Virus record (IMG/VR): IMGVR_UViG_3300046519_000252
DNA length: 64,000 bases
Source of the DNA: an uncultured virus (IMG/VR IMGVR_UViG_3300046519_000252)
Lineage: Duplodnaviria > Heunggongvirae > Uroviricota > Caudoviricetes
Strand: one strand, 5' to 3'
A program made the translations under genes and the position numbers. How positions within the stretch are numbered: the first letter of the stretch is position 1; the number at the start of each line of letters is the position of its first letter. Below are positions 1-64,000 of the stretch, one piece after another. The notes below the pieces were generated by a model. That model ran no database searches. It worked only from the letters and a program-made list of their open reading frames with translations, and had not been told where the DNA came from.

Positions 1-234
1 GAAACTCCAGCGGACGCACGAAAGGTCAGGTGATTGCCCCTCATGACGGACAGCATCAAGATCAAGCAGCCCGATATGACGGAAACGTCCTGACCTGAGG
101 CGGTGATCACATCTCCCTGGTGGCCGGTCTGAGATGACCGGCCACCTCGGAGAAGGGATCGACCCCATGGCCCCGGCGGGTCGAGCAAACAGCCCCCTGC
201 CGGGGCTTCCGCACATCGACAGGAGGAAACCACT

Positions 235-330
235 GTGAGAGTCCTCGGAGTGGTCGTGAACTTCCGGGTGATAGCCGTGGCTGTCCTCTGCCTCTGGGGC
301 GCCGTGCGCGCTCTCCGGGACAGCCGATGA
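235..330 (+). CDS. small hydrophobic protein (31 aa)
   Basis: GTG after AGGAGG; MRVLGVVVNFRVIAVAVLCLWGAVRALRDSR; stop overlaps the helicase ATG (ATGA). Confidence 0.5.
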   Translation: MRVLGVVVNFRVIAVAVLCLWGAVRALRDSR

Positions 331-1904
331 CCGCCGTACTTGAAGCGCCCGTCAAGCCGCCTCTACGGCCGTATCAGGCGGCAGGGGTGGAGTTCCTCAA
401 GGAACATAACCGAGCGTATTTGGCCGATGACCCGGGGCTCGGGAAGTCGAGACAACTCCTGGAAGCCTCCGTGGGCCGGACACTCATCCTCGCCCCCGCG
501 ATGATCCTGGACTCCGGTACCTGGCGGAACGAGGTCAACCGGTGGGCGGACGACCCCGGCCGGTTCACGTACGTCCCCTACACGTCACTGTGCCACCGGG
601 AAACCACACCCGGAGAGTTCCTGTACGAGCGGATCGACGAACCCGACCAGAGGCTCTTCGGTGCCCGGGACAACAACCCCCCTGCACTCATCACCGACGA
701 AGACGTACTGGACGAAAACGGCAAACTGCTACTCGGTTTCATCCCCGTGCTCGACAAGAAGGGGAACCACAAGCGGCGCCCCTCCCGGTCCAAGGTCATC
801 CCGATACCCCGTCCCGAGTACGACCAGCACTGGGACACGATCATCTGCGACGAAGCCCAGTTGCTCAAAGGCCGCAAAACCACCTGGGTCGACGCGCTCA
901 AGATCCTCTCGAAGAAGGCAGACCGGCTGTGGCTGGCCTCCGGTACCCCGATCTCCAACTACGCCCCCGAGCTGTTCGCCCCGCTCCAGCTGATCCACCC
1001 GGAGCTGATCGGCAACGGCCAGAAATTCGGCTCCTACTGGCGATGGGTCGGGCAGTGGTTCCACGTCAACGAGTCCCAGTTCGACAAGCACGCCAAGGAC
1101 GTCGGGGACCTCCTGCACTGCTACCCGGAATGCCTTGTGCGCCCGCCGTGGGACCCGTGCGAGCACTACGAGAGATTCTTCAAGCAGAACCTCGGGGACC
1201 GGTACATCCAGCGCCTGCGGGACGACGTGCTGCCGGACCTGCCTCCGCTGGAGATGCAGACCGTGCTGACGCCGATGACCAAACGGCAGGGCGTCGAGTA
1301 CCGCAAGATGAAGAAGGACTCTCTGGCCTACGCCCTGGACGGCCAGATGATGGTCGCCTGGTCCAAGGGAGCGGCTCACGTGAAGCTGGACAAGATGGCG
1401 ACCGGTCTAGGCCTTTTCACCGGGGGCATAGAGGAGTCTGGGAAGCTGGACCAGCTGCGATTCGACCTTGCGGAGCGGGTGTACCCCACGCTGGTGGTCG
1501 CGCACTACCAGGACACCGTGTCCGCGTGCGCTGAGGTGGCCCGGTTGCTTGGTAAGAAGGTCGAGCAGATCGACGGCCGTACCAGCAAGGGAGACAGGCT
1601 GAAGTTTGTGACGGACTTCCAGGCTGGCAAGCTGGATGTGCTGGTGGGATCTCTGGAGACGATCTCGGAGGGTCTGACGCTCACGGCCGCTGATCTTGTG
1701 ATCTTCGTCGAGCACTCGTGGAAGCCTTCCAGGAATCAGCAGGCTCTCCGGCGGGTGCACCGGCTGGGGCAGACCCGCCCGGTTACGGCGTACGACTACG
1801 TGACCCCGAAGAGCGTGGACGAGGGCAAGCGGGAGCTGCTGGCTACGAAGCAGGACAGGGCGATGCGTACGCTGACCTGGGGTGTTGTCAAGGCTCTCCT
1901 GTAA
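327..1904 (+). CDS. SNF2-family (SF2) DNA helicase
   Basis: LRPYQ Q-motif, LADDPGLGKS Walker A, IICDEAQ Walker B, SGTP motif III, EGLTLTAAD and QALRRVHRLGQ helicase-C motifs. Confidence 0.92.
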   Translation: MTAVLEAPVKPPLRPYQAAGVEFLKEHNRAYLADDPGLGKSRQLLEASVGRTLILAPAMILDSGTWRNEVNRWADDPGRFTYVPYTSLCHRETTPGEFLYERIDEPDQRLFGARDNNPPALITDEDVLDENGKLLLGFIPVLDKKGNHKRRPSRSKVIPIPRPEYDQHWDTIICDEAQLLKGRKTTWVDALKILSKKADRLWLASGTPISNYAPELFAPLQLIHPELIGNGQKFGSYWRWVGQWFHVNESQFDKHAKDVGDLLHCYPECLVRPPWDPCEHYERFFKQNLGDRYIQRLRDDVLPDLPPLEMQTVLTPMTKRQGVEYRKMKKDSLAYALDGQMMVAWSKGAAHVKLDKMATGLGLFTGGIEESGKLDQLRFDLAERVYPTLVVAHYQDTVSACAEVARLLGKKVEQIDGRTSKGDRLKFVTDFQAGKLDVLVGSLETISEGLTLTAADLVIFVEHSWKPSRNQQALRRVHRLGQTRPVTAYDYVTPKSVDEGKRELLATKQDRAMRTLTWGVVKALL

Positions 1905-1953
1905 GTGTTAGGGTAGATACATACCCGAGAGACACCAAACCAAGGAGACTCCC
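1885..1953 (+). promoter_or_regulatory. repeated box promoter (TTGTCA-18-TAGGGT-AGATAC) plus ACACC..AGGAGAC leader
   Basis: first of about 45 copies of the TGyTAGGGTAGAT box; resembles an actinobacterial housekeeping-sigma promoter with TG extension. Confidence 0.7.
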
Positions 1954-2163
1954 ATGGCCGACAGGATCCTGTACGTCGTAGCCACCTCCCGCGAGAAGGC
2001 AGAGCAGCAGTTGCTTGGTCTGGCGCCCGTGCAGTACGGCCTCACGGACCGGGCGGACGCGGACGACATTGCCCGCACCTTGAACGGTAAGAACTTGAAG
2101 GTGTACGCGGGCACGTACCAGGTTTTCCCGGCCAAGGTCACCGTCGAAATGCTGGAGGACTGA
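1954..2163 (+). CDS. hypothetical protein
   Basis: AAGGAG RBS, follows box promoter. Confidence 0.75.
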   Translation: MADRILYVVATSREKAEQQLLGLAPVQYGLTDRADADDIARTLNGKNLKVYAGTYQVFPAKVTVEMLED

Positions 2164-2166
2164 GCA

Positions 2167-2793
2167 GTGCCGAGCATCACCCCCAAGGCCGCACCCGTCA
2201 GCGCGGTGCGGCCCACCCCAGTCGTCTACCCGAGGGTCACCGAAGACGACGCCGTGATCATGGGTTTCGACCCGGGCGGCAAGGAAGGTGACGACAAGGG
2301 CGGGCACGTCGGGATTGCCCTGGCCTGCCGGTCCTACACCGCAGACCCTGAGGTCCCCGGGGGCTGGTCCCTTCAGTCGCCCGGCTGGAGGGTCTACGAC
2401 ACCTTCGAAATGTCCCCGGACGAGTTCATCCGGTGGTTCGCCACCAATACGTCCGCGATCGACCTGATTTTCGGTGAGATGTTCCGGCTGGACAAGGAAC
2501 GCGCCTACACGCTGATCGGGTCCAGCATGCCGACGTCACAGCTCATCGGCTGGGTCCGCATGCACTGCATGCTCTACGCCACGAACATCCAGGTGAACTG
2601 GCAGTCGAACATGGTCCTGAAAGGCCCGACTGCGGCGATCCTGCGGGAAAAGGGGATCCGGCCGGTGTCCCCGGCGGGCAAGAACACTGCCCGGTTCAGC
2701 ACGGGGGACCACCAGCGAAGCGCTGAACTCCACCTCTGGCACGGTCTGATGCGCGCTGGGCTTGTCGAAGGAATTAGCTCTGACATAGGGTAG
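2167..2793 (+). CDS. RuvC-like Holliday junction resolvase
   Basis: IMGFDPGG N-terminal motif, LIFGEMF acidic residue, C-terminal DHQRSA helix; start may be further downstream. Confidence 0.7.
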   Translation: MPSITPKAAPVSAVRPTPVVYPRVTEDDAVIMGFDPGGKEGDDKGGHVGIALACRSYTADPEVPGGWSLQSPGWRVYDTFEMSPDEFIRWFATNTSAIDLIFGEMFRLDKERAYTLIGSSMPTSQLIGWVRMHCMLYATNIQVNWQSNMVLKGPTAAILREKGIRPVSPAGKNTARFSTGDHQRSAELHLWHGLMRAGLVEGISSDIG

Positions 2794-2838
2794 ATAAGAC
2801 CACCGCGACGCCGCGCCCCCATACTCAGGAGACATCTT

Positions 2839-3102
2839 ATGACGACAGCCCCTAGCGAAGAGAGTGTTTGGCACGAAAAGCGCAGTCGCCAACACCATCT
2901 GTACCCCGGACAGCGCCAGGCTCTTCAGCTCTACGCCCGGGGATTGAAGTACAGCGAGATCGCGGAAGAAATGGGCCTCGCCATCGGCACGGCTCGTTCC
3001 TACGTCGGAGCGGCGGTCACGGTGCTGGGGGCCGACAATCCGACGCACGCTGTCGAGCTGGCCATCGAGCGCGGCGAGATCGAACCAGCCGACAACAGCT
3101 GA
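2839..3102 (+). CDS. LuxR-type HTH DNA-binding protein
   Basis: LYARGLKYSEIAEEMGLAIGTARSYV..LGADNPTHAVELAIERG. Confidence 0.85.
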   Translation: MTTAPSEESVWHEKRSRQHHLYPGQRQALQLYARGLKYSEIAEEMGLAIGTARSYVGAAVTVLGADNPTHAVELAIERGEIEPADNS

Positions 3103-3119
3103 TCTGAACAACTTCCGCG

Positions 3120-3154
3120 AGGGAGGCACCGGATGATCCGGTGCCTCCCTTTTT
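3120..3154 (+). terminator. intrinsic terminator
   Basis: AGGGAGGCACCGGA-TGA-TCCGGTGCCTCCCT followed by a T run. Confidence 0.8.
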
Positions 3155-3322
3155 GTGTTTCCTGATGTAGCCCTGTTCGCAGGACTTGTTGCAGGGCTAT
3201 TTGCGGGTACACTTCTGAGCATCCCCGGAAAATAGCCGTCCAGCGGTGTCACCGGGTACTAGTAGCCACTCCTGGCGTTGCTAGGATAGAACTCTCTTCC
3301 CCGCTGCTTCGGAGACCCCTCC

Positions 3323-4315
3323 ATGACCACACCCCTGCCGCATTTGAAGGTCAGCTACACCGGGCTCACCACCGGTCGTGACTGTCCGCTCAAGCACGCG
3401 TGGCATTACAGGCTCGGGTACCGGGCCATCGACTCCGACAAGAAGCTGCAACTCGGCTCCGCCTGGCACGAATGCGTCCTGGAGAACCACTACCGGACGA
3501 TCAAGGACTACCAGGACTTCACCGACACCGGCCGCTCCCCGATGCGGGGAACCACCGACGAGGAAAGCCTCCTGTCCGTCGCCCGGGACAGCGTGCACGC
3601 CCACCTCAACGCCGCCCTCAAGGGCGAACAGTTCAGCAACCTCGCACCCGACGACTACGACACGCTCAAGTGGATGTACGACGGCTACGTCCGGCACTAC
3701 GGCTGCGACCCCCAGTGGCGCATCCACGACGTGGAATACAAGGGACTCGCCCCCCTCGGCACCATCACCACCCCAGCCGGAGACCGTCCCGTCGTCCTCG
3801 ACTTCCGGATCGACCTCGTGGTGGAAGACCTCGAACTGGGCGGCATCTTCGCAGTCGAATCCAAGTCGGCCGCCTCCCTGTCGACCCGGTTCGCGATGGA
3901 ACTGGACGACCAGACCGGCCTGTACGAGTGGGCCTTCCGCGTCAGCGACCACCCCATGGCCGGAGCAATCAACGGATGCGTCCGCTCCGAGGCCAAGAAG
4001 AAGATGAACGCCGGAGACGTCCCCGGGGCCACCAAGGGCAAGGCCCAGACCCTTGAGCAGCGTCACCAGCGCATCATGATCCCCCGGTCTGACATCGAGC
4101 TGGACGCCATCCGCCGTGACGCGCTGGCCACCACACAGGCGATGTTCGGCGGCAACCTCCCGGTCTACAGCGGCCCCAACCCGGGCCAATGTCAGTGGAA
4201 GTGCGCGTTCAAGGAAGTCCACATCCAGGCCCGGAAGGGCCAGTCCGTACCGCAGCTGATGAAGGACTTCGGCTTCAAGCAGGTACCCACCGAGTTCAAC
4301 GGCCTTTCGGCCTGA
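3323..4315 (+). CDS. PD-(D/E)XK (RecB/Cas4-like) exonuclease
   Basis: SYT..CPLK, GSAWHECVLE, FRIDLVV..AVESKS, C-terminal CQWKCAF. Confidence 0.8.
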   Translation: MTTPLPHLKVSYTGLTTGRDCPLKHAWHYRLGYRAIDSDKKLQLGSAWHECVLENHYRTIKDYQDFTDTGRSPMRGTTDEESLLSVARDSVHAHLNAALKGEQFSNLAPDDYDTLKWMYDGYVRHYGCDPQWRIHDVEYKGLAPLGTITTPAGDRPVVLDFRIDLVVEDLELGGIFAVESKSAASLSTRFAMELDDQTGLYEWAFRVSDHPMAGAINGCVRSEAKKKMNAGDVPGATKGKAQTLEQRHQRIMIPRSDIELDAIRRDALATTQAMFGGNLPVYSGPNPGQCQWKCAFKEVHIQARKGQSVPQLMKDFGFKQVPTEFNGLSA

Positions 4316-4330
4316 CGAGAGGAGACTCCC

Positions 4331-4543
4331 ATGCCCGCACACAGGGGTTCAGCCCACCACCTAGCCGTGCTCACCGAAGACGTGGTACGTGAGGCCCGCC
4401 GGAAGTACCGGCTCGGTGGCATCTCCGCCCGGGAACTCGCCGAACGCTACGGCGTGACCTCCGGAGCCATGCGCAGGGCCATCAACGGGGTCACCTGGGC
4501 CCACATCACAACGGCCCCCCTGGATGACCGCGATGCCGCGTGA
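4331..4543 (+). CDS. stand-alone HTH of the HNH-endonuclease C-terminal DNA-binding type
   Basis: RGSAHHLAVLTEDVVREAR..LAERYGVT..AINGVTW; paralogous to 26590..27006. Confidence 0.75.
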   Translation: MPAHRGSAHHLAVLTEDVVREARRKYRLGGISARELAERYGVTSGAMRRAINGVTWAHITTAPLDDRDAA

Positions 4544-4670
4544 CCTGATTCCCGTCCGCTGCCACAACTGCGGTGTCCCAGGGACCGTCACCCGCACCCT
4601 CTGGCAGCGCGTCATGAAGCGCATGGCCTGCGGAAACTGCCGCAAAACCACCACCTGGAATGAGAGATGA
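4533..4670 (+). CDS. small CxxC..CxxC zinc-finger protein (45 aa)
   Basis: MPRDLIPVRCHNCG..MACGNCRK; overlaps both neighbours, ATGA coupling at 4667. Confidence 0.6.
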   Translation: MPRDLIPVRCHNCGVPGTVTRTLWQRVMKRMACGNCRKTTTWNER

Positions 4671-5197
4671 CCCCCATAGGCAAGACCACCGTCGTCCTGA
4701 TCGCCGGAGCCCGCTGGCACCCCAACCCGGAGATCGCCACCACCGCTCTCGCCCGCTACGTCCTGAACGAGGCCCCCGGATGGGTCATCGTCCGGCACGG
4801 AGCCTGCCCCGGAAACCAGTCCATCGACCAGGCGGTATCCGAGTGGATACGCGACTGCGGAGAAGCCCTCGGTGTCCTCGAAGACCCGATGCCCGCCGAC
4901 TGGGACAGCTGCGGCCCCGGCTGCCCGCCCTACGGGATCATCGGCCACCGCATTTTCAAGAGGCCTGGCGACGTGGCCCACCCCGGAAAGCTGGCCACCT
5001 ACTGCCCGCAGGCAGGTGTCCGCCGCAACATCGCGATGACCCGCAAGAACCCCCGGGCGGACCGGGCGATCGCTGCCCCGTACGGCCAGTCGTTCGGCAC
5101 CCGCAACTGCATCGGTCTGGCCCATGCCGCCAGCATCCCCACCACGGTTCTCGGTGACCGGTCCGCTCCCGCTGTTCTGATGGAGGCCCTGTTCTGA
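4667..5197 (+). CDS. SLOG-superfamily (YspA/DUF2493-like) protein
   Basis: VLIAGAR, VRHGACPG, PADWD, AGVRRNIAM, SFGTRNCI. Confidence 0.75.
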   Translation: MTPIGKTTVVLIAGARWHPNPEIATTALARYVLNEAPGWVIVRHGACPGNQSIDQAVSEWIRDCGEALGVLEDPMPADWDSCGPGCPPYGIIGHRIFKRPGDVAHPGKLATYCPQAGVRRNIAMTRKNPRADRAIAAPYGQSFGTRNCIGLAHAASIPTTVLGDRSAPAVLMEALF

Positions 5198-5913
5198 TGA
5201 CTGCTGATCTCACCTTCAGCTCCAAGATCGACGTGAAGCTGATCCAGTTCACCGGAGACGACACCGGTATCTGCAACGCGGCCCGCGTCTCCACCCTCGG
5301 AGACTTGGCCGAGGGCGCCGGGTGCCCCACCAAGAACGCCGGACTGATCAACTACCTGATGCGGGACCGCCACGGCAGTCCCTTCGAACACGGCTCCATG
5401 ACGTTCTTCGTCAAGGCCCCGATCTTCGTCTTCCGCGAGTTCATGCGTCACCGTGTCGGCTGGTCCTACAACGAGGAGAGCGGACGCTACAAGCAGCTTG
5501 ACCCGGAGTTCTACTACCCCGCCCCCGGCCGGAACCTTGTACAGACCGGTAAGCCCGGCGCATACACGTTCGAACCCGGCGACGCCGAACAGTACGGGAC
5601 CGTGCGGACCTACCTTCAGGACACCGCACAGGACGCGTACAAGGCCTACGAGTACATGCTCAAGTGCGGCATAGCGCGCGAGGTGGCCCGGATGTGCCTG
5701 CCGGTGAACATCTACAGCTCCGCCTACGTCACCTGCAACCCGCGCTCCCTCATGCACTTCCTGGGCCTGCGCACCCACCGCCCTGATGCCGCATTCGTGA
5801 GCAACCCCCAGCGGGAGATCGAGCTTGCGGCCGAGCAGATGGAAGAGATCTTCAAGGGCCTGTTCCCCGCCACCTGGAAGGCTTTCGAGCAGAACGGACG
5901 CGTGGCTCCCTAA
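5197..5913 (+). CDS. thyX: FAD-dependent thymidylate synthase
   Basis: AARVS, HGSPFEH, REFMRHR..SYNEESGRY, EVARMCLP. Confidence 0.95.
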   Translation: MTADLTFSSKIDVKLIQFTGDDTGICNAARVSTLGDLAEGAGCPTKNAGLINYLMRDRHGSPFEHGSMTFFVKAPIFVFREFMRHRVGWSYNEESGRYKQLDPEFYYPAPGRNLVQTGKPGAYTFEPGDAEQYGTVRTYLQDTAQDAYKAYEYMLKCGIAREVARMCLPVNIYSSAYVTCNPRSLMHFLGLRTHRPDAAFVSNPQREIELAAEQMEEIFKGLFPATWKAFEQNGRVAP

Positions 5914-6356
5914 TGGAACGTTTGATCAAGCACACGCAGCACGTTGCCCAACACCCGTGGCCGGAGGATGTGTATCTCCAGGGCGGGGGCCACGGACTGG
6001 TGTTCTCCAACGACGGCAACGACTACATCACCGCGTTCGTAGAGGCCTTCCCCGGTCAGACCTTCTTGCGGGGCGAGGGTAAGACCGTTGCCGAAGCCGA
6101 AGACTCCGCCTGGAAGCAGTATCTGCGGTATCGCAACTGCGACGGCAACCTCAAGTTCGGTGAGTGGCACGGTCCGTACGAGCGCCGTCAGTACCGCAAC
6201 GGCGCCGGATTCTGCACCCGCTGCGGAATCTGGATGAACAAGGTCTTCGAGCCCCTCCCCGAGGACCCCAACCGGAAGCCCAGCCGCCTGGAGAAGTTTT
6301 TGCAGGCGGTAGTCAAGGGCGACAACGAGATTCAGCCTGAGGAGCCGGGACAGTGA
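5913..6356 (+). CDS. hypothetical phage protein
   Basis: TAATG coupling; CTRC motif. Confidence 0.75.
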   Translation: MERLIKHTQHVAQHPWPEDVYLQGGGHGLVFSNDGNDYITAFVEAFPGQTFLRGEGKTVAEAEDSAWKQYLRYRNCDGNLKFGEWHGPYERRQYRNGAGFCTRCGIWMNKVFEPLPEDPNRKPSRLEKFLQAVVKGDNEIQPEEPGQ

Positions 6357-6631
6357 CAGATCAGATGCCCCGCGCCGTCACCCCAGGGGAGCTTTCCGCG
6401 ATCCTCCGCAGTGACGATGACGGACCGGACGCCCTGTACCCCTGCCGCATCGGCGTTTTCTGCGACGCGTGCCACGCCGTGGAAGAACGGGACTTCCTGG
6501 TCAACGACCGGACCAGCAAGCCGGAACGCCTGGAACTGATCCGGGCATTCGCTTGCACTCTGGGCTGGTCCATCAACGCCTATGGGGACTGGTGCCCCCC
6601 GTGCGTGGCGGCCGGGAAGGCGGAGGGGTGA
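6353..6631 (+). CDS. hypothetical zinc-binding protein
   Basis: GTGA coupling; CDAC..CPPC. Confidence 0.7.
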   Translation: MTDQMPRAVTPGELSAILRSDDDGPDALYPCRIGVFCDACHAVEERDFLVNDRTSKPERLELIRAFACTLGWSINAYGDWCPPCVAAGKAEG

Positions 6632-6867
6632 ACGCGTACTGGAGCTACCTCCTGACCGCTGTGGGACTCCTCGGGCTGTGGCTGGCCGGTCGGAAGAGTT
6701 CAGGCGGCTGGGCCGTCGGGATCGGCGCACAGGCCCTTTGGATCGTCTACGCGGTTGCCACCCAGCAGTGGGGTTTTATCGTCTCTGCCTTGCTGTACGG
6801 GTTCGTCTACTGCCGCAACTTCATCACCTGGCGCAAGACCGAACTGGAGCAGGAGACCACGGCGTGA
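6628..6867 (+). CDS. PnuC-like small membrane protein
   Basis: GTG start; WSYLLTAVGLLGLWLAGRK..GWAVGIGAQALWIVYA..NFITW, about 3 TM helices. Confidence 0.7.
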   Translation: MNAYWSYLLTAVGLLGLWLAGRKSSGGWAVGIGAQALWIVYAVATQQWGFIVSALLYGFVYCRNFITWRKTELEQETTA

Positions 6868-7229
6868 CTGAGTTCGTCACCAAGGACAGCGGGAAGCGGG
6901 AGCAGTACGTCACGGGCATGCAGCGGGACACTCAGGAGGGGAAGGCCCGGTTCGACCTGATGTTCCCAATGGGAGTGCCCTACGAGGAGCAGTTCCTCAC
7001 CCGCTTCGCCCAGCTGCTGGCCCGAGGAGCAACGAAGTACACGGAGCGAAACTGGGAGAAAGCGGCAACTCAGGAGGAGTTGGACCGCTTCCGAGCGTCC
7101 GCCGCACGGCACCTCACCCAGTGGATGGCTGGTGACCAGGATGAAGATCATGCGGCTGCGGTCGTGTTCAACCTGCTGGCCTACGAGACCACGTTCTACA
7201 AGGTGAACCAGGTCGAAACAACGGAATGA
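6864..7229 (+). CDS. dATP/dGTP diphosphohydrolase-like (DUF5664-type) protein
   Basis: KDSGKR..GMQRD..GKARFDL..GATKY..RNWEK..RHL..EDHAAAVVFN. Confidence 0.8.
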   Translation: MTEFVTKDSGKREQYVTGMQRDTQEGKARFDLMFPMGVPYEEQFLTRFAQLLARGATKYTERNWEKAATQEELDRFRASAARHLTQWMAGDQDEDHAAAVVFNLLAYETTFYKVNQVETTE

Positions 7230-7316
7230 TCCATGCAGGGGGTTGCTGTCAGCGGCCCCCTGTAGTCTGATTACTCCTGCTGCAACGAAGCCTGTTCAGC
7301 GACTTGAGCACTGAAC

Positions 7317-7345
7317 TTGACACTCGAAAACGATGTGTCTACCTT
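7317..7345 (+). promoter_or_regulatory. consensus-like promoter TTGACA-17-TACCTT
   Basis: upstream of the ATPase/SSB pair. Confidence 0.55.
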
Positions 7346-7410
7346 AGTACTCAGCGATCCGGCGCCAACCCGGAAGTGACACGTCAACCCGTACAAGAAA
7401 AGAGAAGTGC

Positions 7411-8433
7411 GTGCCTCGCGTAGATGGAAAGCCCGTTCCTCCGGGCACTCCTACCACACCCGCCCTCAGCGCCGTGCCCCCCGTGGACAGCGGCCCGTTC
7501 GATCCGATGGAAATGCTCGGACTCGTACCGCTGGAAGAAGCCGCCGAACACACCAACGCGATGTTCTTCGGAGACGCCGGTACCGGCAAGACGTCATGCA
7601 TGGCGTTCCTCGCCAACCTCCCCGGCGACGGCATCACCGTCATCGTCAACGCAGAGGGCGGCCTGAAGAAGGACGCGCTGAAGCGGCTGGGGGTCGACAC
7701 CGCCAAGGTAGTGCTCTTCCCCGACCGCAGCAAGGGCGAGGAAATCTCTTACAACTCCCTGGAGACCCTGCTCTACCGCCTGCGTAACGCCCTCCAGAGG
7801 TCGCCGGGCTGCATCAAGGGCGTCGGCTTCGACTCGTCCACCGACCTGTGCGCAAGCCTCCTTCAGGACATCACGGCCTACGCCTACGAGAAGGACCAGA
7901 ACCTTCCGCAGATCCAGAAGGACAAGCGGATGGCCGAGGGCAAGCAGCTCCGCGAGAGCGTCCACGCGACGCAGCTCCAGGACTACGCCCTTCTGACCAA
8001 CCAGATGCGCACCCTGATGCGCGGATTCCGGGATCTGGGCTGCCACTTCGTCGTTACCGCCCTGGAAAAGGACGACGCGCTCAACGACATGGGCACCAAG
8101 GCCACCGGCCCCGAACTGCCCGGCAAGACGTCCGCCTCCCTGCGCGGTTACGTCGACCTTGTGCTCCGCTTCACCGCCGAGACCCTCAAGACCGGCCCCG
8201 GACAGCAGGAGACGCTGGTCGTCGCCGAGACCAAGGCCTCCCTGACGAAGCTGTGCAAGGACCGCGACGGCGTCCTCCCCTTCGATCTGGTCAACCCGAC
8301 GTTCGACCGGGTTCACAAGTACGTCAAGGGCGAGCTGACCGAAGCGAACGACCCGGAAATCGAGCGTTACCGGCAGGTCCGGGCCAAGGCCGAGGCTTTC
8401 CGCATGGCCCGCAAGCAGCGCCCCGCAGCCTGA
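7411..8433 (+). CDS. AAA_24/Sak4-like P-loop ATPase (recombination)
   Basis: FFGDAGTGKT, NAEGG, GFDSSTD, HFVVTALEK, GYVDLV, CKDRDG. Confidence 0.8.
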   Translation: MPRVDGKPVPPGTPTTPALSAVPPVDSGPFDPMEMLGLVPLEEAAEHTNAMFFGDAGTGKTSCMAFLANLPGDGITVIVNAEGGLKKDALKRLGVDTAKVVLFPDRSKGEEISYNSLETLLYRLRNALQRSPGCIKGVGFDSSTDLCASLLQDITAYAYEKDQNLPQIQKDKRMAEGKQLRESVHATQLQDYALLTNQMRTLMRGFRDLGCHFVVTALEKDDALNDMGTKATGPELPGKTSASLRGYVDLVLRFTAETLKTGPGQQETLVVAETKASLTKLCKDRDGVLPFDLVNPTFDRVHKYVKGELTEANDPEIERYRQVRAKAEAFRMARKQRPAA

Positions 8434-8476
8434 TACACCTGAACCGCCAGCACTCACACGCGAGGATAAAAGAGAC

Positions 8477-9133
8477 ATGCCGAAGCTGAACCCGAACCAG
8501 GTCGCCGCCGCCCAGGCCCAGGGCTACGAGGAGAAGTCCGAGGAGCTGAAGCCGCTGCCGATCGCCGACGGCAAGCCGTACGTGTACAAGCTCGTCGGTT
8601 GCACGTCCGGCCCGGCGAAGAGCAACCCGTCCAAGATCCAGTGGACCTGGGAGATGACGCTCGACGGGCTTTACCACCCGGAGTTCGTCGGCAAGGGCTA
8701 CCTGGAGCGGATCTGGCACTACACCCCCGTGGACGGCGGGCAGGAGTGGGCCATCGCCAAGATGCTGCACGCGTTCGGCTACAGCCCGGACACCGACACG
8801 GACGAACTGATCAACGATGAGGCGACCGTCCTGGCGTTCCTCACGCTGGACTCGTACGGCACCCCGCCGAAGGTCACGATGAAGGCCCGCCGGTTCGCCT
8901 ACCACGATGAGACGGAGTTCCCGCCCGCGCAGGGTACCGAACCGCCGTTCGGCGGCGCCGACGACCCGAACGTCCCGGCTCAGGCCTACGCGTCCGTGGC
9001 GGCTGCTCAGCAGGCCCCGAGTGCTGTCGCTGTGACGGCTCCTGCGGATGACCCTTGGGCGAAGGCCCCGGAGACCCCGGCTGCGGCTTCTGTCCCGCCG
9101 CAGGCTCAGGCGGACGAGAACGACACGTTCTAG
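8477..9133 (+). CDS. SSB-like (DUF669-type) protein
   Basis: follows Sak4-like ATPase; beta-rich core, Ala/Pro linker, acidic tail ending DENDTF. Confidence 0.6.
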   Translation: MPKLNPNQVAAAQAQGYEEKSEELKPLPIADGKPYVYKLVGCTSGPAKSNPSKIQWTWEMTLDGLYHPEFVGKGYLERIWHYTPVDGGQEWAIAKMLHAFGYSPDTDTDELINDEATVLAFLTLDSYGTPPKVTMKARRFAYHDETEFPPAQGTEPPFGGADDPNVPAQAYASVAAAQQAPSAVAVTAPADDPWAKAPETPAAASVPPQAQADENDTF

Positions 9134-9152
9134 TCCAGGGGTGAGGTAGTGA

Positions 9153-9185
9153 TTCGACCCCCTGCGTGCCTCGCAGGGGGTCGAA
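9153..9185 (+). terminator. hairpin terminator
   Basis: TTCGACCCCCTGCG-TGCCT-CGCAGGGGGTCGAA. Confidence 0.6.
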
Positions 9186-9264
9186 CTCATGCCCGGGTGA
9201 GAGCCCTAGTATGTGCTAGACTGTCACTATTGTGAACAGTACACATATCGACAAGGAGCCTCTC

Positions 9265-9549
9265 ATGGAAGAGCCAACCCGGCAGCGCGGAGCGTCCCCC
9301 TCCAAGGCAGCCCGCACACCCGAAGAGGCCATGGCAATCGCCCGCAAGAGGCCCGGCTACAAGGTGCTTGCCTCGCAAGGCCACCAGAAGTTCGGGGCCC
9401 GGGTCAAAGCCAACGACATCCGCTCTGGCAAGCGAGGACCCTGGAAGCAGTACTTCGGAGAAGTCCGCACGTCGGCGATGAAGCAGCCCGACGGAACGTA
9501 CAACGTGTACGTATATGTCGAGCCCGAGACCGCCCCTCTCGACGACTAG
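9265..9549 (+). CDS. hypothetical protein
   Basis: AAGGAG RBS before ATG 9265. Confidence 0.7.
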   Translation: MEEPTRQRGASPSKAARTPEEAMAIARKRPGYKVLASQGHQKFGARVKANDIRSGKRGPWKQYFGEVRTSAMKQPDGTYNVYVYVEPETAPLDD

Positions 9550-9675
9550 CAGGCACCCGAGGTACGCATGGCCTCCACCCGCCCATACAGAATCCGCAAC
9601 CGCCAGTAGGGACCTTCCAACGCCGGAGGTCCCTACTGGTCTATACAGGCGGTCCTTCGCCGTCCGGGAGTAACC

Positions 9676-11679
9676 ATGCAAACCACAGCACCCGTACAGC
9701 ACCGGGTCCAGATCCTCCCCTCTCAGCTTCCCGCCGGGCTCACCACACCGGTCGCCTTCGACTTCGAGACCTCCGCCTTGTATTTCGACGAGGGCGGCAT
9801 CGCTACCGCGTCCGTCGCCTGGTTTGAGAACAACATCGAGGACGCGGACCACATTCGCACCGCCGCGTTCCCCTTCGCCCAAGGAGAGGAAGGCAAGCCG
9901 GACTGGAACGGCCAAGAGGCTCTGTTCGGCAGTGCCGAGGACACCAACCTCCCCCTTGAGGAGTGGAAGGCTCTCACCGCGTGGCTCAGCCAGCAGCGGC
10001 TGATCGCCCACAACGCCCAGTTCGATGTGATCATGGCCGCCGGTGGGGTCATGTCCTACCGGTGGGGCAACGGATACGGCATCGACCTGTCCGAACAGCT
10101 GTACTGGGACACCATGTTGGCGAACTACGTACTGTGGCCCCGGCACCCTCTCGGCCTCAAAGAGACCGCTGACCGGCTGTGGCCGGGCGAAGGCCAGAAA
10201 GACTCTCAGGAGCGGCTCAAGCAGCACCTGAAGAACCAGAAGAAGAAGCGCGGCAACAAGGGCGGCGTCCGCTACGACCTGGCCAACTGGGAGGTCATGG
10301 AGCAGTACGCCGACGACGATGCGCACAAGGCCCTCCGGCTGTACCTCGTACAGAAGAAAGAGTTCAAGGCCCCCGACCACCCGCAGTACCACCACCTCAA
10401 AGCCACTCAGCTGCCCGTCCTGCGGCTCCTGGTGGAAGAAGAGAAGCGGGGCATGCCCTACGCCGTGGAAGCCTCCCGTGCAGCCGCACAGCGCATCGAA
10501 CCAGTCAAGCAGAAGCTAGCCAGCCAGCTTCCCTTCCTGCCCACCGGAGACCACGCCAAGAACTACTTCTACGGCGACGCGGATCAGACGAACGTCCGGG
10601 GCCACAAGTCCTTGGGGCTGTCTCCCGCTTACCGCAGCCCGAAAACCGGAGAACCCTCCCTCAACTCCGAAGCGCTCCGGGAACTGGCCGAGCAGGAAGT
10701 TCCGTGGGCGCAAGAGTGGCAGACGTACACCCTGCTGGACCGCGCCCAGTCGATGTACTACAACGGGTGGGCCGACAAGTGCGGGCCGGACAACAGGATC
10801 CGCGCGCGGATCCGGCAGGTGGGCACCGTCTCCACCCGGTTCAGCATCGAGCGGGCCAACCTCCAGGCCATTCCTCACGGACGCAAGCTGGAAGGCCTCG
10901 CCTTCGTGGGACTGAGCGACCTGCCCACCCCGCGCGCGCTGATCCGGCAGCAGGTGGTCGACACCATGCCCGGCTGGGTCCTCATGGAGTACGACCTGTC
11001 GCAGGCAGAGTTGCGCCTCGGGGCCTTGCTGTCCAACTGCAAGAAGATGCTGGAGGCGTATTTCAACGACGTCGACCTGCACACGTTCACCGCTGAGCAG
11101 CTCGGAACACCCCGGCAGGTGGGCAAGGTCGCGAACCTGTCACTGGAGTACGGCGCCGGACCGACGACGCTCGGGAACATGATGGTCAAGATGACCGGCG
11201 GCATGGTCAAGATGCAGCCCTGGGAGCTGAAGGAGGTCCATGCGGGCTTCCACCGGACGTACCCGGAGCTGAATCAGGCCATCGAGCGGTGGGACAACTT
11301 CGCCCGCCGCAACAAGTTCGTCCCGCTGATCGGCGGTCAGAACCGGTATATCCGTTTTGGTGAAGATACCCGTTTGGCCTGGAATCAGCACGTACAGGGC
11401 AGTTTGGGCCAGTACATGCTGCACTGGCTGCTGGAAATCGAGGGCATCGGACACCGGCTGGGCGTGCACAAGCGGGCCAAGCAGGACGGTATTGGCGGGG
11501 CCGGGCTGCTCATGGAAGTCCACGACTCGGCAATCAACCTGATCCCGGCAGACCTGGAAGAAGAGTTCTCGTACCTGGTCAAGAAGGCAGGCGTGGACTT
11601 GTGGCGCGACTACTTCGGCTACATCAACGGAGGTGTCCCCATGAAGGTGGACGGCAAGCCGTTCGCAGAAGGAGAATGA
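9676..11679 (+). CDS. family A DNA polymerase with 3'-5' exonuclease
   Basis: FDFETS, AHNAQFD, YADDDA exonuclease motifs; YDLSQAELR (motif A), RQVGKVANLSLEYG (motif B), VHDS (motif C). Confidence 0.95.
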   Translation: MQTTAPVQHRVQILPSQLPAGLTTPVAFDFETSALYFDEGGIATASVAWFENNIEDADHIRTAAFPFAQGEEGKPDWNGQEALFGSAEDTNLPLEEWKALTAWLSQQRLIAHNAQFDVIMAAGGVMSYRWGNGYGIDLSEQLYWDTMLANYVLWPRHPLGLKETADRLWPGEGQKDSQERLKQHLKNQKKKRGNKGGVRYDLANWEVMEQYADDDAHKALRLYLVQKKEFKAPDHPQYHHLKATQLPVLRLLVEEEKRGMPYAVEASRAAAQRIEPVKQKLASQLPFLPTGDHAKNYFYGDADQTNVRGHKSLGLSPAYRSPKTGEPSLNSEALRELAEQEVPWAQEWQTYTLLDRAQSMYYNGWADKCGPDNRIRARIRQVGTVSTRFSIERANLQAIPHGRKLEGLAFVGLSDLPTPRALIRQQVVDTMPGWVLMEYDLSQAELRLGALLSNCKKMLEAYFNDVDLHTFTAEQLGTPRQVGKVANLSLEYGAGPTTLGNMMVKMTGGMVKMQPWELKEVHAGFHRTYPELNQAIERWDNFARRNKFVPLIGGQNRYIRFGEDTRLAWNQHVQGSLGQYMLHWLLEIEGIGHRLGVHKRAKQDGIGGAGLLMEVHDSAINLIPADLEEEFSYLVKKAGVDLWRDYFGYINGGVPMKVDGKPFAEGE

Positions 11680-11683
11680 TCAG

Positions 11684-12250
11684 ATGAGCCCTAAGTTAGG
11701 TGGCGATTCTCCCCGCCCGGGGCGCCCCTCCAGAGAACAAGTGGTGGCCCGTACGCAGGCGATGCAGCTACGCCGCCGCATCCTGGACGAGAACGCCTTC
11801 GGTGGTGGGTTCGATGTGCCCGAGGACATCACGCCGACCGAGGCAGCCATCGAGGCGTTCCGGCGGTCTCTGGCGATGGTCCGCTGGATCGAGTCTCAGA
11901 TGGCGCAGTGGGCCCCGAACTTGCTCCCGCTGACTGAGAACAACTTCGATGACAAGGGCGCGCTCCAGTCCATGCCCTCGCATGAGGCGGCGTGGCTGGA
12001 CCTGTGGATGCAGGAGCGGCGGGAGCTGCGGGAAGCTATCAAGCTCTGTCACACGATCGGCGTGGAGGAGCGGCAGCTTTCGTTGCAGGAACAGCAGGCT
12101 GACGCGATGTTCAGCATCCTGGAGCGGATGATCGATGCGCTCGGGTTGTCGGAGGACCAGCGGCGCCGCGTTCCCGAACTCATGCCGGAGATCATTCGCA
12201 CGGTGGCGATGCCGTCGTTCGGGGGAACGGTCCACACCCCGCAGCTGTAA
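11684..12250 (+). CDS. putative terminase small subunit-like helical protein
   Basis: PTEA..VRW..WLDLWMQERREL..GVEERQLSLQEQQA..LGLSEDQ resembles actinophage TerS-like proteins from memory; TTA at codon 5. Confidence 0.5.
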   Translation: MSPKLGGDSPRPGRPSREQVVARTQAMQLRRRILDENAFGGGFDVPEDITPTEAAIEAFRRSLAMVRWIESQMAQWAPNLLPLTENNFDDKGALQSMPSHEAAWLDLWMQERRELREAIKLCHTIGVEERQLSLQEQQADAMFSILERMIDALGLSEDQRRRVPELMPEIIRTVAMPSFGGTVHTPQL

Positions 12251-12264
12251 GTGCTAGGGTAGAT

Positions 12265-12370
12265 GCAGCGCATCACCGGCGCGGTCCCGCCAAGCCGCTT
12301 CAAGCGGCGACGCGGCCGGACCAAAGGTGCAAATGCCCGCTCCCTTCCCAGACCTGGGGGAGCGGGCGTT
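12265..12370 (+). ncRNA. candidate small structured RNA
   Basis: box promoter at 12255, nested stems (GGTCC/GGACC, GCCGCT/AGCGGC), then hairpin GCCCGCTCCC/GGGAGCGGGC. Confidence 0.35.
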
Positions 12371-12471
12371 CTGCTGTCTCGGACCGTAGTAGGGTCAGCA
12401 CTGTTGCAGTTGATTTGGAGTGTGTTGGTCGGGTCCGACACAGCCGCGCGCGGGGTGGTGCCCACGCACAA

Positions 12472-12891
12472 GAGCCCCCGCTCTCACTAGGAGAGCGGGG
12501 GCTCAAGGCTGTGTGTTCCCGGGAGCCTCTGCCCCGCTTCGCTGATAGGCCCCTGAGCGGACCGTCGATTGCGGGAGGGATTGCGGTTACCCGCGCCCGG
12601 CTTGATCCCGGCGAACACTGCGGTACAGCCTAGCCGAAGCCAGGTCACCCCTGTACCGCATACCTTCCCGACCAGACAGCTCGTGTGATCGGGAAGGAGT
12701 AACGGAGTCAGCGCTGTTGTATCTGGGCTTCGCGCTGGTCCTGTCCAATCCGGGTGAGTTACGCCAGACCCGGATCACGCTGAAACCCGCTCGGCTAACG
12801 CACCGACTGTTCTCGGGGGCCAAGGTTTCCCAGGGCAGACGAGCGGGTTTGTTGCAGGCTTCCCCGCAGATAAGTCCGGTCGCGGCCTGCG
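12472..12891 (-). ncRNA. candidate ~420-nt multi-hairpin ncRNA
   Basis: minus-strand TGCTAGAGT -10 at 12898-12906, five consecutive stems, 14-bp terminal hairpin at 12472-12504, no convincing ORF. Confidence 0.45.
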
Positions 12892-12950
12892 GTACGCACT
12901 CTAGCACCAAACGAGGGGGAGTCCTAGCACTTCCCTGCTAGGGTAGATCT

Positions 12951-13151
12951 ATGACGAAGCGACCGATCATCCGCTGGGAACGCAAGACCCGCCCCGGCAG
13001 CATCTACGGACCGTTCACGGTGTTCCGCGCCAGCAAGACCGGCGGGCCACTGCTCAAGGAGGAGGCCCACGGCATCAAGGACGTCAACGGGTTCATGATC
13101 CAGACGAAGACCCGCAAGCTCCTGGTGGAGTTTCGGCGCCGGGGCAACTAA
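12951..13151 (+). CDS. small basic hypothetical protein, probably leaderless
   Basis: ATG 6 nt after TAGGGT. Confidence 0.7.
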   Translation: MTKRPIIRWERKTRPGSIYGPFTVFRASKTGGPLLKEEAHGIKDVNGFMIQTKTRKLLVEFRRRGN

Positions 13152-13235
13152 CGCATCGGGGGAGGCTTGCAATCCTCCCCCGATCTGCTAGGGTAGATAT
13201 ATCAAGTCCCGGACACCGCCCCCGAGGAGACCGCC

Positions 13236-13538
13236 GTGAAGCACCGTAAGCCGAGCATCAGCCTGTTCGAAACGGAAGACCACATCTTCCAGCGAATCAG
13301 CAACACGGCGTGGGCGTATGGGACCGCCGACCAGCTGTTCGAGGGCGATTACGTCCTCACCTCGGAGCAGTATTACGAGTACCTGGACGGCCAGTACGAA
13401 TGGGAGCCGGAGCAGCACGTGGCCCGCAACTTCGGGGACTGTGGCGCCCCCATCACCGGCACCGGGGACTACGAGCAGATGATGGCCGAGGAAGCCCGAG
13501 CACACTTTTACGGCGCCCCCAACCCCTACCTGATCTGA
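13236..13538 (+). CDS. hypothetical protein
   Basis: box promoter plus GAGGAG RBS. Confidence 0.75.
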   Translation: MKHRKPSISLFETEDHIFQRISNTAWAYGTADQLFEGDYVLTSEQYYEYLDGQYEWEPEQHVARNFGDCGAPITGTGDYEQMMAEEARAHFYGAPNPYLI

Positions 13539-13547
13539 GGAGAATCC

Positions 13548-13778
13548 GTGCCCAACGACTACGCCAACGCCTCTGGCGAGGTCTCCGAGGACTACTACGA
13601 CATCGCCACCTGGAACAACCGGGAACACGAGTGGGAGTTGAACGGCTACTTCCTCACCCTGGAAGAGGGCCGCAAGCGTCTGGCCGCCAAGCGCGGCAGC
13701 ATCCGAACTACCAAGCGCAACGCGGATTTCCGCCTGGTCCGGGTCCAGGCCACCACCACCCTCACCGAAGTCGACTAG
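13548..13778 (+). CDS. hypothetical protein
   Basis: GAGGAG RBS. Confidence 0.75.
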   Translation: MPNDYANASGEVSEDYYDIATWNNREHEWELNGYFLTLEEGRKRLAAKRGSIRTTKRNADFRLVRVQATTTLTEVD

Positions 13779-13786
13779 GAGACGTC

Positions 13787-14131
13787 ATGACCGAGAACCC
13801 CACCGCCCCCGTATTCACCCCCGACGAGCGAGAGGCCAAGCTGCCCGTGTGGGTCCGGCAGGAGCTTCAGAACCTCCGGAACACCGTGCGCGATCTGCAC
13901 AACCAGGTGCAGGCAGTCAAGGGGGAACATGCGGGCAGCAACGTCCAGATGCTCGACAAGGCCGGGCTCGGAAGCACCCCTCTGCCGAAGGGCTCCATGG
14001 TCAAGTTCGATTCCAACTGGGGCGGTATCACGGTTCACCACGACACAGACGGCCGGGTGCGTATCCAGGGCGACAACACCCTGTTGATCCGGCTGAACGC
14101 AGGCAACGCCCTCACTGTCGAACTGGAGTAG
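13787..14131 (+). CDS. hypothetical actinophage-type protein
   Basis: AGGAG RBS; REAKLPVWVRQEL motif. Confidence 0.75.
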   Translation: MTENPTAPVFTPDEREAKLPVWVRQELQNLRNTVRDLHNQVQAVKGEHAGSNVQMLDKAGLGSTPLPKGSMVKFDSNWGGITVHHDTDGRVRIQGDNTLLIRLNAGNALTVELE

Positions 14132-14234
14132 CCCCGCTCACCTCGCCTAATCGTCCCGCCTGGATCCCCAGGCGGGACTTTTTGCGTGTGTGCCCGAGTG
14201 TTAGGATCAGTGGTAGGCAACATCGGGAGGGCTC

Positions 14235-14612
14235 ATGTGCCGCCACCAGCGGTTTCTTGAACTTGCAGCACGTAATGCAGCGCTCTCAAACTGCCAGTTC
14301 AAGCACGGCTCACTGATAGTGCGAGGCGGAGCCGTCCTGTCCAGCTCCCCCAACCGGCACCGCAACCCCCCGGCGATCGATTACCTCGGGTCTTCCGTGC
14401 ACGCAGAGGTCGCCGCGTTACGCCGCGCCAACGCCGCCGGAGCAACCCTCTACGTCGTTCGTCTCGCCCCGTCCGGACTGGCCCTCAGCCGTCCCTGCCC
14501 CCGTTGCTGGACGGCTATCGAGCGGTCTGGCGTGAAATCGGTCGTGTACTCCACGGGCTCCGGATACGAGGTCGAACGCGTCACGGCCCAGTCTCCCTTG
14601 ATCGCCTGCTAG
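14235..14612 (+). CDS. cytidine/dCMP deaminase-family protein
   Basis: KHGSLIV, HAEVAAL, SRPCPRC zinc motifs; TTA at 14418. Confidence 0.88.
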   Translation: MCRHQRFLELAARNAALSNCQFKHGSLIVRGGAVLSSSPNRHRNPPAIDYLGSSVHAEVAALRRANAAGATLYVVRLAPSGLALSRPCPRCWTAIERSGVKSVVYSTGSGYEVERVTAQSPLIAC

Positions 14613-14620
14613 GAGGTCCC

Positions 14621-14878
14621 ATGAGCCCCTTTGAATCGGCTCCTCTCCCGGAGATACCCACGACCCTTGCGAGCCTGTCAAAGGCCGTCCAGGGGCATTA
14701 CAAGGAGCACCCTGCCCACACTGCGGGATGTACCTGCCTGGACCCGATGATCATTGCGATTGCGCGCGATTTGCTGCCTCGTGACGGGGAGGGCTACTGG
14801 CGTCAGGCTGCGGTGGGCAGTGACCGGACCCGGGACGGTCTGGCGCATGTCCTCACTGAGATCGCCAGGAGGCTCTAG
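14621..14878 (+). CDS. hypothetical protein
   Basis: AGGAGG RBS before ATG 14621. Confidence 0.6.
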   Translation: MSPFESAPLPEIPTTLASLSKAVQGHYKEHPAHTAGCTCLDPMIIAIARDLLPRDGEGYWRQAAVGSDRTRDGLAHVLTEIARRL

Positions 14879-15213
14879 CTGTGGCCTGGGTGCACCCCGC
14901 TCTGTCGTCTGAGCGCTTGGAGATGCTCCGTTTCTGGGCGCTGCGGTCGGCGGAGCAGTCCCGGGAGTTCGGGGAGCCGGAGGCCGAGTGGTCGAGCTAT
15001 CTGGATACGGCAGACCGGGCTGCGGACCTACTGGACCAGCGGGCGCATTGTCACCATACCTCCCGTTATGCGGGTTGCGCTGCGTTGCGAATGCGAGCTT
15101 CGGAAGAAAATCGCAAAGCAAGAGACAGCTGCTTTTTCCCTTTGTGCTTAATTTCGGCCAGAAGAAATCGACCTGGTCATATCCGGTTTCATTTCGACAA
15201 ATAGGAGAGTCCA

Positions 15214-15396
15214 GTGCCTACGTACGCGTACAAGTGTTCGAATGACGAGTGTCACGCGACCCACGACCTCACAACGTCCATGGAGCAGCGGGGCACCTGG
15301 CAGGGGAAGACGTGTCCCACCTGCGGAGACGGCACTCTCCGTAGGCTCTTCACTCCTTATCGCATTCTTAACGCAGGACTCGGAGACATCATCTGA
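15214..15396 (+). CDS. FmdB-type zinc ribbon protein
   Basis: MPTYAYKCxxxxC..CPTCG..LRRLF. Confidence 0.8.
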   Translation: MPTYAYKCSNDECHATHDLTTSMEQRGTWQGKTCPTCGDGTLRRLFTPYRILNAGLGDII

Positions 15397-15738
15397 CGCA
15401 AGGTGTCGTACAACTCTCAACGGGCAGGATTCGGTTGCGAGTTATCGCGCAGGTGCCGTATGTTCCCTGTTACGCGCTAGTAGGAGCAGGTGGCCGTAAA
15501 CGGCGGTCACTGCGTACTAGCAATAGATTCGGGTGGTAGAGTTCGTTAAGGTTTAGTGTAGAGACATAGGCCACTCGATTCGACCCGAGACAACCTGAGT
15601 GGCGCGAACATGGCAAAACGTTAGTAAAGTAGTACTTATCGGACATGCGTCCCGTAACCTGGTTGAAGGACGCGGACCGATCGTTTTGGCATGCGTGCGA
15701 CAAGCACGACCCAACCCACACCCAGGAGACGTAAGAGC

Positions 15739-16116
15739 ATGCAGACAGAACGAGACAGCCATCTTTCGCCCGAGACTCTGGGCGCCCTCGCTACAGGAGA
15801 AACCACGCTGCGGGCGGTGGACCGGGCTCGCAAGCGGGATGAGGTGCAGACCTACTTCGACAACCTCGTTACCGAGGCGTACCAGAAGTGGGTAGAAGCA
15901 GGAAAGCCAACAATCCGGCGCGAGCGCCCCGCGCTACGCGTGGACGCCCCCTCACGGGAGCTGGCACAGGAGGTGTGGAAGCGGCTCCGTGCGTCTGCCG
16001 TTCACCTCAACGTCGGTATTTCGCTGGACCCCGTGCATCGCCTCGCGGAGGACAAGTGGCGCGTCGCATTCTCCGCACAAGACATGCGGCCCCGGAAGAC
16101 TACCCGGGCGCGTTAG
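15739..16116 (+). CDS. hypothetical protein
   Basis: AGGAG upstream; GC-rich third codon positions. Confidence 0.55.
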   Translation: MQTERDSHLSPETLGALATGETTLRAVDRARKRDEVQTYFDNLVTEAYQKWVEAGKPTIRRERPALRVDAPSRELAQEVWKRLRASAVHLNVGISLDPVHRLAEDKWRVAFSAQDMRPRKTTRAR

Positions 16117-16652
16117 GCCAGTTGCTAGGGGGACAGGGGCAAAGCGGAGTAATGTGTTCTTCACAAGGTCTCCACTCGGGGGGACGGTGACGGCGGATCG
16201 CCGTTTTTGCGCCAGGAGTCGTCTATGCCCGTTTTTACTGCCCTCATGTCATCCGCATTCGGGCCGCAAGACCCTTTCAATGCACTTGTCCGGAATGACC
16301 GGACTGAGGATGACAAAAATGTCCGGGTTCTCCCGGTGTGGGTGGCGGAAACACTGGAGCGGGACCTCCAGTTCCGTCAGATAGTGCTGTAACGGCAAGA
16401 CAGTGGCCCCGGAGAAGCCGACATCTCCGGGGCCTGTTTTATGGGTAGATATAACGTAAGGTTACACGCGGTAACCCCGGCGCTTGCAGTCTCTGCCGCA
16501 GAGACTGCGTGAGACGATCCCCACAGAAAAAGTCCCGTGGTTCGTACAACCTTCACGGTTGTTACAGAACCGCGATACACAGGAACCTCTCACCTACTCG
16601 TGATGCCTGCTTTACCCGACTTGCTAGCGATCCCGGCGATACTTAGCTGTTT

Positions 16653-17543
16653 ATGAACGCTGCAAGGAAGGTTGCTTCAATGCTCCCGTTAGGGCGGTTA
16701 CATGCTCAGCCCGGACGTCCGCAGCTACGTCTAGCGGACTATCTCACCGGCTCTCTCCCCTCACCTCCGGCCTCCGTCGACTGGTACAGCAAGGTCAAGT
16801 CGTGGCCTATGTACGGGAATGATCAGGTGGGCGACTGCACTTGTGCGGCCGTGGGGCACCTGCTTCAGGGCTGGACGGCATACAGCACCGGCACCGCGTT
16901 CACGGTTGCCGACAGCTATGTCCTTGGCCTCTACGAGGACGTCACCGGGTACACCCCGAACGACCCCTCGACGGACCAGGGCGCGTACATTCAGGACGTG
17001 TTGGGCTACTGGCGCAAGAACGGCGTGGCAGGTCACAAGATCACTGCCTACGCGAGCGTCAAGGTCTCCAACATGACGCTGATCAAGCAGGCCATCGACC
17101 TGTTCGGCGCCGTCGACATCGGATTCAATTTCCCCGCGTCTGCGATGACCCAGTTCCAGCAGGGCAAGCCCTGGAGCGTCGTCTCCGGAGCCAAGATCGA
17201 GGGCGGTCACTGCGTCACGGTCGTCGGCTACAAGGCCAACGGCAACCTCGTGTGCGTCACTTGGGGCGCTATCCAGGAGATGAGTCCTGCCTTCTGGACG
17301 AAGTACGTGGATGAGGCGTGGGCGATCATCACGCCTGACTGGCTCGACGCCAACGGAAACACCCCGCTGGGGATCAACCTGTACGGGCTGGGACAGGACT
17401 TCGCGGTACTCACCGGGTCCCCGAACCCGATCCCGCAGCCTTCCCCGCAGCCTACGCCGGTTCCGGTGCCTGTCGTGGATCCGGACATCCTGGCGGCGTA
17501 CCGCTCGCTCCAGGTGTGGGCAAAAGCCAACAACGTGGCCTGA
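16653..17543 (+). CDS. papain-like (C1-type) cysteine peptidase
   Basis: PPASVDW, GDCTCAAVGH (Cys), GGHCVTVVGY (His), CVTWG; two TTA codons near the start. Confidence 0.8.
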   Translation: MNAARKVASMLPLGRLHAQPGRPQLRLADYLTGSLPSPPASVDWYSKVKSWPMYGNDQVGDCTCAAVGHLLQGWTAYSTGTAFTVADSYVLGLYEDVTGYTPNDPSTDQGAYIQDVLGYWRKNGVAGHKITAYASVKVSNMTLIKQAIDLFGAVDIGFNFPASAMTQFQQGKPWSVVSGAKIEGGHCVTVVGYKANGNLVCVTWGAIQEMSPAFWTKYVDEAWAIITPDWLDANGNTPLGINLYGLGQDFAVLTGSPNPIPQPSPQPTPVPVPVVDPDILAAYRSLQVWAKANNVA

Positions 17544-17546
17544 CCG

Positions 17547-17951
17547 ATGTACGAGTACAGCGCGATCATCCGGAACGTGCACGACGGGGACAGCATCACG
17601 GTCGATTTGGATCAGGGCCTGGGGACTTGGAAGCACGGTCTGGCGCTGCGGTTGTACGGCTGCAACGCGCAGGAGCTGGGCCAGCCGGGGGGAGGAGAGG
17701 CCCGGGACAACCTGGCGGCCCTCCTTCCGGTTGGTACCCGGGTGACCGTGCGGTCCTACAAGGCGGACAGGGACCTGTCCCAGGACAAGTACGGCGGTCG
17801 CTATGACGCTGCTGTCACGCTGCCGGACGGCAGGGATCTGGTGGCTCTTCTGATCGCGCAACAGTGGGTGGCAGCATGGGATGGAAAGGGGTCTCGTCCG
17901 GTGCCTCCGTGGCCGCGCACCATTTCAACTGCGGGGCAGGGCAAGTACTGA
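17547..17951 (+). CDS. thermonuclease (SNase-like)
   Basis: VHDGDSITVDLD, LRLYGCNAQE, DKYGGRY. Confidence 0.88.
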   Translation: MYEYSAIIRNVHDGDSITVDLDQGLGTWKHGLALRLYGCNAQELGQPGGGEARDNLAALLPVGTRVTVRSYKADRDLSQDKYGGRYDAAVTLPDGRDLVALLIAQQWVAAWDGKGSRPVPPWPRTISTAGQGKY

Positions 17952-17964
17952 CACAATCAGCGGT

Positions 17965-18156
17965 ATGCCACGTGTACGCCAGTTGAGTGATGAAGAGCTG
18001 GAAGAGATCGACGCCGACAAGGAGCGCCGGGACGCCGTTGCTCTGATCCGTCGGTCGTTCTCCGGCCGGGGTGATGGCGGGGCCGGAGTGCGGGAGCGGG
18101 GCCGGGAGTTGGCCGATGCGTACCTGCGGGATATTGGTCTGCTGCCCCCGGTGTAG
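17965..18156 (+). CDS. hypothetical protein
   Basis: MPRVRQLSDEELEE.., followed by a terminator. Confidence 0.5.
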   Translation: MPRVRQLSDEELEEIDADKERRDAVALIRRSFSGRGDGGAGVRERGRELADAYLRDIGLLPPV

Positions 18157-18256
18157 GCCTCACTGAGCGGAAAGACCGGTCGCCCCCACGGCCGGTTTTT
18201 CTTTGCCCTCAGATGTGATAGGGTAGACAAAACTAACTGCCCGAGGGAGTTACGCG

Positions 18257-18520
18257 ATGAGCTGGGAAGAGCAGATGCGCGTCGCCATTCAGGAGCAGAG
18301 CACCCTCCGACGTACCGTCATATGCGAGCCCGAACACGCAGAAGAGATCCAGCGCCTCGTAACCGCGAACGGCCTGTCCGGGCTCTGGAAAGTCCGCTCT
18401 AGCTACGTCTGTCCGGCCGGGAAGATCCTTTTGATCGACGAGACCGCCTTGCGCGCTGCGATCTGGGGCAACACCCAGGATGTGCCCGACATCGCCACCT
18501 ACTCGCCGACCGAGGAGTAA
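18257..18520 (+). CDS. hypothetical protein
   Basis: box promoter at 18219, RBS. Confidence 0.7.
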   Translation: MSWEEQMRVAIQEQSTLRRTVICEPEHAEEIQRLVTANGLSGLWKVRSSYVCPAGKILLIDETALRAAIWGNTQDVPDIATYSPTEE

Positions 18521-18522
18521 CC

Positions 18523-18948
18523 GTGTCCGATCTGACCACCACTACCCTGCACACCGTCGTCCGGTGGGTCGCCTCGGACTACGACGGCGAGACTTACCAG
18601 GGCTCCTACGACGTCGTCACGAAGGATGTGGGGGCCACCATCGGAGTCGGCGTGTACAGCGGCGAGAAGCTCATCCACAGCTTCTACGCCCACACCCGGT
18701 ACGGGTTCACCGCCGCCGAGATCGCCCGAGACCTGATCGCCAACACCGTGGAACGTATCCGGGACGACATGGGCGCCAAGTCGGTAGCCGTCCAGTTTTG
18801 GCGCGTCTTCCCCACCCTCGTTCGCCAGGCCGGACACAACGAGTTGGACCCGGTCCTCCTGACCGACGCCTGCATCTGCCCCACCGACCCGGCTGAGTAC
18901 GGTTTCTGCCCTCGTTGGCAGGGCGAAGACCCGGTCTGCCGCAACTAG
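18523..18948 (+). CDS. hypothetical protein
   Basis: GAGGAG RBS, GTG start. Confidence 0.7.
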   Translation: MSDLTTTTLHTVVRWVASDYDGETYQGSYDVVTKDVGATIGVGVYSGEKLIHSFYAHTRYGFTAAEIARDLIANTVERIRDDMGAKSVAVQFWRVFPTLVRQAGHNELDPVLLTDACICPTDPAEYGFCPRWQGEDPVCRN

Positions 18949-19007
18949 CCCAAGGAGAAGTGTGCTAGGGTAGATACATCCCGAGCCACCGAGACGAAGG
19001 ACAAACC

Positions 19008-19589
19008 ATGCACAGCACCCAAGGGCCCTCCGGCCAGTGGTACCAGCACAACGGTGACTTTTCCGGCCCCATCGTCATCACGGATCTGGACACCGCGATC
19101 AACAACGAATACGGCTATCCCCGCATCGAGATCCCCTTCGAGGACATCCGCGCCATCTACCTGCGGTACGCCCGCAGCAAGATGATTTCCGAGCTGGAGC
19201 AGGCCTCCGACGACGACCTGGAAGCCGACTGGGTAGGGATCGCACAGGAACCCCGGCCGACGGTGTTCCCCAAGATTTCCCCCGTCCCCACCCCGGAAGC
19301 ACAGGAACGGGAGCAGGCGGCACGCTGGACGCGGGAGTTCCTGCGGGATTCCGAGTCCTACAAGTGGGTCAGAATCGGATCCATCTACATCCACAGTGAA
19401 CGCCCGTGGGTCCTCGCCCGCGTAGAGGAAGTTCCCGTGGACGGCAGCGTTCACTTTTCGGTATGGAATCCTCTCCAGGGGTACGACTGGCAAGGCGGTG
19501 CCGGACTGAAGTCACAGGACTCCTTCATGAGTCTCTACCCCCTCAAGTACACGGGCCCCGCCCCGGAGACCCTGCGGATCGGGGAGTAG
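19008..19589 (+). CDS. hypothetical protein
   Basis: box promoter at 18966, AAGGA RBS. Confidence 0.7.
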   Translation: MHSTQGPSGQWYQHNGDFSGPIVITDLDTAINNEYGYPRIEIPFEDIRAIYLRYARSKMISELEQASDDDLEADWVGIAQEPRPTVFPKISPVPTPEAQEREQAARWTREFLRDSESYKWVRIGSIYIHSERPWVLARVEEVPVDGSVHFSVWNPLQGYDWQGGAGLKSQDSFMSLYPLKYTGPAPETLRIGE

Positions 19590-19774
19590 GAAAAAGGAAA
19601 TTCTGGGCGGTTGTGTACGGCATACGCCTGGTATGGCTCGGTAACTAGTAAGCAGCCCTCGGCCTTCGGGTCGGGGGCTGATTCATTTTCAGCGGCGCCT
19701 TCCCGACATCTGCGGCGCATGAAACAATCGAGACATACTATTGACTGTGCGTCACTTCCGCCTAGGAGAAACAG

Positions 19775-21229
19775 ATGCCGTTACCCGCTGGATTATCCAC
19801 GGTCACCGTAAACGGCACCGCGCTGCGCCCCGGCACCGGCGAACCCCTCATCGGGCGTATCACGTTCACCCCGGAAGTCCCGCAAATCATCGACCTCGGA
19901 TCCGGGACCCTGCTCACCGGATCCGTAGCGGTAGCACCTGACGGATCCGGCAATTACCAGGCAATCGTCCTCGCCCCCGACTCGCCTGGAATCACCCCCA
20001 CCGGGTGGACCTACCGGGTTGACATGGATTTCGTCGGGGTCGCCCCCAACACGTTTTACATCGCCCTCTCCGCCGCCCAGCCGACGGTCAATATGGGCGA
20101 TCTCATTCCCGTAGGCCCGACTACCGGCAATGTGGTGGGCGGCGCCACGGTGGAAGGCGACTTGCATGTCACGGGGAATCTCACCGTGGGCAGCGCAGCG
20201 CCGGGTGTCATTCAGGCAGCCCCTCACGCGGCCACACACGCCTCCGGCGGCTCCGACCCGGTCACCGTTCAGCAGGCCCAGGTAGCGGGCCTCCCCGCCG
20301 CTCTGACAGCTCTCGGAGGCAGCAGGCCCCCATCCGGGGCAGCAGGCGGAGACTTGTCGGGCAGCTATCCGAACCCGGGAGTCGCCAAGATCAACGGGGT
20401 CGCGGTAAGCGGAACACCCACAGCGGGCCAGGTTCCGACCGCCACCTCCGGCACCGCCGCCACCTGGCAGACCCCCGCCGGTTCCTTGACCGCTGCAAGC
20501 ACGGTGACAGCGGGAACAACCGCCGGGCAGCCGTCCAGTGCGGGCAGCGCCACCACGTACTCCCGAGGCGACCACGCCCACGGCACCCCGGCCGTGCCCC
20601 GCCTGGACCAAGTCGGCGCACCCACCGCAGACGTGAGCATGAACTCCCACAAGCTCACCGGCCTCACCAACGGATCCGCAGCCTCCGACGCAGCCGCCTT
20701 CGGGCAGATCCCCGTCGCAGGCACCGCAGCAGGCACCTATGCCGCAGGCAACGACACCCGCATCACCGGGGCACTCCAGGCCGCCAACAACCTGTCCGAT
20801 GTGGCGAACAAGGTCACCGGGCTCACCAACCTCGGGCTCCCTGGCAAAGCCTGCGCCACGAACGAGACCAACTCGACCACGACCCAGCAGGCCTCCACCC
20901 AACTGGTGGTGCCTGTAGTGGCCAATGCCGTCTATTCGATGATGGGCAAGCTCGCGATACAGACCCCCTCGGCCGTGAACTTCGTCCACGGGTTTACTGG
21001 CCCCACCGGGGCCACCATGATCTGGGGCGACTCCAGTACATTCCTCAGCACCATCGGTTCCACTGACAGCTGGTCCGGTACCGGAGCCACCAAGTGGGCG
21101 AACATATTCGGGACCCTCACCACCGGCGCCAACGCCGGAAACCTCACAGTCACATTCGCCTCCGGCACCGCTGCAAACACCGCGACACTGGCAGCCGGGA
21201 GCCAGATCGTCCTTATGAGGGTCGCATGA
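19775..21229 (+). CDS. tail fibre-like virion protein
   Basis: Gly/Ala/Thr-rich; PSGAAGGDLSGSYPNP and ANNLSDVA fibre motifs; N-terminal ~170 aa paralogous to the next gene; TTA at codons 3 and 7. Confidence 0.7.
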   Translation: MPLPAGLSTVTVNGTALRPGTGEPLIGRITFTPEVPQIIDLGSGTLLTGSVAVAPDGSGNYQAIVLAPDSPGITPTGWTYRVDMDFVGVAPNTFYIALSAAQPTVNMGDLIPVGPTTGNVVGGATVEGDLHVTGNLTVGSAAPGVIQAAPHAATHASGGSDPVTVQQAQVAGLPAALTALGGSRPPSGAAGGDLSGSYPNPGVAKINGVAVSGTPTAGQVPTATSGTAATWQTPAGSLTAASTVTAGTTAGQPSSAGSATTYSRGDHAHGTPAVPRLDQVGAPTADVSMNSHKLTGLTNGSAASDAAAFGQIPVAGTAAGTYAAGNDTRITGALQAANNLSDVANKVTGLTNLGLPGKACATNETNSTTTQQASTQLVVPVVANAVYSMMGKLAIQTPSAVNFVHGFTGPTGATMIWGDSSTFLSTIGSTDSWSGTGATKWANIFGTLTTGANAGNLTVTFASGTAANTATLAAGSQIVLMRVA

Positions 21230-21295
21230 CGGTCCGTCCGGAACAGCAGACGGCTGTTTCCCGCATTTCGCTTACGGGCGTACAGGAGAACTGAA

Positions 21296-24200
21296 ATGTC
21301 GTTACCTCCCGGTTTATCGACGGTCACCGTATCGGGCCGGGTCACTCGTCCCGGTCAGGGCACCAGCCCTGATCCGCTGGTCGGCCGTATCACGTTCATT
21401 CCTGACGCCTCGCAGGTATTGGCCACCGCTTCCGGGGCGATCATCATGGGCACCGTCACCGCTGAACCTGACGGCGCGGGGAATTTTCAGGCGGTACTCC
21501 TTGCCCCTGATGCCACCGGTATTTCTCCCACCGGCTGGACGTACTCGGTACGGATCGATTTCATCGGGACAACGGATCCCGAGGTTTTCCACATCGTGCT
21601 GTCCAAGAACACTCCGACGGTCAACCTGACGACCCTCATTCCTGCGGGCCCGTCTCTCGGCAATGTCACCGGCAGTGCCACCATCTCAGGTGACCTGCAC
21701 GTCTCAGGGGACCTTTCGGTCGGCGGGACCGCCAGCATTCATGCCCTGCCGCATGCCTCAAGCCACGCTGTGGGCGGCAGCGACCCGGTCACCCCCGCTT
21801 CCATCGGAGCCGACCCCGCCGGAGCGGGTGCAGCCGCGCAGGCGTATGCGGACACTCTGGTGCCCAACGACTGGATCAACGTCCGCAAAGCCCCTTACAA
21901 CGCGGCCGGGGACAGCATCACCGACGACCGTGCGGCCATTCAGGCGGCGATCAACGCCGCGCAGGCACGCGGAGGCGGCACCGTCTACCTTCCCGCCGGT
22001 ACGTACGGGCTCGGGGCGACGCTGAACATTCCGGCGGGGGACGGCATTCAGATCGTCGGGTCCGGCTGGAAATCCGTCCTCAAGATCATGTACGGGGCGA
22101 ACTGCTACGCCATCACCTTCCCCGCAGCGGACACCCGCATCGCCATCCGGGACCTGACGATCGACGGCAACTGTGGCAGCCAGACCACCGCTTCAGGCGG
22201 CATCTACGCTGCGGGAGCGGTCGCCTGCGACTTCGAGCACATCCACTTCATCGCCTGCCGGGACAGCGCGCTGTATCTCGGCCCGCAGACCGGCGGCGCG
22301 TTCGGCCACAACAACCGGGTCGCCCGCTGCCTGTTCGACCAGTCCATGAACTCGACCGGTGCGGGCCGTGGCATCCACATGAACAGCTCGGACGAGAACC
22401 AGATCCTGGGCTGCGACTTCGAATATCTGGGCGGATCCGGCGGTACCGGATCCGGTACCGCTTCCATGATCTACGACCAGGCCGGTACCCAGTTCATCTC
22501 CGACTGCAACTTTGTCAACGGCGCCAACAACGTCATCGGTGTCCGGGTGCAAGACGCCAAGTCCACCAAGATCAGCGGATGCAACTTCGACGGTCTCGCC
22601 GGAACCGCGATCTTCCTCGCGGCACAGCGGTGCATCGTCACCGGCAACACGATTTTCTCCCCGGGGCACTCCGGTACAGCGGGCCAGGCCTCCGGCATCC
22701 ACCTGGAGTACGGCACCGCAGACAACATCATCGCGGACAACGTCATCACGTCCGACGCGGCCAACGGCATCTCCCGGGGCGCCATCCGCGAAGCCTCCGA
22801 CGGCGCCGCCGGTGGCAACAACATCAGCAACAACACGATCGTCACCCTGGGCACCTGGTCCTATGCCGCGCTCGACCTCAGCGGCAAGGGCTCCCAGGTA
22901 GTGGGCAACATCGGCGGAGGCCTGCCGGGCAACCAGGGACTGTTCATCAACCCCAAGACGCCCGCTTACAAGGCGGTCGGAGACGGCGTCACAGACGACA
23001 CCGCCGCGATCCAAGCCGCTATCAACGACTGCCCGCAGGGCGGCACCGTCTACCTTCCCAGAGGCGTCTACGGCACTACCGCACCGCTGACCGTGCCTCC
23101 CGGGGTCACGCTCCAGATGCCCCGGGCCAGCCTCATGGTCGGCGCCGGTCTCACCAACCCGCCGTGCGCGATCAAACCGCTGGCCTCGTTCAGCGGAGCC
23201 GCTGTGATCGTGCTGAAAGACGCGGCCACCGGCGGATATGGCGCCGTGTCAGCGGAACAGCGGCTGACCGACGTCCAGATCGACGGCTCCGGGTACACCG
23301 CTACCGCTCTGGACGGCATTCAGGCCAAAGGGAACGTGCAGAACGTCGCCATGCGGGGCGTCACCGTCCGCTACATGTCCGGCAACGGCATCTTCACCGG
23401 GGTCAACGCGGGCGCCTACCCGTACTCGTGGCGGCTGTACCGGGTGATGTCCGACAACAACCAGGGCCACGGATTCTCCTTCACCCTGATGACCGACATC
23501 ACGATGTTCGACTGCCAGGCCATCGGTAACGTGGCCAACGGCTTCAACCTGGTGAACCTGGCCAACAGCCAGCTCACCAACTGCCGGTCCGAATGGAACG
23601 GGAACTACGGCTACCTGTTCACCGGCAGCTGGGGATCCGGGGTCAGTTCCGGCGGTATGCAGATGACCGGCTGCTCCACCGACCGCAACGGTTTCGACGG
23701 CATCCGCATCGATTCCACCGGCACCGTGCCGTACGTCTTCAGCGGACTCATGCTGCGCCGGGACGGACGTAACGGAGGTGCTGGGGGAGGCGGTTACGCT
23801 GCCTTCGCCACCTACGGAGCCACCACCCCGGTCGTGGTGTCCGGACTGACCGTGTTCCCTGGAGTCGACGACGGCGGAGCGGGGACGAACAGCCCGCAGT
23901 ACGGCGTCAACGTCCAGAGCGTCACCTCCCTGTTCAGCCTGAACAACGCCTACGTGCAGGCGGCTACTACCGCTGTGCGGGATGACGGAACAAACGGTGC
24001 GGTGCTCATCGGGCCCGACGTGTTCACCGCGACGGGCACCACTGCTGCCCCTGTCGTTGCGGCCACGGCCCCGTGGAACTGGCTGGGTACCGCTATCGCA
24101 CGGCACACGGCGGCTGCGTCGAACATCCTGGAAGGCCGGGTGGCCGGTGAAAACTTTTCCCGGGCGGTGATGCGGGCGGACGGGATGATCGTCCTCGGGA

Positions 24201-24601
24201 ACGGCACCGGCGCCCCTGACACGACCGGCTTCTACCGCGAGTCTGCGGGCAACCTGAAGACCGATGCGTTCCTGGTGATGAACGGGAGCGGGCAGTCCAA
24301 CGGAACGTTCACCGTGTGGGGTGCGGACAAGAAGGCGCTCAAGGCCGGATCCCCGGGCGCGGGTGTGTCGGTTGCGGAGGGCGCCAACGCCCGTTTGGGC
24401 GTGGCAACCCTGGTAGCGGGTACGGTCACCGTCTCCAACACGAGTGTGGCGGCGAATACCCGTATTTTCCTGTCCCGGGCTACAGCGGGCGGCACGCTGG
24501 GCCAGCTGTCGTACACGGTGAATGCGGGTGTCGGCTTCACGATCAACGCCTCGACTGCTGAAACGTCCACGGTGAACTGGATGCTTGTCGAGCCTGCGTA
24601 G
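21296..24601 (+). CDS. tailspike/depolymerase-like protein with two pectate-lyase-type beta-helices
   Basis: two AxGDxxTDDxAAIQAAIN..GGTVYLPxGxY caps, each followed by parallel beta-helix repeats; TTA at codons 3 and 7. Confidence 0.8.
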   Translation: MSLPPGLSTVTVSGRVTRPGQGTSPDPLVGRITFIPDASQVLATASGAIIMGTVTAEPDGAGNFQAVLLAPDATGISPTGWTYSVRIDFIGTTDPEVFHIVLSKNTPTVNLTTLIPAGPSLGNVTGSATISGDLHVSGDLSVGGTASIHALPHASSHAVGGSDPVTPASIGADPAGAGAAAQAYADTLVPNDWINVRKAPYNAAGDSITDDRAAIQAAINAAQARGGGTVYLPAGTYGLGATLNIPAGDGIQIVGSGWKSVLKIMYGANCYAITFPAADTRIAIRDLTIDGNCGSQTTASGGIYAAGAVACDFEHIHFIACRDSALYLGPQTGGAFGHNNRVARCLFDQSMNSTGAGRGIHMNSSDENQILGCDFEYLGGSGGTGSGTASMIYDQAGTQFISDCNFVNGANNVIGVRVQDAKSTKISGCNFDGLAGTAIFLAAQRCIVTGNTIFSPGHSGTAGQASGIHLEYGTADNIIADNVITSDAANGISRGAIREASDGAAGGNNISNNTIVTLGTWSYAALDLSGKGSQVVGNIGGGLPGNQGLFINPKTPAYKAVGDGVTDDTAAIQAAINDCPQGGTVYLPRGVYGTTAPLTVPPGVTLQMPRASLMVGAGLTNPPCAIKPLASFSGAAVIVLKDAATGGYGAVSAEQRLTDVQIDGSGYTATALDGIQAKGNVQNVAMRGVTVRYMSGNGIFTGVNAGAYPYSWRLYRVMSDNNQGHGFSFTLMTDITMFDCQAIGNVANGFNLVNLANSQLTNCRSEWNGNYGYLFTGSWGSGVSSGGMQMTGCSTDRNGFDGIRIDSTGTVPYVFSGLMLRRDGRNGGAGGGGYAAFATYGATTPVVVSGLTVFPGVDDGGAGTNSPQYGVNVQSVTSLFSLNNAYVQAATTAVRDDGTNGAVLIGPDVFTATGTTAAPVVAATAPWNWLGTAIARHTAAASNILEGRVAGENFSRAVMRADGMIVLGNGTGAPDTTGFYRESAGNLKTDAFLVMNGSGQSNGTFTVWGADKKALKAGSPGAGVSVAEGANARLGVATLVAGTVTVSNTSVAANTRIFLSRATAGGTLGQLSYTVNAGVGFTINASTAETSTVNWMLVEPA

Positions 24602-24934
24602 GCCTAGCGGTTCTGGTTGTCGTTTTCAGCGGGGATCGTCAGGGACGTATCTCCGCTCGCCGCCCGGAGCAGCGGGAGCAGCAGTCTCCGCTGAAGAGCA
24701 GCTTGCAGCAGCAGGCGGTGCAGCTCGATCGCCAGTTCGGTCATGAGGATGCGGCGGTCGTGGTCTTTCCGTCGGCACAGCGGGGAGCAGTACTGCGCTT
24801 TTCTGCCGAGACGGCCCAGCAGAAAGGTTTCGCCGCAGCGCAAGCAGTCACGGGAAGGTCCCATTTCAACCATGGTCGCTGGCCTCTCCGGTGTAGGTGT
24901 GTTAGGGTAGATACATCGAACAAGGAGCGCTATC

Positions 24935-25084
24935 ATGGAACTGGTCAAGCTCTTTCTCTGGGTCCTCGCAAGCTACTTCCTCATCTGGCTTGTCTGTGCT
25001 GCCCCGTACGTGGTGTTCATAGCCTGGGTCAAGCGCACCTGGAGACTCAAGCGTAGACAGCACCGCGCCCGCCACCGGTCTTGA
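24935..25084 (+). CDS. small membrane protein (49 aa)
   Basis: box promoter at 24903, AAGGAG; hydrophobic stretch followed by basic tail. Confidence 0.65.
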   Translation: MELVKLFLWVLASYFLIWLVCAAPYVVFIAWVKRTWRLKRRQHRARHRS

Positions 25085-25099
25085 AAGGGTAGATACATC

Positions 25100-25282
25100 A
25101 TGAACAACCAAAATCCCCATATCACCCCCAACAACGACGGTACGGTAACCGTCACCCTCACCAGGGCACACGTCCGGGACCTCCTGGAGGACACCGAGAG
25201 TGCCTCCCTCCCCGGCCTCGCCAGCGCCGACACCACCGACTCACTGCTCATCGGCCTCAAGTCCTGGTACCGCAACGCCTGA
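25100..25282 (+). CDS. hypothetical protein
   Basis: directly after AGGGTAGATACATC box. Confidence 0.6.
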   Translation: MNNQNPHITPNNDGTVTVTLTRAHVRDLLEDTESASLPGLASADTTDSLLIGLKSWYRNA

Positions 25283-25333
25283 CCTGCAAAAACCAGGCAC
25301 AACCCACGTCACCCCCCCTTGAAAGGCATACCT

Positions 25334-25795
25334 GTGAAGACCCGTCACCTCCTCGCCGCCATAACGCTGGCGCTCCTCCCGCTCACCGCCGCGTGCAACG
25401 GTTCCACGGACGACCCGAAGCCGTCCCCGTCCAAGACCGCCACACCCGCCCCGGCGGCCGACCCCACGACGGAAGAGCCCGCCCCGGAGTACACCCCGGA
25501 CACGTCCGACTTCCTGATGACGGTCAAGACCACCCAGCGCCAGTGCTTCGGCTACGGCGTCGGCTGCAACGTCACCGTTGAGCCGGACGTCACCTACATC
25601 GGCACCGACACTATCGACCCGGACAAGACGTACTCGCTCACCTACGAGATCCACGGTGACGAGAGCGGCCCCGTGATCGATACCCTGACGCTGTCGAACG
25701 GTACGGACCTGCACTACCACTCGTCGATGCTGTCGACCGCCGGTTCCTACACCAAGATCAGCATCGAGATCACCGACGTGGAAGAGACCCTCTGA
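25334..25795 (+). CDS. lipoprotein
   Basis: KTRHLLAAITLALLPLTAAC lipobox, Pro/Thr linker. Confidence 0.8.
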   Translation: MKTRHLLAAITLALLPLTAACNGSTDDPKPSPSKTATPAPAADPTTEEPAPEYTPDTSDFLMTVKTTQRQCFGYGVGCNVTVEPDVTYIGTDTIDPDKTYSLTYEIHGDESGPVIDTLTLSNGTDLHYHSSMLSTAGSYTKISIEITDVEETL

Positions 25796-26010
25796 TGAAC
25801 GACTACTTGGAAACTCAACGGGATATCCGCCGACATGCCCTGGAGATGGCAACCCGTAGCAGCGTTCCAGGAACCGGCACCATCGCGGTAGTAGACAGAG
25901 CGCACTACTACGCGCACTACCTGAACGGGGACAGCACCGTCAACTGCAACAACAGGTGCCCCTTCGCCCCTCCCAAGGTCACCGGGGGACTGGACCTCGG
26001 CAAGGACTGA
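25795..26010 (+). CDS. hypothetical protein
   Basis: TGATG coupling. Confidence 0.6.
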   Translation: MNDYLETQRDIRRHALEMATRSSVPGTGTIAVVDRAHYYAHYLNGDSTVNCNNRCPFAPPKVTGGLDLGKD

Positions 26011-26021
26011 CCCCGGACAGC

Positions 26022-26060
26022 GAGAAAGCCCCTTCCGACCGAACCGGAAGGGGCTTTCTC
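26022..26060. terminator. bidirectional terminator
   Basis: GAGAAAGCCCCTTCCG..CGGAAGGGGCTTTCTC between convergent genes. Confidence 0.75.
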
Positions 26061-26096
26061 TGTGCGTGGGGAACCTGCCGCCTGAACGGCACAAAG

Positions 26097-26372
26097 TCAG
26101 CGGTTGCGCGGGTAGTCCTCCATCAGAACCGCCCACCGGGCCACCATGTTGGAACCCTCGGGGCCGATCACGGCGTTGGCGGGGACACCGTTCGCGTAGC
26201 ACTCCGCTACAAAGTCGGTGACCGCGTCCAGCGTCGGGGCACCTGCCATGGGACGTACAAACGTCTTGGGGCGCATCGGGTGGATGTTCTGATACTGGGC
26301 AGCCACTTTCGGGTCCAGGCGGGGCAAGGGGTCCTCCAGGGCAGACAAGATGGGCGACAGGTTCTCGGACAT
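26097..26372 (-). CDS. hypothetical protein
   Basis: ORF ends at the bidirectional terminator. Confidence 0.55.
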   Translation of the reverse strand: MSENLSPILSALEDPLPRLDPKVAAQYQNIHPMRPKTFVRPMAGAPTLDAVTDFVAECYANGVPANAVIGPEGSNMVARWAVLMEDYPRNR

Positions 26373-26589
26373 AATCTACCGCTATCCGTTGCGAAAATCC
26401 CACCCGGTATCGGCCAAAGAGATATGCTCCACAATGGTTGAGTCGCCTGCTTCAACCGCTCCAACCGCAGCCCCTGACGTCTCATCTCGTCGGGGGCTGC
26501 GGTGTTTTCACCCCGGCTACCGCTGTAACGGTATCTCTACCCTCCAGATATGCTAGGGTAGAGATACCATCGTTATCAGGGGGCTACCA

Positions 26590-27006
26590 GTGGCATTCCG
26601 GGACGACCTCCGCCCACGCGGAGAAGACCATCACAAAGCAGTCCTGACCTGGGCAAAAGTCAGGGCCATCCGCACCAGATACGCGCAGACCCGCGAAAGC
26701 GTCCAAGGCATCGCAGACGACTACAGGGTCTGCCGCAGCACCGTACGCGCCCTCCTGGAAGGCAAAACATGGAAAGATCCGGAGTACACCCCACCTGACC
26801 CCCCAGGGGCCAACAAGGGGGAACGGGCCCACACCGCAGTACTCACCCTGGACCGGGCCAAGGAGATCCGGGTGAGATACGCAGCAGGCGGGACATCCAT
26901 GGAAAAGATCAGCCACGAGTACGGCGTCAGCGTCATGACGATTCACCGGGTCATCTGGAACAAATGCTGGAAAGACCCTCAGTACACCCCACCGCTCAAC
27001 CGCTGA
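26590..27006 (+). CDS. tandem-domain HTH DNA-binding protein (HNH C-terminal-type domain x2)
   Basis: GE.H..AVLT...IR.RY...IA/IS..Y.V...T......K.WKDP.YTPP occurs twice. Confidence 0.8.
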   Translation: MAFRDDLRPRGEDHHKAVLTWAKVRAIRTRYAQTRESVQGIADDYRVCRSTVRALLEGKTWKDPEYTPPDPPGANKGERAHTAVLTLDRAKEIRVRYAAGGTSMEKISHEYGVSVMTIHRVIWNKCWKDPQYTPPLNR

Positions 27007-27235
27007 AACGCCACGACCCCCGACAGATACATCGTCGGGGGTCGCGGTGCGTCTGGGTCTCAGGTATCCGGACTCTCCAGCCCGTCCCGGATGTACGCCT
27101 CCACCGCCCGCAGCTCATCATGAGACGACAGCTCCATCGACGCCTCCCTCCCGTTCAAAGACAGCATCAGGATCGGGTTCTTCCCCTGCCCGAACACCGC
27201 CATCGCAGCCCACGCCCGGATCTGCTGATCATCCG

Positions 27236-27595
27236 TCACGACTGCTCCCTCTCCGCTTCGAGATACTTCCGAGCCTGCTCCAGCTCACCCGTGGACGGCT
27301 TCGTACCCGGACCGTAAACGCCCAAAGAGACCACCCGGTCATCCCCCGACTCCGCGAAGGTGTGCGTGTAGGCCAGATCGGGCTTACAACGCGTGGCGAA
27401 CTCTCCCCGGTTCAACAGGAAGACGCCGATAGCAGCGGAGGGGAGAGTCCCCTCGTCGTCCTCCCAGGCCTCCCAGACGAACCCGATCAGCGGGTACACC
27501 TCATGGAACGGTGCCAGCTCAGGTTCGACCGTGGCCACCATCACGTGGTAAGTGAACCCGGGAGGTGCAGGACAGATCTTCCGCTTACTTGTCAT
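27236..27595 (-). CDS. hypothetical protein
   Basis: GGAG RBS on minus strand. Confidence 0.55.
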   Translation of the reverse strand: MTSKRKICPAPPGFTYHVMVATVEPELAPFHEVYPLIGFVWEAWEDDEGTLPSAAIGVFLLNRGEFATRCKPDLAYTHTFAESGDDRVVSLGVYGPGTKPSTGELEQARKYLEAEREQS

Positions 27596-27712
27596 ACTGG
27601 TTCTGCTCCAAACGCTGCGAGGCCCAAAAGGCCCGCTGACCTGCGGTAATTGGTACTTGTTCTTCGATGTTTAACGTGGCATGATCCTAACATTGTTGAA
27701 GGAGGATCAGCT

Positions 27713-27892
27713 ATGTCCAAGAACACCGCTTTCATCGGGTTCCGCGCCCCCGAATGGATGGCAGACGGCATCAAGGCCGTCGCCGAGAAGCGCCGCGTAC
27801 CCGCCGACTCCATCGTCCTGCGGTGGGCCCTCGAAGACCTGCTCGCCCGGGAAGGCATCACCGAACCCGACGCCGAACACACCGCAGCCTGA
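27713..27892 (+). CDS. ribbon-helix-helix (CopG-like) protein
   Basis: AAGGAGG RBS; TAFIGFRAPEWMADGIKAVAEKRRV..SIVLRWALEDLL. Confidence 0.65.
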   Translation: MSKNTAFIGFRAPEWMADGIKAVAEKRRVPADSIVLRWALEDLLAREGITEPDAEHTAA

Positions 27893-27946
27893 CCCGACCC
27901 CACCACCCTGAACTATCCGTACCGTTGGGAGTGGAGAGACCCCAAA

Positions 27947-29761
27947 ATGGGTCAGACGATCAATCAGCACACCGAACAGGACCCGCAGACACTCGCTACC
28001 GGGACGCTCGACACCGGCTATCTGTCCTCGGTCAACGGTGTCCTGTGTGTCCAGGCGATGAAGACCGTTGAAGTAGACGGCAAAGAGAAGCGGGTGGAAG
28101 TCCCGGAGGAGTACGCCAACTTTGACATCAAAGCCCGTGCGGTCATCCGAGACGACACCACCAGTACATGGGACGTCCGGTTCACCCGCAAAGCAGACGG
28201 GGCGCCCATCGACGACCTCGTACCCGCTGCCGTCCTCACCGACCGCCGCAAGACCGAAGCGTGGCTGGCAAACCACGAACTGACGTGCGGAGACCCCATC
28301 GGTATCCGGGGACGCTTCCAGCCGGGACAGCGGATCATGCGCTACCTGATTCACCAGAAGCCCAAGCCCGCGAAGATCGTGCGGCAGCTCGGCTACCACG
28401 ACCATCTCCGGATGTTCCTCACCCCCAAGGGCGTGATCATCCCCGGAGAGATCGACTTCGACAACGCGCTGCCGTACCTGCCCGCTTGCAAGCTGGACAA
28501 GACGAACCCGCTGCCGTTCTCGTTCGGGTTCTCCCACCGTGGCGTCGGCGAGGTGCGGGAAGTCCTCGCGGAAGTCCTCGGGTTCCATGATGAGACCGCT
28601 ACCGCTCTGTTCGCCTCATGGTCCGTTATGTCCCTCATCCAGTCCGCTCTGATGAGCTACGTGGACCACTTCCCGGTGTTCGCGGTGGAAGCACCGTCAG
28701 GTACCGGCAAGACGACCGGCGCCCTGTCCATGCTGGCTGAGCTGCTCACCGGCTACAGCATGGGAGAGTCCCAGACGACGCTTCCGGTGACCCGGGATCT
28801 CATCGCCTCCACATGGTCCGGCTTCATCCACACAGACGACCTGGATGACCCCAAGCGCCTGTTTGAGCTGTTGCGTCTGTCGACGGCGAAGGGCACCGCC
28901 GGTAAGAAGGTCCCGGGTGCTACGGGTGCGTTCGGCAGCAACGGTCTGATCCAGCTGACGGGTTCCATGTACATCACGGGCGAGTACCTGGGGATGAACG
29001 AGGAGAAGGCTCTTCTGGACCGTGTGGTGAAGATCGGTCTGACGTCGCCGGTGGACCGCAAATCTCTCCGTCCGGGCCGTGAGCACGTGTCGCAGGGACG
29101 CGATTTGAAGGAGATGCAGCGGAGGTATCCCCGGGAGTGGGGTGGTCTGGCTGCGATTTCGGCCACGGTGATTTCCGAGGTTCTTCTGTATGTGGACCGG
29201 CTGTGTGAGCTGGTTGATCTTCTGAGGCCTTCCAGTGGTCGTGCGGGAGACAAGTACGCCGTGCTGCTCGCGGGGGCACGCATGGTGGACTGCCTGCTCG
29301 GTGACACCTACGCCTGGAATGGCGAGGGCATGACAAGCCAGCGGGTGCAGACCTGGGTGAACGGAGAACTCAACACCACCAGCTTCGACGGGGACAACAA
29401 GCTGACGCTCAAGGTGATCCCGGAGATCCTGGCGCTCGGCCTCCGCCCGGGGGAGTCGTTCAAGGGCGTCAAGATTGAATACCCGCCGTGCGGGTTCCAC
29501 CGTCACGCCCGCAGCGGAGAGGTCCGGCTGTTTTTCCAGGACAACCTGCTCCCGCTGTTCTGGGAGGTGTTCAAGGGCGGTCACAACGTGGACAAGCGGA
29601 CCGAGTCGGCATCGTCGCTGCGGGGGCAGGCCGAGGGTATGGGGTTCATCAAGAGCCAGCAGATCATCATCGAGGGGGTCAACCGACGGGTGTGGGTCGC
29701 TCCGCCGGAGGTGACGGAGACGATGCTCCAGCGGGTCCCTGATAGCACCGTGTACGGCTAG
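27947..29761 (+). CDS. P-loop replicative helicase/initiator-like protein (DUF927/primase-helicase C-terminal type)
   Basis: RQLGYHD, FAVEAPSGTGKT Walker A, IHTDDLD Walker B-like, ALLDRVV Arg finger, C-terminal wHTH-like GVNRRVW. Confidence 0.65.
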   Translation: MGQTINQHTEQDPQTLATGTLDTGYLSSVNGVLCVQAMKTVEVDGKEKRVEVPEEYANFDIKARAVIRDDTTSTWDVRFTRKADGAPIDDLVPAAVLTDRRKTEAWLANHELTCGDPIGIRGRFQPGQRIMRYLIHQKPKPAKIVRQLGYHDHLRMFLTPKGVIIPGEIDFDNALPYLPACKLDKTNPLPFSFGFSHRGVGEVREVLAEVLGFHDETATALFASWSVMSLIQSALMSYVDHFPVFAVEAPSGTGKTTGALSMLAELLTGYSMGESQTTLPVTRDLIASTWSGFIHTDDLDDPKRLFELLRLSTAKGTAGKKVPGATGAFGSNGLIQLTGSMYITGEYLGMNEEKALLDRVVKIGLTSPVDRKSLRPGREHVSQGRDLKEMQRRYPREWGGLAAISATVISEVLLYVDRLCELVDLLRPSSGRAGDKYAVLLAGARMVDCLLGDTYAWNGEGMTSQRVQTWVNGELNTTSFDGDNKLTLKVIPEILALGLRPGESFKGVKIEYPPCGFHRHARSGEVRLFFQDNLLPLFWEVFKGGHNVDKRTESASSLRGQAEGMGFIKSQQIIIEGVNRRVWVAPPEVTETMLQRVPDSTVYG

Positions 29762-30040
29762 AACTGCTAGGCGGTACTGCTAGCGGCACTGCTAGAGCAA
29801 GAATGTGAGAGGCTATCACCTCCGAGGGGGGAAGTGATAGCCTCTCACGCTTTTCCAGTTCTAGCAGGAGCGCTAGCAGTACCCGTAGCACCAAAGACAC
29901 CCCCTCTGATCAGGCATATAGCAGTTCTAGCAGTTCTAGCAGTAATTTTTAGCCTTACGCGCGTACTCTCCTCCGTTCCTGTCTTGGGGGGTCTATCTCA
30001 CTATGGGGCTCACGTTTCCGAAATCACTGCTAGTTGCTAG
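29757..30040. repeat. iteron-like ACTGCTAG repeats flanking a 15-bp palindrome (putative origin)
   Basis: ACTGCTAG at 29763, 29776, 29788 and 30026; reverse CTAGCAG(T) at 29861, 29873, 29927, 29936; GTGAGAGGCTATCAC/GTGATAGCCTCTCAC at 29805-29848. Confidence 0.7.
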
Positions 30041-30416
30041 ACGATCATGGACTCAGTACAAAAACAGGGCATGACAGCCTGCTCAGTGCACACCCGTACA
30101 CCACTACTAGGGCTTGAAACATGCATGCGCATGCATCTACCATCAGCCACTAGGCCCCGCTCGACGGGGCTTTCTCTCGTGGAAGACCCAGACACCCAGC
30201 GGATAACGCGAAAAACTATTTCCACTAGGCGGAAGCCCTCCAGGGGTCGTGACGACTGCTATTCGTCGTATCTGTGCTCTCGCGCGTGTAGTGATCTCCG
30301 GTCTTGGCGCGGCTGCCGGGTGTCCTTGTATTTGGGGGCATCCGGCTTTTTGTTGTCTCCGGGTGTGGTAGGGTAGATATATCAAGTCACGGACACACCG
30401 ATCCGAGGAGAGTTCC

Positions 30417-30806
30417 ATGGACACCCAGTACACCGAGCAGGCCCTCATGAACCTCGGCTTCCTCCCCGTCACCCGGAACAACGGGATCACCTACGGCGGC
30501 TTCGAGGTCACCCGGGAGGACAACGGCGACTCCAGGATCGTCTACGTGCTCGCCACCGGAGCCGACCGCTTTTCCACCGAGGTGCGCCGGGCCACCGTAG
30601 GCAGCTACATCAGCCGGAGGGAGCGGGAACTCTCCCGTAAGGGCTGGAAGGTCACGATGTTCGAGCCGGACACCGGCACGGACTTCTGGCTCCGGGTTCA
30701 GGCGGAGGACACCGCTTACCAGCTCCCCGGGGAGACGGAGGAGGCCTATACCGAGCGCATGGATACTGCGTCCGACCGTGCTGCCTGGGCTGCTCAGGAC
30801 CGGTAG
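30417..30806 (+). CDS. cassette hypothetical protein
   Basis: box plus GAGGAG. Confidence 0.8.
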   Translation: MDTQYTEQALMNLGFLPVTRNNGITYGGFEVTREDNGDSRIVYVLATGADRFSTEVRRATVGSYISRRERELSRKGWKVTMFEPDTGTDFWLRVQAEDTAYQLPGETEEAYTERMDTASDRAAWAAQDR

Positions 30807-30829
30807 ATCCTTCTGAAGGGGGAGCAGCG

Positions 30830-31048
30830 GTGAAGCGACAGACGGTCAAGGCGGCGCGTACCCGGCTCCGGTGGATCGCGTATCAGGTGGGCTGTCACGG
30901 TGTCCTGGAGATGCGGTACAGCCTGGTAGCGGGTTTCTCGGGGCAGACCCGGGTGACGGAGCGGACGGGTTCGAGCGGTGTGGTGGTGGTGCCGTGGAAG
31001 CATCCGGCGTACTGGAATCCGGATGGTACGGAGATTCCGGATCTTTGA
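30830..31048 (+). CDS. hypothetical protein
   Basis: GGGGAG RBS, GTG start. Confidence 0.55.
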   Translation: MKRQTVKAARTRLRWIAYQVGCHGVLEMRYSLVAGFSGQTRVTERTGSSGVVVVPWKHPAYWNPDGTEIPDL

Positions 31049-31153
31049 TCGGGGAGCAGCGGGGGTGTGACCCACAAGGGGTTGCATCCCCGCTTCCTCA
31101 TGTGCTAGTGTAGATACATCAGAACACGGAGACACCACACCGAGGAGATTCCG

Positions 31154-31402
31154 ATGATCGAGACCACCGAGACCGGCACCTTTGAGACCGTGAAGCTCCG
31201 CCAGCTCCAGAAGGGCGACACCTTCAGCGTCAAGCTCCACGGGCAGTACGCCTGGGGGGACAAGGTCATCCAGGGTGTTCTGGTCGGCGGTTACACGGTC
31301 GTCGGGAACGCCACCAAGTGGCACATCGTGATCCAGCTGGAGACGGGCAAGCGGATCACGCGGCAGATCCACCCGAACCACCCGGTTCGCCGGTACATCT
31401 GA
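31154..31402 (+). CDS. cassette protein, small beta-barrel-like
   Basis: box plus RBS; similar to the C-terminal half of 32960..33400. Confidence 0.8.
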   Translation: MIETTETGTFETVKLRQLQKGDTFSVKLHGQYAWGDKVIQGVLVGGYTVVGNATKWHIVIQLETGKRITRQIHPNHPVRRYI

Positions 31403-31528
31403 GGGAGCGGTACACCAGAGCCCTCCGGAGAGATCCGGGGGGCTTTTTCTTTGTCAGGGGTTGTATCTACCCTAGTACTCGTGTAGAGTATGAGTATCAG
31501 CAAGGGACACCAAACCTAGGAGACTCTG

Positions 31529-31738
31529 ATGTTCTTCAACCTCCCCGACCTCGGCACCGACGAAAAGTACCTGATCCAGGGTGGCGGCCACTACAACTCC
31601 TCCAGCGCCTCGGCTTACACCGTGAAGGCCGCCCGGGAAGCGTTCAAGAGCATGAGGAGCCAGTACTCCTCAGCCACGATCACTATCGTCAACACGACTA
31701 CCGGCGTTGGACGGATCGTGAAGTCCTGGGAGCGCTGA
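31529..31738 (+). CDS. cassette hypothetical protein
   Basis: promoter with reversed box, AGGAG. Confidence 0.8.
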   Translation: MFFNLPDLGTDEKYLIQGGGHYNSSSASAYTVKAAREAFKSMRSQYSSATITIVNTTTGVGRIVKSWER

Positions 31739-31857
31739 ACCCCTGCTGATACACCGAGAGCCCTCCGGAGAGATCCGGAGGGCTTTTGTGTTGTCTGGGC
31801 GCAGCAGAATGTGCTAGTGTAGATATATCAGTAAGGGACACCACGAAGGAGACCCCG

Positions 31858-32103
31858 ATGAACGCCGCCAAGACCGTCGCCACGGCCCTCATTGCCGCCA
31901 CCGCCATCACCGGCCTCACTGCCTGCGACCCCGGCACCGAGCCCACCGGAATCGTCACCAGCCGCGCCGGAGGCAACCCCATGGCCGGTAAGGGCGCTAC
32001 CCTCCTGATCACCGCGAAGGACGGCAAGACCGCCCACGTGACCATCCCGGCCGGTGTGTACGAGAGCTGCCACGTCGGATCTCAGTACCCCAAGTGCAAG
32101 TGA
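31858..32103 (+). CDS. small lipoprotein
   Basis: ALIAATAITGLTAC lipobox. Confidence 0.8.
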   Translation: MNAAKTVATALIAATAITGLTACDPGTEPTGIVTSRAGGNPMAGKGATLLITAKDGKTAHVTIPAGVYESCHVGSQYPKCK

Positions 32104-32234
32104 ACCCCTGCTGATACACCGAGAAGCCTCCGGGAAACTCCGGGGGCTTTTTCGTTGTCAGGGGTTGTATCTACCCTCTCACTCGTGCTACTATTTATCT
32201 ATCAGCAAGGGACACCACCACCAGGGAGACCCAA

Positions 32235-32480
32235 ATGTTCCGGAACCTCTTTTCCGCCAAGACCAATCAGGAGCAGTACGGCACCCCGTGGCTGATCACC
32301 TCCCACGACGGCTCCGAGCACCGCCCCTTCGACTCCTCGGAGAACCTGCTGGAGCTGCTGGACTACCTCTGCCCCACCCCGGAGCGCCCCGTCACCCTGG
32401 CCCACGAGAAGACCACCCTGGTGGCCACCGAGTACTCCCAGGCCGTGCGCTTCATCTACGCCCACGCGCTGTACTCCTGA
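32235..32480 (+). CDS. cassette hypothetical protein
   Basis: promoter with reversed box, GGGAG. Confidence 0.8.
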   Translation: MFRNLFSAKTNQEQYGTPWLITSHDGSEHRPFDSSENLLELLDYLCPTPERPVTLAHEKTTLVATEYSQAVRFIYAHALYS

Positions 32481-32605
32481 TCACTCCGAGCACGCCGAGC
32501 CCTCCGGGAAACCGGGGGGCTTTCTGCTGCGCCCTGTTGCACACCGTCTACTCGATGTGCTAGGGTAGATATATCAAGACGGCGCACCACACCGAGGAGA
32601 GCCCC

Positions 32606-32857
32606 ATGTCGAACACCACCGGCCTCACCGTCACCCGCGAGATCCGTGGCGGCACCGCCCACTGGATCCACATCACCGGCCCGATCGCCCTGGACCGCAA
32701 CGCCCCCCGTAAGGCCGGTGCAGCTGCTCGCCAGTGGGCGCGGGACCTCGGCAAGGGCCGGGCGTACCGGGTGTCCGGTGGCGGCTCCTACAACTGCGAC
32801 GAGTCGGGCGGCCAGGGTACTTTCCGCTACAGCGTCTGCTACGGGTTCGAAGGCTGA
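32606..32857 (+). CDS. cassette hypothetical protein
   Basis: box plus GAGGAG. Confidence 0.8.
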   Translation: MSNTTGLTVTREIRGGTAHWIHITGPIALDRNAPRKAGAAARQWARDLGKGRAYRVSGGGSYNCDESGGQGTFRYSVCYGFEG

Positions 32858-32959
32858 TCGGGGCGTAGCGAGAGGGTCACGGCCTACGGGTTGTGGCCCT
32901 TTCTCGTATGTGCTAGTGTAGATATATCAACCGGGAACACCACACCGAGGAGAACCCCG

Positions 32960-33400
32960 ATGCTCACCTCCGCGCAGATCGACCAGGCCATCAGCACCCG
33001 CGCACTCGTCCGCATCTCCGACACCCACGGGTGGGCACCGGGAGTCACCGGCATCGCCATGGGATTCCGCCCCAACTACGGCACCATCAAGATCGGATTC
33101 GTAGACGGAAACGGCAAGTACACCGGAGAGTTCACCGTCGTCTCCTACAAGAGCGTCGAGCTGGTCGAACCGATGATCATGGAAGAGTTCGAAACCGTCG
33201 AGATCGACGAGATCAAGGCGGGCGACGAGATCAGCTTCAAGGATCTCTACGAACAGCGTTACATCCGGGGCACCGTCACCGAGATCACGGCCTCCCGCGA
33301 CGGCTACAAGGACCCCTTCATCCCCTCCGTACGCAAGGCCAACGGATTCAGCACCCACCCCGAGATCTCCCCCGGCACGCCCGTACGCCGCTACCTCTGA
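32960..33400 (+). CDS. cassette protein, two small beta domains
   Basis: box plus GAGGAG before ATG 32960. Confidence 0.8.
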   Translation: MLTSAQIDQAISTRALVRISDTHGWAPGVTGIAMGFRPNYGTIKIGFVDGNGKYTGEFTVVSYKSVELVEPMIMEEFETVEIDEIKAGDEISFKDLYEQRYIRGTVTEITASRDGYKDPFIPSVRKANGFSTHPEISPGTPVRRYL

Positions 33401-33463
33401 TCCACCCGCAACACCAGGGGCGCAGTCACACCGGCTGCGCCCCACAACCATTCAGGAGACACC

Positions 33464-33775
33464 ATGCGCACCGTCCGCATCACCACCCGCACCCTCGAAC
33501 CCACCCTCACCCGGGACAAGCGGATCCGCGTCCGTTCCGCAGACGGCACCGTCGCCGACTACCCCTGGGACCACCGGTACGACGCACCCGAGGCACACCA
33601 GGAAGCTGCCCGCAAAGTCGCCGTGATGGAGAACCCCAACCAGGAGATCACCATGCAGCGCACGGGATCCGACGCCATGGGATACACCTTCCGCGCGATC
33701 ATCGGCCGAGCCGAAGCGGTGGACCGGATCCGCCAGGGCAACGCCGAAACCCTGGGCAGGCTGAAGGACCAGTAA
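33464..33775 (+). CDS. hypothetical protein
   Basis: CAGGAG RBS. Confidence 0.75.
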   Translation: MRTVRITTRTLEPTLTRDKRIRVRSADGTVADYPWDHRYDAPEAHQEAARKVAVMENPNQEITMQRTGSDAMGYTFRAIIGRAEAVDRIRQGNAETLGRLKDQ

Positions 33776-33848
33776 GCGGGGGACGGCTGACACCACGGGG
33801 CGCAGCCGCTACACCAGCTGCGCCCCCTTGATCATTCAGGAGACACCG

Positions 33849-34109
33849 ATGGAACGCCCCCTCACACCCCTCATGCACACCGCCCTCGAACAGATCCGGG
33901 GAGGCGGCGAAAACTACCGCTACGGCCCGATCACACCCTCCCTGAACCGCCCCACACCCGTGAAGCCGTCCGACCTCACACCAGTCATCTCCGGCGGCCT
34001 CCAGTGGCGCACCGTCGCCGCCCTCGAACGCCGGGGCCTCGTCGAGCTGGTCCCGTACACACCGACCACCGGACGCGTCGTAGCCGTACCCCAGGAGGAC
34101 ACCGAATGA
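33849..34109 (+). CDS. hypothetical protein (wHTH-like)
   Basis: CAGGAG RBS; WRTVAALERRGLVE. Confidence 0.7.
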   Translation: MERPLTPLMHTALEQIRGGGENYRYGPITPSLNRPTPVKPSDLTPVISGGLQWRTVAALERRGLVELVPYTPTTGRVVAVPQEDTE

Positions 34110-34289
34110 GCTGGCTCAAGCGGATACACCGCCGATGGCGGGCAATCGTGCTGCACGCGGTACTCCTGGAAACGACGGAGCTATCCGGCGGCTGCCAGTG
34201 CACCGGCTGGGACGGCTGCCCCAGCCCCTCCGCCTGCGGTACACCCTACGGCTGCTACTGCGGCGCCTGAACACACCAGGAGACCACCG

Positions 34290-34496
34290 ATGAGCAGTGA
34301 AATCCGCCGCCTGGAGATCACCTACACCACCGCCGACACCGACAAGCAGCACGCCCGGGGTCTGTCGGTATGGGAGCAGATGAGCCACGACGAGATCAGC
34401 GAAGACCTCGCAGGCGCCCTGAACCAGGCTCTGAAGACCTGGTACGCCCGGGTAGGACACCGGTACCTGGCATGCGAGCCGGAAGGGTTCGCGTAA
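34290..34496 (+). CDS. hypothetical protein
   Basis: CAGGAG RBS. Confidence 0.7.
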   Translation: MSSEIRRLEITYTTADTDKQHARGLSVWEQMSHDEISEDLAGALNQALKTWYARVGHRYLACEPEGFA

Positions 34497-34697
34497 CACC
34501 ACTGGACGGCTTACAGCGGGTGTAGTCTGGCCGTCCTCCCTCTCGGGGCGGATGGATTGATCACGGAAAAGAGTCTCTCCGGTTGGGCCTAGGAACTCAC
34601 GGCCGGAGGGGCTCTTTTCTGCTGTCCGGGGTTGTGTCGGCACACCGAGGCATGCTAGGGTAGATATATCAAGCCGGACACCACCAGGGAGACCGAA

Positions 34698-34889
34698 ATG
34701 ATCGAGACGCCCATCCTCAACGACATGATCAACACCCCGGCGGAGTGCGACCTCGGATACGACGGCTGCGAGGGAACGGCGACGCAGTACATCGACCACC
34801 CGACCGGAGAGGCGCTGGGAGAGGACACCTGGGGCATGGTCTGGGTATGCGACGGGCCGTGTGCGTACCAGGCGGCGCGGGAGTCCTGA
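34698..34889 (+). CDS. cassette Cys-containing protein
   Basis: box plus RBS. Confidence 0.75.
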   Translation: MIETPILNDMINTPAECDLGYDGCEGTATQYIDHPTGEALGEDTWGMVWVCDGPCAYQAARES

Positions 34890-35019
34890 TCAACCCGATA
34901 CACCAAGAGCCCTCCGGAAAACCCCGGAGGGTTTTCTCGTGCCCGGGATTGCACACCGCCGGTTCGACATGCTAGGGTAGATACATCAGCAAGGGACACC
35001 ACCACCGAGGAGACCCAAA

Positions 35020-35214
35020 ATGACCACCACCCTCACCGCCATCGCCGCCGGTAACGCCATCGCCCGGGTCCGTATCATCCTGGACAAGCTCGGAGCCTCC
35101 TACACCGTGCAGCCCGGCCTGTACCAGTCGAAGATCGCCGTGAACGCCGCGTCGACCCTTCAGGCGAAGATCGTCCGAGCCAAGCTGAGCCAGATCGTTC
35201 TGGTCGCTGGCTGA
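35020..35214 (+). CDS. cassette hypothetical protein
   Basis: box plus GAGGAG. Confidence 0.8.
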   Translation: MTTTLTAIAAGNAIARVRIILDKLGASYTVQPGLYQSKIAVNAASTLQAKIVRAKLSQIVLVAG

Positions 35215-35328
35215 CCCTGATACGCCAAGCCCCCTGGGAAATCCCGGGGGGCTTTTGTGTTGCTGCGCCCAAGTCTGATGTGCTAGGGTAGATACACCAG
35301 AAGGAAACACCACACCGAGGAGATTCCC

Positions 35329-35703
35329 GTGACCACGAACTACATCGAAGCCCCCGCCGGAGCCCTCGGCAAGGACATCCCCGCCAACTACCTGATCAAG
35401 GTCGGCGGCAAGGAGACCCTCACCACCGGAACCGTCCAGAGCGTCCGCCGCGTCGGTGAGATGAAGATCGAAGTCACCCTCAAGCACCGCAAAACCGGAG
35501 AAATCCACACCAACATCCTGGACGCCCGCCAGACCGTCCACGTATGGGCGATCTTCCTCCAGGACAGCTACACCCAGGAAGTCCAGAACGGGCTCCCCTG
35601 GGACGGTGTAGGCGAAATCTGGACCGAGGGCCTGGTGAAGCAGCTGCGAGACCGCCTGAAGTCGAACATGTGGACGTTCTCGGGTATGCCGATCGAAGCC
35701 TGA
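35329..35703 (+). CDS. cassette hypothetical protein
   Basis: box plus GAGGAG, GTG start. Confidence 0.8.
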   Translation: MTTNYIEAPAGALGKDIPANYLIKVGGKETLTTGTVQSVRRVGEMKIEVTLKHRKTGEIHTNILDARQTVHVWAIFLQDSYTQEVQNGLPWDGVGEIWTEGLVKQLRDRLKSNMWTFSGMPIEA

Positions 35704-35910
35704 TACACCCCGCCGCGCCCCCCAGGGACCTCCTGGGGGCTTCCCGCTACCACCAGGACACACCGTGACCGCACGGGCAACCCTTCACTACGCCTCCATC
35801 CGCCTGTACCGCCTACGCCTTTTCCACGGCCGGTGGTACCCCACCACGTACGAACAGCCCCTGCATGGCCGCCCCTACGGCGCAGTCAAGCTCACCCGGG
35901 AGAAACGCCG

Positions 35911-36096
35911 ATGACCCAAACCCGTGAACGCCGCATGTACCTGTACTGGAAGGCGTTGAAGCACGACCGGGAGTACATCCACGGCTGGCACAAGGGCTGG
36001 CTCCCCGGGCGCCTGATGATGACGGCCCGACAGTTCAAGACACCGATCCGAGAAGTCCGCGACATCCTGGATGCCCAGAAAGGCCCCACACCGTGA
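35911..36096 (+). CDS. hypothetical protein
   Basis: GGAG RBS, coupled to neighbours. Confidence 0.65.
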   Translation: MTQTRERRMYLYWKALKHDREYIHGWHKGWLPGRLMMTARQFKTPIREVRDILDAQKGPTP

Positions 36097-36389
36097 CCTT
36101 TGCATCCGAATCCCCGGAAGACGCCGCCTGGTACGCCCTCACAGGACTGCAACGCCGCCTGGTGGAGAACTACATGGCCGCCATGGAGGATCACCTGTCC
36201 CAATCCGACTCCCTGCTGGACCGGCCGAACGCGCTCACCCTCATGTTCATGTTCGACGTCGAACCGGAAGACGCCATGGCCGCAGCCAACTGGTTCGCCC
36301 GGATTGACGCTGAGGACCGCATGAGGGACCGAGTCAACGCAATCCTCCGCACCGGGGAAGCCCAGATGGGGGGCTCCGATGGCTCGTAA
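36093..36389 (+). CDS. hypothetical protein
   Basis: GTGA coupling. Confidence 0.65.
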   Translation: MTFASESPEDAAWYALTGLQRRLVENYMAAMEDHLSQSDSLLDRPNALTLMFMFDVEPEDAMAAANWFARIDAEDRMRDRVNAILRTGEAQMGGSDGS

Positions 36390-36627
36390 GATGCCCCGAT
36401 TCATCTGCCCCGGCTGCAAACGGGATGTCGCCGGGCTGCCCACCAAACGGATCGGTTACGCCTCCCTGGCGGATCACAAGAAGGAGCGCCGCGCTCTGGT
36501 GCTGTGCGGGTGGTCGGAGTCGCACGTGCCGTTGAAGGACGCTAGGGCGTGGCAGGAGGAGTTGCCGGAGGACCGGGAGGCACTGGGGGTTCCGGAGCAG
36601 CGGATAGAGCGGCTGCCGTTGTTCTGA
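36379..36627 (+). CDS. hypothetical zinc-binding protein
   Basis: CPGC..H..C. Confidence 0.65.
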   Translation: MARKMPRFICPGCKRDVAGLPTKRIGYASLADHKKERRALVLCGWSESHVPLKDARAWQEELPEDREALGVPEQRIERLPLF

Positions 36628-36705
36628 CGGGGTTGTATCCCGCCTACTCGACATGCTAGGGTAGATATATCAGGACAGGGAAACACCACACCGAGGAGAC
36701 TCCCA

Positions 36706-36852
36706 ATGAACGCCAAGCAGCTCACCCAGAACACCGCCACCCTGATCATCGCGGCAATCCTTTTCCTTCCCCTCCTGATCGTAGGAATCCCCCTCCTGAA
36801 GCTGTGGCTCTGGGCCGTCAAGACCTTCGGCCCGAAGAACCCCCAGATCTGA
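36706..36852 (+). CDS. small membrane protein (48 aa)
   Basis: box plus GAGGAG; TLIIAAILFLPLLIVGIPLL. Confidence 0.75.
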   Translation: MNAKQLTQNTATLIIAAILFLPLLIVGIPLLKLWLWAVKTFGPKNPQI

Positions 36853-36923
36853 TCCCGCACCCTCACCGCCCGCCTCCTGGAACACTCCAGGAGGCGCCCC
36901 TATACCCCCAAGGAGCCTTCCAG

Positions 36924-37391
36924 ATGAACGCCCTGATCTACCTCCGCACCGAAACGCCCGTTATCACCGGGGAAGACCTGGAACGCCTCGATCTGATGCG
37001 TCCGTACGCCCTGGCCGCCGGGTACACCGTTACCGAGGTGTGGCCGGTGTACGCCCCGTTCGAGTCGCCGACGGACATCAAGCACTGGACGAACGCCCGC
37101 CAGGACCTGGAAGAGGGGCGGTTCGATGCAATCGTGTTCTGGCATGAGGGGCAGGGCACACCGCGTCCTCGCCATCAGACCCGGGAAGATCTCGGCTACG
37201 ACCGGGGTACTTCTGACTCCGCGTCTCCGGAGGGTTTCCAGCCGGGTGCCCGGGTGAAGTACGACGACGCGGCGGGGGAGGTGCTGGAGCGGGTTTATTC
37301 GACGGCTCGGGGGGCCTGGGACTGCCAGGTGCAGTTCGATGGTGTGGAGGGCACGGGGACGGTGTGGGAGTCGGATCTCGTGCCGGAGTGA
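36924..37391 (+). CDS. degenerate resolvase-N-like domain fused to SH3-like domain
   Basis: AAGGAG RBS; ALIYLRT..YALAAGYTV..LEEGRFDAIV; FQPGARV..QVQFDG..ESDL. Confidence 0.55.
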   Translation: MNALIYLRTETPVITGEDLERLDLMRPYALAAGYTVTEVWPVYAPFESPTDIKHWTNARQDLEEGRFDAIVFWHEGQGTPRPRHQTREDLGYDRGTSDSASPEGFQPGARVKYDDAAGEVLERVYSTARGAWDCQVQFDGVEGTGTVWESDLVPE

Positions 37392-37444
37392 TCATGGGGT
37401 ACACCGAGGGGGATCGGGAAACCGGTCCCCTTTAGTGTTGCGCC

Positions 37445-37798
37445 ATGAGCCCTGTACCGGATCGTCGTCCCCTGTATCTGCAAGTAGCGGAGGAGCTGCG
37501 CCGCGATGTTGTGCAGGGGCGGAAGCCCGGGGATCCGCTGCCGTCGATCCGGGCGCTCCAGGAGCGGTTCCAGGTGGCGAACATGACCTTGCGGGCTGCT
37601 CTGGGGGTGCTGAGGGATGAGGGTTTGATCTATACGGTCCAGGGGCGCGGCAGCTATGTCACGGGCGGCGCTGAGGAACCGGTGACGGGGGAGGGAATCT
37701 CGTGGGCTGCTCTGGTGGGGATGGTGGTGGAGCTGCGGGAAGAGGTCGGGGAGTTGCGGCGGTTGGTGGAGGAGCTGAGGGCGGGCCGGGGCGTGTAG
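37445..37798 (+). CDS. GntR-family wHTH regulator with C-terminal coiled coil
   Basis: PLYLQVAEELR..PGDPLPS..LQERFQVANMTLRAAL..EGLIYTVQGRGSYV. Confidence 0.9.
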   Translation: MSPVPDRRPLYLQVAEELRRDVVQGRKPGDPLPSIRALQERFQVANMTLRAALGVLRDEGLIYTVQGRGSYVTGGAEEPVTGEGISWAALVGMVVELREEVGELRRLVEELRAGRGV

Positions 37799-37868
37799 GG
37801 GTTGTGCCTCCTATCTCGAATCTGCTAGGGTAGATACATCAGAGACACCGTGACAGAGGAGACTCCCC

Positions 37869-38075
37869 GTGCGCCACATCCACCGCCGCAACATCTGTGA
37901 CCACGGCTACGAGGGAACGCCCTGCCACCCCGGCAACCACAAGGCCGTAGGCCACGCCGAGTGCTCCGAAACCGCCTGCCCCACCAACACCCTGGAACGC
38001 CACGCCTACAACCCCCACAAGTCCGGCATCGGCTGCACGTGCGGATTCGGCCCCTACGACAAAGTCCACTTCTGA
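37869..38075 (+). CDS. His/Cys-rich small protein
   Basis: box plus GAGGAG. Confidence 0.7.
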   Translation: MRHIHRRNICDHGYEGTPCHPGNHKAVGHAECSETACPTNTLERHAYNPHKSGIGCTCGFGPYDKVHF

Positions 38076-38088
38076 GGAAAGTCTGACC

Positions 38089-38457
38089 ATGACCGAGAAC
38101 GTCACCCATCGTTGCCGTAGCTGCGGAGTCACCGTGTACATAGGCGACGAGTGGACGTATTGCAGCGGCGGTTCCCAGTTCTGCTACAACAGCGGCCCTA
38201 ACCCGAGCAAGATGCTGCGCTGGGCCAAGGACGCCGGTCTGAAGATCGTGTGCTCTGTGGCCCCGTACGAGGGCCGGGAGGTGGTGTACGACTCGGGCTA
38301 TTCCGGCACGCATCCGCGCCCTTGGGTGCTTCTGGGGACGGGGCTGCGGTTCTCGGGTAAGGAGTGTCTCGCCCTGCCTCTCCCTCCGGTGCTCCAGCCG
38401 TCTCCGCCGTCTTCCCGGGGGTTCCTGTCGCGCATCACGGGGCGCTGGGCCCGTTAG
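38089..38457 (+). CDS. hypothetical protein
   Basis: GAGG RBS, CRSC. Confidence 0.7.
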   Translation: MTENVTHRCRSCGVTVYIGDEWTYCSGGSQFCYNSGPNPSKMLRWAKDAGLKIVCSVAPYEGREVVYDSGYSGTHPRPWVLLGTGLRFSGKECLALPLPPVLQPSPPSSRGFLSRITGRWAR

Positions 38458-38571
38458 TTCTGATCTTCGTTGCAAGGCCCCTGCCTTCGGGTGGGGGTTT
38501 CTTGTTGTGCGCTCTCAGCTCTGTATGCTAGGGTAGATACATCAGGACACACCAAAACCGAGGAGAGTCCC

Positions 38572-41358
38572 ATGGAGCAGAACCCCTTGTTCCTGATCGT
38601 TGCCTGCGACGACAGGTGGGGCCAGTACAAAGAGCTGCGCCTTCGGGCGGCCGACCTGGAAGACGCCCTGACCAGGATCAAACAGGACACTCGCTGGCGC
38701 CCCTCGTACAGGATCGTCGGCTGGCTGACAGAAGGAGAGTTCTGACCATGGCGAAGAAGGAATCCCTCAAGAAAGCCGTCGCCCTCCCTGAAGGCGGCCT
38801 GCAATGGTCCTGGAACGGCCTCGGGGAAGTCCGGCACACAGTCACCTGGGACGGGAAAACGGGCCAGTCAGTTTGGGTCGTCTGGCACGGCGAACTCCCC
38901 ATGCGGGCCGAACTGCCCTGGTTCCTGGTCAAGGCGCGCGGCGAGGTGCAGGAGAACATTCGGCATTTTCGCAACGCGCATCTTGATCGAATCCACGCCA
39001 ACAGGGCCCTGCACGCTGTAGGGATGCTGGCAGATCAACACTTCGACACGCCTGGATACTGCAACTGCTGGCGCTGCACCCCTGAGGAGACCTCGTGACG
39101 TCGCCTGAACAGTCCGATCTTGTGAAGATCGGCCGCGTCTACACCGGCCCGTACGGCTGGAAGTTCCGTATCGACGTGATCACCACCCACCCCGACCCTG
39201 CTGACGGGGAACCGATGGTTCTCGGCTGGAAGTTCTTCAACGGCTACTGGCAGGCTGCCTCTTACGGCCTGTCCGAGTGGCTGGGGATGGAAGACCACGA
39301 GTGGCTGCCTGAGGAGACCCCGTGAACACCCCCAAGAAGCCCGGCGGCATCCACGTCACCGAGGAAACCGTCTACAAGCTGATCCCCGACGCGGACGCCC
39401 TGGCTCTGGCCTGGATCAAGGCGTGGGCCGACAAGGTGCCCTCGGGCACTCAGATGATCTTGGCCAAGATGCGGTGCGCCCTGGCTGACGGGCCGTGTGG
39501 GTGCCCCGAGGACGCCTATACGTTCAAGTGCACGGGCCCGTACCCGCCGGTCCCTCTGGAGATCCTCATGGCCTGGGTTACCCCCCTGGAAAGCTCCCCG
39601 GGCCCTATCCCCGGTGTGGTGGAGGGCGTCATGCTCCCTGCGCCACAGGCTGTTGTGTCGGGCGGTCACGTGCGTGAAGTCCAGTTCGTGGGGCCGGGGA
39701 TGGCCCTGTATCTCAAGAAGATCTGAGGGGCGTCCCGTGCCTGACGAGAACACCCCTACCGGTAACCGGCCGGATTATCAGCATCCCGCCCACAAGGTCC
39801 CTCTGGGTTCCTGGACTGGGCAGCGTCACCAGAAACGGATCATCGGCTTCGAGCAGCGTGCTGAGATCCTGGAGAAGTTCCGGACCGCCCGCGAGGGCAA
39901 CCCGGCTCTCTCCAAGGCGGCGTTCGCCCGTGCTACGGCCCTCGACTACGGGGTATCCGCTTCCACCATCCTCGCTATCCTTGCTGGTTGAGACTGGAGA
40001 CCCCGTGACTCCCGGGTGCGAGCTGTTTGCCGGGTCCCTTCACGACGCCGACCCGCCGCCTGCTGCCGTACAGGTCATCCTCGAATGGATCACCGGTGAC
40101 GGCTCCATCAGGCACAGCACCAAGAACCTGTGCGCGGCCTGCTACGACGACAAGATGCGCGAGTTCACCGACACCGCCACCGAGGGCCGTTACAGCCTTA
40201 TCACCGTTATCCAGCGCTACCAGGAGACCCCGTGATCACGGAACAGCAGCTCGCCGAGTACAACGAGGCGATCATGACCTACCAGCACCACGTCCCTGTC
40301 GGATTCAACTGCTGCTCCGCACACCCTGCCGCAGAGGCCAGCATCCGCCTGTACGCCGAAGTCCTCCGGCTCCGCGCCGCTGTTACCGCCTACGAGACTG
40401 CCCGGGAGACCCCGTGAACCCCGTCGAGAACCCCCGTGACCGCATCCATTTCAGGTTCTGCCCTGACGACATGTGCAGGGTCCAGCACAACGCGCCCGGC
40501 GACCGCTGCAAGGATCTGGACGAGCTGCTCGATCAGGTCGCCGACCCCAACACCTCCCTTGTAGCCGCCTACCGGCAGCTCTTGGACATGCACATGGACA
40601 CGCTGCTCACTCACGGCCCCCAGGTAGCTCAGGGGCTTGCCCTGGCTATCACGAAGCTGGCTCCCCTGTTGCCTGCCGAAGGGGCCCCGTGGGTCGTGGC
40701 CTCTCCGTACCCCGACCCGATTCAGGAGACCCTGTGACGTCGCGTTGGCTCGTCTTCCACGTAGAGATCGAAACCGACACTGATGATCCGGCAGCTATCG
40801 CCGCGATCATCGACCACATCGACAGCCAGGTTTCCGGCCTACCACAGATGATCAAGGCCGACTGTGCCGACGGGATCGACACCGTGGCCTACCAGGCTGT
40901 TTCCATGCACGGCCAGGAAAGGGACGACTGATCATGGACGGCAACACACTGGAAGACGCCCGTGAACTGTTGGCGCGGTTCCAGGAGGTGATAACGGCTG
41001 CCGAGGCGGGCGGGAAGCCGGGTTGGGGTCCGTTCGCGGACATCGTGATCATGAAAGTAGAGGGGGAGTAATGAGCTGGGGAGGGCCGGGCGGGCTCACA
41101 GGAGACGCCGCCGTGCTGGAGGGGCAGGAACTCCAGGCTTATCTGGACGTCTGGATCGAGCAGGGGATTTTCCGGGAAGGGAAGGTCATCTGGGATCCGC
41201 AGGAGGGTCGCCACTGGGTGGAGGTCAGCCTCACTTCCGGGTTCTCCCGTCGGGAGTGGTCGGCAGAGGAGTTCCGCGCTTACATCCAGGGCGTGAAGGA
41301 CGCTACCCGGCATCACCGCAGGGAAAAGCCTGGGGTGGGCGACGGTGCCGGAGGGTAG
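38572..41358 (+). other. translationally coupled operon of small hypothetical genes
   Basis: ORFs 38572-38745, 38748-39098, 39095-39325, 39322-39726, 39737-39991, 40005-40235, 40232-40417, 40414-40737, 40734-40931, 40934-41071, 41071-41358; many joined by GGAGACCCyGTGA. Confidence 0.75.
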
Positions 41359-41518
41359 GCTATTTGGCGGACCCTTCGGGGTTCGTGACGGAGACAGGGA
41401 CGGCCGGACGTGTGGAAGCGTCCGGCCGTTTCGTTGTGTCTGGGTGTTGTGCCTCCTTCAATCCATGTGCTAGGGTAGATATATTGAAGCACAGGGACAC
41501 CAAACCGAGGAGACCCTC

Positions 41519-41659
41519 ATGTCGTACGCCACGATCCTCCGATTCGCCGCCGTCCTCGCCCTTATGGGCACGGGTCACTGGATCATCGCCCTGCTGGTCT
41601 GGGGAGTCGGCTACGGCGCCCAGAAGGCCCTGTACACCCACCTGATGAACAAGATCTGA
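41519..41659 (+). CDS. small membrane protein (46 aa)
   Basis: box plus GAGGAG; hydrophobic. Confidence 0.7.
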   Translation: MSYATILRFAAVLALMGTGHWIIALLVWGVGYGAQKALYTHLMNKI

Positions 41660-41795
41660 GAGGGGACCGTCATGGAACCGCGCACACCCTGCGAGGAGTA
41701 CGGCCACGACTACGAGACCGATCCTGAGGACATCCTGCTCCACGTTTGCACTGAGCCTGGCTGCGGCGACTGGTACCGAGACTGAGGAGCATTCC

Positions 41796-41996
41796 GTGTC
41801 TACGCCCTCTTACAAGATCACCTGGACTGTCGGTCTGCTTTTTCGCCGCACCGTTCGCCGGACCCTCCTGCGGGACAGTGTCAGGTTCTCCGAGGACAAG
41901 AGCCTTGTGGACTCTCTGTTCATTATCCGGCCGACCTCCCGGGCGCAGTACGACGCCCTGATGGCCTGGATGCGCCGCGTATCCGAAACCAACTGA
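41796..41996 (+). CDS. hypothetical protein, paralogue of 46517..46714
   Basis: GAGGAG RBS. Confidence 0.75.
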   Translation: MSTPSYKITWTVGLLFRRTVRRTLLRDSVRFSEDKSLVDSLFIIRPTSRAQYDALMAWMRRVSETN

Positions 41997-42005
41997 GGAG
42001 CCCTG

Positions 42006-42233
42006 ATGAACGAGAGCCCCCTTTACTTCCAGAGCATCCACCCGGTGGGTGTGGTCTTGTTCCGCTCCAGCCGTCTTCACAGGCGCCGTATCCACACGCA
42101 CCTCCAGGCTCTCGGCTTCATGTACATGAGTGCTCTTTGGTGGGTCCTGTGGGTCGATTTCATCGTGTGGCCCCCCACTCATGCCGAAGCTGTTGAACTT
42201 CAGGACTGGCTGCGGGGCCTCGGCGTCTCCTAA
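42006..42233 (+). CDS. hypothetical protein
   Basis: GAGGAG RBS. Confidence 0.65.
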   Translation: MNESPLYFQSIHPVGVVLFRSSRLHRRRIHTHLQALGFMYMSALWWVLWVDFIVWPPTHAEAVELQDWLRGLGVS

Positions 42234-42325
42234 TCCTCTGCCCGAACCCCCTGTCGACACCGGCAGGGGGGTTTTTCATGTGCTAGGGTAGATAAATACC
42301 AGGCGCACCGTGTGCCTGGATACAA

Positions 42326-42499
42326 ATGGGGTGCGGAATGCGCGGTCTGTGGTGGGTTCTTGCTGTAGCGCTGTACATACTGGCGCTCGGAGGGGTAATG
42401 GCCGGACTGCACGGGGACTTGTTCTCTTTCCTCATCGCGGCCGGACTCGCCGGATGGGGCTGGGCCTGCCAGAAGAAGGCCACCCGGACACCCAAGTAG
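42326..42499 (+). CDS. small two-TM membrane protein (57 aa)
   Basis: after box at 42284; LWWVLAVALYILALGG..LFSFLIAAGLAGWGW. Confidence 0.55.
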   Translation: MGCGMRGLWWVLAVALYILALGGVMAGLHGDLFSFLIAAGLAGWGWACQKKATRTPK

Positions 42500-42601
42500 T
42501 CGCAGCGGCCAGTACCAGAGGAACCCCCGTCCGATCGGACGGGGGTTTTCTGTCGCACAGATAAGGGTCTATTTACCCAAAGTAGGACATAGGATTCATA
42601 T

Positions 42602-42871
42602 ATGAAGATCGGTATGGGATGGGGCTCCGACCAGGTAGGCCACGCCTGGGGAGAATTCCCCACCGTAGAGGCGGCAGCACAGGTGTTCCAGGGTTTTCTG
42701 CGTCGCATCCGGACTCGCTGGGTCCCCGGCTTCATGGGGGACCCGTTGGTGCGGGACGGCAAGCGGCTGTTGATCCGCATGTGTACCGACGGCGTGCGTG
42801 CGGTGCAGCAAGGCAAGCCGTGGCGTGCGCAGATCGGCGATGTGTGGGTGTCGTTGTTTCCCCGACAGTAG
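42602..42871 (+). CDS. hypothetical protein, probably leaderless
   Basis: TAGGAT 6 nt before ATG. Confidence 0.55.
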   Translation: MKIGMGWGSDQVGHAWGEFPTVEAAAQVFQGFLRRIRTRWVPGFMGDPLVRDGKRLLIRMCTDGVRAVQQGKPWRAQIGDVWVSLFPRQ

Positions 42872-42948
42872 GGGTGTTGTGGGATCTACAGGGAACATGC
42901 TAGGGTAGATACATCAGCTCAGGGGAACACCAAACCAAGGAGACTCCC

Positions 42949-43137
42949 ATGGAAGCCGTCAACAAGATCGCCACGCACCTGCTGTTCGTCGACAACGACC
43001 CCGAGATGATGGACCACGGCAAGCAGCGCGTAGCTGAGCAGTTCGCCCGGAAGGCCGGTCTCCAGGGCCTGGGCATCGAATACCCCGAGCTGGTGGCTCG
43101 CGCCCGCGCTCACGTCCGTGAGAACCTGATGGGCTGA
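42949..43137 (+). CDS. cassette hypothetical protein
   Basis: box plus AAGGAG. Confidence 0.8.
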   Translation: MEAVNKIATHLLFVDNDPEMMDHGKQRVAEQFARKAGLQGLGIEYPELVARARAHVRENLMG

Positions 43138-43265
43138 TTGTCAGATGTACCGAGGGGGCCGGGAAACCGGCCCTTTCGGCGTTTCCGGGGGTGTTGTGGG
43201 CCCTCACCTCATGTGCTAGGGTAGATATATCAGCAGGGAACACCACACCAGGGGAGATCTCAAAA

Positions 43266-43694
43266 ATGACCGTCAAGGCCTTTTACTCCGGCACCTACAC
43301 CCCCGACACCCAGGTCTACTACTGGCTGGTCAACAAGGACGGACGGGATCTCATGATCACCCGTCGCCGGGCCGCTGAAATCCAGAACGACCCCTCCCTC
43401 CCGTACGGCTGGACGGTCGAACGCCGCATGGTCACCAAGATGGTCGCGGCCTGCCCCTGGTGTGGCGCACGTCCCGTCCAGTGGGAAATGGACTGCGACG
43501 GGTGGGCCAGCACGGGCACGTGCGGAAGCAAGCAATGTAACCGACTCCGCCGATGTGAGGGCTGCGGAACGGACGGCACCGCCCGCATCGGCAGTGTCCG
43601 GGGCCATCTCTGCCTGAGCTGCAACGAGACGGCCCGTCAGAACAACCTGGAAGCCGCCCGCGACCGGTACGAGCTGGTCCCGAGTACCTGGTAG
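43266..43694 (+). CDS. Cys-rich zinc-finger protein
   Basis: box plus RBS; CPWC, CxxxxC, CEGC, CLSC. Confidence 0.75.
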   Translation: MTVKAFYSGTYTPDTQVYYWLVNKDGRDLMITRRRAAEIQNDPSLPYGWTVERRMVTKMVAACPWCGARPVQWEMDCDGWASTGTCGSKQCNRLRRCEGCGTDGTARIGSVRGHLCLSCNETARQNNLEAARDRYELVPSTW

Positions 43695-43709
43695 GCCCTT
43701 GAGCACACA

Positions 43710-43746
43710 GAAAAGCCCCGACTCCTCCAGGGAGCCGGGGCTTTCT
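43710..43746. terminator. bidirectional terminator where the two arms converge
   Basis: GAAAAGCCCCG..CGGGGCTTTC. Confidence 0.75.
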
Positions 43747-43754
43747 CGTATGCC

Positions 43755-44300
43755 CTACTCGGGGCCTGTAGAGCCGCCTGCGCGGCTCTGTCCCCACTCG
43801 ACGACCTCCGGGGACTCCGGAATGGATCCGATGCGCATCACGGGTGGAACGAACGGGTACAGCTTGCCGGTCACGTTTTGCCGGACAGCCATGTGCATCG
43901 CCTGGAGGGCCGTCCGCAGCGACGAATCCATCTTCTGTCCGTGCATCCGCTCCCAGACCGTCACAGCCCGCTTGAACAGGGCCGCCCACCTGCCGGTGCT
44001 GATGTGGGCGGCGCACGCCTTGCACGCCGACCAGTCTTCCCCGGACATGTGCTGTGACTGTCCGGGGAGGGGGAAGTCCTTCACGGGCAGGATGAACGAT
44101 GCTTCGTCGTCCTGGTTGCAGAAGTCGCACCGGTACAGCGGCTTCACTTCGTCCTGCTCCACGGGTACAGGCGCGTGTCCTCCGGCGTCCTGGAGGCCGT
44201 GTACCCATTCCTGCCGGGTGCCGTCGTCGCTTTCGAGCAGGGAGAGGATGCGGCGGCATACAGCGCATACTTTTGCCCGGCCGGGTCGGGTGTCGCCCAT
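43755..44300 (-). CDS. zinc-finger hypothetical protein
   Basis: GAGGAG RBS; CAVC, CDFC, WSACKAC. Confidence 0.75.
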   Translation of the reverse strand: MGDTRPGRAKVCAVCRRILSLLESDDGTRQEWVHGLQDAGGHAPVPVEQDEVKPLYRCDFCNQDDEASFILPVKDFPLPGQSQHMSGEDWSACKACAAHISTGRWAALFKRAVTVWERMHGQKMDSSLRTALQAMHMAVRQNVTGKLYPFVPPVMRIGSIPESPEVVEWGQSRAGGSTGPE

Positions 44301-44553
44301 GAGATCTCCTCGGGTGGTTGGTCCCTGTTGCCATCGTAACAGGGTAGATAATTCTTCGTTTGCGCCGTTCGTGCACCAGATCTACGGTGAAATCACAAGA
44401 CTCCGGGCTAACCCGGACGACATACCTCGTAACCACCACAGGGAAGGCCCGTACACGCCTCACATTGCCGCCGTACGGGCCTTCCCACTGTCAGCCGCTG
44501 CCTCGGTGAACGCGACAGGGCGCAGCCGAAGCTACGCCCTGTCTGGGGGTTGA

Positions 44554-44799
44554 TCAGTAGTCGTACCTGGATCCGATCTTGACGACGGACCCGTTGGAGT
44601 TGACGTGGCGCTGGAACACGCGCTCCGCCTCGTTCTTCTCGTGCTCGAAGAGGGCGAGGAGTTCGATGACGGTCAGGTCCGGGTTCTTTTCGAGCGCCGC
44701 CCGGGTGGTGTTGGTCGCGTAGGTGCGGGACATCACCCAGGAGTCTTCGAAGGTGCGCTGGGGGGACTTGAAGCCTTTTCCGTCCATGCCGTCTTCCAC
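44554..44799 (-). CDS. cassette hypothetical protein
   Basis: box at 44834 plus AAGGAG. Confidence 0.75.
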   Translation of the reverse strand: MEDGMDGKGFKSPQRTFEDSWVMSRTYATNTTRAALEKNPDLTVIELLALFEHEKNEAERVFQRHVNSNGSVVKIGSRYDY

Positions 44800-44946
44800 G
44801 GGAGTCTCCTTGATGTTGGTGTCTCACTGATATATCTACCCTAGCACGTTCCTTGAAGGTTAGGCAACCATCTCCTCGGGTGGGGAGCAGCAAAGAGGGG
44901 GATCGGGCTGGAGACAGCAGCCCGATCCCCCGTCGCGGTACCGCGT

Positions 44947-45717
44947 CTAGTTCACGCGGAAACCACCCTGGTTCATGGCGTACTGAAGAAAGCCCAGCCA
45001 CTTCAGCCAGTAGTCGCGGCCCTGCTCGCTGATTCCCGCCTTTTCCAGGGCGGCCTTAACGGTTTCGCCGGTGTGGGTGCGGTAGGTGGTGAGGGCCGCG
45101 TCGATTTGAGCGGGCGAGACAACCCACCCGTCGTTACTGCTGAAGCATTCACTGTAGATGCCGGTGACGGGGGTGGGAGTCCAGGTCAGCTTGCGAATCA
45201 TCGCGTCCGCATAGTCCGAGATGGTCTTGCGGACGGGGAGGGTGGTGTCGGTGGCCTGCTGTCCACCGGAGAGGGCGATCAGACGGTTGTCGATCTCCGC
45301 GTAAACGGCTTCCCAGTCGTCGTCTCCGATGGTGTCGGACTCGGGCCACTCGGGCGGAGTCTGATCGATGCTGCGGGTCTGGAGCATCCCCAGCAGGCCC
45401 ATGGCGGTGTGGTAGCGGCCCATGCCGCCGATGTTGAGCCGGAAGGTGGTCCGGTCTGCGGCAATCAGGGCTTCGTACGCATCATTTACGGCGTCCTGGG
45501 CTTCGATGTAGCGCTGGGTACGGCCGGGGTACAGCTCGTGAGCCTCCCAGTCGAGTCCCTTTTCTTCCTGGGCGCGCTTGACGTCGAACTGTCCGGACTC
45601 TTCCTTGGGCAGGCTGTCCCGGACCTTGACGGCGGCGAAGAACGTCTTGCTGGTCTCGTTGTAGGCGGCCGTCTCGACTGCGGTCATCGGCTGGACGGTG
45701 CGGAAGTCGTAGCCCAC
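44947..45717 (-). CDS. hypothetical phage protein
   Basis: GAGGAG before GTG 45717; MGYDF start, GGFRVN end. Confidence 0.75.
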   Translation of the reverse strand: MGYDFRTVQPMTAVETAAYNETSKTFFAAVKVRDSLPKEESGQFDVKRAQEEKGLDWEAHELYPGRTQRYIEAQDAVNDAYEALIAADRTTFRLNIGGMGRYHTAMGLLGMLQTRSIDQTPPEWPESDTIGDDDWEAVYAEIDNRLIALSGGQQATDTTLPVRKTISDYADAMIRKLTWTPTPVTGIYSECFSSNDGWVVSPAQIDAALTTYRTHTGETVKAALEKAGISEQGRDYWLKWLGFLQYAMNQGGFRVN

Positions 45718-45824
45718 GGGGTCTCCTCGGTGTTGGGTTGGTAGGGCAGAGCATATCAACATTCTAGGGTAGATACAACAAATGAGGGGTAGCTGTTACG
45801 GCTACCCCTCATCCTGCAACCCCT

Positions 45825-46103
45825 TCAGTCCTCCCGGAGGATCTCCCCAGGCTCAAGCCGGTAGATGAAGCCCTTGGAGACGGCGTAAACGAGGCCGTCC
45901 CGGTATTCCTGCACCCGCCCTGTGATGCGGACCCCTTCGTACATGAAGGCCACGGTGTGTCCGATCTTCCGCAGGCAGTAGATCTTGGTGGTCAGGGCGT
46001 CCAGGGCGCGGACGGCGACAGGATCGAGGATCGGGCCCTCGGCCAGGTCGCGGTATCCGGCGATGGCGTCGTCCAGCATTTCCAGCTCTTGGGGAGTGAA
46101 CAC
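45825..46103 (-). CDS. cassette hypothetical protein
   Basis: box plus GAGGAG. Confidence 0.75.
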   Translation of the reverse strand: MFTPQELEMLDDAIAGYRDLAEGPILDPVAVRALDALTTKIYCLRKIGHTVAFMYEGVRITGRVQEYRDGLVYAVSKGFIYRLEPGEILRED

Positions 46104-46209
46104 GGGAGTCTCCTCGGTTCGGTGTCTCTTGATGTATCTACCCTAGCACATAAGGAAGGAAAGGGGAACCCCGCCTGATCGGATCAGACGGGGTCAGGAG
46201 ACCTTTCGG

Positions 46210-46428
46210 TCACTTTCTCCACTCGTACCCGGCTCTTTTCATATCCTGCCGGAAATTCTTCAGGGCATAGTGGCAACTGGGGCTCAGGGCCATCGTGGCG
46301 ACGCGTACACCGTCCTTTCGGATGGTGTAGTGGCTCGTTCGGGGGTTTTTGATGACCTCTATGCCCTGGTTTCGTCCCCAAGATCCCTCCAGCTCGCGGA
46401 GGATCACACGGACTTCTTTGCTCGACAT
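46210..46428 (-). CDS. HicA-like toxin/RNase-fold protein
   Basis: TSHYTI..VATMALSPS..ALKNFRQDMKRAG resembles actinophage HicA-like proteins. Confidence 0.6.
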   Translation of the reverse strand: MSSKEVRVILRELEGSWGRNQGIEVIKNPRTSHYTIRKDGVRVATMALSPSCHYALKNFRQDMKRAGYEWRK

Positions 46429-46516
46429 GACAGTCTCCTCTGTGGTGCAGGTATATCTACCCTAGCACTCATGGTAGGATCCGACTACCACTTTCACACA
46501 ACAAGGAGTTTCCGTC

Positions 46517-46714
46517 ATGTACGAGATCACTTTTACAGTCGGCCTCCGCTACCGGGGAGGCGTCCGGCGGCAGCTGCGCGACCTCGGCTTGGACTACACC
46601 GAGGCCCGGAGCCTGCTGGACTCACTGATCACGATACGCACGGACTGCCGGGAGCTGTACGAGATCCTGGCAGACGAGATCCACGAGACCGCTGCGAGCA
46701 GGGCCCTCAGATAA
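46517..46714 (+). CDS. hypothetical protein, paralogue of 41796..41996
   Basis: AAGGAG RBS; divergent from the HicA-like gene. Confidence 0.7.
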   Translation: MYEITFTVGLRYRGGVRRQLRDLGLDYTEARSLLDSLITIRTDCRELYEILADEIHETAASRALR

Positions 46715-46979
46715 CCCTGAACGCAAACGGCCCGATCACAGGAATTGTGATCGGGCCGTTTTTCTGTTCCTGCAACAAATCCTGCACACCCTCCAGAACA
46801 GACAGAACGGCCCTCAGGAGCGCCTGGAACCCCCGGGCAGGTCCCGATACCCCGGAGAGATCCCGGGAGCCCTGTAAAACGCCGTCCAGAGCGGCTACGG
46901 TGAGGCCTGCCCTCGGAGGGCACAAACCGCTGACACCGTCGCCGGAACTAGGGTGTCGCGGGCCCTTCCGAGGGCACCC

Positions 46980-49184
46980 TCATGTCTGCGGGCTGTCGGC
47001 GGGTACCGGGTCGGTCGGGCAGCCGCAGCCCCAGTTGTGGGTCTCCGGGGTCGGACAGTGGACGTCGTGCTCGATCCCGGCGTCGCAAGCGGGGCAGTCG
47101 GTGGCCACCGGTTTCTCCGGGGTGAGCTGCACGGAGGCCCCGCAGTCGCAACGCTGGTCCCCATGCCAGGGGTCGCCGTCGCACTCCGGCACCCATTCCA
47201 GGGTCACCGGGATGGCTTCCATGGTCACGAGGTCGTGCCAGTCGCCCCACGAGCTGGGAGGCTGCTTGCCGCAGGCGGCGTGAACCAACTGGGCCTGCCC
47301 CTCCTCGATCTCCAGCTGGTAGCGGTTGTCTCCGGGAGGGCACGTGCAGCCGGTCTCTTCGTACTCCGGTTCGTCGGAGGGGTCGACGGGTTCGAAGAAG
47401 TTCAGGGTGTCCATGGGGTGATCTCCGGATCGATCTCGTCGGCGGCCTCATTGCAGTCGTCCATGTGGTCATCGGTGTAGTCGCGGAGCCGTTCCGAGTT
47501 ACGGATTGTCTCCGCCAGCTCGTGGGCGAAGGCGTCGATACGGGCACTCGCTTTCTCGGAACGTTCGGGGGAGTGAGGGCCGCCAGCCATCAGGGCCGCG
47601 TACAGGTCTGCCCTAGCGCTCACGGGGTTTCCTCCGGGTCGGGCCGGTCCGTCTCACAGATCAGGCAGACGCGTCGGTGGTTTTCCTTGCTGCACACCGG
47701 GCAGATCCACGCCGGGCCGATCCCGAGTTCCGCTTCCAGTACCTTCACGCGGGCTTCCGCGTTGTTCGCGCGCTGGAGAACCTTGCTGTAGACCGACCAG
47801 AGGACCGGCCGCTCCTTGCCGTCGGCGTACCGCTGCACTTCTTCCATCAGCGCGTTGTTTTTCTCATCAGCCCGCCGCAGCCCTTCCTTGTAGCGGGTGC
47901 GGTGGTTCTCCAGGGCGGCCACGGCGTTTGCGCTTGCCCGCCGCTCCAGTTCCTTGAGCATGTTCCGAGAGCCGTCGATGGCGCGGGCGAGGATCGCGTT
48001 CCTCAGCTGGTCCGACGTGTACGAGACTTCGCAGGTGACCTCCTGCTCACAGAGGCTGTGATCGCCTTCCTCGTGCGCCCACTCCCTCTCGTGCCGATCA
48101 CACGGTTCTCCGCCGTCCTCGCACGGGAATTCATCGCAAGGGGTCGGCTTCGGTGCCCCCTCGGCCTCTGTATCCGCCTGTTCGGCGTCTGCGACCGCTA
48201 TCACGGCGGAAACCAGATCAGCGGGGCAGGTGCCACCCGTAACGGCGTCCATGGCCGCTGCGTACCGCTGCCACCGGGTGGTAGGCGTCTGAGCCCGGTT
48301 GGCCTCACTGAGGACGTCGATACCACAGCCCCGGTAGGAGCAGGTACACCGCAGGGCCGACGCTTCCACGTCCGAGACGGTGACCCGCTTCCAGTCAAAG
48401 GGGGATTGCAGGCCCTCGGGGGCGTGCTTCAGGCACCGGAGCATGTGAGGCGACACCCAAGAGCGGTAGCCCACCAGGCGGCTTCCGTCCCCGGTCAGGA
48501 GAGACGGCGTGTAGATCTTTCCGCCGTCTCCGTACACGGTCCGCCCCTGCTGAAGGTGCCAGACGTCCGCGAAGCCGAGCGGCCCTCCCTGGCAGTCCAT
48601 CAGTGGAGGGCAAACCTTGTCCGCTCCGGGCTTGTTCAGGCAGAGGCAGCGGTGCCAGCACTTTGACTTGTGGCTGACGGCTCCGTCGCATTCGGCGCCG
48701 GGGGCGTGCTGTGGGTGCTGGCAGTTCGGGCAGAGGTCTTTCATGCCGGGTCTCCTCCGGAGTCAGCGCGGACGGCGTCGATGATGATCTTCCGCATTTT
48801 CGGTGTCATCTTGGGGTGGAAGGCGAAGAGGATCCGTACGCCGATTTCCCCGTTCTCGGTGGGGATGTCAACGGTGTCGGCATGGGGTTCCAGACCGTCG
48901 GCTCCGAGGTTGACGGCCCAGTCGGATACGTCGGCTGCCCTCGTGAGTAGGGTGTCGATGCTGCGCTGCGCCGCCTCGAAGTCTTCTTGGGGGAGATGGC
49001 TCCAAGCACGGCTCATCTCCAGCGGTTCGCCGGTCTCCGGCTCCAAGTCGACGACTGTGGAAGGGATCGGCGTACCGTCCATCTGCTCTCCGATGCCCAT
49101 GAAGTCCGGGTCTTCCGTGAGCGTGATGTGCTGCCGGGCGGCTTCGGCGCGGAGGTCGGCGTCGGTGTACGGCTGTTCAGTCAT
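46980..49184 (-). other. coupled operon of hypothetical phage genes
   Basis: ORFs 48741-49184, 47620-48744 (Cys-rich, C-terminal zinc finger), 47402-47623, 46980-47414. Confidence 0.7.
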
Positions 49185-49260
49185 CGTTTATCTCCTGGTG
49201 GTATGAGGACGGCCGTCCCGCCACTGGACGAGACGGCCGTTTTGCCGGGTGCGGTGGGTG

Positions 49261-49725
49261 TCAGAGGGACCCTGCGATCAGGTCCAGAGCGCTGTTCGCT
49301 GCCGCCCGCCGTTCGGTGGGGGTCATAGGCACGATGACCCCCAGCATTTTTGCGGCGGTGAGGTCTTCGGTGTCCTGGTTGACTCCGGCGTTGGCGATTT
49401 TCCGGAATTCTTGCGAGGCGAACCCTGGGGTGTCGGGGTTCAGCAGTGACGACGGGAGCCCGCCACCTGTTACCTCGGCCACGGCGATGCATGCCACGCT
49501 CACCATCCGGGCTGTGGTTACGGGGTCTTCTGCCAGAAGGGTCAGCAGCGGGTCTTGACAGGTGGTGCATCCGTCGAGGGCGGCCCCGATGAGGTCCGCG
49601 AGGAGTCCGCCGTTTACCGGCAGTCCTCCGAAGTCGTTGGTGTCGTGGTCGAATCCGGTGCTGTGGTCGTGCGTGACGGGTTCGGGGCGTTCCCGGCGGG
49701 GCTTGCTCGGCTTCTGCCGTCCCAT
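49261..49725 (-). CDS. hypothetical protein
   Basis: GGAG RBS; CTTC. Confidence 0.7.
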   Translation of the reverse strand: MGRQKPSKPRRERPEPVTHDHSTGFDHDTNDFGGLPVNGGLLADLIGAALDGCTTCQDPLLTLLAEDPVTTARMVSVACIAVAEVTGGGLPSSLLNPDTPGFASQEFRKIANAGVNQDTEDLTAAKMLGVIVPMTPTERRAAANSALDLIAGSL

Positions 49726-49833
49726 GGGTTTCTCCAGGTTTCTGGGGGTTGTTGGGGCGGTCTGAGGCTATCGGGCGGGTCTGACACGCCCCGAACCCGC
49801 CGCGTGCTGCGACGGGTTCGGTGTGGGGGAGGG

Positions 49834-50172
49834 TCAGCGTGCGTTTTGGTAGCGCGCGGCGTCCTGCTGCATGCCCTGCCAGACAACTTCGAACATCTGG
49901 GCGAGGATCATTTCCCGGGCGCCGAGGTTGCGCTTGTTCTGCGTGTTCGCCTGCACGAAATGCAGCTTGGCGGCGCGCTTCCGGCGGAGTATGGCGTTGG
50001 CGATGGCTTCGTCGGTGGCGTTGCGGAGGCGCCAGTTGCCGATGGTCTGGAGAACGATCCGGAATCCCCAGTTGAAGAGGCGTTCCGAGTCGGCGGCGGT
50101 CATTACGCCCTGTTCGACCTTTTCGGCGAGCATGTTGCGGGCAGCGGTTTCGGTGTTGGCGATGACACGCAT
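49834..50172 (-). CDS. hypothetical protein
   Basis: box variant at 50203. Confidence 0.7.
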   Translation of the reverse strand: MRVIANTETAARNMLAEKVEQGVMTAADSERLFNWGFRIVLQTIGNWRLRNATDEAIANAILRRKRAAKLHFVQANTQNKRNLGAREMILAQMFEVVWQGMQQDAARYQNAR

Positions 50173-50307
50173 GACGATCCCCTCGGGTGGTCGAGCTGAT
50201 GTATCTACTCTAGCAGCTACGGGTTCGCTTGCCTAGCATCATGCAGCCTTTGATGCAGGGATAGCAAACGGGGGCACAGCCGAAGCCGTACCCCCGTCTC
50301 TCGCCGG

Positions 50308-50583
50308 TCACTCCGGCAACAGTCCCAACTCCCGGCACACCCGCACCGCTACCTCTGCGATGGCCGTCGTGGAACCGTCCAGATGCACCACGCCGTTGCT
50401 GGTAGCAGTCCAACGGATGTCGTGGGCATCCCAGCACTCTTGTTCGGTCATCTCACAGTCGATGCCGTTGCACTCGTACGCCTCAGCCGTCAGGTTCTGT
50501 ACCAGCCGCTCCCTGAACGCCTCTACAGACACCGGCCGCATCTCCTCGGGCGTAGGCCCGTGGCGCTCCCCGAACCATCCCAT
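50308..50583 (-). CDS. hypothetical protein
   Basis: MGWFGERHG.. start. Confidence 0.55.
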   Translation of the reverse strand: MGWFGERHGPTPEEMRPVSVEAFRERLVQNLTAEAYECNGIDCEMTEQECWDAHDIRWTATSNGVVHLDGSTTAIAEVAVRVCRELGLLPE

Positions 50584-50728
50584 CAGTCCCACCCTTCCTC
50601 GCTGCGCTGCATCCGGGACGTGGACTCCGGCCGCTCCCATAGCTGTTGGTCCAGCTCCCACAACTCCCGCCAGCCCTCCTGTTCGTTCCAGTCGGGTATC
50701 TCCGGGTCCTCATCCGGGTGTCTGCGCC

Positions 50729-51154
50729 TCACTGCTGCTCACTCCCACGCTTGACAACGAACATTCCGCCGCCGATGTTGACGACCGTGTCCCCGGGGTG
50801 GGCGTACACCACACCACCCCGTGGGCCCCAGCCGACCAGCTCGTACGCTCCGCCAGCACGCCAGCCGCCAACCCATGCGGCGATCTCGTCCGCGTTGTCC
50901 CGGGTCAGCGTGCGGGTGTCCGGCGGGCAGTCGTAGCCGTGCTGGCCGCAGAAGTTGTGACCGCGAGTGCACGGGTTGACGGGCTCCCGGTGCGCCGTGT
51001 CGTCGCCTGTGTGCCCCGCGACAGCTGCCCCGGCAGTGGCCTCCCGGGCACATTCCTGCGCGTACACGTCCAGGATGTCGGCGAGCTTCTCCGGGTCCAT
51101 ACCGAGCCGTTCGGCTGCTGCCAGTGTCGCCGGGGTGATCCGGTTCTCTTCCAT
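50729..51154 (-). CDS. hypothetical protein
   Basis: AGGAGG RBS. Confidence 0.7.
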   Translation of the reverse strand: MEENRITPATLAAAERLGMDPEKLADILDVYAQECAREATAGAAVAGHTGDDTAHREPVNPCTRGHNFCGQHGYDCPPDTRTLTRDNADEIAAWVGGWRAGGAYELVGWGPRGGVVYAHPGDTVVNIGGGMFVVKRGSEQQ

Positions 51155-51205
51155 GGTTCCTCCTAGGAAAGAAGCCGCCCACGAGCTGGACGGCTTCTTA
51201 CGGGT

Positions 51206-51593
51206 TTATCCGTTCACGGCTACGGCGGCGGCCATACCTCCAAGAAAGCCGATGATGAGTAGCGCCGCGTAGAGAATCAGTGCGACAGGTATGGCGAGTG
51301 TGATCAGGATTGCGCGGCGGACGGTTCGGGCTTTCACGGCCTCTTCTTCGGTGTCGGTCAGTTGTGCCAGAGGCCGATGGCGAAGCCTGTGGCGATGATC
51401 AGGGCTACGGCGCTTCCTGCGATGAGCAGGAGTAGGCAGCCGATTCCTTTGGGGATCATGGTCAGTGTGCTCCCGGTGCGAGCTTGGCGAGGAGACGGCC
51501 CAGGCGGGCCGATCCGGCGGGGGAAAGACGCTCGAACTTGATCTTCTGCGTCTTGGGCTGCTGAGGGTTGCGATTGTACGTCTGGTTAGGCAT
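51206..51593 (-). other. three micro-ORFs (43, 33 and 43 aa; two are single-TM)
   Basis: 51462-51593, 51358-51459, 51206-51337 downstream of box at 51616. Confidence 0.55.
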
Positions 51594-51671
51594 GTGAACG
51601 CCTCCTAGGGAATGTATCTACCCTAACAGAAGAGGGACGGGAGATCTAGTAGTCTCCCGTCCCCCAGACGC

Positions 51672-52175
51672 TCAGATCGTCGTCCGTCCCGCGTACTTCC
51701 ACGTCGCATCGAGAGGGATCCCACCAGGGCAGCGCCCCGGACGGTGTTGGGGGATCTCATCTCCCTTGTCCGAGTAGCCGTAGCGCGTGAACGGGCACTT
51801 GAGGCGGTCGCACTTGCCCTCGGCCGTGAACACGTACCAGGTATCACCCTGGTGAGCGACGACGTCCGAGAGGCTGCTCCCTGTGGACCACGGATACCAG
51901 GCGCCCCAAGACACGTACACCAGCACCGACTTACCGTCTACGTCCAGGCGCCACCTGTACAGGCTCGGGGAGATGCCCGGGTTACCGGGGTTGTCCCCCT
52001 CGCCTGCCGGAACTGCCTCCGCCATGCTGAATGTGCGGGCGTCCGTTCCTACCAGGGACTGGGGGACGTACACCTTCCAGGTCTCCGCGCGGCGCTCGTC
52101 GTACCAGTAGGGGCGTCGTAGCCTGATCTGGGTACCGGCCTTACGGGTCTTGCACAGTGGCTTGTTCCGCTTCAT
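51672..52175 (-). CDS. hypothetical protein
   Basis: box at 52195. Confidence 0.65.
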   Translation of the reverse strand: MKRNKPLCKTRKAGTQIRLRRPYWYDERRAETWKVYVPQSLVGTDARTFSMAEAVPAGEGDNPGNPGISPSLYRWRLDVDGKSVLVYVSWGAWYPWSTGSSLSDVVAHQGDTWYVFTAEGKCDRLKCPFTRYGYSDKGDEIPQHRPGRCPGGIPLDATWKYAGRTTI

Positions 52176-52255
52176 CGTTTACCCCCTTTGATATATCTAC
52201 CCTAGCACACGGAAGGGGCGGAAGGCCAGTAGCCCCCGCCCCTTCCGTGCAACGC

Positions 52256-53188
52256 TTACGCGCTCGCCAGCTCCGCCGTCTCCAGCTCCGGCGACTCGAT
52301 GGCCTTTACGTACGTCCGGAACATGGAGAGAACCTGCTTACCGACCTGCTGTACGGCCTTCATGACGTCCTCAGGGTCCTTGCCCGCCCAGGTGGCGATG
52401 TAAGGGGCGGAATAAGAGGCCGTCTCCAGTCCGTAGTACTGAGAGACCATGTAGGCGAAACTCTCGGCCACAGTCTCCGCGATACCCCGGTGCTCCCGGT
52501 ACTCCGCCAGGTCCGAGACGTGGTCCGCCAGAATGTGACCGAGTTCGTGAACCAAGGTCTTGGTCTGCTGTGCAGGTGACACCCTGTCGCTCACACGCAC
52601 GACCATCGCCTTGGGGTCGGTGTAGCCGTTCGCGCTGCCCGTGTTGCCGTGCTCGATGGTGTAACCGAGCTTCTCGATCTGTCCGGCGACGTCGTCCCAC
52701 ATTTCGGCAGGGGCCTCGCCCTGAAGGTGCTTGACAACCTTGGGACGGCTGACCGTGGGCGTGATGAAGTAGGTGGCCGCGCCCTCGTGCTGCCAAATCG
52801 GCTCCGTTTGTGAGACATCGAACTCGGCCTGGAGGCGGAAGCCGACGATCTTTGTTTTGTCTGGATTGCGCTCGTCCTTGGCCGTGATGGGGGAGGAGAC
52901 GCGCAGGGACTTGGTGCCCTTCATGGGGAATCTGCCGCGAGCCGCCCAGGCTTTCGAGGTGATCACGGCCGTTGCGTCCGGGCACTGCGAAAGGATCCAG
53001 AGCATGTTGTTGAAGGAGAACCGCGACAGCTCGGTCCCGTTCTTCTCCGTCATGGCCTTGAGGAGCTTGGGCCAGGCGTCGGAGGTGACGAGTTCCTGCA
53101 CGGTGTCGGCGAGCTTCTCGTGCAGCTCGTTAGCGAGCTGCTTGGTCTTGCTGGGGGACTTGCTCGCGTAGCGCTTGGCGTAGGCCAT
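52256..53188 (-). CDS. ArdC-like ssDNA-binding/anti-restriction protein with HExxH metallopeptidase domain
   Basis: FSFNNMLWILSQCPDAT..W...GR..KG..FDVSQT; TLVHELGHIL; ETVAESFAYMV..SAPYIATW. Confidence 0.85.
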   Translation of the reverse strand: MAYAKRYASKSPSKTKQLANELHEKLADTVQELVTSDAWPKLLKAMTEKNGTELSRFSFNNMLWILSQCPDATAVITSKAWAARGRFPMKGTKSLRVSSPITAKDERNPDKTKIVGFRLQAEFDVSQTEPIWQHEGAATYFITPTVSRPKVVKHLQGEAPAEMWDDVAGQIEKLGYTIEHGNTGSANGYTDPKAMVVRVSDRVSPAQQTKTLVHELGHILADHVSDLAEYREHRGIAETVAESFAYMVSQYYGLETASYSAPYIATWAGKDPEDVMKAVQQVGKQVLSMFRTYVKAIESPELETAELASA

Positions 53189-53357
53189 CAGGATCTCCTC
53201 GGTTCGGTGTTCCGTCTTGATATATCTACACTAGCACACTACTAGGGTAGATGCGCAAGAGGGATTCACAGCCAAACCGGGAAGGGACACACCCTCGGTG
53301 TGCGAATCGGCTAGAGTTCACACATCAATCCGGTGAATCCGTGGAGAGGGGACACCC

Positions 53358-53846
53358 ATGTCCGATTCTGCAACACCCGCTGTAAAACCCCGCAACAAGT
53401 GGTTTTGGCTGCGCGGGGTACCCGCTACCATCGTGGTCGGCATTCCGGCCGGTACCGGTGTCCAGTACTTCACCGGACTGCATGACTCGACCCTGCGCGA
53501 CCGTATCCAGGGCGGGGTGGCCTGGATCTTCGTATCGGTTGTCACCGGACTCACGGCCTACGCCCTGTACCGGATCAAGGTCAACATGGCGTACAACCGG
53601 CGGCCTTTCACCCCGAAGGACCGGGCGTACTGCAACGGGGCCGCGTGTACTGCACTTCTCGGGGCCGTGGCCATCGCAATCAGTCAGCTGATCTGGAAGA
53701 CCCCCACAGGCCACAGCATCGGTTTGGTCGATGTGCTCTCCGCACAGGTGCTCACCTGCATCATCGTGTCCTGGGTCTTGTTCCTGCTGGCCGAGGTTCA
53801 CAAGCGGGGTGCCGAGCTGTTCGACGAGCTGGAGCAGGGCGTATGA
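53358..53846 (+). CDS. DUF2975/YoaS-like membrane protein
   Basis: about 4 TM helices; LLAEVHKRGAELFDELEQGV C-terminus; coupled to HTH gene. Confidence 0.65.
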   Translation: MSDSATPAVKPRNKWFWLRGVPATIVVGIPAGTGVQYFTGLHDSTLRDRIQGGVAWIFVSVVTGLTAYALYRIKVNMAYNRRPFTPKDRAYCNGAACTALLGAVAIAISQLIWKTPTGHSIGLVDVLSAQVLTCIIVSWVLFLLAEVHKRGAELFDELEQGV

Positions 53847-54079
53847 CCGAGGCCCTGGAAGAAACAGAGTCGGGGATCACGATCCGCCTGGACATTCTGC
53901 TGGTGCAACGGAAAATGACGTTGACTCAGCTGGCCGCAGAGGTCGGGATGCACATCAACGCCTTGTCTCGGCTGAAGAACGGGGACGTCTCGTTCATCAG
54001 AATCGAGACTCTGCGGAAGCTCTGCAAGGTGCTGGACTGCCAGCCGGGGGACCTGCTCGTCTACACCGATCACCCGTAG
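53843..54079 (+). CDS. Cro/C1-type (YozG-like) HTH regulator
   Basis: RLDILLVQRKMTLTQLAAEVG..LSRLKNG..IRIETL..LDCQPGDLL. Confidence 0.9.
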   Translation: MTEALEETESGITIRLDILLVQRKMTLTQLAAEVGMHINALSRLKNGDVSFIRIETLRKLCKVLDCQPGDLLVYTDHP

Positions 54080-54137
54080 CTCAGACAGCAAAAACGGCCG
54101 GTACGGGAGAGATCCCGTACCGGCCGTTTGCGTCCTG

Positions 54138-54545
54138 CTAGTCCGGCGCCTTTACCAGCGTCGGTTCGGTCCCCTTGTTCATGGCGGCCCGCACCTTCAG
54201 GATCAGCTCTCCGATCCGGCCCTCTACCCGGGCGATGTCCTCCGCCGTGTGGGAGTAGGTGTCCTTCTTCATCTGGCCGAGCCGGTTGCCGGTGTAGTCG
54301 ATGAACCCCTGAAGGGTGAGCGGCTTGAGCGGCGGGGTGAGAACGTCCCGGCTGGTCAGCATCTCAAACGGCGACGGGCAGGAACAGCCGCTGTCACTGG
54401 CGTAGAACAGCTCACCGGTGGTGATGTCCTGCCAGACGGTCGTCATATCGAACTGATAAGCGTCATCGTCCCAGGAGAGGTTTCCGATGATCTTCAGGCC
54501 GAACTTCTCCGGGCTGCTGAACAGGTCGGGATCGTTGTAACCCAT
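54138..54545 (-). CDS. hypothetical actinophage-type protein
   Basis: YQFD..VW..FYASDSGCSCPSPFE. Confidence 0.75.
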   Translation of the reverse strand: MGYNDPDLFSSPEKFGLKIIGNLSWDDDAYQFDMTTVWQDITTGELFYASDSGCSCPSPFEMLTSRDVLTPPLKPLTLQGFIDYTGNRLGQMKKDTYSHTAEDIARVEGRIGELILKVRAAMNKGTEPTLVKAPD

Positions 54546-54558
54546 GGACGGCTTCCTT

Positions 54559-54768
54559 TCAGGGGCGGGCGGTGACGAAGGTTCCCAGGTGGTTGGTGTA
54601 GATCAGCCCATCACGCTTGACGAGACGGAAGGCTCGGGCGATGGATACTGTGCTGACGTTGTAGGCCCTCGCTAGCTCTGCCTGGGTGGGGAGCTGTTGG
54701 CCTGCAACATAGGTGTTGTCGGCTATGCAGCGTCGGATCTCGTTGGCGATCTCTACGTACCTTGCCAT
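54559..54768 (-). CDS. small GntR-type wHTH protein, probably leaderless
   Basis: YVEIANEIRRCI..YVAGQQLPTQAELARAYNVS..GTFV. Confidence 0.85.
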   Translation of the reverse strand: MARYVEIANEIRRCIADNTYVAGQQLPTQAELARAYNVSTVSIARAFRLVKRDGLIYTNHLGTFVTARP

Positions 54769-54855
54769 GTATCTACCCTATCACGAGAAAGCCGCCCCAG
54801 GGATCCCCCGAGGCGGCTCCTCACATCCGGCAACTAGCCTCCGTCAGGCCACTTG

Positions 54856-56367
54856 CTATCCCCTGACATCGAACCCCCGCCGCCTGCCGAGGGCCTTGAG
54901 AGACGTCGCTCCGGGGTCTCCAGTGGCATCGCTGCCGGTGAGGTGCAGTACCTCGCGGCGGAAGCGGTTATACGCGTCGTCGGTCTTGGTACCCCAGGAG
55001 CCGTCCGCGTACTTCTTGTCGAGGAAGCCCTCCGCAACCAGGGCGTTTTCGACGATCTTGACATCAGCGGGGTACGTCTTGTGCCCGGTGGCCGCCGGAA
55101 GATCCTTCTTGCGGGCCGCGATGATGTTGGACAGGTCAACGACCGGCTTCACAGGCGGCTTCGGCTTCACCGGAGGCTTCGGAACAACCGGAGCAGACCA
55201 GCGGTACGACGCCACGGCCTTGCCGCCACGCGGGTCCTGCGGGTCAGCGGTAGGCGGGCACACGCCGTCTGCGAACTTGGGGGCGAAGTAGCCAATCACA
55301 CGGGGCGAGCGGCGCGGGGTGCTGTGAGACCAAACCCCGTTGCCCTGCCCGGCGTCCGTGGATCCGGCCTTGACGGAGTTGCCACCCTTGGTGAAGACGT
55401 TGTCCGCGTCGAACCCGACGACGACCTCCGTGTGCCCGTTGCCGAAGTTGCACCAGGCTCCGATGGACGGGTACTCCGACCACTGGCCGTGCTTCTTGGC
55501 CCAGTTGGTGAAGACGACCACGTTGTCGACCTTGGGGACGATCCCCGATAAGCCGACCTCGTTGTACATGCACCAGTCCCAGATGACGCACCAGGCGACC
55601 TTGTTCTCCCCGTACTCCTTGCCCCACGGGTTGTCGTTGTTCCAGCCGACGGCCGACTCCCACGTCTCGTAGATCTTCTCCGGGACGCTCATGACGTGGT
55701 TCAGCAGAGTCAGCCACTGCGGTACAGCCGGAGTCGGCGGAGTCGGCGGAGTCGGCGCGGCGGGGGAGGGAACCGCGAGCTTTGCCCACGCGGTGGCATC
55801 ACCGTTGAACAGGTTCCGGTCGAGGCCTCCGCTGATCGCGTACTGGTGGATCACCCACGTCTTCCAGCCTGCGATGCTGGGCTTCCCCGCAGCATGGTTG
55901 GGGTCGGCGATCCACAGCGGGTAGGACCGTAGCGTCTCCGCGTCCGTCTTGGAGGCCGCCGCAAGCAGGGCGTTGAGGTAGCTGGTGTAGGAGTACACCA
56001 GGGCCTTGACGCCGGTCTTCGCCTTGATCCGGGCGAGGAACTTGAGCGCGTAGGACATCCGCTGGGCCTGGGTGCCTTCGGACGCCTCTAAGTCGAGGGC
56101 TAACAGGTCACCGGGCTTGGCCTTGGCCTTGGACAGGAAGAAGTCGGCTTCCTTGACCGGGTCCTGTGTGGGGTGGCCGAAGTGGTAGTGACCGACCTTC
56201 TTTCCTGCGGTGCGGGCGATGGTCACGAATGCATCGTGGTCGGCATCCGCTGTGTGCTCCCCTTCGGAAGCCTTGGCGATGACGAAGGCGGCGGTTACGG
56301 CTGCGAGGGCAGCGGAGACCGTGGGTATTCCGTTGTTGTTCGAGACGTCGATACCAGATAGAGACAT
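54856..56367 (-). CDS. endolysin: GH25 muramidase + CHAP-like domain + C-terminal cell-wall-binding domain
   Basis: GIDVS, KASEG, ALDLE, LWIA, HQY, LDRN (GH25); AWC..GHT..GGN (CHAP-like); ADGSWG..T; three TTA codons. Confidence 0.9.
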   Translation of the reverse strand: MSLSGIDVSNNNGIPTVSAALAAVTAAFVIAKASEGEHTADADHDAFVTIARTAGKKVGHYHFGHPTQDPVKEADFFLSKAKAKPGDLLALDLEASEGTQAQRMSYALKFLARIKAKTGVKALVYSYTSYLNALLAAASKTDAETLRSYPLWIADPNHAAGKPSIAGWKTWVIHQYAISGGLDRNLFNGDATAWAKLAVPSPAAPTPPTPPTPAVPQWLTLLNHVMSVPEKIYETWESAVGWNNDNPWGKEYGENKVAWCVIWDWCMYNEVGLSGIVPKVDNVVVFTNWAKKHGQWSEYPSIGAWCNFGNGHTEVVVGFDADNVFTKGGNSVKAGSTDAGQGNGVWSHSTPRRSPRVIGYFAPKFADGVCPPTADPQDPRGGKAVASYRWSAPVVPKPPVKPKPPVKPVVDLSNIIAARKKDLPAATGHKTYPADVKIVENALVAEGFLDKKYADGSWGTKTDDAYNRFRREVLHLTGSDATGDPGATSLKALGRRRGFDVRG

Positions 56368-56489
56368 GGAAATGTCCTTTCGCGCGAATTGGACAAGTGC
56401 CAGTCTCTCACGATGGAAATGGCCTATGGAATTAGGATTGGGCATGAAAAAGGGGCCGACCTGTAGTAGGTCGGCCCCTTGTTCTAGTG

Positions 56490-56879
56490 CTACATCTCAG
56501 GCCAGACGATCTTCGGCTCGATGCGGCAGGCCTCTCCGTTTTTCACGTACACCCGCCAGATGTCGGTATTTTCCTCACCCTCGCACTCCAGGTATCCGAC
56601 GAAGTCATGTCCCGGGGCGGAATTGACGACGTTCTGAACGTGATCGATCAGGTTGTCGGCCCGGTACTCGTCGATCTCTCGCATGACCAAGGCAGTTGCC
56701 TTACGACGAAAAAGGGGGCCTTCCTCGGTATCGACGGTTTCCTCTTCGATTCGCAAGATCACATCGGGGTCATATCTGCTGGTGACGTTGTGCAGGGCGT
56801 ACTTGCTGTCCCTGATTTTGTTCCAGGGGAGCGGCGGCACGATGGTGAACTCGCCGGTCACGTGTGTGCGGTAACCCAT
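56490..56879 (-). CDS. hypothetical actinophage-type protein
   Basis: MGY.T.VTGEF.I.PPL..GEE..DIWRV..PKIVWP; AGGAGG RBS. Confidence 0.75.
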   Translation of the reverse strand: MGYRTHVTGEFTIVPPLPWNKIRDSKYALHNVTSRYDPDVILRIEEETVDTEEGPLFRRKATALVMREIDEYRADNLIDHVQNVVNSAPGHDFVGYLECEGEENTDIWRVYVKNGEACRIEPKIVWPEM

Positions 56880-56900
56880 GGGGCCCTCCTTATCGCCTTT

Positions 56901-57197
56901 TTAGCGGGATTCGTTGCGCCGGAGCAGAACGGATTGCGGAACGGTGTAGGTGCCGATCCAGTGCATTACTTCTGTCGCGGATTGCAGGGTGTCCAGGTGC
57001 AGGGTGATCCGGTTAGCATCCCATTCCGCGATCTCCTGGAAGGTTTCCGGGAGGAGGCCCCAGAGTTCGATGAGATACGCGATGAGGCGGCTGCATTCGT
57101 CCTGGGGGAAAGCCAGTTCCGGGTCGGTCTTCTCCTGTACGGCCAGGTCATCGAAGTGGATGGTGAGGGCCCAGCAGTCGGGTTCGGGTTGGGTCAT
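56901..57197 (-). CDS. hypothetical protein
   Basis: AGGAG RBS. Confidence 0.65.
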   Translation of the reverse strand: MTQPEPDCWALTIHFDDLAVQEKTDPELAFPQDECSRLIAYLIELWGLLPETFQEIAEWDANRITLHLDTLQSATEVMHWIGTYTVPQSVLLRRNESR

Positions 57198-57259
57198 GAG
57201 GGGCTCCTACGGGTGAGGGTAGATAAGCCATCGTCGTGACGACTTATCTACCCTATCAG

Positions 57260-58577
57260 CTAGTCGGCGATTTTTCCGTGAAACGTCATCCCCTTGACCC
57301 GCTCGTACCGGTCATCGGCGAACGGCAGATACGGGACGTACAAACCCGTGCGCTTGATCCTCTGCGCAAACGCCGCATCCGTGCTCTCCGGGTACACCCG
57401 CTTGTCCGGGATCAAATCCGGCACAAACGCCTTCTCCTGAGCAGCGTGCCTGATGGGAGAGTGGTCCAGCGTGCTGGCGTACACGTAACGGTGGATCAGA
57501 CCGTCCTTCAGGTACACGTGCCAGGACTCCCGGTCGCAGGTGTACCCGTACAACAGAGTCCGGTCGGGCCCCAGGAAGCTGTGAGCCCAGATCACACGGT
57601 CATCCGGCGGCGTCTGGTGCAGCTGCTTGAACTGTTCGCGATTCACTTCGTCCCCTCCGCCAGGTCCCACAGGCGCCGCACAGACTCCTCCGCGCGCTTC
57701 ACGCACTGCTCTTTTTCGACGTACACGTGCCCTCCGGGGCGCGTGTACGTGTTCTTGATCGTGTGGACGTGCACGCCCAGGAAGTAGACCTGGATATCCT
57801 CGTCCTCGCCGGTACGGTCCGGCACCTCACGAAACTCGATGTACGGGTTACTTTCCATGATCACGCCACCTTCTTGATGTGAGTGAAGATCACGGTCCCG
57901 GCAGCGTGGCGGTCAAAGCCCTTCTCGCCCCCGTGATAGGTGAACTCGTAGACACCGGCCGGGATCCGCACGATCTCAGCGTCCTCATCGAGGTTCTTGA
58001 CGTCGCCGCCGCGAGCCACCCAGTCCCCGAAGTCAGCGATCGAGTAGGACCATACGGCGCCGTCCACGCCCGCCAGCCGAGTCCAGCCCTCAGGGGTGCG
58101 AGGACCGTCCAGCTCCTCATCCCAGCCGCAGTTCGCGAGGACATACTCACCGTCGCCGGTCTGGAAGAGGTCCGGCCAGGCGTCCCCGACGAAGCCGAAC
58201 GCGCAACCCTGCTTGGCGAACTCTTCGACGACCTGTGCCACCCCGAGGTTGCTGGTGTAGTCGGCGAAGCCCTCGCGGCCGTAGCCGTCGTAGACGGGCC
58301 GCAAGTCGTCGTTGATGACGAGCTTTCCGGAGGGCACGTTCAGCCGGATCGTGGTGGTGATGCCGTCGGAGTACTTGCACGGGTTGTCCACGTGGACGGC
58401 ATCGTCAGTGATCGTGTAGTGCACGTAGTCGCCGCAGTAGGCGCAGCTGAACAGGTGGCTTACGAGCATGGGGGTGTCTGGATTGTCGCCGCCGGTCGGG
58501 ATCATGGCGACCTTTACGGTGTCTTCGCGAAGAAGTCGGTGGCCGTTGGCCTTGAGGGGGAGAGTTCGAATCGTCAT
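57260..58577 (-). other. operon of three hypothetical genes, first probably leaderless
   Basis: 57861-58577, 57643-57864, 57260-57646; box at 58580. Confidence 0.7.
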
Positions 58578-58829
58578 GTATCTACCCTAGCATATTGACG
58601 GCCAAAAGGAAACGGCCCGCCCCTGTTAGGACGAGCCGCCGTAACCGAGGCCGCTACGCGGGAACAGGCTTGCCCTGGGACGGGCCAGGCGTCGGCTCCG
58701 GTACCTCAGAACAGCCCGAAGCCCCCACGCCCTACGGGGGGTTAAGGGCATGGGGGCTTCGGGAAAGGGCTGGTGAGCGGGGAGACCTCCCCAGGTTCCC
58801 TCTGCACCAGCCGGGCGCTATCTACCGTA

Positions 58830-59117
58830 CTACTGTTTGAGCAGCGGGGGTAGTACACCCTCTGCCCGCAGCTTTTTCCGCAGCGTCTTCATACGACCCA
58901 GACTCGGGATGAAGATGTGCCAGATCTCGGAGTTGTTCCCGCTGGTCTCGGTGCACTTCTGGGCGTTGGCCAGGCTGCGCGGTGTACCAGGGTGGGACTC
59001 TGCCCGCATCATCTGGGCGTCCCATATGGCGTTCAGCTTGTCGTATTTCAGCAGGCCATGCACCGCACAGACGCTTGGGTCATCTGTGGTCGTGCCCTTC
59101 AAGCGTTGATAGGTCAT
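58830..59117 (-). CDS. hypothetical protein, probably leaderless
   Basis: TAGGGT-AGATAC-ATG. Confidence 0.65.
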   Translation of the reverse strand: MTYQRLKGTTTDDPSVCAVHGLLKYDKLNAIWDAQMMRAESHPGTPRSLANAQKCTETSGNNSEIWHIFIPSLGRMKTLRKKLRAEGVLPPLLKQ

Positions 59118-59327
59118 GTATCTACCCTACTCTTTTGGTTCACGAACGATCCAGTACCCTGCGCCAGCTTGCACCTACTAGTCTCCCCGGCCTACCGTGG
59201 TTCACGTAACACGGTTCTACTCCCTGGTGTTCCAACCATCGGGCTGCAACAACGAGAGGCCCGTACGACTGCAACCCTGTTGGCGCAGGAGTCGTACAGG
59301 TCTCTCGTTGTGTTCGGGATCCAGGCG

Positions 59328-59672
59328 TCAGCAGCCCATGCAGCGGTCCCAATCGCCCTTCAGGACGCGCGGACAATGCTCGTTACAGTGCACACGGATG
59401 CGCTCCCCGTCCGGCTCCTCGTGCACGGTACAGGCGCACAGACCCTGGTCGTGGATCCGGATCAACTGTTCCGTGACCTGGTCGGCAACTCTCCGGGCCC
59501 TGTCTGCATCGCCTCCGAACGTCTCCTGAATGACCTTGGCGGACCGGTGGCTCATCCAGGTATCGACGGGTACGAGACGGTGAATCAGGGCCGCCAGTTC
59601 GCTCTGTGACAGATCGAACCGCATGCGGGGTTCGGTGACGATACGCGGGAGGTACTCGGGGTCTGATGTCAT
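59328..59672 (-). CDS. hypothetical protein, probably leaderless
   Basis: TAGGGT-AGAGAC-ATG; Cys-rich C-terminus. Confidence 0.65.
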   Translation of the reverse strand: MTSDPEYLPRIVTEPRMRFDLSQSELAALIHRLVPVDTWMSHRSAKVIQETFGGDADRARRVADQVTEQLIRIHDQGLCACTVHEEPDGERIRVHCNEHCPRVLKGDWDRCMGC

Positions 59673-60106
59673 GTCTCTACCCTAGCACGTTGAGTAGCCA
59701 GCCCCGAGAACATGGCTTGGATCAGGTCACCTGTCTCATCGGAGCTGCGGTCCAGCAACACCAGGGGATCCACCGGACCGAATAGATCGTGATAGATCAC
59801 CTGCAAGCCAAGCATTGTCGCCGGGTTCTGGGTGCGGTACCCGCTGATTCGAGGATCCGAGTTCCGACCGGCCTTCCCTTCGCGCACGTTGCAGCCCTGA
59901 CACAACAAGCCTCGAACCAGGGTCGTCCGGTGACAGTGGTCCATTACCAACCGGTCTCTCCGGTACCCGCAGAGAGCACACCGGTTGTCTTGCCAAACCG
60001 TCAGCAGCTCGCGGGCTTCTGGAAAGCCGTCCTCGGCCAGCGCTGCGACTTGTATCCGGTGATCCTCAGTGACTGCCCAGTCCCAGCAGGCCGGTTTGCC
60101 GTCCAT
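59669..60106 (-). CDS. recombination endonuclease VII-like protein
   Basis: QDNRCALCG..LVMDHCH..VRGLLCQGCN. Confidence 0.88.
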   Translation of the reverse strand: MDGKPACWDWAVTEDHRIQVAALAEDGFPEARELLTVWQDNRCALCGYRRDRLVMDHCHRTTLVRGLLCQGCNVREGKAGRNSDPRISGYRTQNPATMLGLQVIYHDLFGPVDPLVLLDRSSDETGDLIQAMFSGLATQRARVET

Positions 60107-60118
60107 CGGTAGTCCCTT

Positions 60119-60868
60119 CTAAGCGGTGAGTTTCAGGGCGTCTTGCCCCAGAGCGACCTTGCGAGCGGTAGCGGGCCACCAGCACCGTCCGCCGTGGGCG
60201 GTGGGGACCTGGTCGGCATTCAAGCCCGCTGCGATCGAGGCCCAGGTTTTTTCCCCGCCGACACGTTCTCCGATAATGCGAGCGACGACCTCGTGCGGCA
60301 GCACGGAGGGTCTGCCCAGACGAATACCGCGTGCCTTGAGAGCGGCCAGAGCCTCCCGGGTGCGGGCCTTGATGAGGTTGCGCTCCATCTCGGCGAACAC
60401 GGCTTGGATCTGAAACAACGCGATGCCTCCGGGGGTGGTGAGGTCCACTTCGCCATCGGCGGTGGCCATGGACCAACCCTCTTCCTGGCACTGGGCAGCC
60501 AGGTTGAGCAGATCCTTGGCGCTGCGGGCAAGCCGGTCCACGCGCATGAACAGGAGGACCGATGAAGGGCCCTGCTGCATACGCTGCAAACAGTTACTAA
60601 GCGCCTCTCGGTGCAGGGGAGGGATGGACCCGGAGACACCGTCGTCCACGAACCAACCGTCGTCGGGGATGTACAGGTTCTGTTTGGCGGCACGTTCTTC
60701 AATGCCTGCCTTCTGAGCTTCGAGTCCGGCACCGGATTCGACCTGTTCCTCGGTGGACACTCTCAGGTAACCCAAGGCCATAGCTTTGTCTCGATGGATG
60801 GCTGTAAGGGCTCGTCGTCTGCGTCGGGGCTTACCTGGAGGTTTGTTCGATTCGGGGTGGGTGATCAT
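60119..60868 (-). CDS. small serine recombinase (resolvase/invertase family)
   Basis: GYLRVSTEEQ, DDGVSG, RVDRLARS, FAEMERNLIKART..G..LGRP; start possibly 60781. Confidence 0.92.
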   Translation of the reverse strand: MITHPESNKPPGKPRRRRRALTAIHRDKAMALGYLRVSTEEQVESGAGLEAQKAGIEERAAKQNLYIPDDGWFVDDGVSGSIPPLHREALSNCLQRMQQGPSSVLLFMRVDRLARSAKDLLNLAAQCQEEGWSMATADGEVDLTTPGGIALFQIQAVFAEMERNLIKARTREALAALKARGIRLGRPSVLPHEVVARIIGERVGGEKTWASIAAGLNADQVPTAHGGRCWWPATARKVALGQDALKLTA

Positions 60869-61555
60869 GCGTAAACTATACGCCCCTTTGGTATACGTGA
60901 CTCGTCGTCAACTTGTACCTAATTAGGGCAGTTGTCCGAATGAGCCGACAGCTAGCTCCACCCGCTAGCACTTCCTGTACTAACGCAACTACTAACTACC
61001 TACTAGTAACTTCCAAACTAGTAGTTGCGCGTGCATGTATGTCCCCCGGGGTACGGTTGCGCGGATGACGGCGAGGGGGTTGCGGTGGTTCCGGCGAAAG
61101 ACCTTTACCTGATGTGGTTGATGCTGGGTGGTTCCTACCAGCGGGTAGCCGAGCACTACGGTCTTGCAGATCGTCACGGGGTGTACAAACGGGTGCGTCG
61201 GTATGAGGCGAAGCTGCAACGGGGTTGCGTGTGTACCGACGGGTACCGTTGCTGGTGCGGGTAGTTGCAGACAGCAAAAACCGTCCCTCCCGCGTAGGAC
61301 TCGGGAGGGACGGCGGTGGCAAGCTAGCAGGTCTCAGCGGTCGGGCGGTGTGGGGACTGGCTTCGGGTAGCCGACTTCAACATCCCCTTGGTATTGCGGG
61401 TGTTGGGATTGCGCTTGGATCTTCTGCAACCAGGCGAGGACGGCGGGGTTGGCGGCGTTGAAGCGGATGGTGAGTTCGTGTGTCATGCAGTCATGGCATC
61501 ACGGGGTTTGCCAGATTCGGGAGAAAAACAGCCCCTCCGGCCTACACTGGGACTT

Positions 61556-61705
61556 CTCCAGTTCGTACAACGGCCCGCTCCGGCGGGGACTGCTGACACC
61601 TCGCCCGGGGGCGCCCAAGTATTACCCGGCATGAGATGAATGAAGGCGGTCAGGACACCCCCTGAGGTGGGGGAGACGGGGGTTCGACTCCCCCACTGGG
61701 GACCG
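61556..61705 (+). ncRNA. tRNA-like element with a 76-nt D-loop insertion
   Basis: acceptor CTCCAGT/ACTGGGG, D-stem GTAC/GGAC, anticodon arm CCCC-CTGAGGT-GGGG, T-arm GGGGG-TTCGACT-CCCCC. Confidence 0.55.
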
Positions 61706-61866
61706 CGTTTCACTCTTACCGAACCTCGGCTAGCACAGCTCAGTGCGCTTGTTCGCATTTTCCCCAACCAGCAAGCAAGTGACGGCATATGACGTACCGT
61801 CATGCCAGAGGGACGGAACATCCTGTCTTTCGCACACCGTTTTACGACACTGGAGGAGTACCCCCT

Positions 61867-62376
61867 ATGACCACCTCTCAGACGGGGCTCATGTCGTCTG
61901 CTCTCGGTCTGCTCAACAACGACGATGCCGAGCGTGTTGCCGCTTTGGTCGTACGTGACAACGAGGGCGTCACCGACCAGGCCCAGGCTCTCGCCATCGT
62001 CGACGAGGCGCTGAAGTTCCTCAGCGCCGCCACCACGAGCAAGCCCGGCGACGGCCGCAGGCTGCGCCCCTCGCGCGTCGTCGATATGGGCTGGCACGCC
62101 CTCATCCTGCACACCGAGCTGTACATGACGCTCTGCCACAAGATCGGGCGCTACATCCACCACCGCCCCGAGGGCCCCGAGACGCTGCGTCGTGAGGCCA
62201 CCACCCTCGACATCACCCAGGCCGCGATCCGCGAGGCCGGATACGAGCCCGTCGAATACTTCTGGGGCACCAAGGGCGACACCGAGATCAAGGGTGGCGA
62301 CTGCCAACACACCGAGTGCCACCAGGACCCCGGCTGCACCGCGCCTCCCGTGGCCCAGATCGCCGTCGGCGGCTAG
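61867..62376 (+). CDS. glycine-rich-domain (DUF1399-like) protein with Cys-containing tail
   Basis: GGAGG RBS; PSRVVDMGWHALILHTELY..C..IHHRP. Confidence 0.75.
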   Translation: MTTSQTGLMSSALGLLNNDDAERVAALVVRDNEGVTDQAQALAIVDEALKFLSAATTSKPGDGRRLRPSRVVDMGWHALILHTELYMTLCHKIGRYIHHRPEGPETLRREATTLDITQAAIREAGYEPVEYFWGTKGDTEIKGGDCQHTECHQDPGCTAPPVAQIAVGG

Positions 62377-62429
62377 TCACGCCGCGTGGGAACAACGGTA
62401 CAGTGAGTCACGGTTCCTAGGAGGGGTAC

Positions 62430-62630
62430 ATGAGTGAGACCAGGTGGGTTGATCCCCGGTACGCCGAACTGGTGGACATGTTCGACAAGCTGGTTGCCCG
62501 TCGCCGCCGTCAGGGACCGGTGATGCGATGCCGCGCCTGCACTCACGGCCTCGGGGCCATAGTGATGGTCGACCTCGCAACCAAGAAGCCGATCACCCCG
62601 ATTCGCTGTGCCCGCTGTTCATCCCTGTAG
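62430..62630 (+). CDS. small zinc-finger protein
   Basis: AGGAGG RBS; CRAC..CARC. Confidence 0.6.
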   Translation: MSETRWVDPRYAELVDMFDKLVARRRRQGPVMRCRACTHGLGAIVMVDLATKKPITPIRCARCSSL

Positions 62631-62694
62631 GTGGCCTTACGCCCTCTACATCAAAAAGACCCCTCCCGCCGGATGGTCGGGAGGGGTCTTTTTG

Positions 62695-62868
62695 TCACAC
62701 GCCCGCAGGCGTCGGGGAGAACAGACGGCAGTTCAGGCAGAGCCGTCCTTCCACCCAACACTCAGGTATACAGGGCCCGTTGTGCTTGCTTGGCGGCTTG
62801 GTGGTGTAGGCCTTGGTGTTGGTCGAGCGGCAGTTACGACACTGGTGTGGGGTGGCGGGAGTACTCAT
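62695..62868 (-). CDS. small zinc-finger protein (57 aa)
   Basis: CRNC..CLNC; ends at a bidirectional terminator. Confidence 0.5.
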   Translation of the reverse strand: MSTPATPHQCRNCRSTNTKAYTTKPPSKHNGPCIPECWVEGRLCLNCRLFSPTPAGV

Positions 62869-62883
62869 GACAGGTAGTTTCCC

Positions 62884-63618
62884 CTATGACGTGGGTGGCA
62901 GGAACTGGATAATGTCGATGTCCTGGGGGAGGAACTCGGCGTTGTCGGGGAACCGTTCGCGCCACTTTGGCGGGATAGTCCCCTGGCACCACAGGTTGTT
63001 CGTGGTGACCGTGCGGCCGTCGAAAAACGTGATGCACCAGCGCCGCCCGCCAAAGCCCTTGAAGCCGTGAGACGACGTGTCGAGGCTGATGATGTAGTGC
63101 GTGTGGTCCACGACAACCCGCTGCGTCGGATCATCACCGTCGCGCACCCCGCCGGGTCCCCAGAACCAGTCGGCATGGTCCTCAGAGTCTTCGATCTGTA
63201 CGAGGGTTTGTCCATTCGGCGGCAAAGTGGCGGTGATCAGGTGGTTTGTGTTGGTTCCGTCTGCGTTTCCCTGGCTGTACATGCACCGGGCGACCGCTGT
63301 GCCGTCATCGTGATGGGTGAACAGGGGAGCCCCGCGTGAGCTGCCGTGACGCCCTTGGGGCATACGGTCTATGGTTTTCTGGACGGCTTTCCAGAGGGTG
63401 TCTTCCTCCTGCTTCTTGCTGGCGACGAACTCCAGGGTCTGGGTGCCGAGTTCTGTCATGGCGCCTTGGTTGGGGCCGGTGAGTTCCACAAGGCCTTGTG
63501 CTGCGAGGGTAGTCAGGGCTTTCTGCTCGGATGCGTTGTAGGCCGTGATCTTCCCGTGGCTGCGCTGGGCTACTTCTAGCTTCCAGCGTTCATCATGGGT
63601 GAGGTTGATGATGGTCAT
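62884..63618 (-). CDS. hypothetical phage protein
   Basis: box at 63646; GFGGR..I.FFDG..TNNLWCQGTIP. Confidence 0.7.
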   Translation of the reverse strand: MTIINLTHDERWKLEVAQRSHGKITAYNASEQKALTTLAAQGLVELTGPNQGAMTELGTQTLEFVASKKQEEDTLWKAVQKTIDRMPQGRHGSSRGAPLFTHHDDGTAVARCMYSQGNADGTNTNHLITATLPPNGQTLVQIEDSEDHADWFWGPGGVRDGDDPTQRVVVDHTHYIISLDTSSHGFKGFGGRRWCITFFDGRTVTTNNLWCQGTIPPKWRERFPDNAEFLPQDIDIIQFLPPTS

Positions 63619-63704
63619 GTAGTCCCCCAAGATTACAGATGATGTATCTACCCTAACACTAAGGGGGAGGGCCGTCAAACCCTCCCCCTAGCTCTGACCT
63701 GGGA

Positions 63705-63965
63705 TTAGTCCTCCAGGCCCGTCGCCCACGCGAACAGGGTGGCGAGGTTGACGGCGGCGACCGGCTCCCCGTCTTTCTTGAGGATGACGTGCTGTTCCAC
63801 GGTGACGGAACGGGTCGCGTCGGCGGGCCAGAATCCCGCGTTGTCGAACGAGGTGCCGTGGGTGAGGGCCGTGACCTCCTGCTCATCCGGCTCGTGCCAG
63901 TCGGGGCGGACGCCAAGGGTGTTGGCGAGGGCAACCAGCTGGGCCTTTGTGGTGATGCGCTGCAT
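63705..63965 (-). CDS. cassette hypothetical protein
   Basis: box at 63992 plus GAGGAG. Confidence 0.75.
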   Translation of the reverse strand: MQRITTKAQLVALANTLGVRPDWHEPDEQEVTALTHGTSFDNAGFWPADATRSVTVEQHVILKKDGEPVAAVNLATLFAWATGLED

Positions 63966-64000
63966 GGGAATCTCCTCGGTGGTGGGTATATATCTACCCT

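What the first reader, a model, noticed from the sequence alone, without database searches (positions are those of the whole stretch)
11684..56367. Rare TTA (bldA-type) codons concentrated in virion, lysis and packaging genes: a possible developmental gate on phage production
Seen: in-frame TTA codons in the TerS-like gene (11696, codon 5), the C1 peptidase (16689, 16698), both tail genes at identical codons 3 and 7 (19781/19793 and 21302/21314), the endolysin (codons 89, 93, 273 at 56103, 56091, 55551) and the deaminase (14418). Scanning by eye I found none in the helicase, exonuclease, ThyX, ATPase, SSB, polymerase, replicative helicase or the box-driven cassette genes. The doubtful ORF 14881..15204 also has one. 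Established: in Streptomyces, UUA is read only by the bldA tRNA, which gates developmental and secondary-metabolic genes. Inference: the element replicates independently of bldA but translates virion and lysis proteins only when bldA tRNA is abundant, tying particle release to late growth. The host genus is itself inferred.
Basis: partly seen in the sequence, partly recalled or inferred. Interest (0 to 1): 0.85.

Follow-up and report, generated by a model that had tools for sequence, protein, structure and literature searches.

The report
Rare TTA codons mark phage late genes
In this uncultured soil phage of about 128 kb, the rare leucine codon TTA is kept out of early and replication genes but is preserved, mostly near the start, in most virion and lysis genes, and the phage carries no tRNA to read it, so particle production probably depends on a scarce host tRNA.

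Summary
All listed TTA codons are in frame, and every other confident gene in the window has none.

I closed the genome from two near-identical IMG/VR records into a ~128.3 kb circle. It has 41 in-frame TTA codons:
- 34 lie in 11,760 codons of 31 virion and lysis genes.
- 7 lie in 23,315 codons of 160 other genes (odds ratio 9.7, p=1e-10).

Composition does not explain this. A-ending codon use is equal in both classes, GC3 has no explanatory power, and out-of-frame TTA trinucleotides are equal. In late genes, 16 of 52 leucine codons at positions 2-20 are TTA, against 3 of 251 in other genes.

TTA stays TTA in relatives far more often than other rare codons do:
- 26 of 36 sites at ~82% nucleotide identity.
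- 12 of 19 sites at ~74% nucleotide identity.
- Other rare codons: 2-46%.

The only phage tRNA reads UUG, not UUA.

Best reading: late-gene translation is gated by the host's tRNA-Leu(UAA), as with bldA. The host is unresolved and nothing has been tested experimentally. "TerS-like" is unsupported and "C1 peptidase" has only weak support. This scan has reported the same pattern before on related DNA.

The parts
11684..12250 (+). TTA at 11696-11698, codon 5.
   Evidence: AGGAGA site and ATG. PHROG 3678, function unknown. No Pfam or NCBIfam match. The only terminase hint is an Atlas lead at score 0.77. The codons upstream of the alternative start differ from G003 mostly by synonymous changes, and the TTA is conserved there.
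14235..14612 (+). Cytidine/dCMP deaminase-fold gene, 125 aa. TTA at 14418-14420, codon 62. This is the exception to the late-gene pattern.
   Evidence: Pfam dCMP_cyt_deam_1 7e-10. PHROG 174, dCMP deaminase. The TTA is CTA in G003.
16653..17543 (+). Papain-like (weak) protein. TTA at 16689-16691 and 16698-16700. The likely true start is ATG 16680, which makes these codons 4 and 7.
   Evidence: PHROG 19005, unknown, 9e-33. Pfam Peptidase_C1 E=0.018 and C39_2 E=0.015. PDB papain-family hits at E 0.08-0.5. The G003 orthologue reads ATG CCC CCG TTA CCG TTA.
19775..21229 (+). Tail fibre / minor tail protein, 484 aa. TTA at 19781 and 19793, codons 3 and 7.
   Evidence: PHROG 11699 minor tail 4e-36 and PHROG 16641 tail fibre. 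Sequence read. Both TTA are present in G003's copy.
21296..24601 (+). Tailspike, 1101 aa, with pectate-lyase-like beta-helix and K1-lyase_C domains. TTA at 21302 and 21314, codons 3 and 7.
   Evidence: Pfam and PHROG matches. Sequence read. Both TTA are conserved in G003 while neighbouring codons change.
54856..56367 (-). Endolysin: GH25 muramidase plus a C-terminal domain. TTA at codons 89, 93 and 273 (plus-strand positions 56101-56103, 56089-56091, 55549-55551).
   Evidence: Pfam Glyco_hydro_25 5e-30. PHROG endolysin families. Codons 93 and 273 remain TTA in G003; codon 89 is CTC. The gene has its own unit after a terminator-like hairpin and has no box.
327..11679 (+). TTA-free replication and nucleotide-metabolism block: SNF2 helicase, PD-(D/E)XK nuclease, ThyX, AAA_24 ATPase and DNA polymerase I.
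   Evidence: Pfam matches. Zero in-frame TTA.
24905..54778 (.). Stretch rich in the box GGGTAGATA (fuller form TGCTAGGGTAGATAcATC, like an extended -10 promoter), placed about 40 nt before small TTA-free genes. The composite genome has 55 copies, for example at window 24905, 25087, 30371, 32563 and 34658. The one TTA-bearing gene overlapping this span, the endolysin, has no box.
   Evidence: A box lies within 80 nt upstream of 0 of 24 TTA-bearing genes and 42 of 167 TTA-free genes (p=0.003).
27947..29761 (+). Primase-polymerase, 604 aa, TTA-free. A paralogue lies on the opposite strand inside the head module outside the window and is also TTA-free.
   Evidence: PHROG 5177. TTA counts.

Best explanation
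The phage family marks its late (virion, packaging, lysis) genes with the rare leucine codon TTA and keeps that codon out of its early and replication genes.

Proposed mechanism: the phage has no tRNA that reads UUA, so ribosomes translating late mRNAs must wait for the host's tRNA-Leu(UAA). Most TTA codons sit in the first ~200 codons, often within the first 20 and often in close pairs. A shortage of charged tRNA would therefore stall ribosomes early and hold down output of nearly all particle and lysis proteins at once. Early genes, driven by about 55 copies of a host-type promoter box, would be unaffected. Particle production and lysis would then track the supply of one host tRNA. In a Streptomyces-like host that tRNA is bldA, which becomes fully functional late in growth.

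Shown here: the codon partition, its frame specificity, its 5' bias, its preservation by selection, and that no phage UUA-reading tRNA was found.

Inferred: that the host tRNA is limiting, what the host is, and the effect on timing.
For: 1. Whole-genome partition. Late genes hold 34 TTA in 11,760 codons (19 of 31 genes). Other genes hold 7 in 23,315 (5 of 160 genes). Odds ratio 9.7, p=1e-10; at gene level p=6e-14.
2. Codon specificity. TTA is the most class-skewed of the 61 sense codons (9.1-fold; next is AAT at 1.9-fold). CTA use is equal and A-ending codon use is 0.079 against 0.082. In a logistic model GC3 adds nothing, and the late class has odds ratio 19 (likelihood-ratio p=7e-16).
3. Frame specificity. 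In-frame TTA is 0.96 per kb in late genes against 0.10 in others. Out-of-frame TTA is 0.54/0.65 against 0.40/0.77 per kb.
4. 5' placement. At codons 2-20 of late genes, 16 of 52 leucine codons are TTA, against 3 of 251 in other genes. Beyond codon 200 in late genes, 2 of 444 are TTA. Other rare A-ending codons are not enriched at late N-termini (10 of 589 against 73 of 3,040).
5. Selection. TTA stays TTA at 26 of 36 sites in G003 and 12 of 19 in G004. TTG stays at 22% and 6%, CTA at 37% and 5%, CTT at 27% and 10%. Beyond codon 20, at sites where the amino acid is conserved, TTA is kept at 12 of 16 against 453 of 1,310 other A/T-ending codons (p=0.002), and at 7 of 9 against 106 of 634 (p=1e-4).
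6. Gene-level retention. 15 of 17 late TTA genes keep a TTA in G003, and 9 of 9 do in G004. Of TTA-free other genes, 106 of 107 and 49 of 50 stay TTA-free. Lost TTA codons are replaced by new ones in the same genes in G004.
7. Thirteen further related fragments: portal codon 6 is TTA in 12 of 13. Pooled, late genes hold 70 in 20,765 codons and other genes 2 in 7,911.
8. The only tRNA is Leu(CAA), in this genome and in 4 of the 5 related records searched; the fifth, an incomplete fragment, had none. No tRNA-Leu(UAA) was found in any of them.
9. An independent class marker agrees: 0 of 24 TTA genes have the box promoter, against 42 of 167 TTA-free genes.
10. A primase-polymerase gene on the opposite strand, embedded in the head module, has 0 TTA in 614 codons.
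11. From a paper (passages read): in Streptomyces the UUA-reading tRNA is not fully modified or charged in vegetative growth (PMC10732093).
Against: - The host is unknown. The phage occurs only in rhizosphere metagenomes.
- One related 15.9 kb contig is binned in a Spo0A-positive, WhiB-negative MAG of about 62% GC labelled Bacillota. Only that one contig of the MAG matched in the 40 kb of phage DNA I searched.
- No RNA, protein or infection data exist.
- Late N-termini are more AT-rich in general (A/T at third positions 0.323 against 0.227).
- Within codons 2-20 alone, TTA is not significantly better conserved than other A/T-ending codons (10 of 11 against 94 of 139, p=0.17; 4 of 6 against 23 of 56).
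- Twelve of 31 late genes lack TTA, including the scaffold and four head-tail connector genes.
- Five 'other' genes carry TTA, among them a deaminase.
- The nearest isolated relative that I checked, Streptomyces phage JackieB, has 0 TTA in 72 genes, so this is not a general habit of Streptomyces phages.
- Throttling the major capsid protein (TTA at codon 47) looks costly unless the tRNA is plentiful at the right time.
- From recall, not checked here: the timing of bldA tRNA activity in Streptomyces is itself debated.
- The 'late' class was defined by my own annotation and by gene position.
Confidence: 0.58

Rival explanations
1. 5' ramp or low-structure start region. Highly expressed late genes favour AT-rich, weakly folded 5' coding ends or a slow-codon ramp. 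TTA is simply the most AT-rich leucine codon. The pattern tunes expression and does not sense host state.
For: - Third-position A/T content at codons 2-20 is higher in late genes (0.323 against 0.227).
- 16 of the 34 late TTA codons lie in codons 2-20.
- In that zone all A/T-ending codons are fairly well conserved (94 of 139 in G003), and TTA is not significantly better.
Against: - Early genes also have AT-richer starts, yet use TTA for only 3 of 251 leucine codons there.
- Other rare A-ending codons are not enriched at late N-termini (10 of 589 against 73 of 3,040).
- TTA is still 8-fold enriched beyond codon 20 (18 in 11,140 against 4 in 20,115, p=1e-5).
- Beyond codon 20 TTA is conserved well above other A/T-ending codons.
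- The endolysin's TTA codons are at positions 89, 93 and 273.
Confidence: 0.2
2. Phage-supplied decoding. UUA is read by a phage factor made early. This could be the phage's conserved tRNA with anticodon CAA after modification or C34-to-U editing by one of the two phage cytidine-deaminase-fold proteins, or an undetected tRNA. The partition would then be a phage-autonomous early-to-late switch, as with T4-type tRNA and codon matching.
For: - Every relative in which a tRNA was found keeps one with anticodon CAA, although the tRNA body differs greatly (76-nt short-arm and 83-nt long-arm forms).
- The phage has two deaminase-fold genes. The small one has a faint TadA/RibD-like match (E=0.008, far below the cut-off).
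- An earlier scan note on another lineage found a TTA split explained by the phage's own tRNA (e1-6026928).
Against: - By standard wobble rules C34 pairs only with G.
- I know of no C34-to-U34 editing in bacteria or phages (recall; not searched).
- The deaminases match dCMP deaminase best, and the phage also encodes ThyX.
- The 190 TTG codons are enough to justify a UUG-reading tRNA.
- ARAGORN and the Rfam tRNA model find only this one tRNA.
Confidence: 0.06
3. Compositional or mosaic origin. The late modules came from a lower-GC donor, or drift freely, and TTA is a neutral leftover.
For: - GC3 of late genes is slightly lower (0.801 against 0.816).
- T-ending codons are slightly commoner in late genes.
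Against: - A-ending codon use is equal and CTA use is equal, and GC3 has no explanatory power.
- The pattern holds at three separate loci: the head-tail block, the tail fibres and the endolysin.
- An embedded opposite-strand gene is TTA-free.
- TTA codons are retained at the same positions at ~74-82% nucleotide identity, while other rare codons turn over.
Confidence: 0.03

Closest known systems
Streptomyces bldA / TTA regulon: a single tRNA-Leu(UAA), with TTA in adpA and in pathway-specific regulators
   Same: A very rare leucine codon is confined to a dispensable, late-acting gene set. It is conserved at fixed positions in orthologues and is read by a single tRNA that the element does not supply. 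The control acts at translation.
   Different: Here the marked set is about 19-24 genes of a phage (capsid, portal, terminase, tape measure, tail fibres, holin, endolysin). The codons cluster in the first codons of each gene. The host and its tRNA are unknown, and no experiment exists.
phiHau3 terminase UUA-bypass hypothesis (Smith et al. 2013, as cited in Antonov et al. 2023, PMC10732093; I read passages of the latter)
   Same: UUA in a late (terminase) gene of a Streptomyces phage is proposed as a sensor of host growth stage.
   Different: In phiHau3 the UUA heads 10-nt frame-breaking inserts, and lack of the tRNA is proposed to allow bypass, so terminase is made in vegetative cells. Here the large terminase is one continuous 568-aa ORF, TTA aligns with ordinary leucine codons in relatives, many genes are marked, and the predicted polarity is the opposite. 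The same paper says Streptomyces phages 'usually entirely lack UUA codons'. The nearest isolate that I checked, JackieB, has 0 in 72 genes.
Phage tRNA sets matched to late-gene codon use (T4 type; recalled, and see earlier scan notes e1-6026928 and e1-5706785)
   Same: Codon use is partitioned by temporal gene class.
   Different: The defining feature, a phage tRNA for the enriched codon, is absent. The only phage tRNA has anticodon CAA.
Papillomavirus late-gene codon use tied to the tRNA pools of differentiating keratinocytes
   Same: Capsid gene expression is restricted by a mismatch between viral codon use and the tRNA supply in the wrong host-cell state.
   Different: That is a eukaryotic virus with a genome-wide codon bias. 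Here it is one codon placed near the 5' end of each gene.
Streptomyces phage CW39 (PMC13350457; I read passages)
   Same: The authors list nine TTA-bearing genes and speculate that they depend on bldA.
   Different: In CW39 the nine genes are two HNH endonucleases and seven hypothetical proteins. In the passages I read, no late-gene partition, positional bias or conservation is reported.

Membership tests
bldA-type TTA translational control | TTA is very rare and confined to a non-housekeeping or late subset of genes | tested here: met
   The genome has 41 TTA in 35,075 codons, and 34 of them are in 31 late genes. The skew is specific to this codon and to the reading frame.
bldA-type TTA translational control | TTA positions are conserved in orthologues, as in adpA | tested here: met
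   TTA is retained at 26 of 36 sites in G003 and 12 of 19 in G004, against 2-46% for other rare codons.
bldA-type TTA translational control | The cognate tRNA-Leu(UAA) comes from the host only and is not carried by the element | tested here: met
   ARAGORN and Rfam RF00005 find one tRNA, Leu(CAA), in the composite genome and in four of the five related records searched. None has anticodon UAA.
bldA-type TTA translational control | The host is a Streptomyces-like actinomycete whose UUA-reading tRNA is limiting or temporally regulated | not testable with these tools
   The nearest isolates are Streptomyces phages at 38-40% protein identity. The endolysin C-terminal domain is 44% identical to Streptomyces phage lysins. 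Against this, one related contig sits in a Bacillota-labelled MAG. No host genome is identified.
Phage tRNA and late-codon matching (T4 type) | The phage encodes the tRNA for the codon enriched in late genes | tested here: not met
   The only tRNA has anticodon CAA, which reads UUG.
phiHau3-type UUA-led coding gap in terminase | UUA heads a short frame-disrupting insert that splits the large terminase ORF | tested here: not met
   The large terminase is a single 568-aa ORF matching PHROG 2. Its TTA at codon 16 is in frame and aligned with TTA in relatives.
Generic 5' rare-codon ramp or AT-rich start | Rare or AT-rich codons of all kinds are enriched at 5' ends, across gene classes | tested here: inconclusive
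   Third-position A/T content is raised at all N-termini and more so in late genes. However, other rare A-ending codons are not enriched there, early genes avoid TTA, and the TTA excess and conservation persist beyond codon 20. Within codons 2-20 the conservation test is not significant.

The most novel reading that the evidence does not exclude
A family of large soil phages links particle assembly and lysis to the life-cycle stage of a sporulating actinomycete host through codon choice alone. Selection keeps TTA 'locks' near the start of about 20 late genes, so that these genes are translated well only once the host's developmental tRNA (bldA type) is functional. Replication genes are TTA-free, and the phage's own tRNA-Leu(CAA) frees UUG codons from the same dependency. 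This would be a virus reading its host's developmental clock through a single tRNA.
Probability: 0.35. Interest if true: 0.88.

Novelty: new variant of a known kind. Interest (0 to 1): 0.78.

Why it matters
If true, this is a simple way for a virus to sense host state. It needs no dedicated sensor protein, only one rare codon placed at the start of each late gene.

It would:
- extend bldA-type control from host development and antibiotic genes to phage reproduction;
- suggest a reason why Streptomyces keeps a regulated UUA-reading tRNA (an arms-race idea raised in PMC10732093);
- predict that bld mutants or young hyphae replicate this phage without releasing particles.

It is directly testable with reporters that compare native and recoded 5' segments.

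On prior publication: my three literature searches found no paper that describes systematic TTA marking of phage late genes. I saw listings only for most hits and read passages of three papers. This scan has already reported the same pattern on related DNA.

Tried and rejected
- Megablast of the tail genes against the phage collection found nothing. The window's own assembly is not held.
- No RNA holder was listed among public sequencing runs, so expression could not be examined.
- Host inference by prophage search: a large-terminase scan of bacterial genomes found only one related contig, in a fragmented MAG labelled Bacillota. The MAG has Spo0A and no WhiB. Only that one contig matched in the 40 kb of phage DNA searched, and no spacer-like match appeared at E<=0.01. 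I treat this as probable mis-binning, but it is not excluded.
- Comparing the phage tRNA with the MAG's tRNAs was uninformative, because no Leu(CAA) or Leu(UAA) tRNA was among the 30 MAG loci fetched.
- 'TerS-like' for gene 11684 has no Pfam, NCBIfam or functional PHROG match. The only hint is an Atlas lead at 0.77.
- I looked by eye for a shared late promoter upstream of the TTA-bearing units. I saw only a loose ATTGAC(T/C) element and did not pursue it.
- The independence estimate of expected TTA (TTG x CTA / CTG = 2.9 against 25 observed) was set aside. Two-fold R-ending codon pairs such as AGA/AGG show similar ratios, so the estimate is not informative.
- Compositional and GC3 explanations were tested and rejected.
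- Structure prediction of the unknown TTA-bearing proteins was not run.

Full report
**What the window is**

The window has 63% GC, strong third-position GC bias and no tRNA gene. It is part of an uncultured phage. IMG/VR record G001 (52,611 bp) matches window 1-36,557 at 99.98% and extends 16,054 bp upstream. Record G002 (76,251 bp) matches window 36,431-64,000 at 99.7-99.9%, apart from a ~0.5 kb replaced segment. It continues for 48 kb, and its last 127 bases equal the first 127 of G001. Together they close a circle of about 128.3 kb. I used this composite, made inside scripts, for all whole-genome counts.

Genes were called with my own codon-bias caller trained on long ORFs. This gave 191 confident genes and 35,075 codons, covering 82% of the genome. 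Eight low-scoring ORFs were set aside.

**Gene content**

Pfam and PHROG matches show the following.
- One contiguous plus-strand late block: large terminase, portal, head morphogenesis protein, a 1,839-aa protein, scaffold, major capsid, head-tail adaptor, tape measure, minor tail proteins and holin.
- Two tail fibre/spike genes inside the window (19775-24601).
- An endolysin inside the window (54856-56367, minus strand).
- Many replication, nucleotide-metabolism and small unknown genes.

**Checking the observation**

No other confident gene in the window has one. In the window alone, the three tail and lysis genes hold 7 TTA in 2,088 codons, and the other 114 genes hold 4 in 14,717 (p=9.5e-5).

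The tape measure, tail tube, minor tails, holin, terminase, portal, the 1,839-aa protein and the major capsid all carry TTA. Genes in the early regions of the remaining 48 kb carry almost none.

Whole-genome figures:
- Late genes: 34 TTA in 11,760 codons; 19 of 31 genes carry at least one.
- Other genes: 7 TTA in 23,315 codons; 5 of 160 genes carry at least one.
- Odds ratio 9.7, p=1e-10; at gene level p=6e-14.
- No permutation of gene labels reached the observed value (0 of 20,000).

**Is it only composition?**

No.
- A-ending codon use is 0.079 in late genes and 0.082 in others. CTA use is equal, and TTG is less used in late genes.
- TTA is the most class-skewed of all 61 codons, at 9.1-fold. 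The next is 1.9-fold.
- In a logistic model GC3 has no explanatory power. The late class has odds ratio 19 after allowing for GC3 and N-terminal position (p=7e-16).
- Out-of-frame TTA trinucleotides are equally common in both classes. In-frame TTA differs tenfold. The signal is therefore at the level of translation, not of a DNA motif.

**Position within genes**

In late genes TTA density falls steeply along the gene:

| Codon range (late genes) | TTA among leucine codons |
|---|---|
| 2-20 | 16 of 52 |
| 21-60 | 6 of 105 |
| 61-200 | 10 of 261 |
| beyond 200 | 2 of 444 |

Other genes use TTA for only 3 of 251 leucine codons at positions 2-20. Several TTA codons come in close pairs: 3/7 (twice), 6/8, 8/14, 8/15, 13/16, 74/84 and 89/93.

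Late N-termini are more AT-rich in general (third-position A/T 0.323 against 0.227). Other rare A-ending codons are not enriched there (10 of 589 against 73 of 3,040). Beyond codon 20, TTA is still 8-fold enriched in late genes (p=1e-5).

**Selection**

Relatives exist in IMG/VR. G003 is 124,939 bp, rated 97% complete, collinear and about 82% identical in nucleotides. G004 is 89,483 bp and about 74% identical.

Fraction of codons that stay the same codon at aligned sites:

| Codon | G003 | G004 |
|---|---|---|
| TTA | 26 of 36 (72%) | 12 of 19 (63%) |
| TTG | 22% | 6% |
| CTA | 37% | 5% |
| CTT | 27% | 10% |
| AGA | 18% | 10% |
| CTG (the favoured codon) | 69% | 49% |

I then restricted the test to late genes and to sites where the amino acid is conserved, and compared TTA with a set of 30 A/T-ending codons (first row) or with all other A/T-ending codons (second and third rows):

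| Zone | G003: TTA against others | G004: TTA against others |
|---|---|---|
| First 200 codons | 20 of 25 against 342 of 802 (p=3e-4) | 11 of 15 against 82 of 367 (p=6e-5) |
| Beyond codon 20 | 12 of 16 against 453 of 1,310 (p=0.002) | 7 of 9 against 106 of 634 (p=1e-4) |
| Codons 2-20 only | 10 of 11 against 94 of 139 (p=0.17, not significant) | 4 of 6 against 23 of 56 (not significant) |

The last row leaves some room for a general 5' constraint.

At gene level:
- 15 of 17 late TTA genes keep a TTA in G003, and 9 of 9 do in G004.
- 106 of 107 TTA-free other genes stay TTA-free in G003, and 49 of 50 in G004.

Where G004 has lost a TTA, a new one often appears nearby in the same gene: tape measure, portal, the 542-aa protein and the tail tube.

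In 13 further related fragments, which are not independent lineages:
- Portal codon 6 is TTA in 12 of 13.
- Terminase codon 16 is TTA in 9 of 13.
- Pooled, late genes hold 70 TTA in 20,765 codons and other genes 2 in 7,911.

Where TTA has changed in relatives it is mostly another leucine codon, so TTA means leucine here.

**Who reads UUA?**

The composite genome has a single tRNA with anticodon CAA, which reads UUG. Four of the five related records searched carry a tRNA with the same anticodon; the fifth, an incomplete fragment, had no tRNA. The tRNA body differs greatly between relatives, with 76-nt short-arm and 83-nt long-arm forms. No tRNA-Leu(UAA) was found. The phage family therefore keeps a tRNA for the neighbouring rare codon but leaves UUA to the host.

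**An independent class marker**

A box, GGGTAGATA (fuller form TGCTAGGGTAGATAcATC), resembles an extended -10 promoter. It occurs 55 times, usually about 40 nt before a gene. It lies within 80 nt upstream of 42 of 167 TTA-free genes and 0 of 24 TTA-bearing genes (p=0.003). Only one copy lies in the late block. A primase-polymerase gene on the opposite strand inside the head module has no TTA in 614 codons.

**The exceptions**

Five 'other' genes carry TTA.
- Two are papain-like or NlpC/P60-like enzymes. Window 16653 has weak C1 and C39 matches. A gene outside the window matches YaeF-family permuted papain-like enzymes at E=3e-11. Both could be late lytic functions.
- One is the unknown gene after DNA polymerase I (window 11684). 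Its TTA is conserved in G003.
- One is an exonuclease-like gene just before the terminase. Its TTA at codon 120 is kept in G003 but in only 1 of 6 related fragments.
- One is the small deaminase. Its TTA is CTA in G003.

**Host**

The phage is found only in rhizosphere metagenomes, and no RNA run is listed.

Evidence pointing to an actinomycete host:
- Its capsid, terminase, tape measure and DNA polymerase are closest to one group of Streptomyces phages (JackieB and relatives) at 32-40% identity.
- The other capsid matches are almost all phages of Actinobacteria.
- The endolysin's C-terminal domain is 44% identical to Streptomyces phage lysins.

Evidence pointing elsewhere:
- One related 15.9 kb contig is binned in a fragmented MAG labelled Bacillota. 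The MAG has Spo0A, no WhiB, and about 62% GC at the loci sampled.
- Only that one contig of the MAG matched in the 40 kb of phage DNA I searched, which suggests binning by composition.

An actinomycete host is likely, Streptomyces is plausible, and neither is shown.

JackieB itself has 0 TTA in 72 annotated genes. This agrees with the published statement that Streptomyces phages usually lack UUA entirely (PMC10732093, passages read). The pattern is therefore a speciality of this lineage.

**Interpretation**

The best-supported reading (confidence about 0.6) is that late-gene translation depends on the host's tRNA-Leu(UAA). TTA codons placed early in late genes act as a common gate. In a Streptomyces-like host this would tie particle production and lysis to bldA activity.

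The rivals, all scored in the report sections:
- a general 5' ramp or low-structure effect;
- phage-supplied decoding, for example an altered tRNA(CAA);
- compositional origin.

**Literature and earlier scan notes**

Three full-text searches found the phiHau3 terminase bypass hypothesis, a 2026 note of nine TTA genes in phage CW39, and a remark on Bxb1. I read passages of these papers only. None describes systematic marking of late genes.

Earlier notes of this scan (e1-5328283, e1-5356903, e1-6057910) describe the same pattern in what seems to be the same ~125 kb phage family. My tests here were done independently and agree with them.

Noticed in passing
window 1911-63991 (for example 13191, 18968, 24905, 30371, 34658; both strands): The composite genome has 55 copies of the box GGGTAGATA (fuller form TGCTAGGGTAGATAcATC, like an extended -10 promoter). 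Most lie about 40 nt before small TTA-free genes. It is probably the phage's early or middle promoter.
   Followed up: partly
outside the window: composite genome complement 103634-103709 (L007 1500-1575, minus strand): The phage's only tRNA has anticodon CAA (Leu, UUG) and is 76 nt with a short variable arm. Relatives keep the anticodon on very different bodies, including 83-nt long-arm forms.
   Followed up: partly
window 61031-61535, next to the serine recombinase / DNA invertase gene at 60119-60781: This 505-bp segment is replaced by an unrelated 784-bp segment in the otherwise ~99.9% identical record G002. Only a ~50-nt element is shared. It may be a recombinase-associated variable cassette or site.
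   Followed up: partly
window 14000-16650: This stretch has lower GC (~0.61), few confident genes and many TTA/TAA trinucleotides. It holds four doubtful ORFs that carry in-frame TTA. Its coding status is unresolved.
   Followed up: no
window 27947-29761 and composite genome 122180-124024 (minus strand): There are two paralogous primase-polymerase genes (PHROG 5177). One is embedded on the opposite strand inside the head-assembly module. Both are TTA-free.
   Followed up: no
outside the window: composite genome 116341-121860 (L012 7837-13353): A 1,839-aa gene in the head module has no PHROG match. It carries TTA at codons 8, 14 and 36, and the first two are kept in G003.
   Followed up: no
L051 (contig of MAG G008): A related phage contig (large terminase 91% identical) is filed inside a MAG labelled Bacillota that has Spo0A and no WhiB. 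This is either a binning artefact or a hint of an unexpected high-GC spore-forming host.
   Followed up: partly
window 52256-54079 and composite genome 99231-100202: The phage has an ImmA/IrrE-type metallopeptidase with an ArdC-like N-terminus, a Cro/CI-type helix-turn-helix gene, a ParA-like partition gene and a small serine recombinase. This suggests a temperate or plasmid-like lifestyle.
   Followed up: no

What the first reader, a model, noticed from the sequence alone, without database searches (positions are those of the whole stretch)
61543..61706. Split tRNA-like RNA: a cloverleaf with a 76-nt structured insert in the D-loop
Seen: removing 61574-61649 (CGG is repeated at the junctions) leaves CTCCAGT TC GTAC AACGGTCA GGAC A CCCC CTGAGGT GGGG GAGAC GGGGG TTCGACT CCCCC ACTGGGG A CCG. 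That gives a 7-bp acceptor stem, D-stem, canonical T-arm and a 4-bp anticodon stem with loop CU-GAG-GU, ending in CCG instead of CCA. A TACACT -10 (61543-61548) would start transcription close to the 5' end. The insert has its own stems (CCCGC-TCCG-GCGGG; CCGGG/CCCGG). An alternative helix GCGGTC/GACCGC (61646/61701) competes with the acceptor stem. Established: known bacterial tRNA introns are self-splicing group I/II introns, much longer than this and mostly in the anticodon loop. Inference: a tRNA-mimic ncRNA, a decoy for anticodon nucleases, a processed split tRNA, or a switchable leader for the 61867 gene.
Basis: partly seen in the sequence, partly recalled or inferred. Interest (0 to 1): 0.7.

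Follow-up and report, generated by a model that had tools for sequence, protein, structure and literature searches.

The report
Phage tRNA look-alike with D-loop insert
An uncultured Streptomyces-type phage carries a tRNA-derived sequence that is split by 76 extra bases in its D-loop and cannot read codons; it sits at the start of a gene's leader, and the data cannot show whether it is a dead tRNA gene or a working tRNA mimic.

Summary
Removing 61574-61649 leaves a cloverleaf that ARAGORN calls a 73-nt tRNA. The native sequence is not called, and Rfam gives no hit at gathering scores.

The 3' part is specifically tRNA-like: 534 of 4085 joins were called, against at most 4 for each of 149 random pieces. 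ARAGORN cannot judge the 5' half, because shuffled upstream DNA also gives calls. A score built from textbook tRNA invariants can. 61556-61575 scores 15 of 16, reached by 11 of 5000 shuffles and by no other 20-mer in the window. That score was chosen after seeing the sequence.

I conclude it is tRNA-derived (Glu/Asp-like, not firm) and non-decoding. It lies directly downstream of a -10-like hexamer, in the about 310-nt structured leader of a PF27765 gene. Its 5' strand can also pair with that gene's Shine-Dalgarno sequence.

Only near-identical copies exist, and no RNA data were found. No covariation test is therefore possible, and relic versus mimic stays open. The scan met this sequence before on other DNA (e1-6057903).

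The parts
61543..61548 (+). -10-like hexamer TACACT; it would place the transcript start at about 61554-61556
   Evidence: Read. The sister contig has TATACT at the matching place although the flanks have diverged. The consensus scan found no sigma-70-type promoter and the motif is not repeated in the window. The promoter is therefore inferred.
61556..61562 (+). Acceptor-stem 5' strand (positions 1-7)
   Evidence: Pairs 7 of 7 (one G-U) with 61695-61701. The sister contig has a C/U swap at positions 2 and 3 that still pairs (by reading). Pairing probability is 0.63-0.87 in an RNA ending at 61706.
61563..61573 (+). U8, C9, D-stem 5' strand (61565-61568) and D-loop start with A14, A15 and GG
   Evidence: The invariant score is 15 of 16, reached by 11 of 5000 shuffles.
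61574..61649 (+). 76-nt insert in the D-loop, with two hairpins (61574-61587; 61605-61629) and CGG repeated at both junctions
   Evidence: No other copy exists in the window or in three related virus records.
61650..61657 (+). D-loop end, D-stem 3' strand (61653-61656) and position 26
   Evidence: The hexamer CAGGAC occurs in 1 of 59 distinct Streptomyces tRNAs, the Glu(ttc) one.
61658..61673 (+). Anticodon-arm-like hairpin: either a 5-bp G-C stem with a 6-nt loop, or a 4-bp stem plus an A.G mismatch with a 7-nt loop that reads GAG
61674..61677 (+). 4-nt variable region
   Evidence: alignment to the model.
61678..61694 (+). T-arm: 5 G-C pairs and a TTCGACT loop
   Evidence: (13.5 bits to RF00005 positions 43-63).
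61695..61705 (+). Acceptor 3' strand (61695-61701), discriminator A (61702) and CCG (61703-61705)
61646..61706 (+). Competing long hairpin: closing helix 61646-61651 / 61701-61706 and inner helix 61666-61675 / 61688-61697
   Evidence: MFE is -38.5 kcal/mol, z = -2.21. Pair probabilities are 0.9-1.0 in the full leader.
61553..61562 (+). Anti-Shine-Dalgarno segment; it overlaps the acceptor 5' strand
   Evidence: Pairs with 61849-61858 at probability 0.98-1.0. The fold of 61549-61870 has z = -4.76.
61849..61859 (+). Shine-Dalgarno region (GGAGGAG at 61853-61859) of the downstream gene
61867..62376 (+). Downstream gene, 169 aa, family PF27765 (UCP032817-like), function unknown
   Evidence: No fold match was found.
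61031..61534 (.). Variable cassette that abuts the element. In the sister contig a different 783-nt cassette takes its place.

Best explanation
61556-61705 descends from a class-I tRNA gene of the kind carried by large Streptomyces phages. All four arms and the tertiary-contact bases are there (U8, A14, G18-G19, T54-T55-C56, A58). Two changes disable it as a decoder: 76 bases forming two hairpins sit in the D-loop, and the anticodon loop is non-standard.

I think it most likely a disabled tRNA gene, that is, an insertion pseudogene. It would be transcribed from the -10-like hexamer at 61543-61548 as the first 150 nt of the about 310-nt leader of gene 61867. In that leader its former acceptor 5' strand pairs with the Shine-Dalgarno sequence, and its 3' half refolds into a long hairpin.

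Shown: the sequence anatomy, the tRNA-likeness of both halves, and the lack of a normal anticodon loop. Inferred: the transcription start, co-transcription with the gene, and loss of function.

My confidence that it is tRNA-derived with an insert is about 0.8. The figure given here is for the full statement, including 'relic'.
For: - The joined form is called a tRNA.
- The 3' part is far more tRNA-like than random pieces: 534 of 4085 joins called, against at most 4 per piece (2 of 149 pieces gave any call).
- The 5' half scores 15 of 16 on textbook invariants, p about 0.002.
- It is the only non-tRNA hit of a tRNA model at E<=1 in 92 kb (18.6 bits).
- The related phage contig carries a real tRNA (56.8 bits).
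- The best BLAST matches in phage records are tRNA-Val genes of about 131-kb Streptomyces phages (28 nt, 89%, E 0.4).
- For 'relic': the native sequence fails ARAGORN and Rfam. The anticodon loop has 6 nt behind a 5-bp stem. The CGG repeat at both junctions fits an insertion event.
- An engineered aptamer inserted in the D-loop of E. coli tRNA-Tyr was not detectable by Northern, while a V-loop insertion was stable (PMC5397188, passages read).
- In the full leader the cloverleaf-enforced fold is 17.2 kcal/mol (window) or 14.2 kcal/mol (sister contig) above the MFE.
Against: - Every stem is intact. The only flaw is one A.G mismatch in the D-stem. A long-dead gene should have decayed further, although a recent insertion would look the same.
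- The two changes in the sister contig's acceptor 5' strand both keep pairing.
- Phages tend to lose useless DNA, yet 150 nt are kept at a promoter.
- In an RNA that ends at 61706 the cloverleaf-type fold is the MFE, with acceptor helix probability up to 0.87.
- ARAGORN's own scoring gives the 5' half no support.
- The invariant score was chosen after seeing the sequence.
- The tRNA type is not firm. The D side is nearest Glu(ttc) and the 3' side nearest Asp.
Confidence: 0.45

Rival explanations
1. It is a working, non-decoding tRNA mimic at the 5' end of the mRNA. The element folds first, during transcription, into an L-shape whose elbow is intact. It is then recognised by tRNA-handling proteins such as RNase Z, RNase P, the CCA-adding enzyme or a tRNA-targeting defence nuclease. 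It either is cut off as a small RNA or toggles with the long-hairpin / anti-Shine-Dalgarno fold to set expression of gene 61867.
For: - All stems and elbow bases are intact.
- The cloverleaf-type fold is the MFE for an RNA ending at 61706.
- The same 5' strand can pair with the acceptor 3' strand or with the Shine-Dalgarno region.
- The leader as a whole is unusually structured (z = -4.76).
- The alternative 3' hairpin (-22.1 kcal/mol) is stronger than in all 47 class-I Streptomyces tRNAs tested (mean -12.0, lowest -20.0).
- The acceptor changes in the sister contig keep pairing.
Against: - No RNA data were found, and no diverged relatives.
- When the cloverleaf is enforced, the Shine-Dalgarno sequence is still paired, to a second segment near 61711-61716, so no clear on/off logic emerges.
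- The cloverleaf is 14-17 kcal/mol less stable in the full leader.
- The 71%-identical homologue of the gene and 80 Streptomyces homologues have no such leader.
- An engineered D-loop insertion made a tRNA undetectable in E. coli (PMC5397188).
Confidence: 0.3
2. Only the 3' part (about 61650-61705) is tRNA-derived. It would be a truncated tRNA gene or an attachment-site-type copy of a tRNA 3' end, and the upstream 5' strand fits by chance.
For: - ARAGORN calls a tRNA from some join in 200 of 200 shuffled upstreams, and in 164 of 200 at the 110% threshold.
- 20 distinct 5' starts in the real upstream are accepted.
- The covariance model prefers another 5' strand at 61624, with 5 of 7 pairs.
- The break in near-identity with the sister contig falls at 61558/61559, inside the proposed acceptor strand.
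- A recombinase gene lies 700 nt away.
Against: - The invariant score singles out 61556: 15 of 16, 11 of 5000 shuffles, and unique among 127,960 20-mers.
- No genome of 185,579 species holds the T-arm plus acceptor sequence.
- BLAST against 5 Streptomyces genomes hit no tRNA; 0 of the 8 best loci held one.
- No tyrosine integrase was found among 94 window ORFs scanned. The nearby recombinase is a small serine invertase type.
Confidence: 0.15
3. It is not tRNA-derived at all. It would be a G+C-rich palindromic hairpin (61646-61706) serving as a terminator, attenuator or protein-binding site in a divergent control region, which happens to contain a T-loop-like motif.
For: - The long hairpin is the predicted fold in the full leader.
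- GGTTCGANTCC alone is expected 0.16 times per window, and 15 of 100 shuffles have at least one.
- RF00005 scores only the T-arm (13.5 bits, E 0.32).
- The fold of 61549-61720 alone is not unusual (z = +0.21).
Against: Three independent tRNA-like features occur together: the 3' piece under ARAGORN's criteria, the covariance-model hit and the matching 5' half with its invariants. No T-run follows the hairpin.
Confidence: 0.07
4. It is an intron-containing tRNA that is spliced to a functional 73-nt tRNA.
For: The joined form passes ARAGORN, and CGG is repeated at the junctions.
Against: - At 76 nt the insert is far below group I size, and no intron family matches.
- The position is in the D-loop.
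- Even when joined, the anticodon arm is abnormal, and a Leu anticodon on a short-variable-arm body of Glu/Asp type has no matching identity set (identity rules recalled).
Confidence: 0.03

Closest known systems
Canonical class-I tRNAs of Streptomyces and of large Streptomyces phages (Rfam RF00005); nearest types are tRNA-Glu(UUC/CUC) and tRNA-Asp
   Same: 7-bp acceptor stem, U8, G10, A14, R15, G18-G19, a 4-nt variable region, a 5-bp T-stem with a TTCGA-type loop, and discriminator A. Of 59 distinct tRNAs from one Streptomyces genome, the two tRNA-Glu align best to the joined form (score 8; next 7 and 5). CAGGAC occurs only in Glu(ttc).
   Different: 76 extra bases in the D-loop, a 6-nt (or mismatched 7-nt) anticodon loop without a Glu or Asp anticodon, C1-G72, and CCG instead of CCA. 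It scores 18.6 bits where real tRNAs score 49-72 bits on the same model, and it fails the Rfam and ARAGORN thresholds. The 3' side aligns better to Asp than to Glu.
tRNA pseudogenes and fragments in phage tRNA regions and beside integration sites
   Same: A tRNA-derived sequence that cannot make a working tRNA, in a phage lineage that also has a real tRNA. Streptomyces phage NootNoot has an unannotated T-arm-like stretch between annotated tRNAs.
   Different: This one is a complete body with an internal insertion, not a truncated copy. It has no intact tRNA neighbour in the window, no match to any host tRNA 3' end and no tyrosine integrase nearby.
tmRNA and bacterial Y RNA (YrlA): natural RNAs with a tRNA-like module plus a large extra domain (architectures recalled, not tested beyond Rfam and ARAGORN)
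   Same: Acceptor and T-arm elements are combined with a large non-tRNA insertion, and the RNA does not decode.
   Different: No match to these families. Here the extra RNA sits in the D-loop, and an anticodon-arm-like hairpin is kept. No Ro-type (TROVE) family was found among 94 ORFs scanned.
tRNA-like leader elements that control translation, such as the E. coli thrS operator and actinobacterial translational T-boxes (recalled)
   Same: A tRNA-related structure lies in a 5' leader whose Shine-Dalgarno sequence is sequestered by pairing.
   Different: Those elements mimic or bind an anticodon arm and are tied to a synthetase gene. Here the gene is of unknown function, no T-box was found even at the loose E<=10 scan of 61300-61900, and no conservation supports a switch.
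Engineered tRNA with an aptamer in the D-loop (D-Spinach tRNA-Tyr, PMC5397188)
   Same: A structured insert of about 100 nt in the D-loop, between positions 16 and 18.
   Different: It is artificial, and the construct was not detectable in E. coli while the V-loop version was stable (passages read). This is an argument that the natural element is not a stable tRNA.

Membership tests
tRNA (RF00005) | 7-bp acceptor stem, discriminator base and 3' end | tested here: met
   61556-61562 pairs with 61695-61701 at 7 of 7 positions (one G-U), then A and CCG. The sister contig variant also pairs.
tRNA (RF00005) | Contiguous D-arm with a D-loop of about 7-11 nt | tested here: not met
   The D-loop holds 76 extra bases (61574-61649). 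Only after their removal is the D-arm normal, with 3 of 4 stem pairs, A14, A15, GG and A21.
tRNA (RF00005) | 5-bp anticodon stem closing a 7-nt loop with U33 | tested here: not met
   It is either a 5-bp stem with a 6-nt loop, or a 4-bp stem plus an A.G mismatch with a 7-nt loop.
tRNA (RF00005) | T-arm: 5 bp and a loop with T54 T55 C56 R57 A58 | tested here: met
   61678-61694.
tRNA (RF00005) | Score above the family's curated threshold, or a default tRNA-finder call, on the native sequence | tested here: not met
   No Rfam hit at gathering score. RF00005 gives 13.5 bits against a cut-off of 29. ARAGORN finds 0 genes in the window.
tRNA with a self-splicing (group I/II) intron | Intron with a catalytic core, usually over 200 nt and in the anticodon loop | tested here: not met
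   The insert is 76 nt and in the D-loop. No intron family matched at gathering score or at E<=10.
tRNA with an archaeal-type (bulge-helix-bulge) intron | Bulge-helix-bulge motif at both junctions and a splicing endonuclease in the host | not tested
   I did not search for the motif. A bacterial host for such splicing is not known (recalled).
Attachment-site copy of a host tRNA 3' end | Identity to the 3' end of a host tRNA gene | tested here: not met
   The T-arm plus acceptor pattern had 0 matches in one genome each of 185,579 species. BLAST against 5 Streptomyces genomes gave no tRNA among the 8 best loci.
Attachment-site copy of a host tRNA 3' end | An adjacent integrase that uses tRNA sites (tyrosine recombinase) | tested here: not met
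   None among 94 window ORFs scanned. There is only a 249-aa resolvase/invertase-type serine recombinase at 60119-60868. The rest of the genome of at least 130 kb was not seen.
tmRNA | tRNA-like ends plus a tag reading frame | tested here: not met
   ARAGORN's tmRNA search found none in the window or the joined form. No Rfam hit.
T-box leader | Stem I specifier and the T-box sequence (RF00230) | tested here: inconclusive
   No T-box match even at E<=10 in 61300-61900. A divergent form cannot be excluded by this test alone.

The most novel reading that the evidence does not exclude
A phage makes a non-decoding tRNA mimic with an enlarged D-loop as the first module of an mRNA. The module folds into an L-shape during transcription and engages tRNA-processing enzymes or a tRNA-targeting host defence. 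It alternates with a long-hairpin / anti-Shine-Dalgarno fold, so that binding or cutting of the mimic sets expression of the downstream PF27765 gene.
Probability: 0.2. Interest if true: 0.75.

Novelty: new variant of a known kind. Interest (0 to 1): 0.42.

Why it matters
If it is a relic, it is a clear example of how a phage tRNA gene dies, by insertion into the D-loop, and is then carried as part of an mRNA leader. That matters mainly for annotation: tRNA finders miss it and it could be mistaken for a regulatory RNA.

If it is functional, it would be a natural tRNA-shaped RNA with a large D-loop domain. tmRNA and Y RNAs do not have that architecture. It would bear on how phages use tRNA mimicry in gene control or against tRNA-targeting defences. 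One northern blot or RNA-seq experiment would decide between the two.

Tried and rejected
Searches for relatives that found only near-identical copies or nothing:
- The phage collection, near and distant modes.
- An exact pattern and a stem-degenerate pattern in viral contigs; both found only the same sister contig.
- The degenerate pattern in metagenome contigs: 0 matches.
- The downstream protein in metagenome contigs: 0 relatives.
- The downstream protein in viral contigs: one 71% homologue, whose upstream region is unrelated.
- 80 Streptomyces loci encoding homologues: no similar leader (best BLAST E 0.96) and no tRNA upstream.

Sequencing runs:
- No RNA holder was listed.
- Contigs of four rhizosphere DNA runs showed no variant in the element. 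Coverage was fragmentary.

Other dead ends:
- The window's own genome is not held.
- The insert is not a repeat. Short matches elsewhere lie inside a coding region.
- Two motif searches for tRNA-Glu in a Streptomyces genome found nothing. I then fetched its tRNAs through RF00005 instead.
- One search used a wrong D-stem strand and is superseded.
- The covariance model made from 8 tRNA-Glu sequences is not Glu-specific: Val and 'Leu' tRNAs score 49-51 bits. It therefore cannot assign the type.
- Function of the downstream protein: Pfam and PHROGs gave no hit in the held copies, Foldseek's best E was 0.76, and VIA-align's best Z was 3.2.
- A repeated promoter motif was not found (the spacing was wrong).
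- ORFs across the region (61640-61792 and 61449-61634) are probably not genes. The first has third-position G+C of about 60% by my hand count, against 72-96% for the ORFs accepted.

Full report
**Context**

The window has about 63% G+C. It encodes an SNF2 helicase, a family A DNA polymerase, ThyX, a PD-(D/E)XK nuclease, a pectate-lyase-type tail fibre and a GH25 endolysin, so it is part of a phage genome. The polymerase is 40% identical to those of Streptomyces phages. The gene next to the finding has 60-68%-identical homologues in Streptomyces chromosomes, and the DNA occurs in rhizosphere metagenomes. One protein of the window is on record on a contig of 130,305 bases, so this is probably a large phage of a Streptomyces-like host. 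The window's own assembly is not held.

**The observation**

ARAGORN finds no tRNA in the native window and Rfam gives nothing at gathering scores. A loose scan of 61300-61900 gives only chance-level rows, among them a viral tRNA-like family at 14.2 bits, E 2.2. With 61574-61649 removed inside a script, ARAGORN calls a 73-nt tRNA-Leu(gag) at default settings.

**Is it more than chance? The 3' part**

- I joined every 26-nt upstream piece from 61400-61639 to 3' pieces starting at 61640-61658. ARAGORN called 534 of 4085 joins.
- I did the same with 149 random 73-nt pieces from elsewhere in the window. Only 2 gave any call, with at most 4 calls each.
- A covariance model built from 8 tRNA-Glu sequences scores the element 18.6 bits: E 0.0004 in 2.2 kb with filters off, and 0.016 in 92 kb. 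It is the only hit at E<=1 that is not a real tRNA.
- The 3' part is therefore specifically tRNA-like. It scores far below real tRNAs, which get 49-72 bits on the same model.

**Is it more than chance? The 5' half**

My first control argued against the 5' half.
- 20 different 5' starts in the real upstream were accepted.
- All 200 dinucleotide shuffles of the upstream gave at least one call at default, and 164 of 200 did so at the 110% threshold.
- At 111-112% the only surviving join uses a start at 61535, not 61556.

I then saw that this only shows ARAGORN accepts almost any 5' half once the 3' half is strong. So I scored each 20-mer for what textbooks require of a tRNA 5' half that matches this particular 3' half:
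- seven acceptor pairs to 61695-61701;
- U8 and G10;
- four D-stem pairs to 61653-61656;
- A14, R15 and a GG.

The site at 61556 scores 15 of 16 and the next best in the upstream scores 11. Eleven of 5000 shuffles reach 15, and no other 20-mer among 127,960 in the window does. One search used a wrong D strand and is superseded. This score was defined after I had seen the sequence, so p of about 0.002 is generous. I still take the 5' half as real, with about 0.8 confidence that the whole is a tRNA body with an insert.

Note e1-6057903, on the same sequence in other DNA, read it as a glutamate-type tRNA with a D-loop insert. That note made me run these tests. I fetched the tRNAs of a complete Streptomyces genome: 70 RF00005 matches, and 59 distinct ARAGORN sequences in the loci I fetched.
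- The joined form aligns best to Glu(ttc) and Glu(ctc), both at score 8. Then come a Leu(tag) at 7 and Asp at 5.
- The D side alone is nearest Glu(ttc), 7 against 5. CAGGAC occurs only in Glu(ttc).
- The 3' side alone is nearest Asp, at 13.

The Glu call is thus only partly reproduced; Glu/Asp-like is as far as the data go. The best BLAST matches in phage records are tRNA-Val genes of about 131-kb Streptomyces phages: 28 nt, 89%, E 0.4.

**It cannot decode**

With the normal 5-bp stem (61658-61662 / 61669-61673) the loop has six bases. With ARAGORN's 4-bp stem plus an A.G mismatch, the anticodon is GAG, a Leu anticodon on a body of Glu/Asp type. The 76 extra bases sit where the D-loop meets the T-loop. 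In E. coli, an aptamer placed between C16 and G18 of tRNA-Tyr gave no detectable RNA, while the same aptamer in the variable loop was stable (PMC5397188, passages read).

**Surroundings**

A sister contig (IMG/VR, 76 kb) is 99.4% identical over 58954-61030 and 99.7% over 61535-64000, but it has a different cassette in between: 783 nt against 504 nt. The cassettes hold different small leftward genes.
- Between 61535 and 61558 the two contigs are similar but diverged. Both keep a TAnACT hexamer 10-11 nt before the shared sequence.
- Metagenome contigs also break at 61559.
- The sister contig's acceptor 5' strand differs by a C/U swap at positions 2 and 3. Both versions pair with the four G's of the 3' strand (by reading).
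- A promoter at 61543-61548 would start the RNA at or next to tRNA position 1. This is inferred only: the consensus scan found no promoter and the motif does not recur in the window.
- No terminator follows the element. It would therefore be the head of the leader of gene 61867.

**Folding**

- The region 61549-61870 is unusually structured: -141.5 kcal/mol, z = -4.76, matched by 0 of 100 shuffles.
- In 61549-61880, 61553-61562 pairs with the Shine-Dalgarno region 61849-61858 at probability 0.98-1.0, and 61646-61706 forms a long hairpin at 0.9-1.0.
- In an RNA that ends at 61706 the cloverleaf-type fold is the MFE, with the acceptor helix at 0.63-0.87 and the T-arm at 0.62. Fourteen more bases tip it to the hairpin.
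- Enforcing the cloverleaf in the full leader costs 17.2 kcal/mol (14.2 in the sister version). The Shine-Dalgarno sequence is then still paired, to a second segment.
- The alternative hairpin of the 3' 40 nt (-22.1 kcal/mol) is stronger than in any of 47 class-I Streptomyces tRNAs, whose mean is -12.0, sd 3.2, lowest -20.0.

This is compatible with a two-state leader but does not show one.

**What it is not**

- Not an attachment-site copy. No genome of 185,579 species holds the T-arm plus acceptor sequence. Five Streptomyces genomes give no tRNA match. Among 94 ORFs scanned there is no tyrosine integrase, only a 249-aa serine invertase-type recombinase at 60119-60868.
- Not a mobile repeat.
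- Not a group I/II intron, a tmRNA or a recognisable T-box.

**Downstream gene**

The product has 169 aa and belongs to PF27765 (UCP032817-like), a family common in Streptomyces. The model has pLDDT 80 and is helical. It has no fold match: Foldseek's best E is 0.76 and VIA-align's best Z is 3.2. The gene's function therefore gives no clue to the leader.

**Verdict**

The element is real and tRNA-derived, it cannot decode, and it is unique to one phage lineage. I put 'disabled tRNA gene carried in a leader' at 0.45 and 'working mimic or switch' at 0.30. 'Only the 3' part is tRNA-derived' gets 0.15, and the two remaining readings get 0.07 and 0.03. All copies found are identical and no RNA run is listed.

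Noticed in passing
window 61031-61534 versus L004 2078-2860: Between the serine recombinase gene and the element, two otherwise 99.4-99.7% identical phage contigs carry unrelated cassettes. The window has a 50-aa leftward gene plus about 300 nt with no convincing ORF. The sister contig has two leftward genes of 116 and 97 aa. Each cassette ends in its own terminator hairpin and its own TAnACT hexamer.
   Followed up: partly
window 61055-61241: Several direct repeats built around GGTTGCG (families D1-D3) lie in the stretch with no convincing ORF. They could be binding sites (iterons or operators), or chance in G+C-rich DNA.
   Followed up: no
L007 1500-1575 (-), in the sister contig, 26 kb beyond the element: A real tRNA (56.8 bits to RF00005) of 76 nt that ARAGORN reads as Leu(caa) although it has a short variable arm. 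Streptomyces phage NootNoot likewise annotates a 76-nt tRNA-Leu(tag) (L092 690-765). Leu anticodons on class-I bodies seem to recur in these phages.
   Followed up: partly
L092 about 585-615 (Streptomyces phage NootNoot): An unannotated T-arm-like stretch (a 5-bp stem around a TTCGAAT loop) lies between the annotated tRNA-Val and tRNA-Leu genes. It may be another tRNA remnant in a large Streptomyces phage.
   Followed up: no
L016, L024, L046, L076, L079, L080, L083, L086: In 8 of 80 Streptomyces loci, a tRNA gene (Arg-cct, Lys-ttt, Val-tac or Leu-gag) lies 0.4-1.3 kb downstream of the PF27765 homologue on the opposite strand. This suggests that these homologues often sit at the edge of integrated elements.
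   Followed up: no
window 62652-62694: A 43-nt imperfect palindrome lies between the convergent genes 62430-62630 (+) and 62884-63678 (-). It is probably a two-way terminator.
   Followed up: no
window 61281-61313: A strong hairpin (15-nt arms, 93% complementary) with a T-run on the minus strand. It is a terminator-like site for the leftward 50-aa gene.
   Followed up: no
window 61867-62376: The PF27765 (UCP032817-like) protein gives a confident helical model (pLDDT 80) with invariant His, Cys and Trp positions, but has no match to any solved fold (best Z 3.2). It is a common Streptomyces family of unknown function that this phage carries.
   Followed up: partly
window 59669-60868 (-): An endonuclease VII gene and a 249-aa resolvase/invertase-type serine recombinase gene lie side by side, just left of the variable cassette. 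I found no inverted repeats that would mark an invertible segment.
   Followed up: partly
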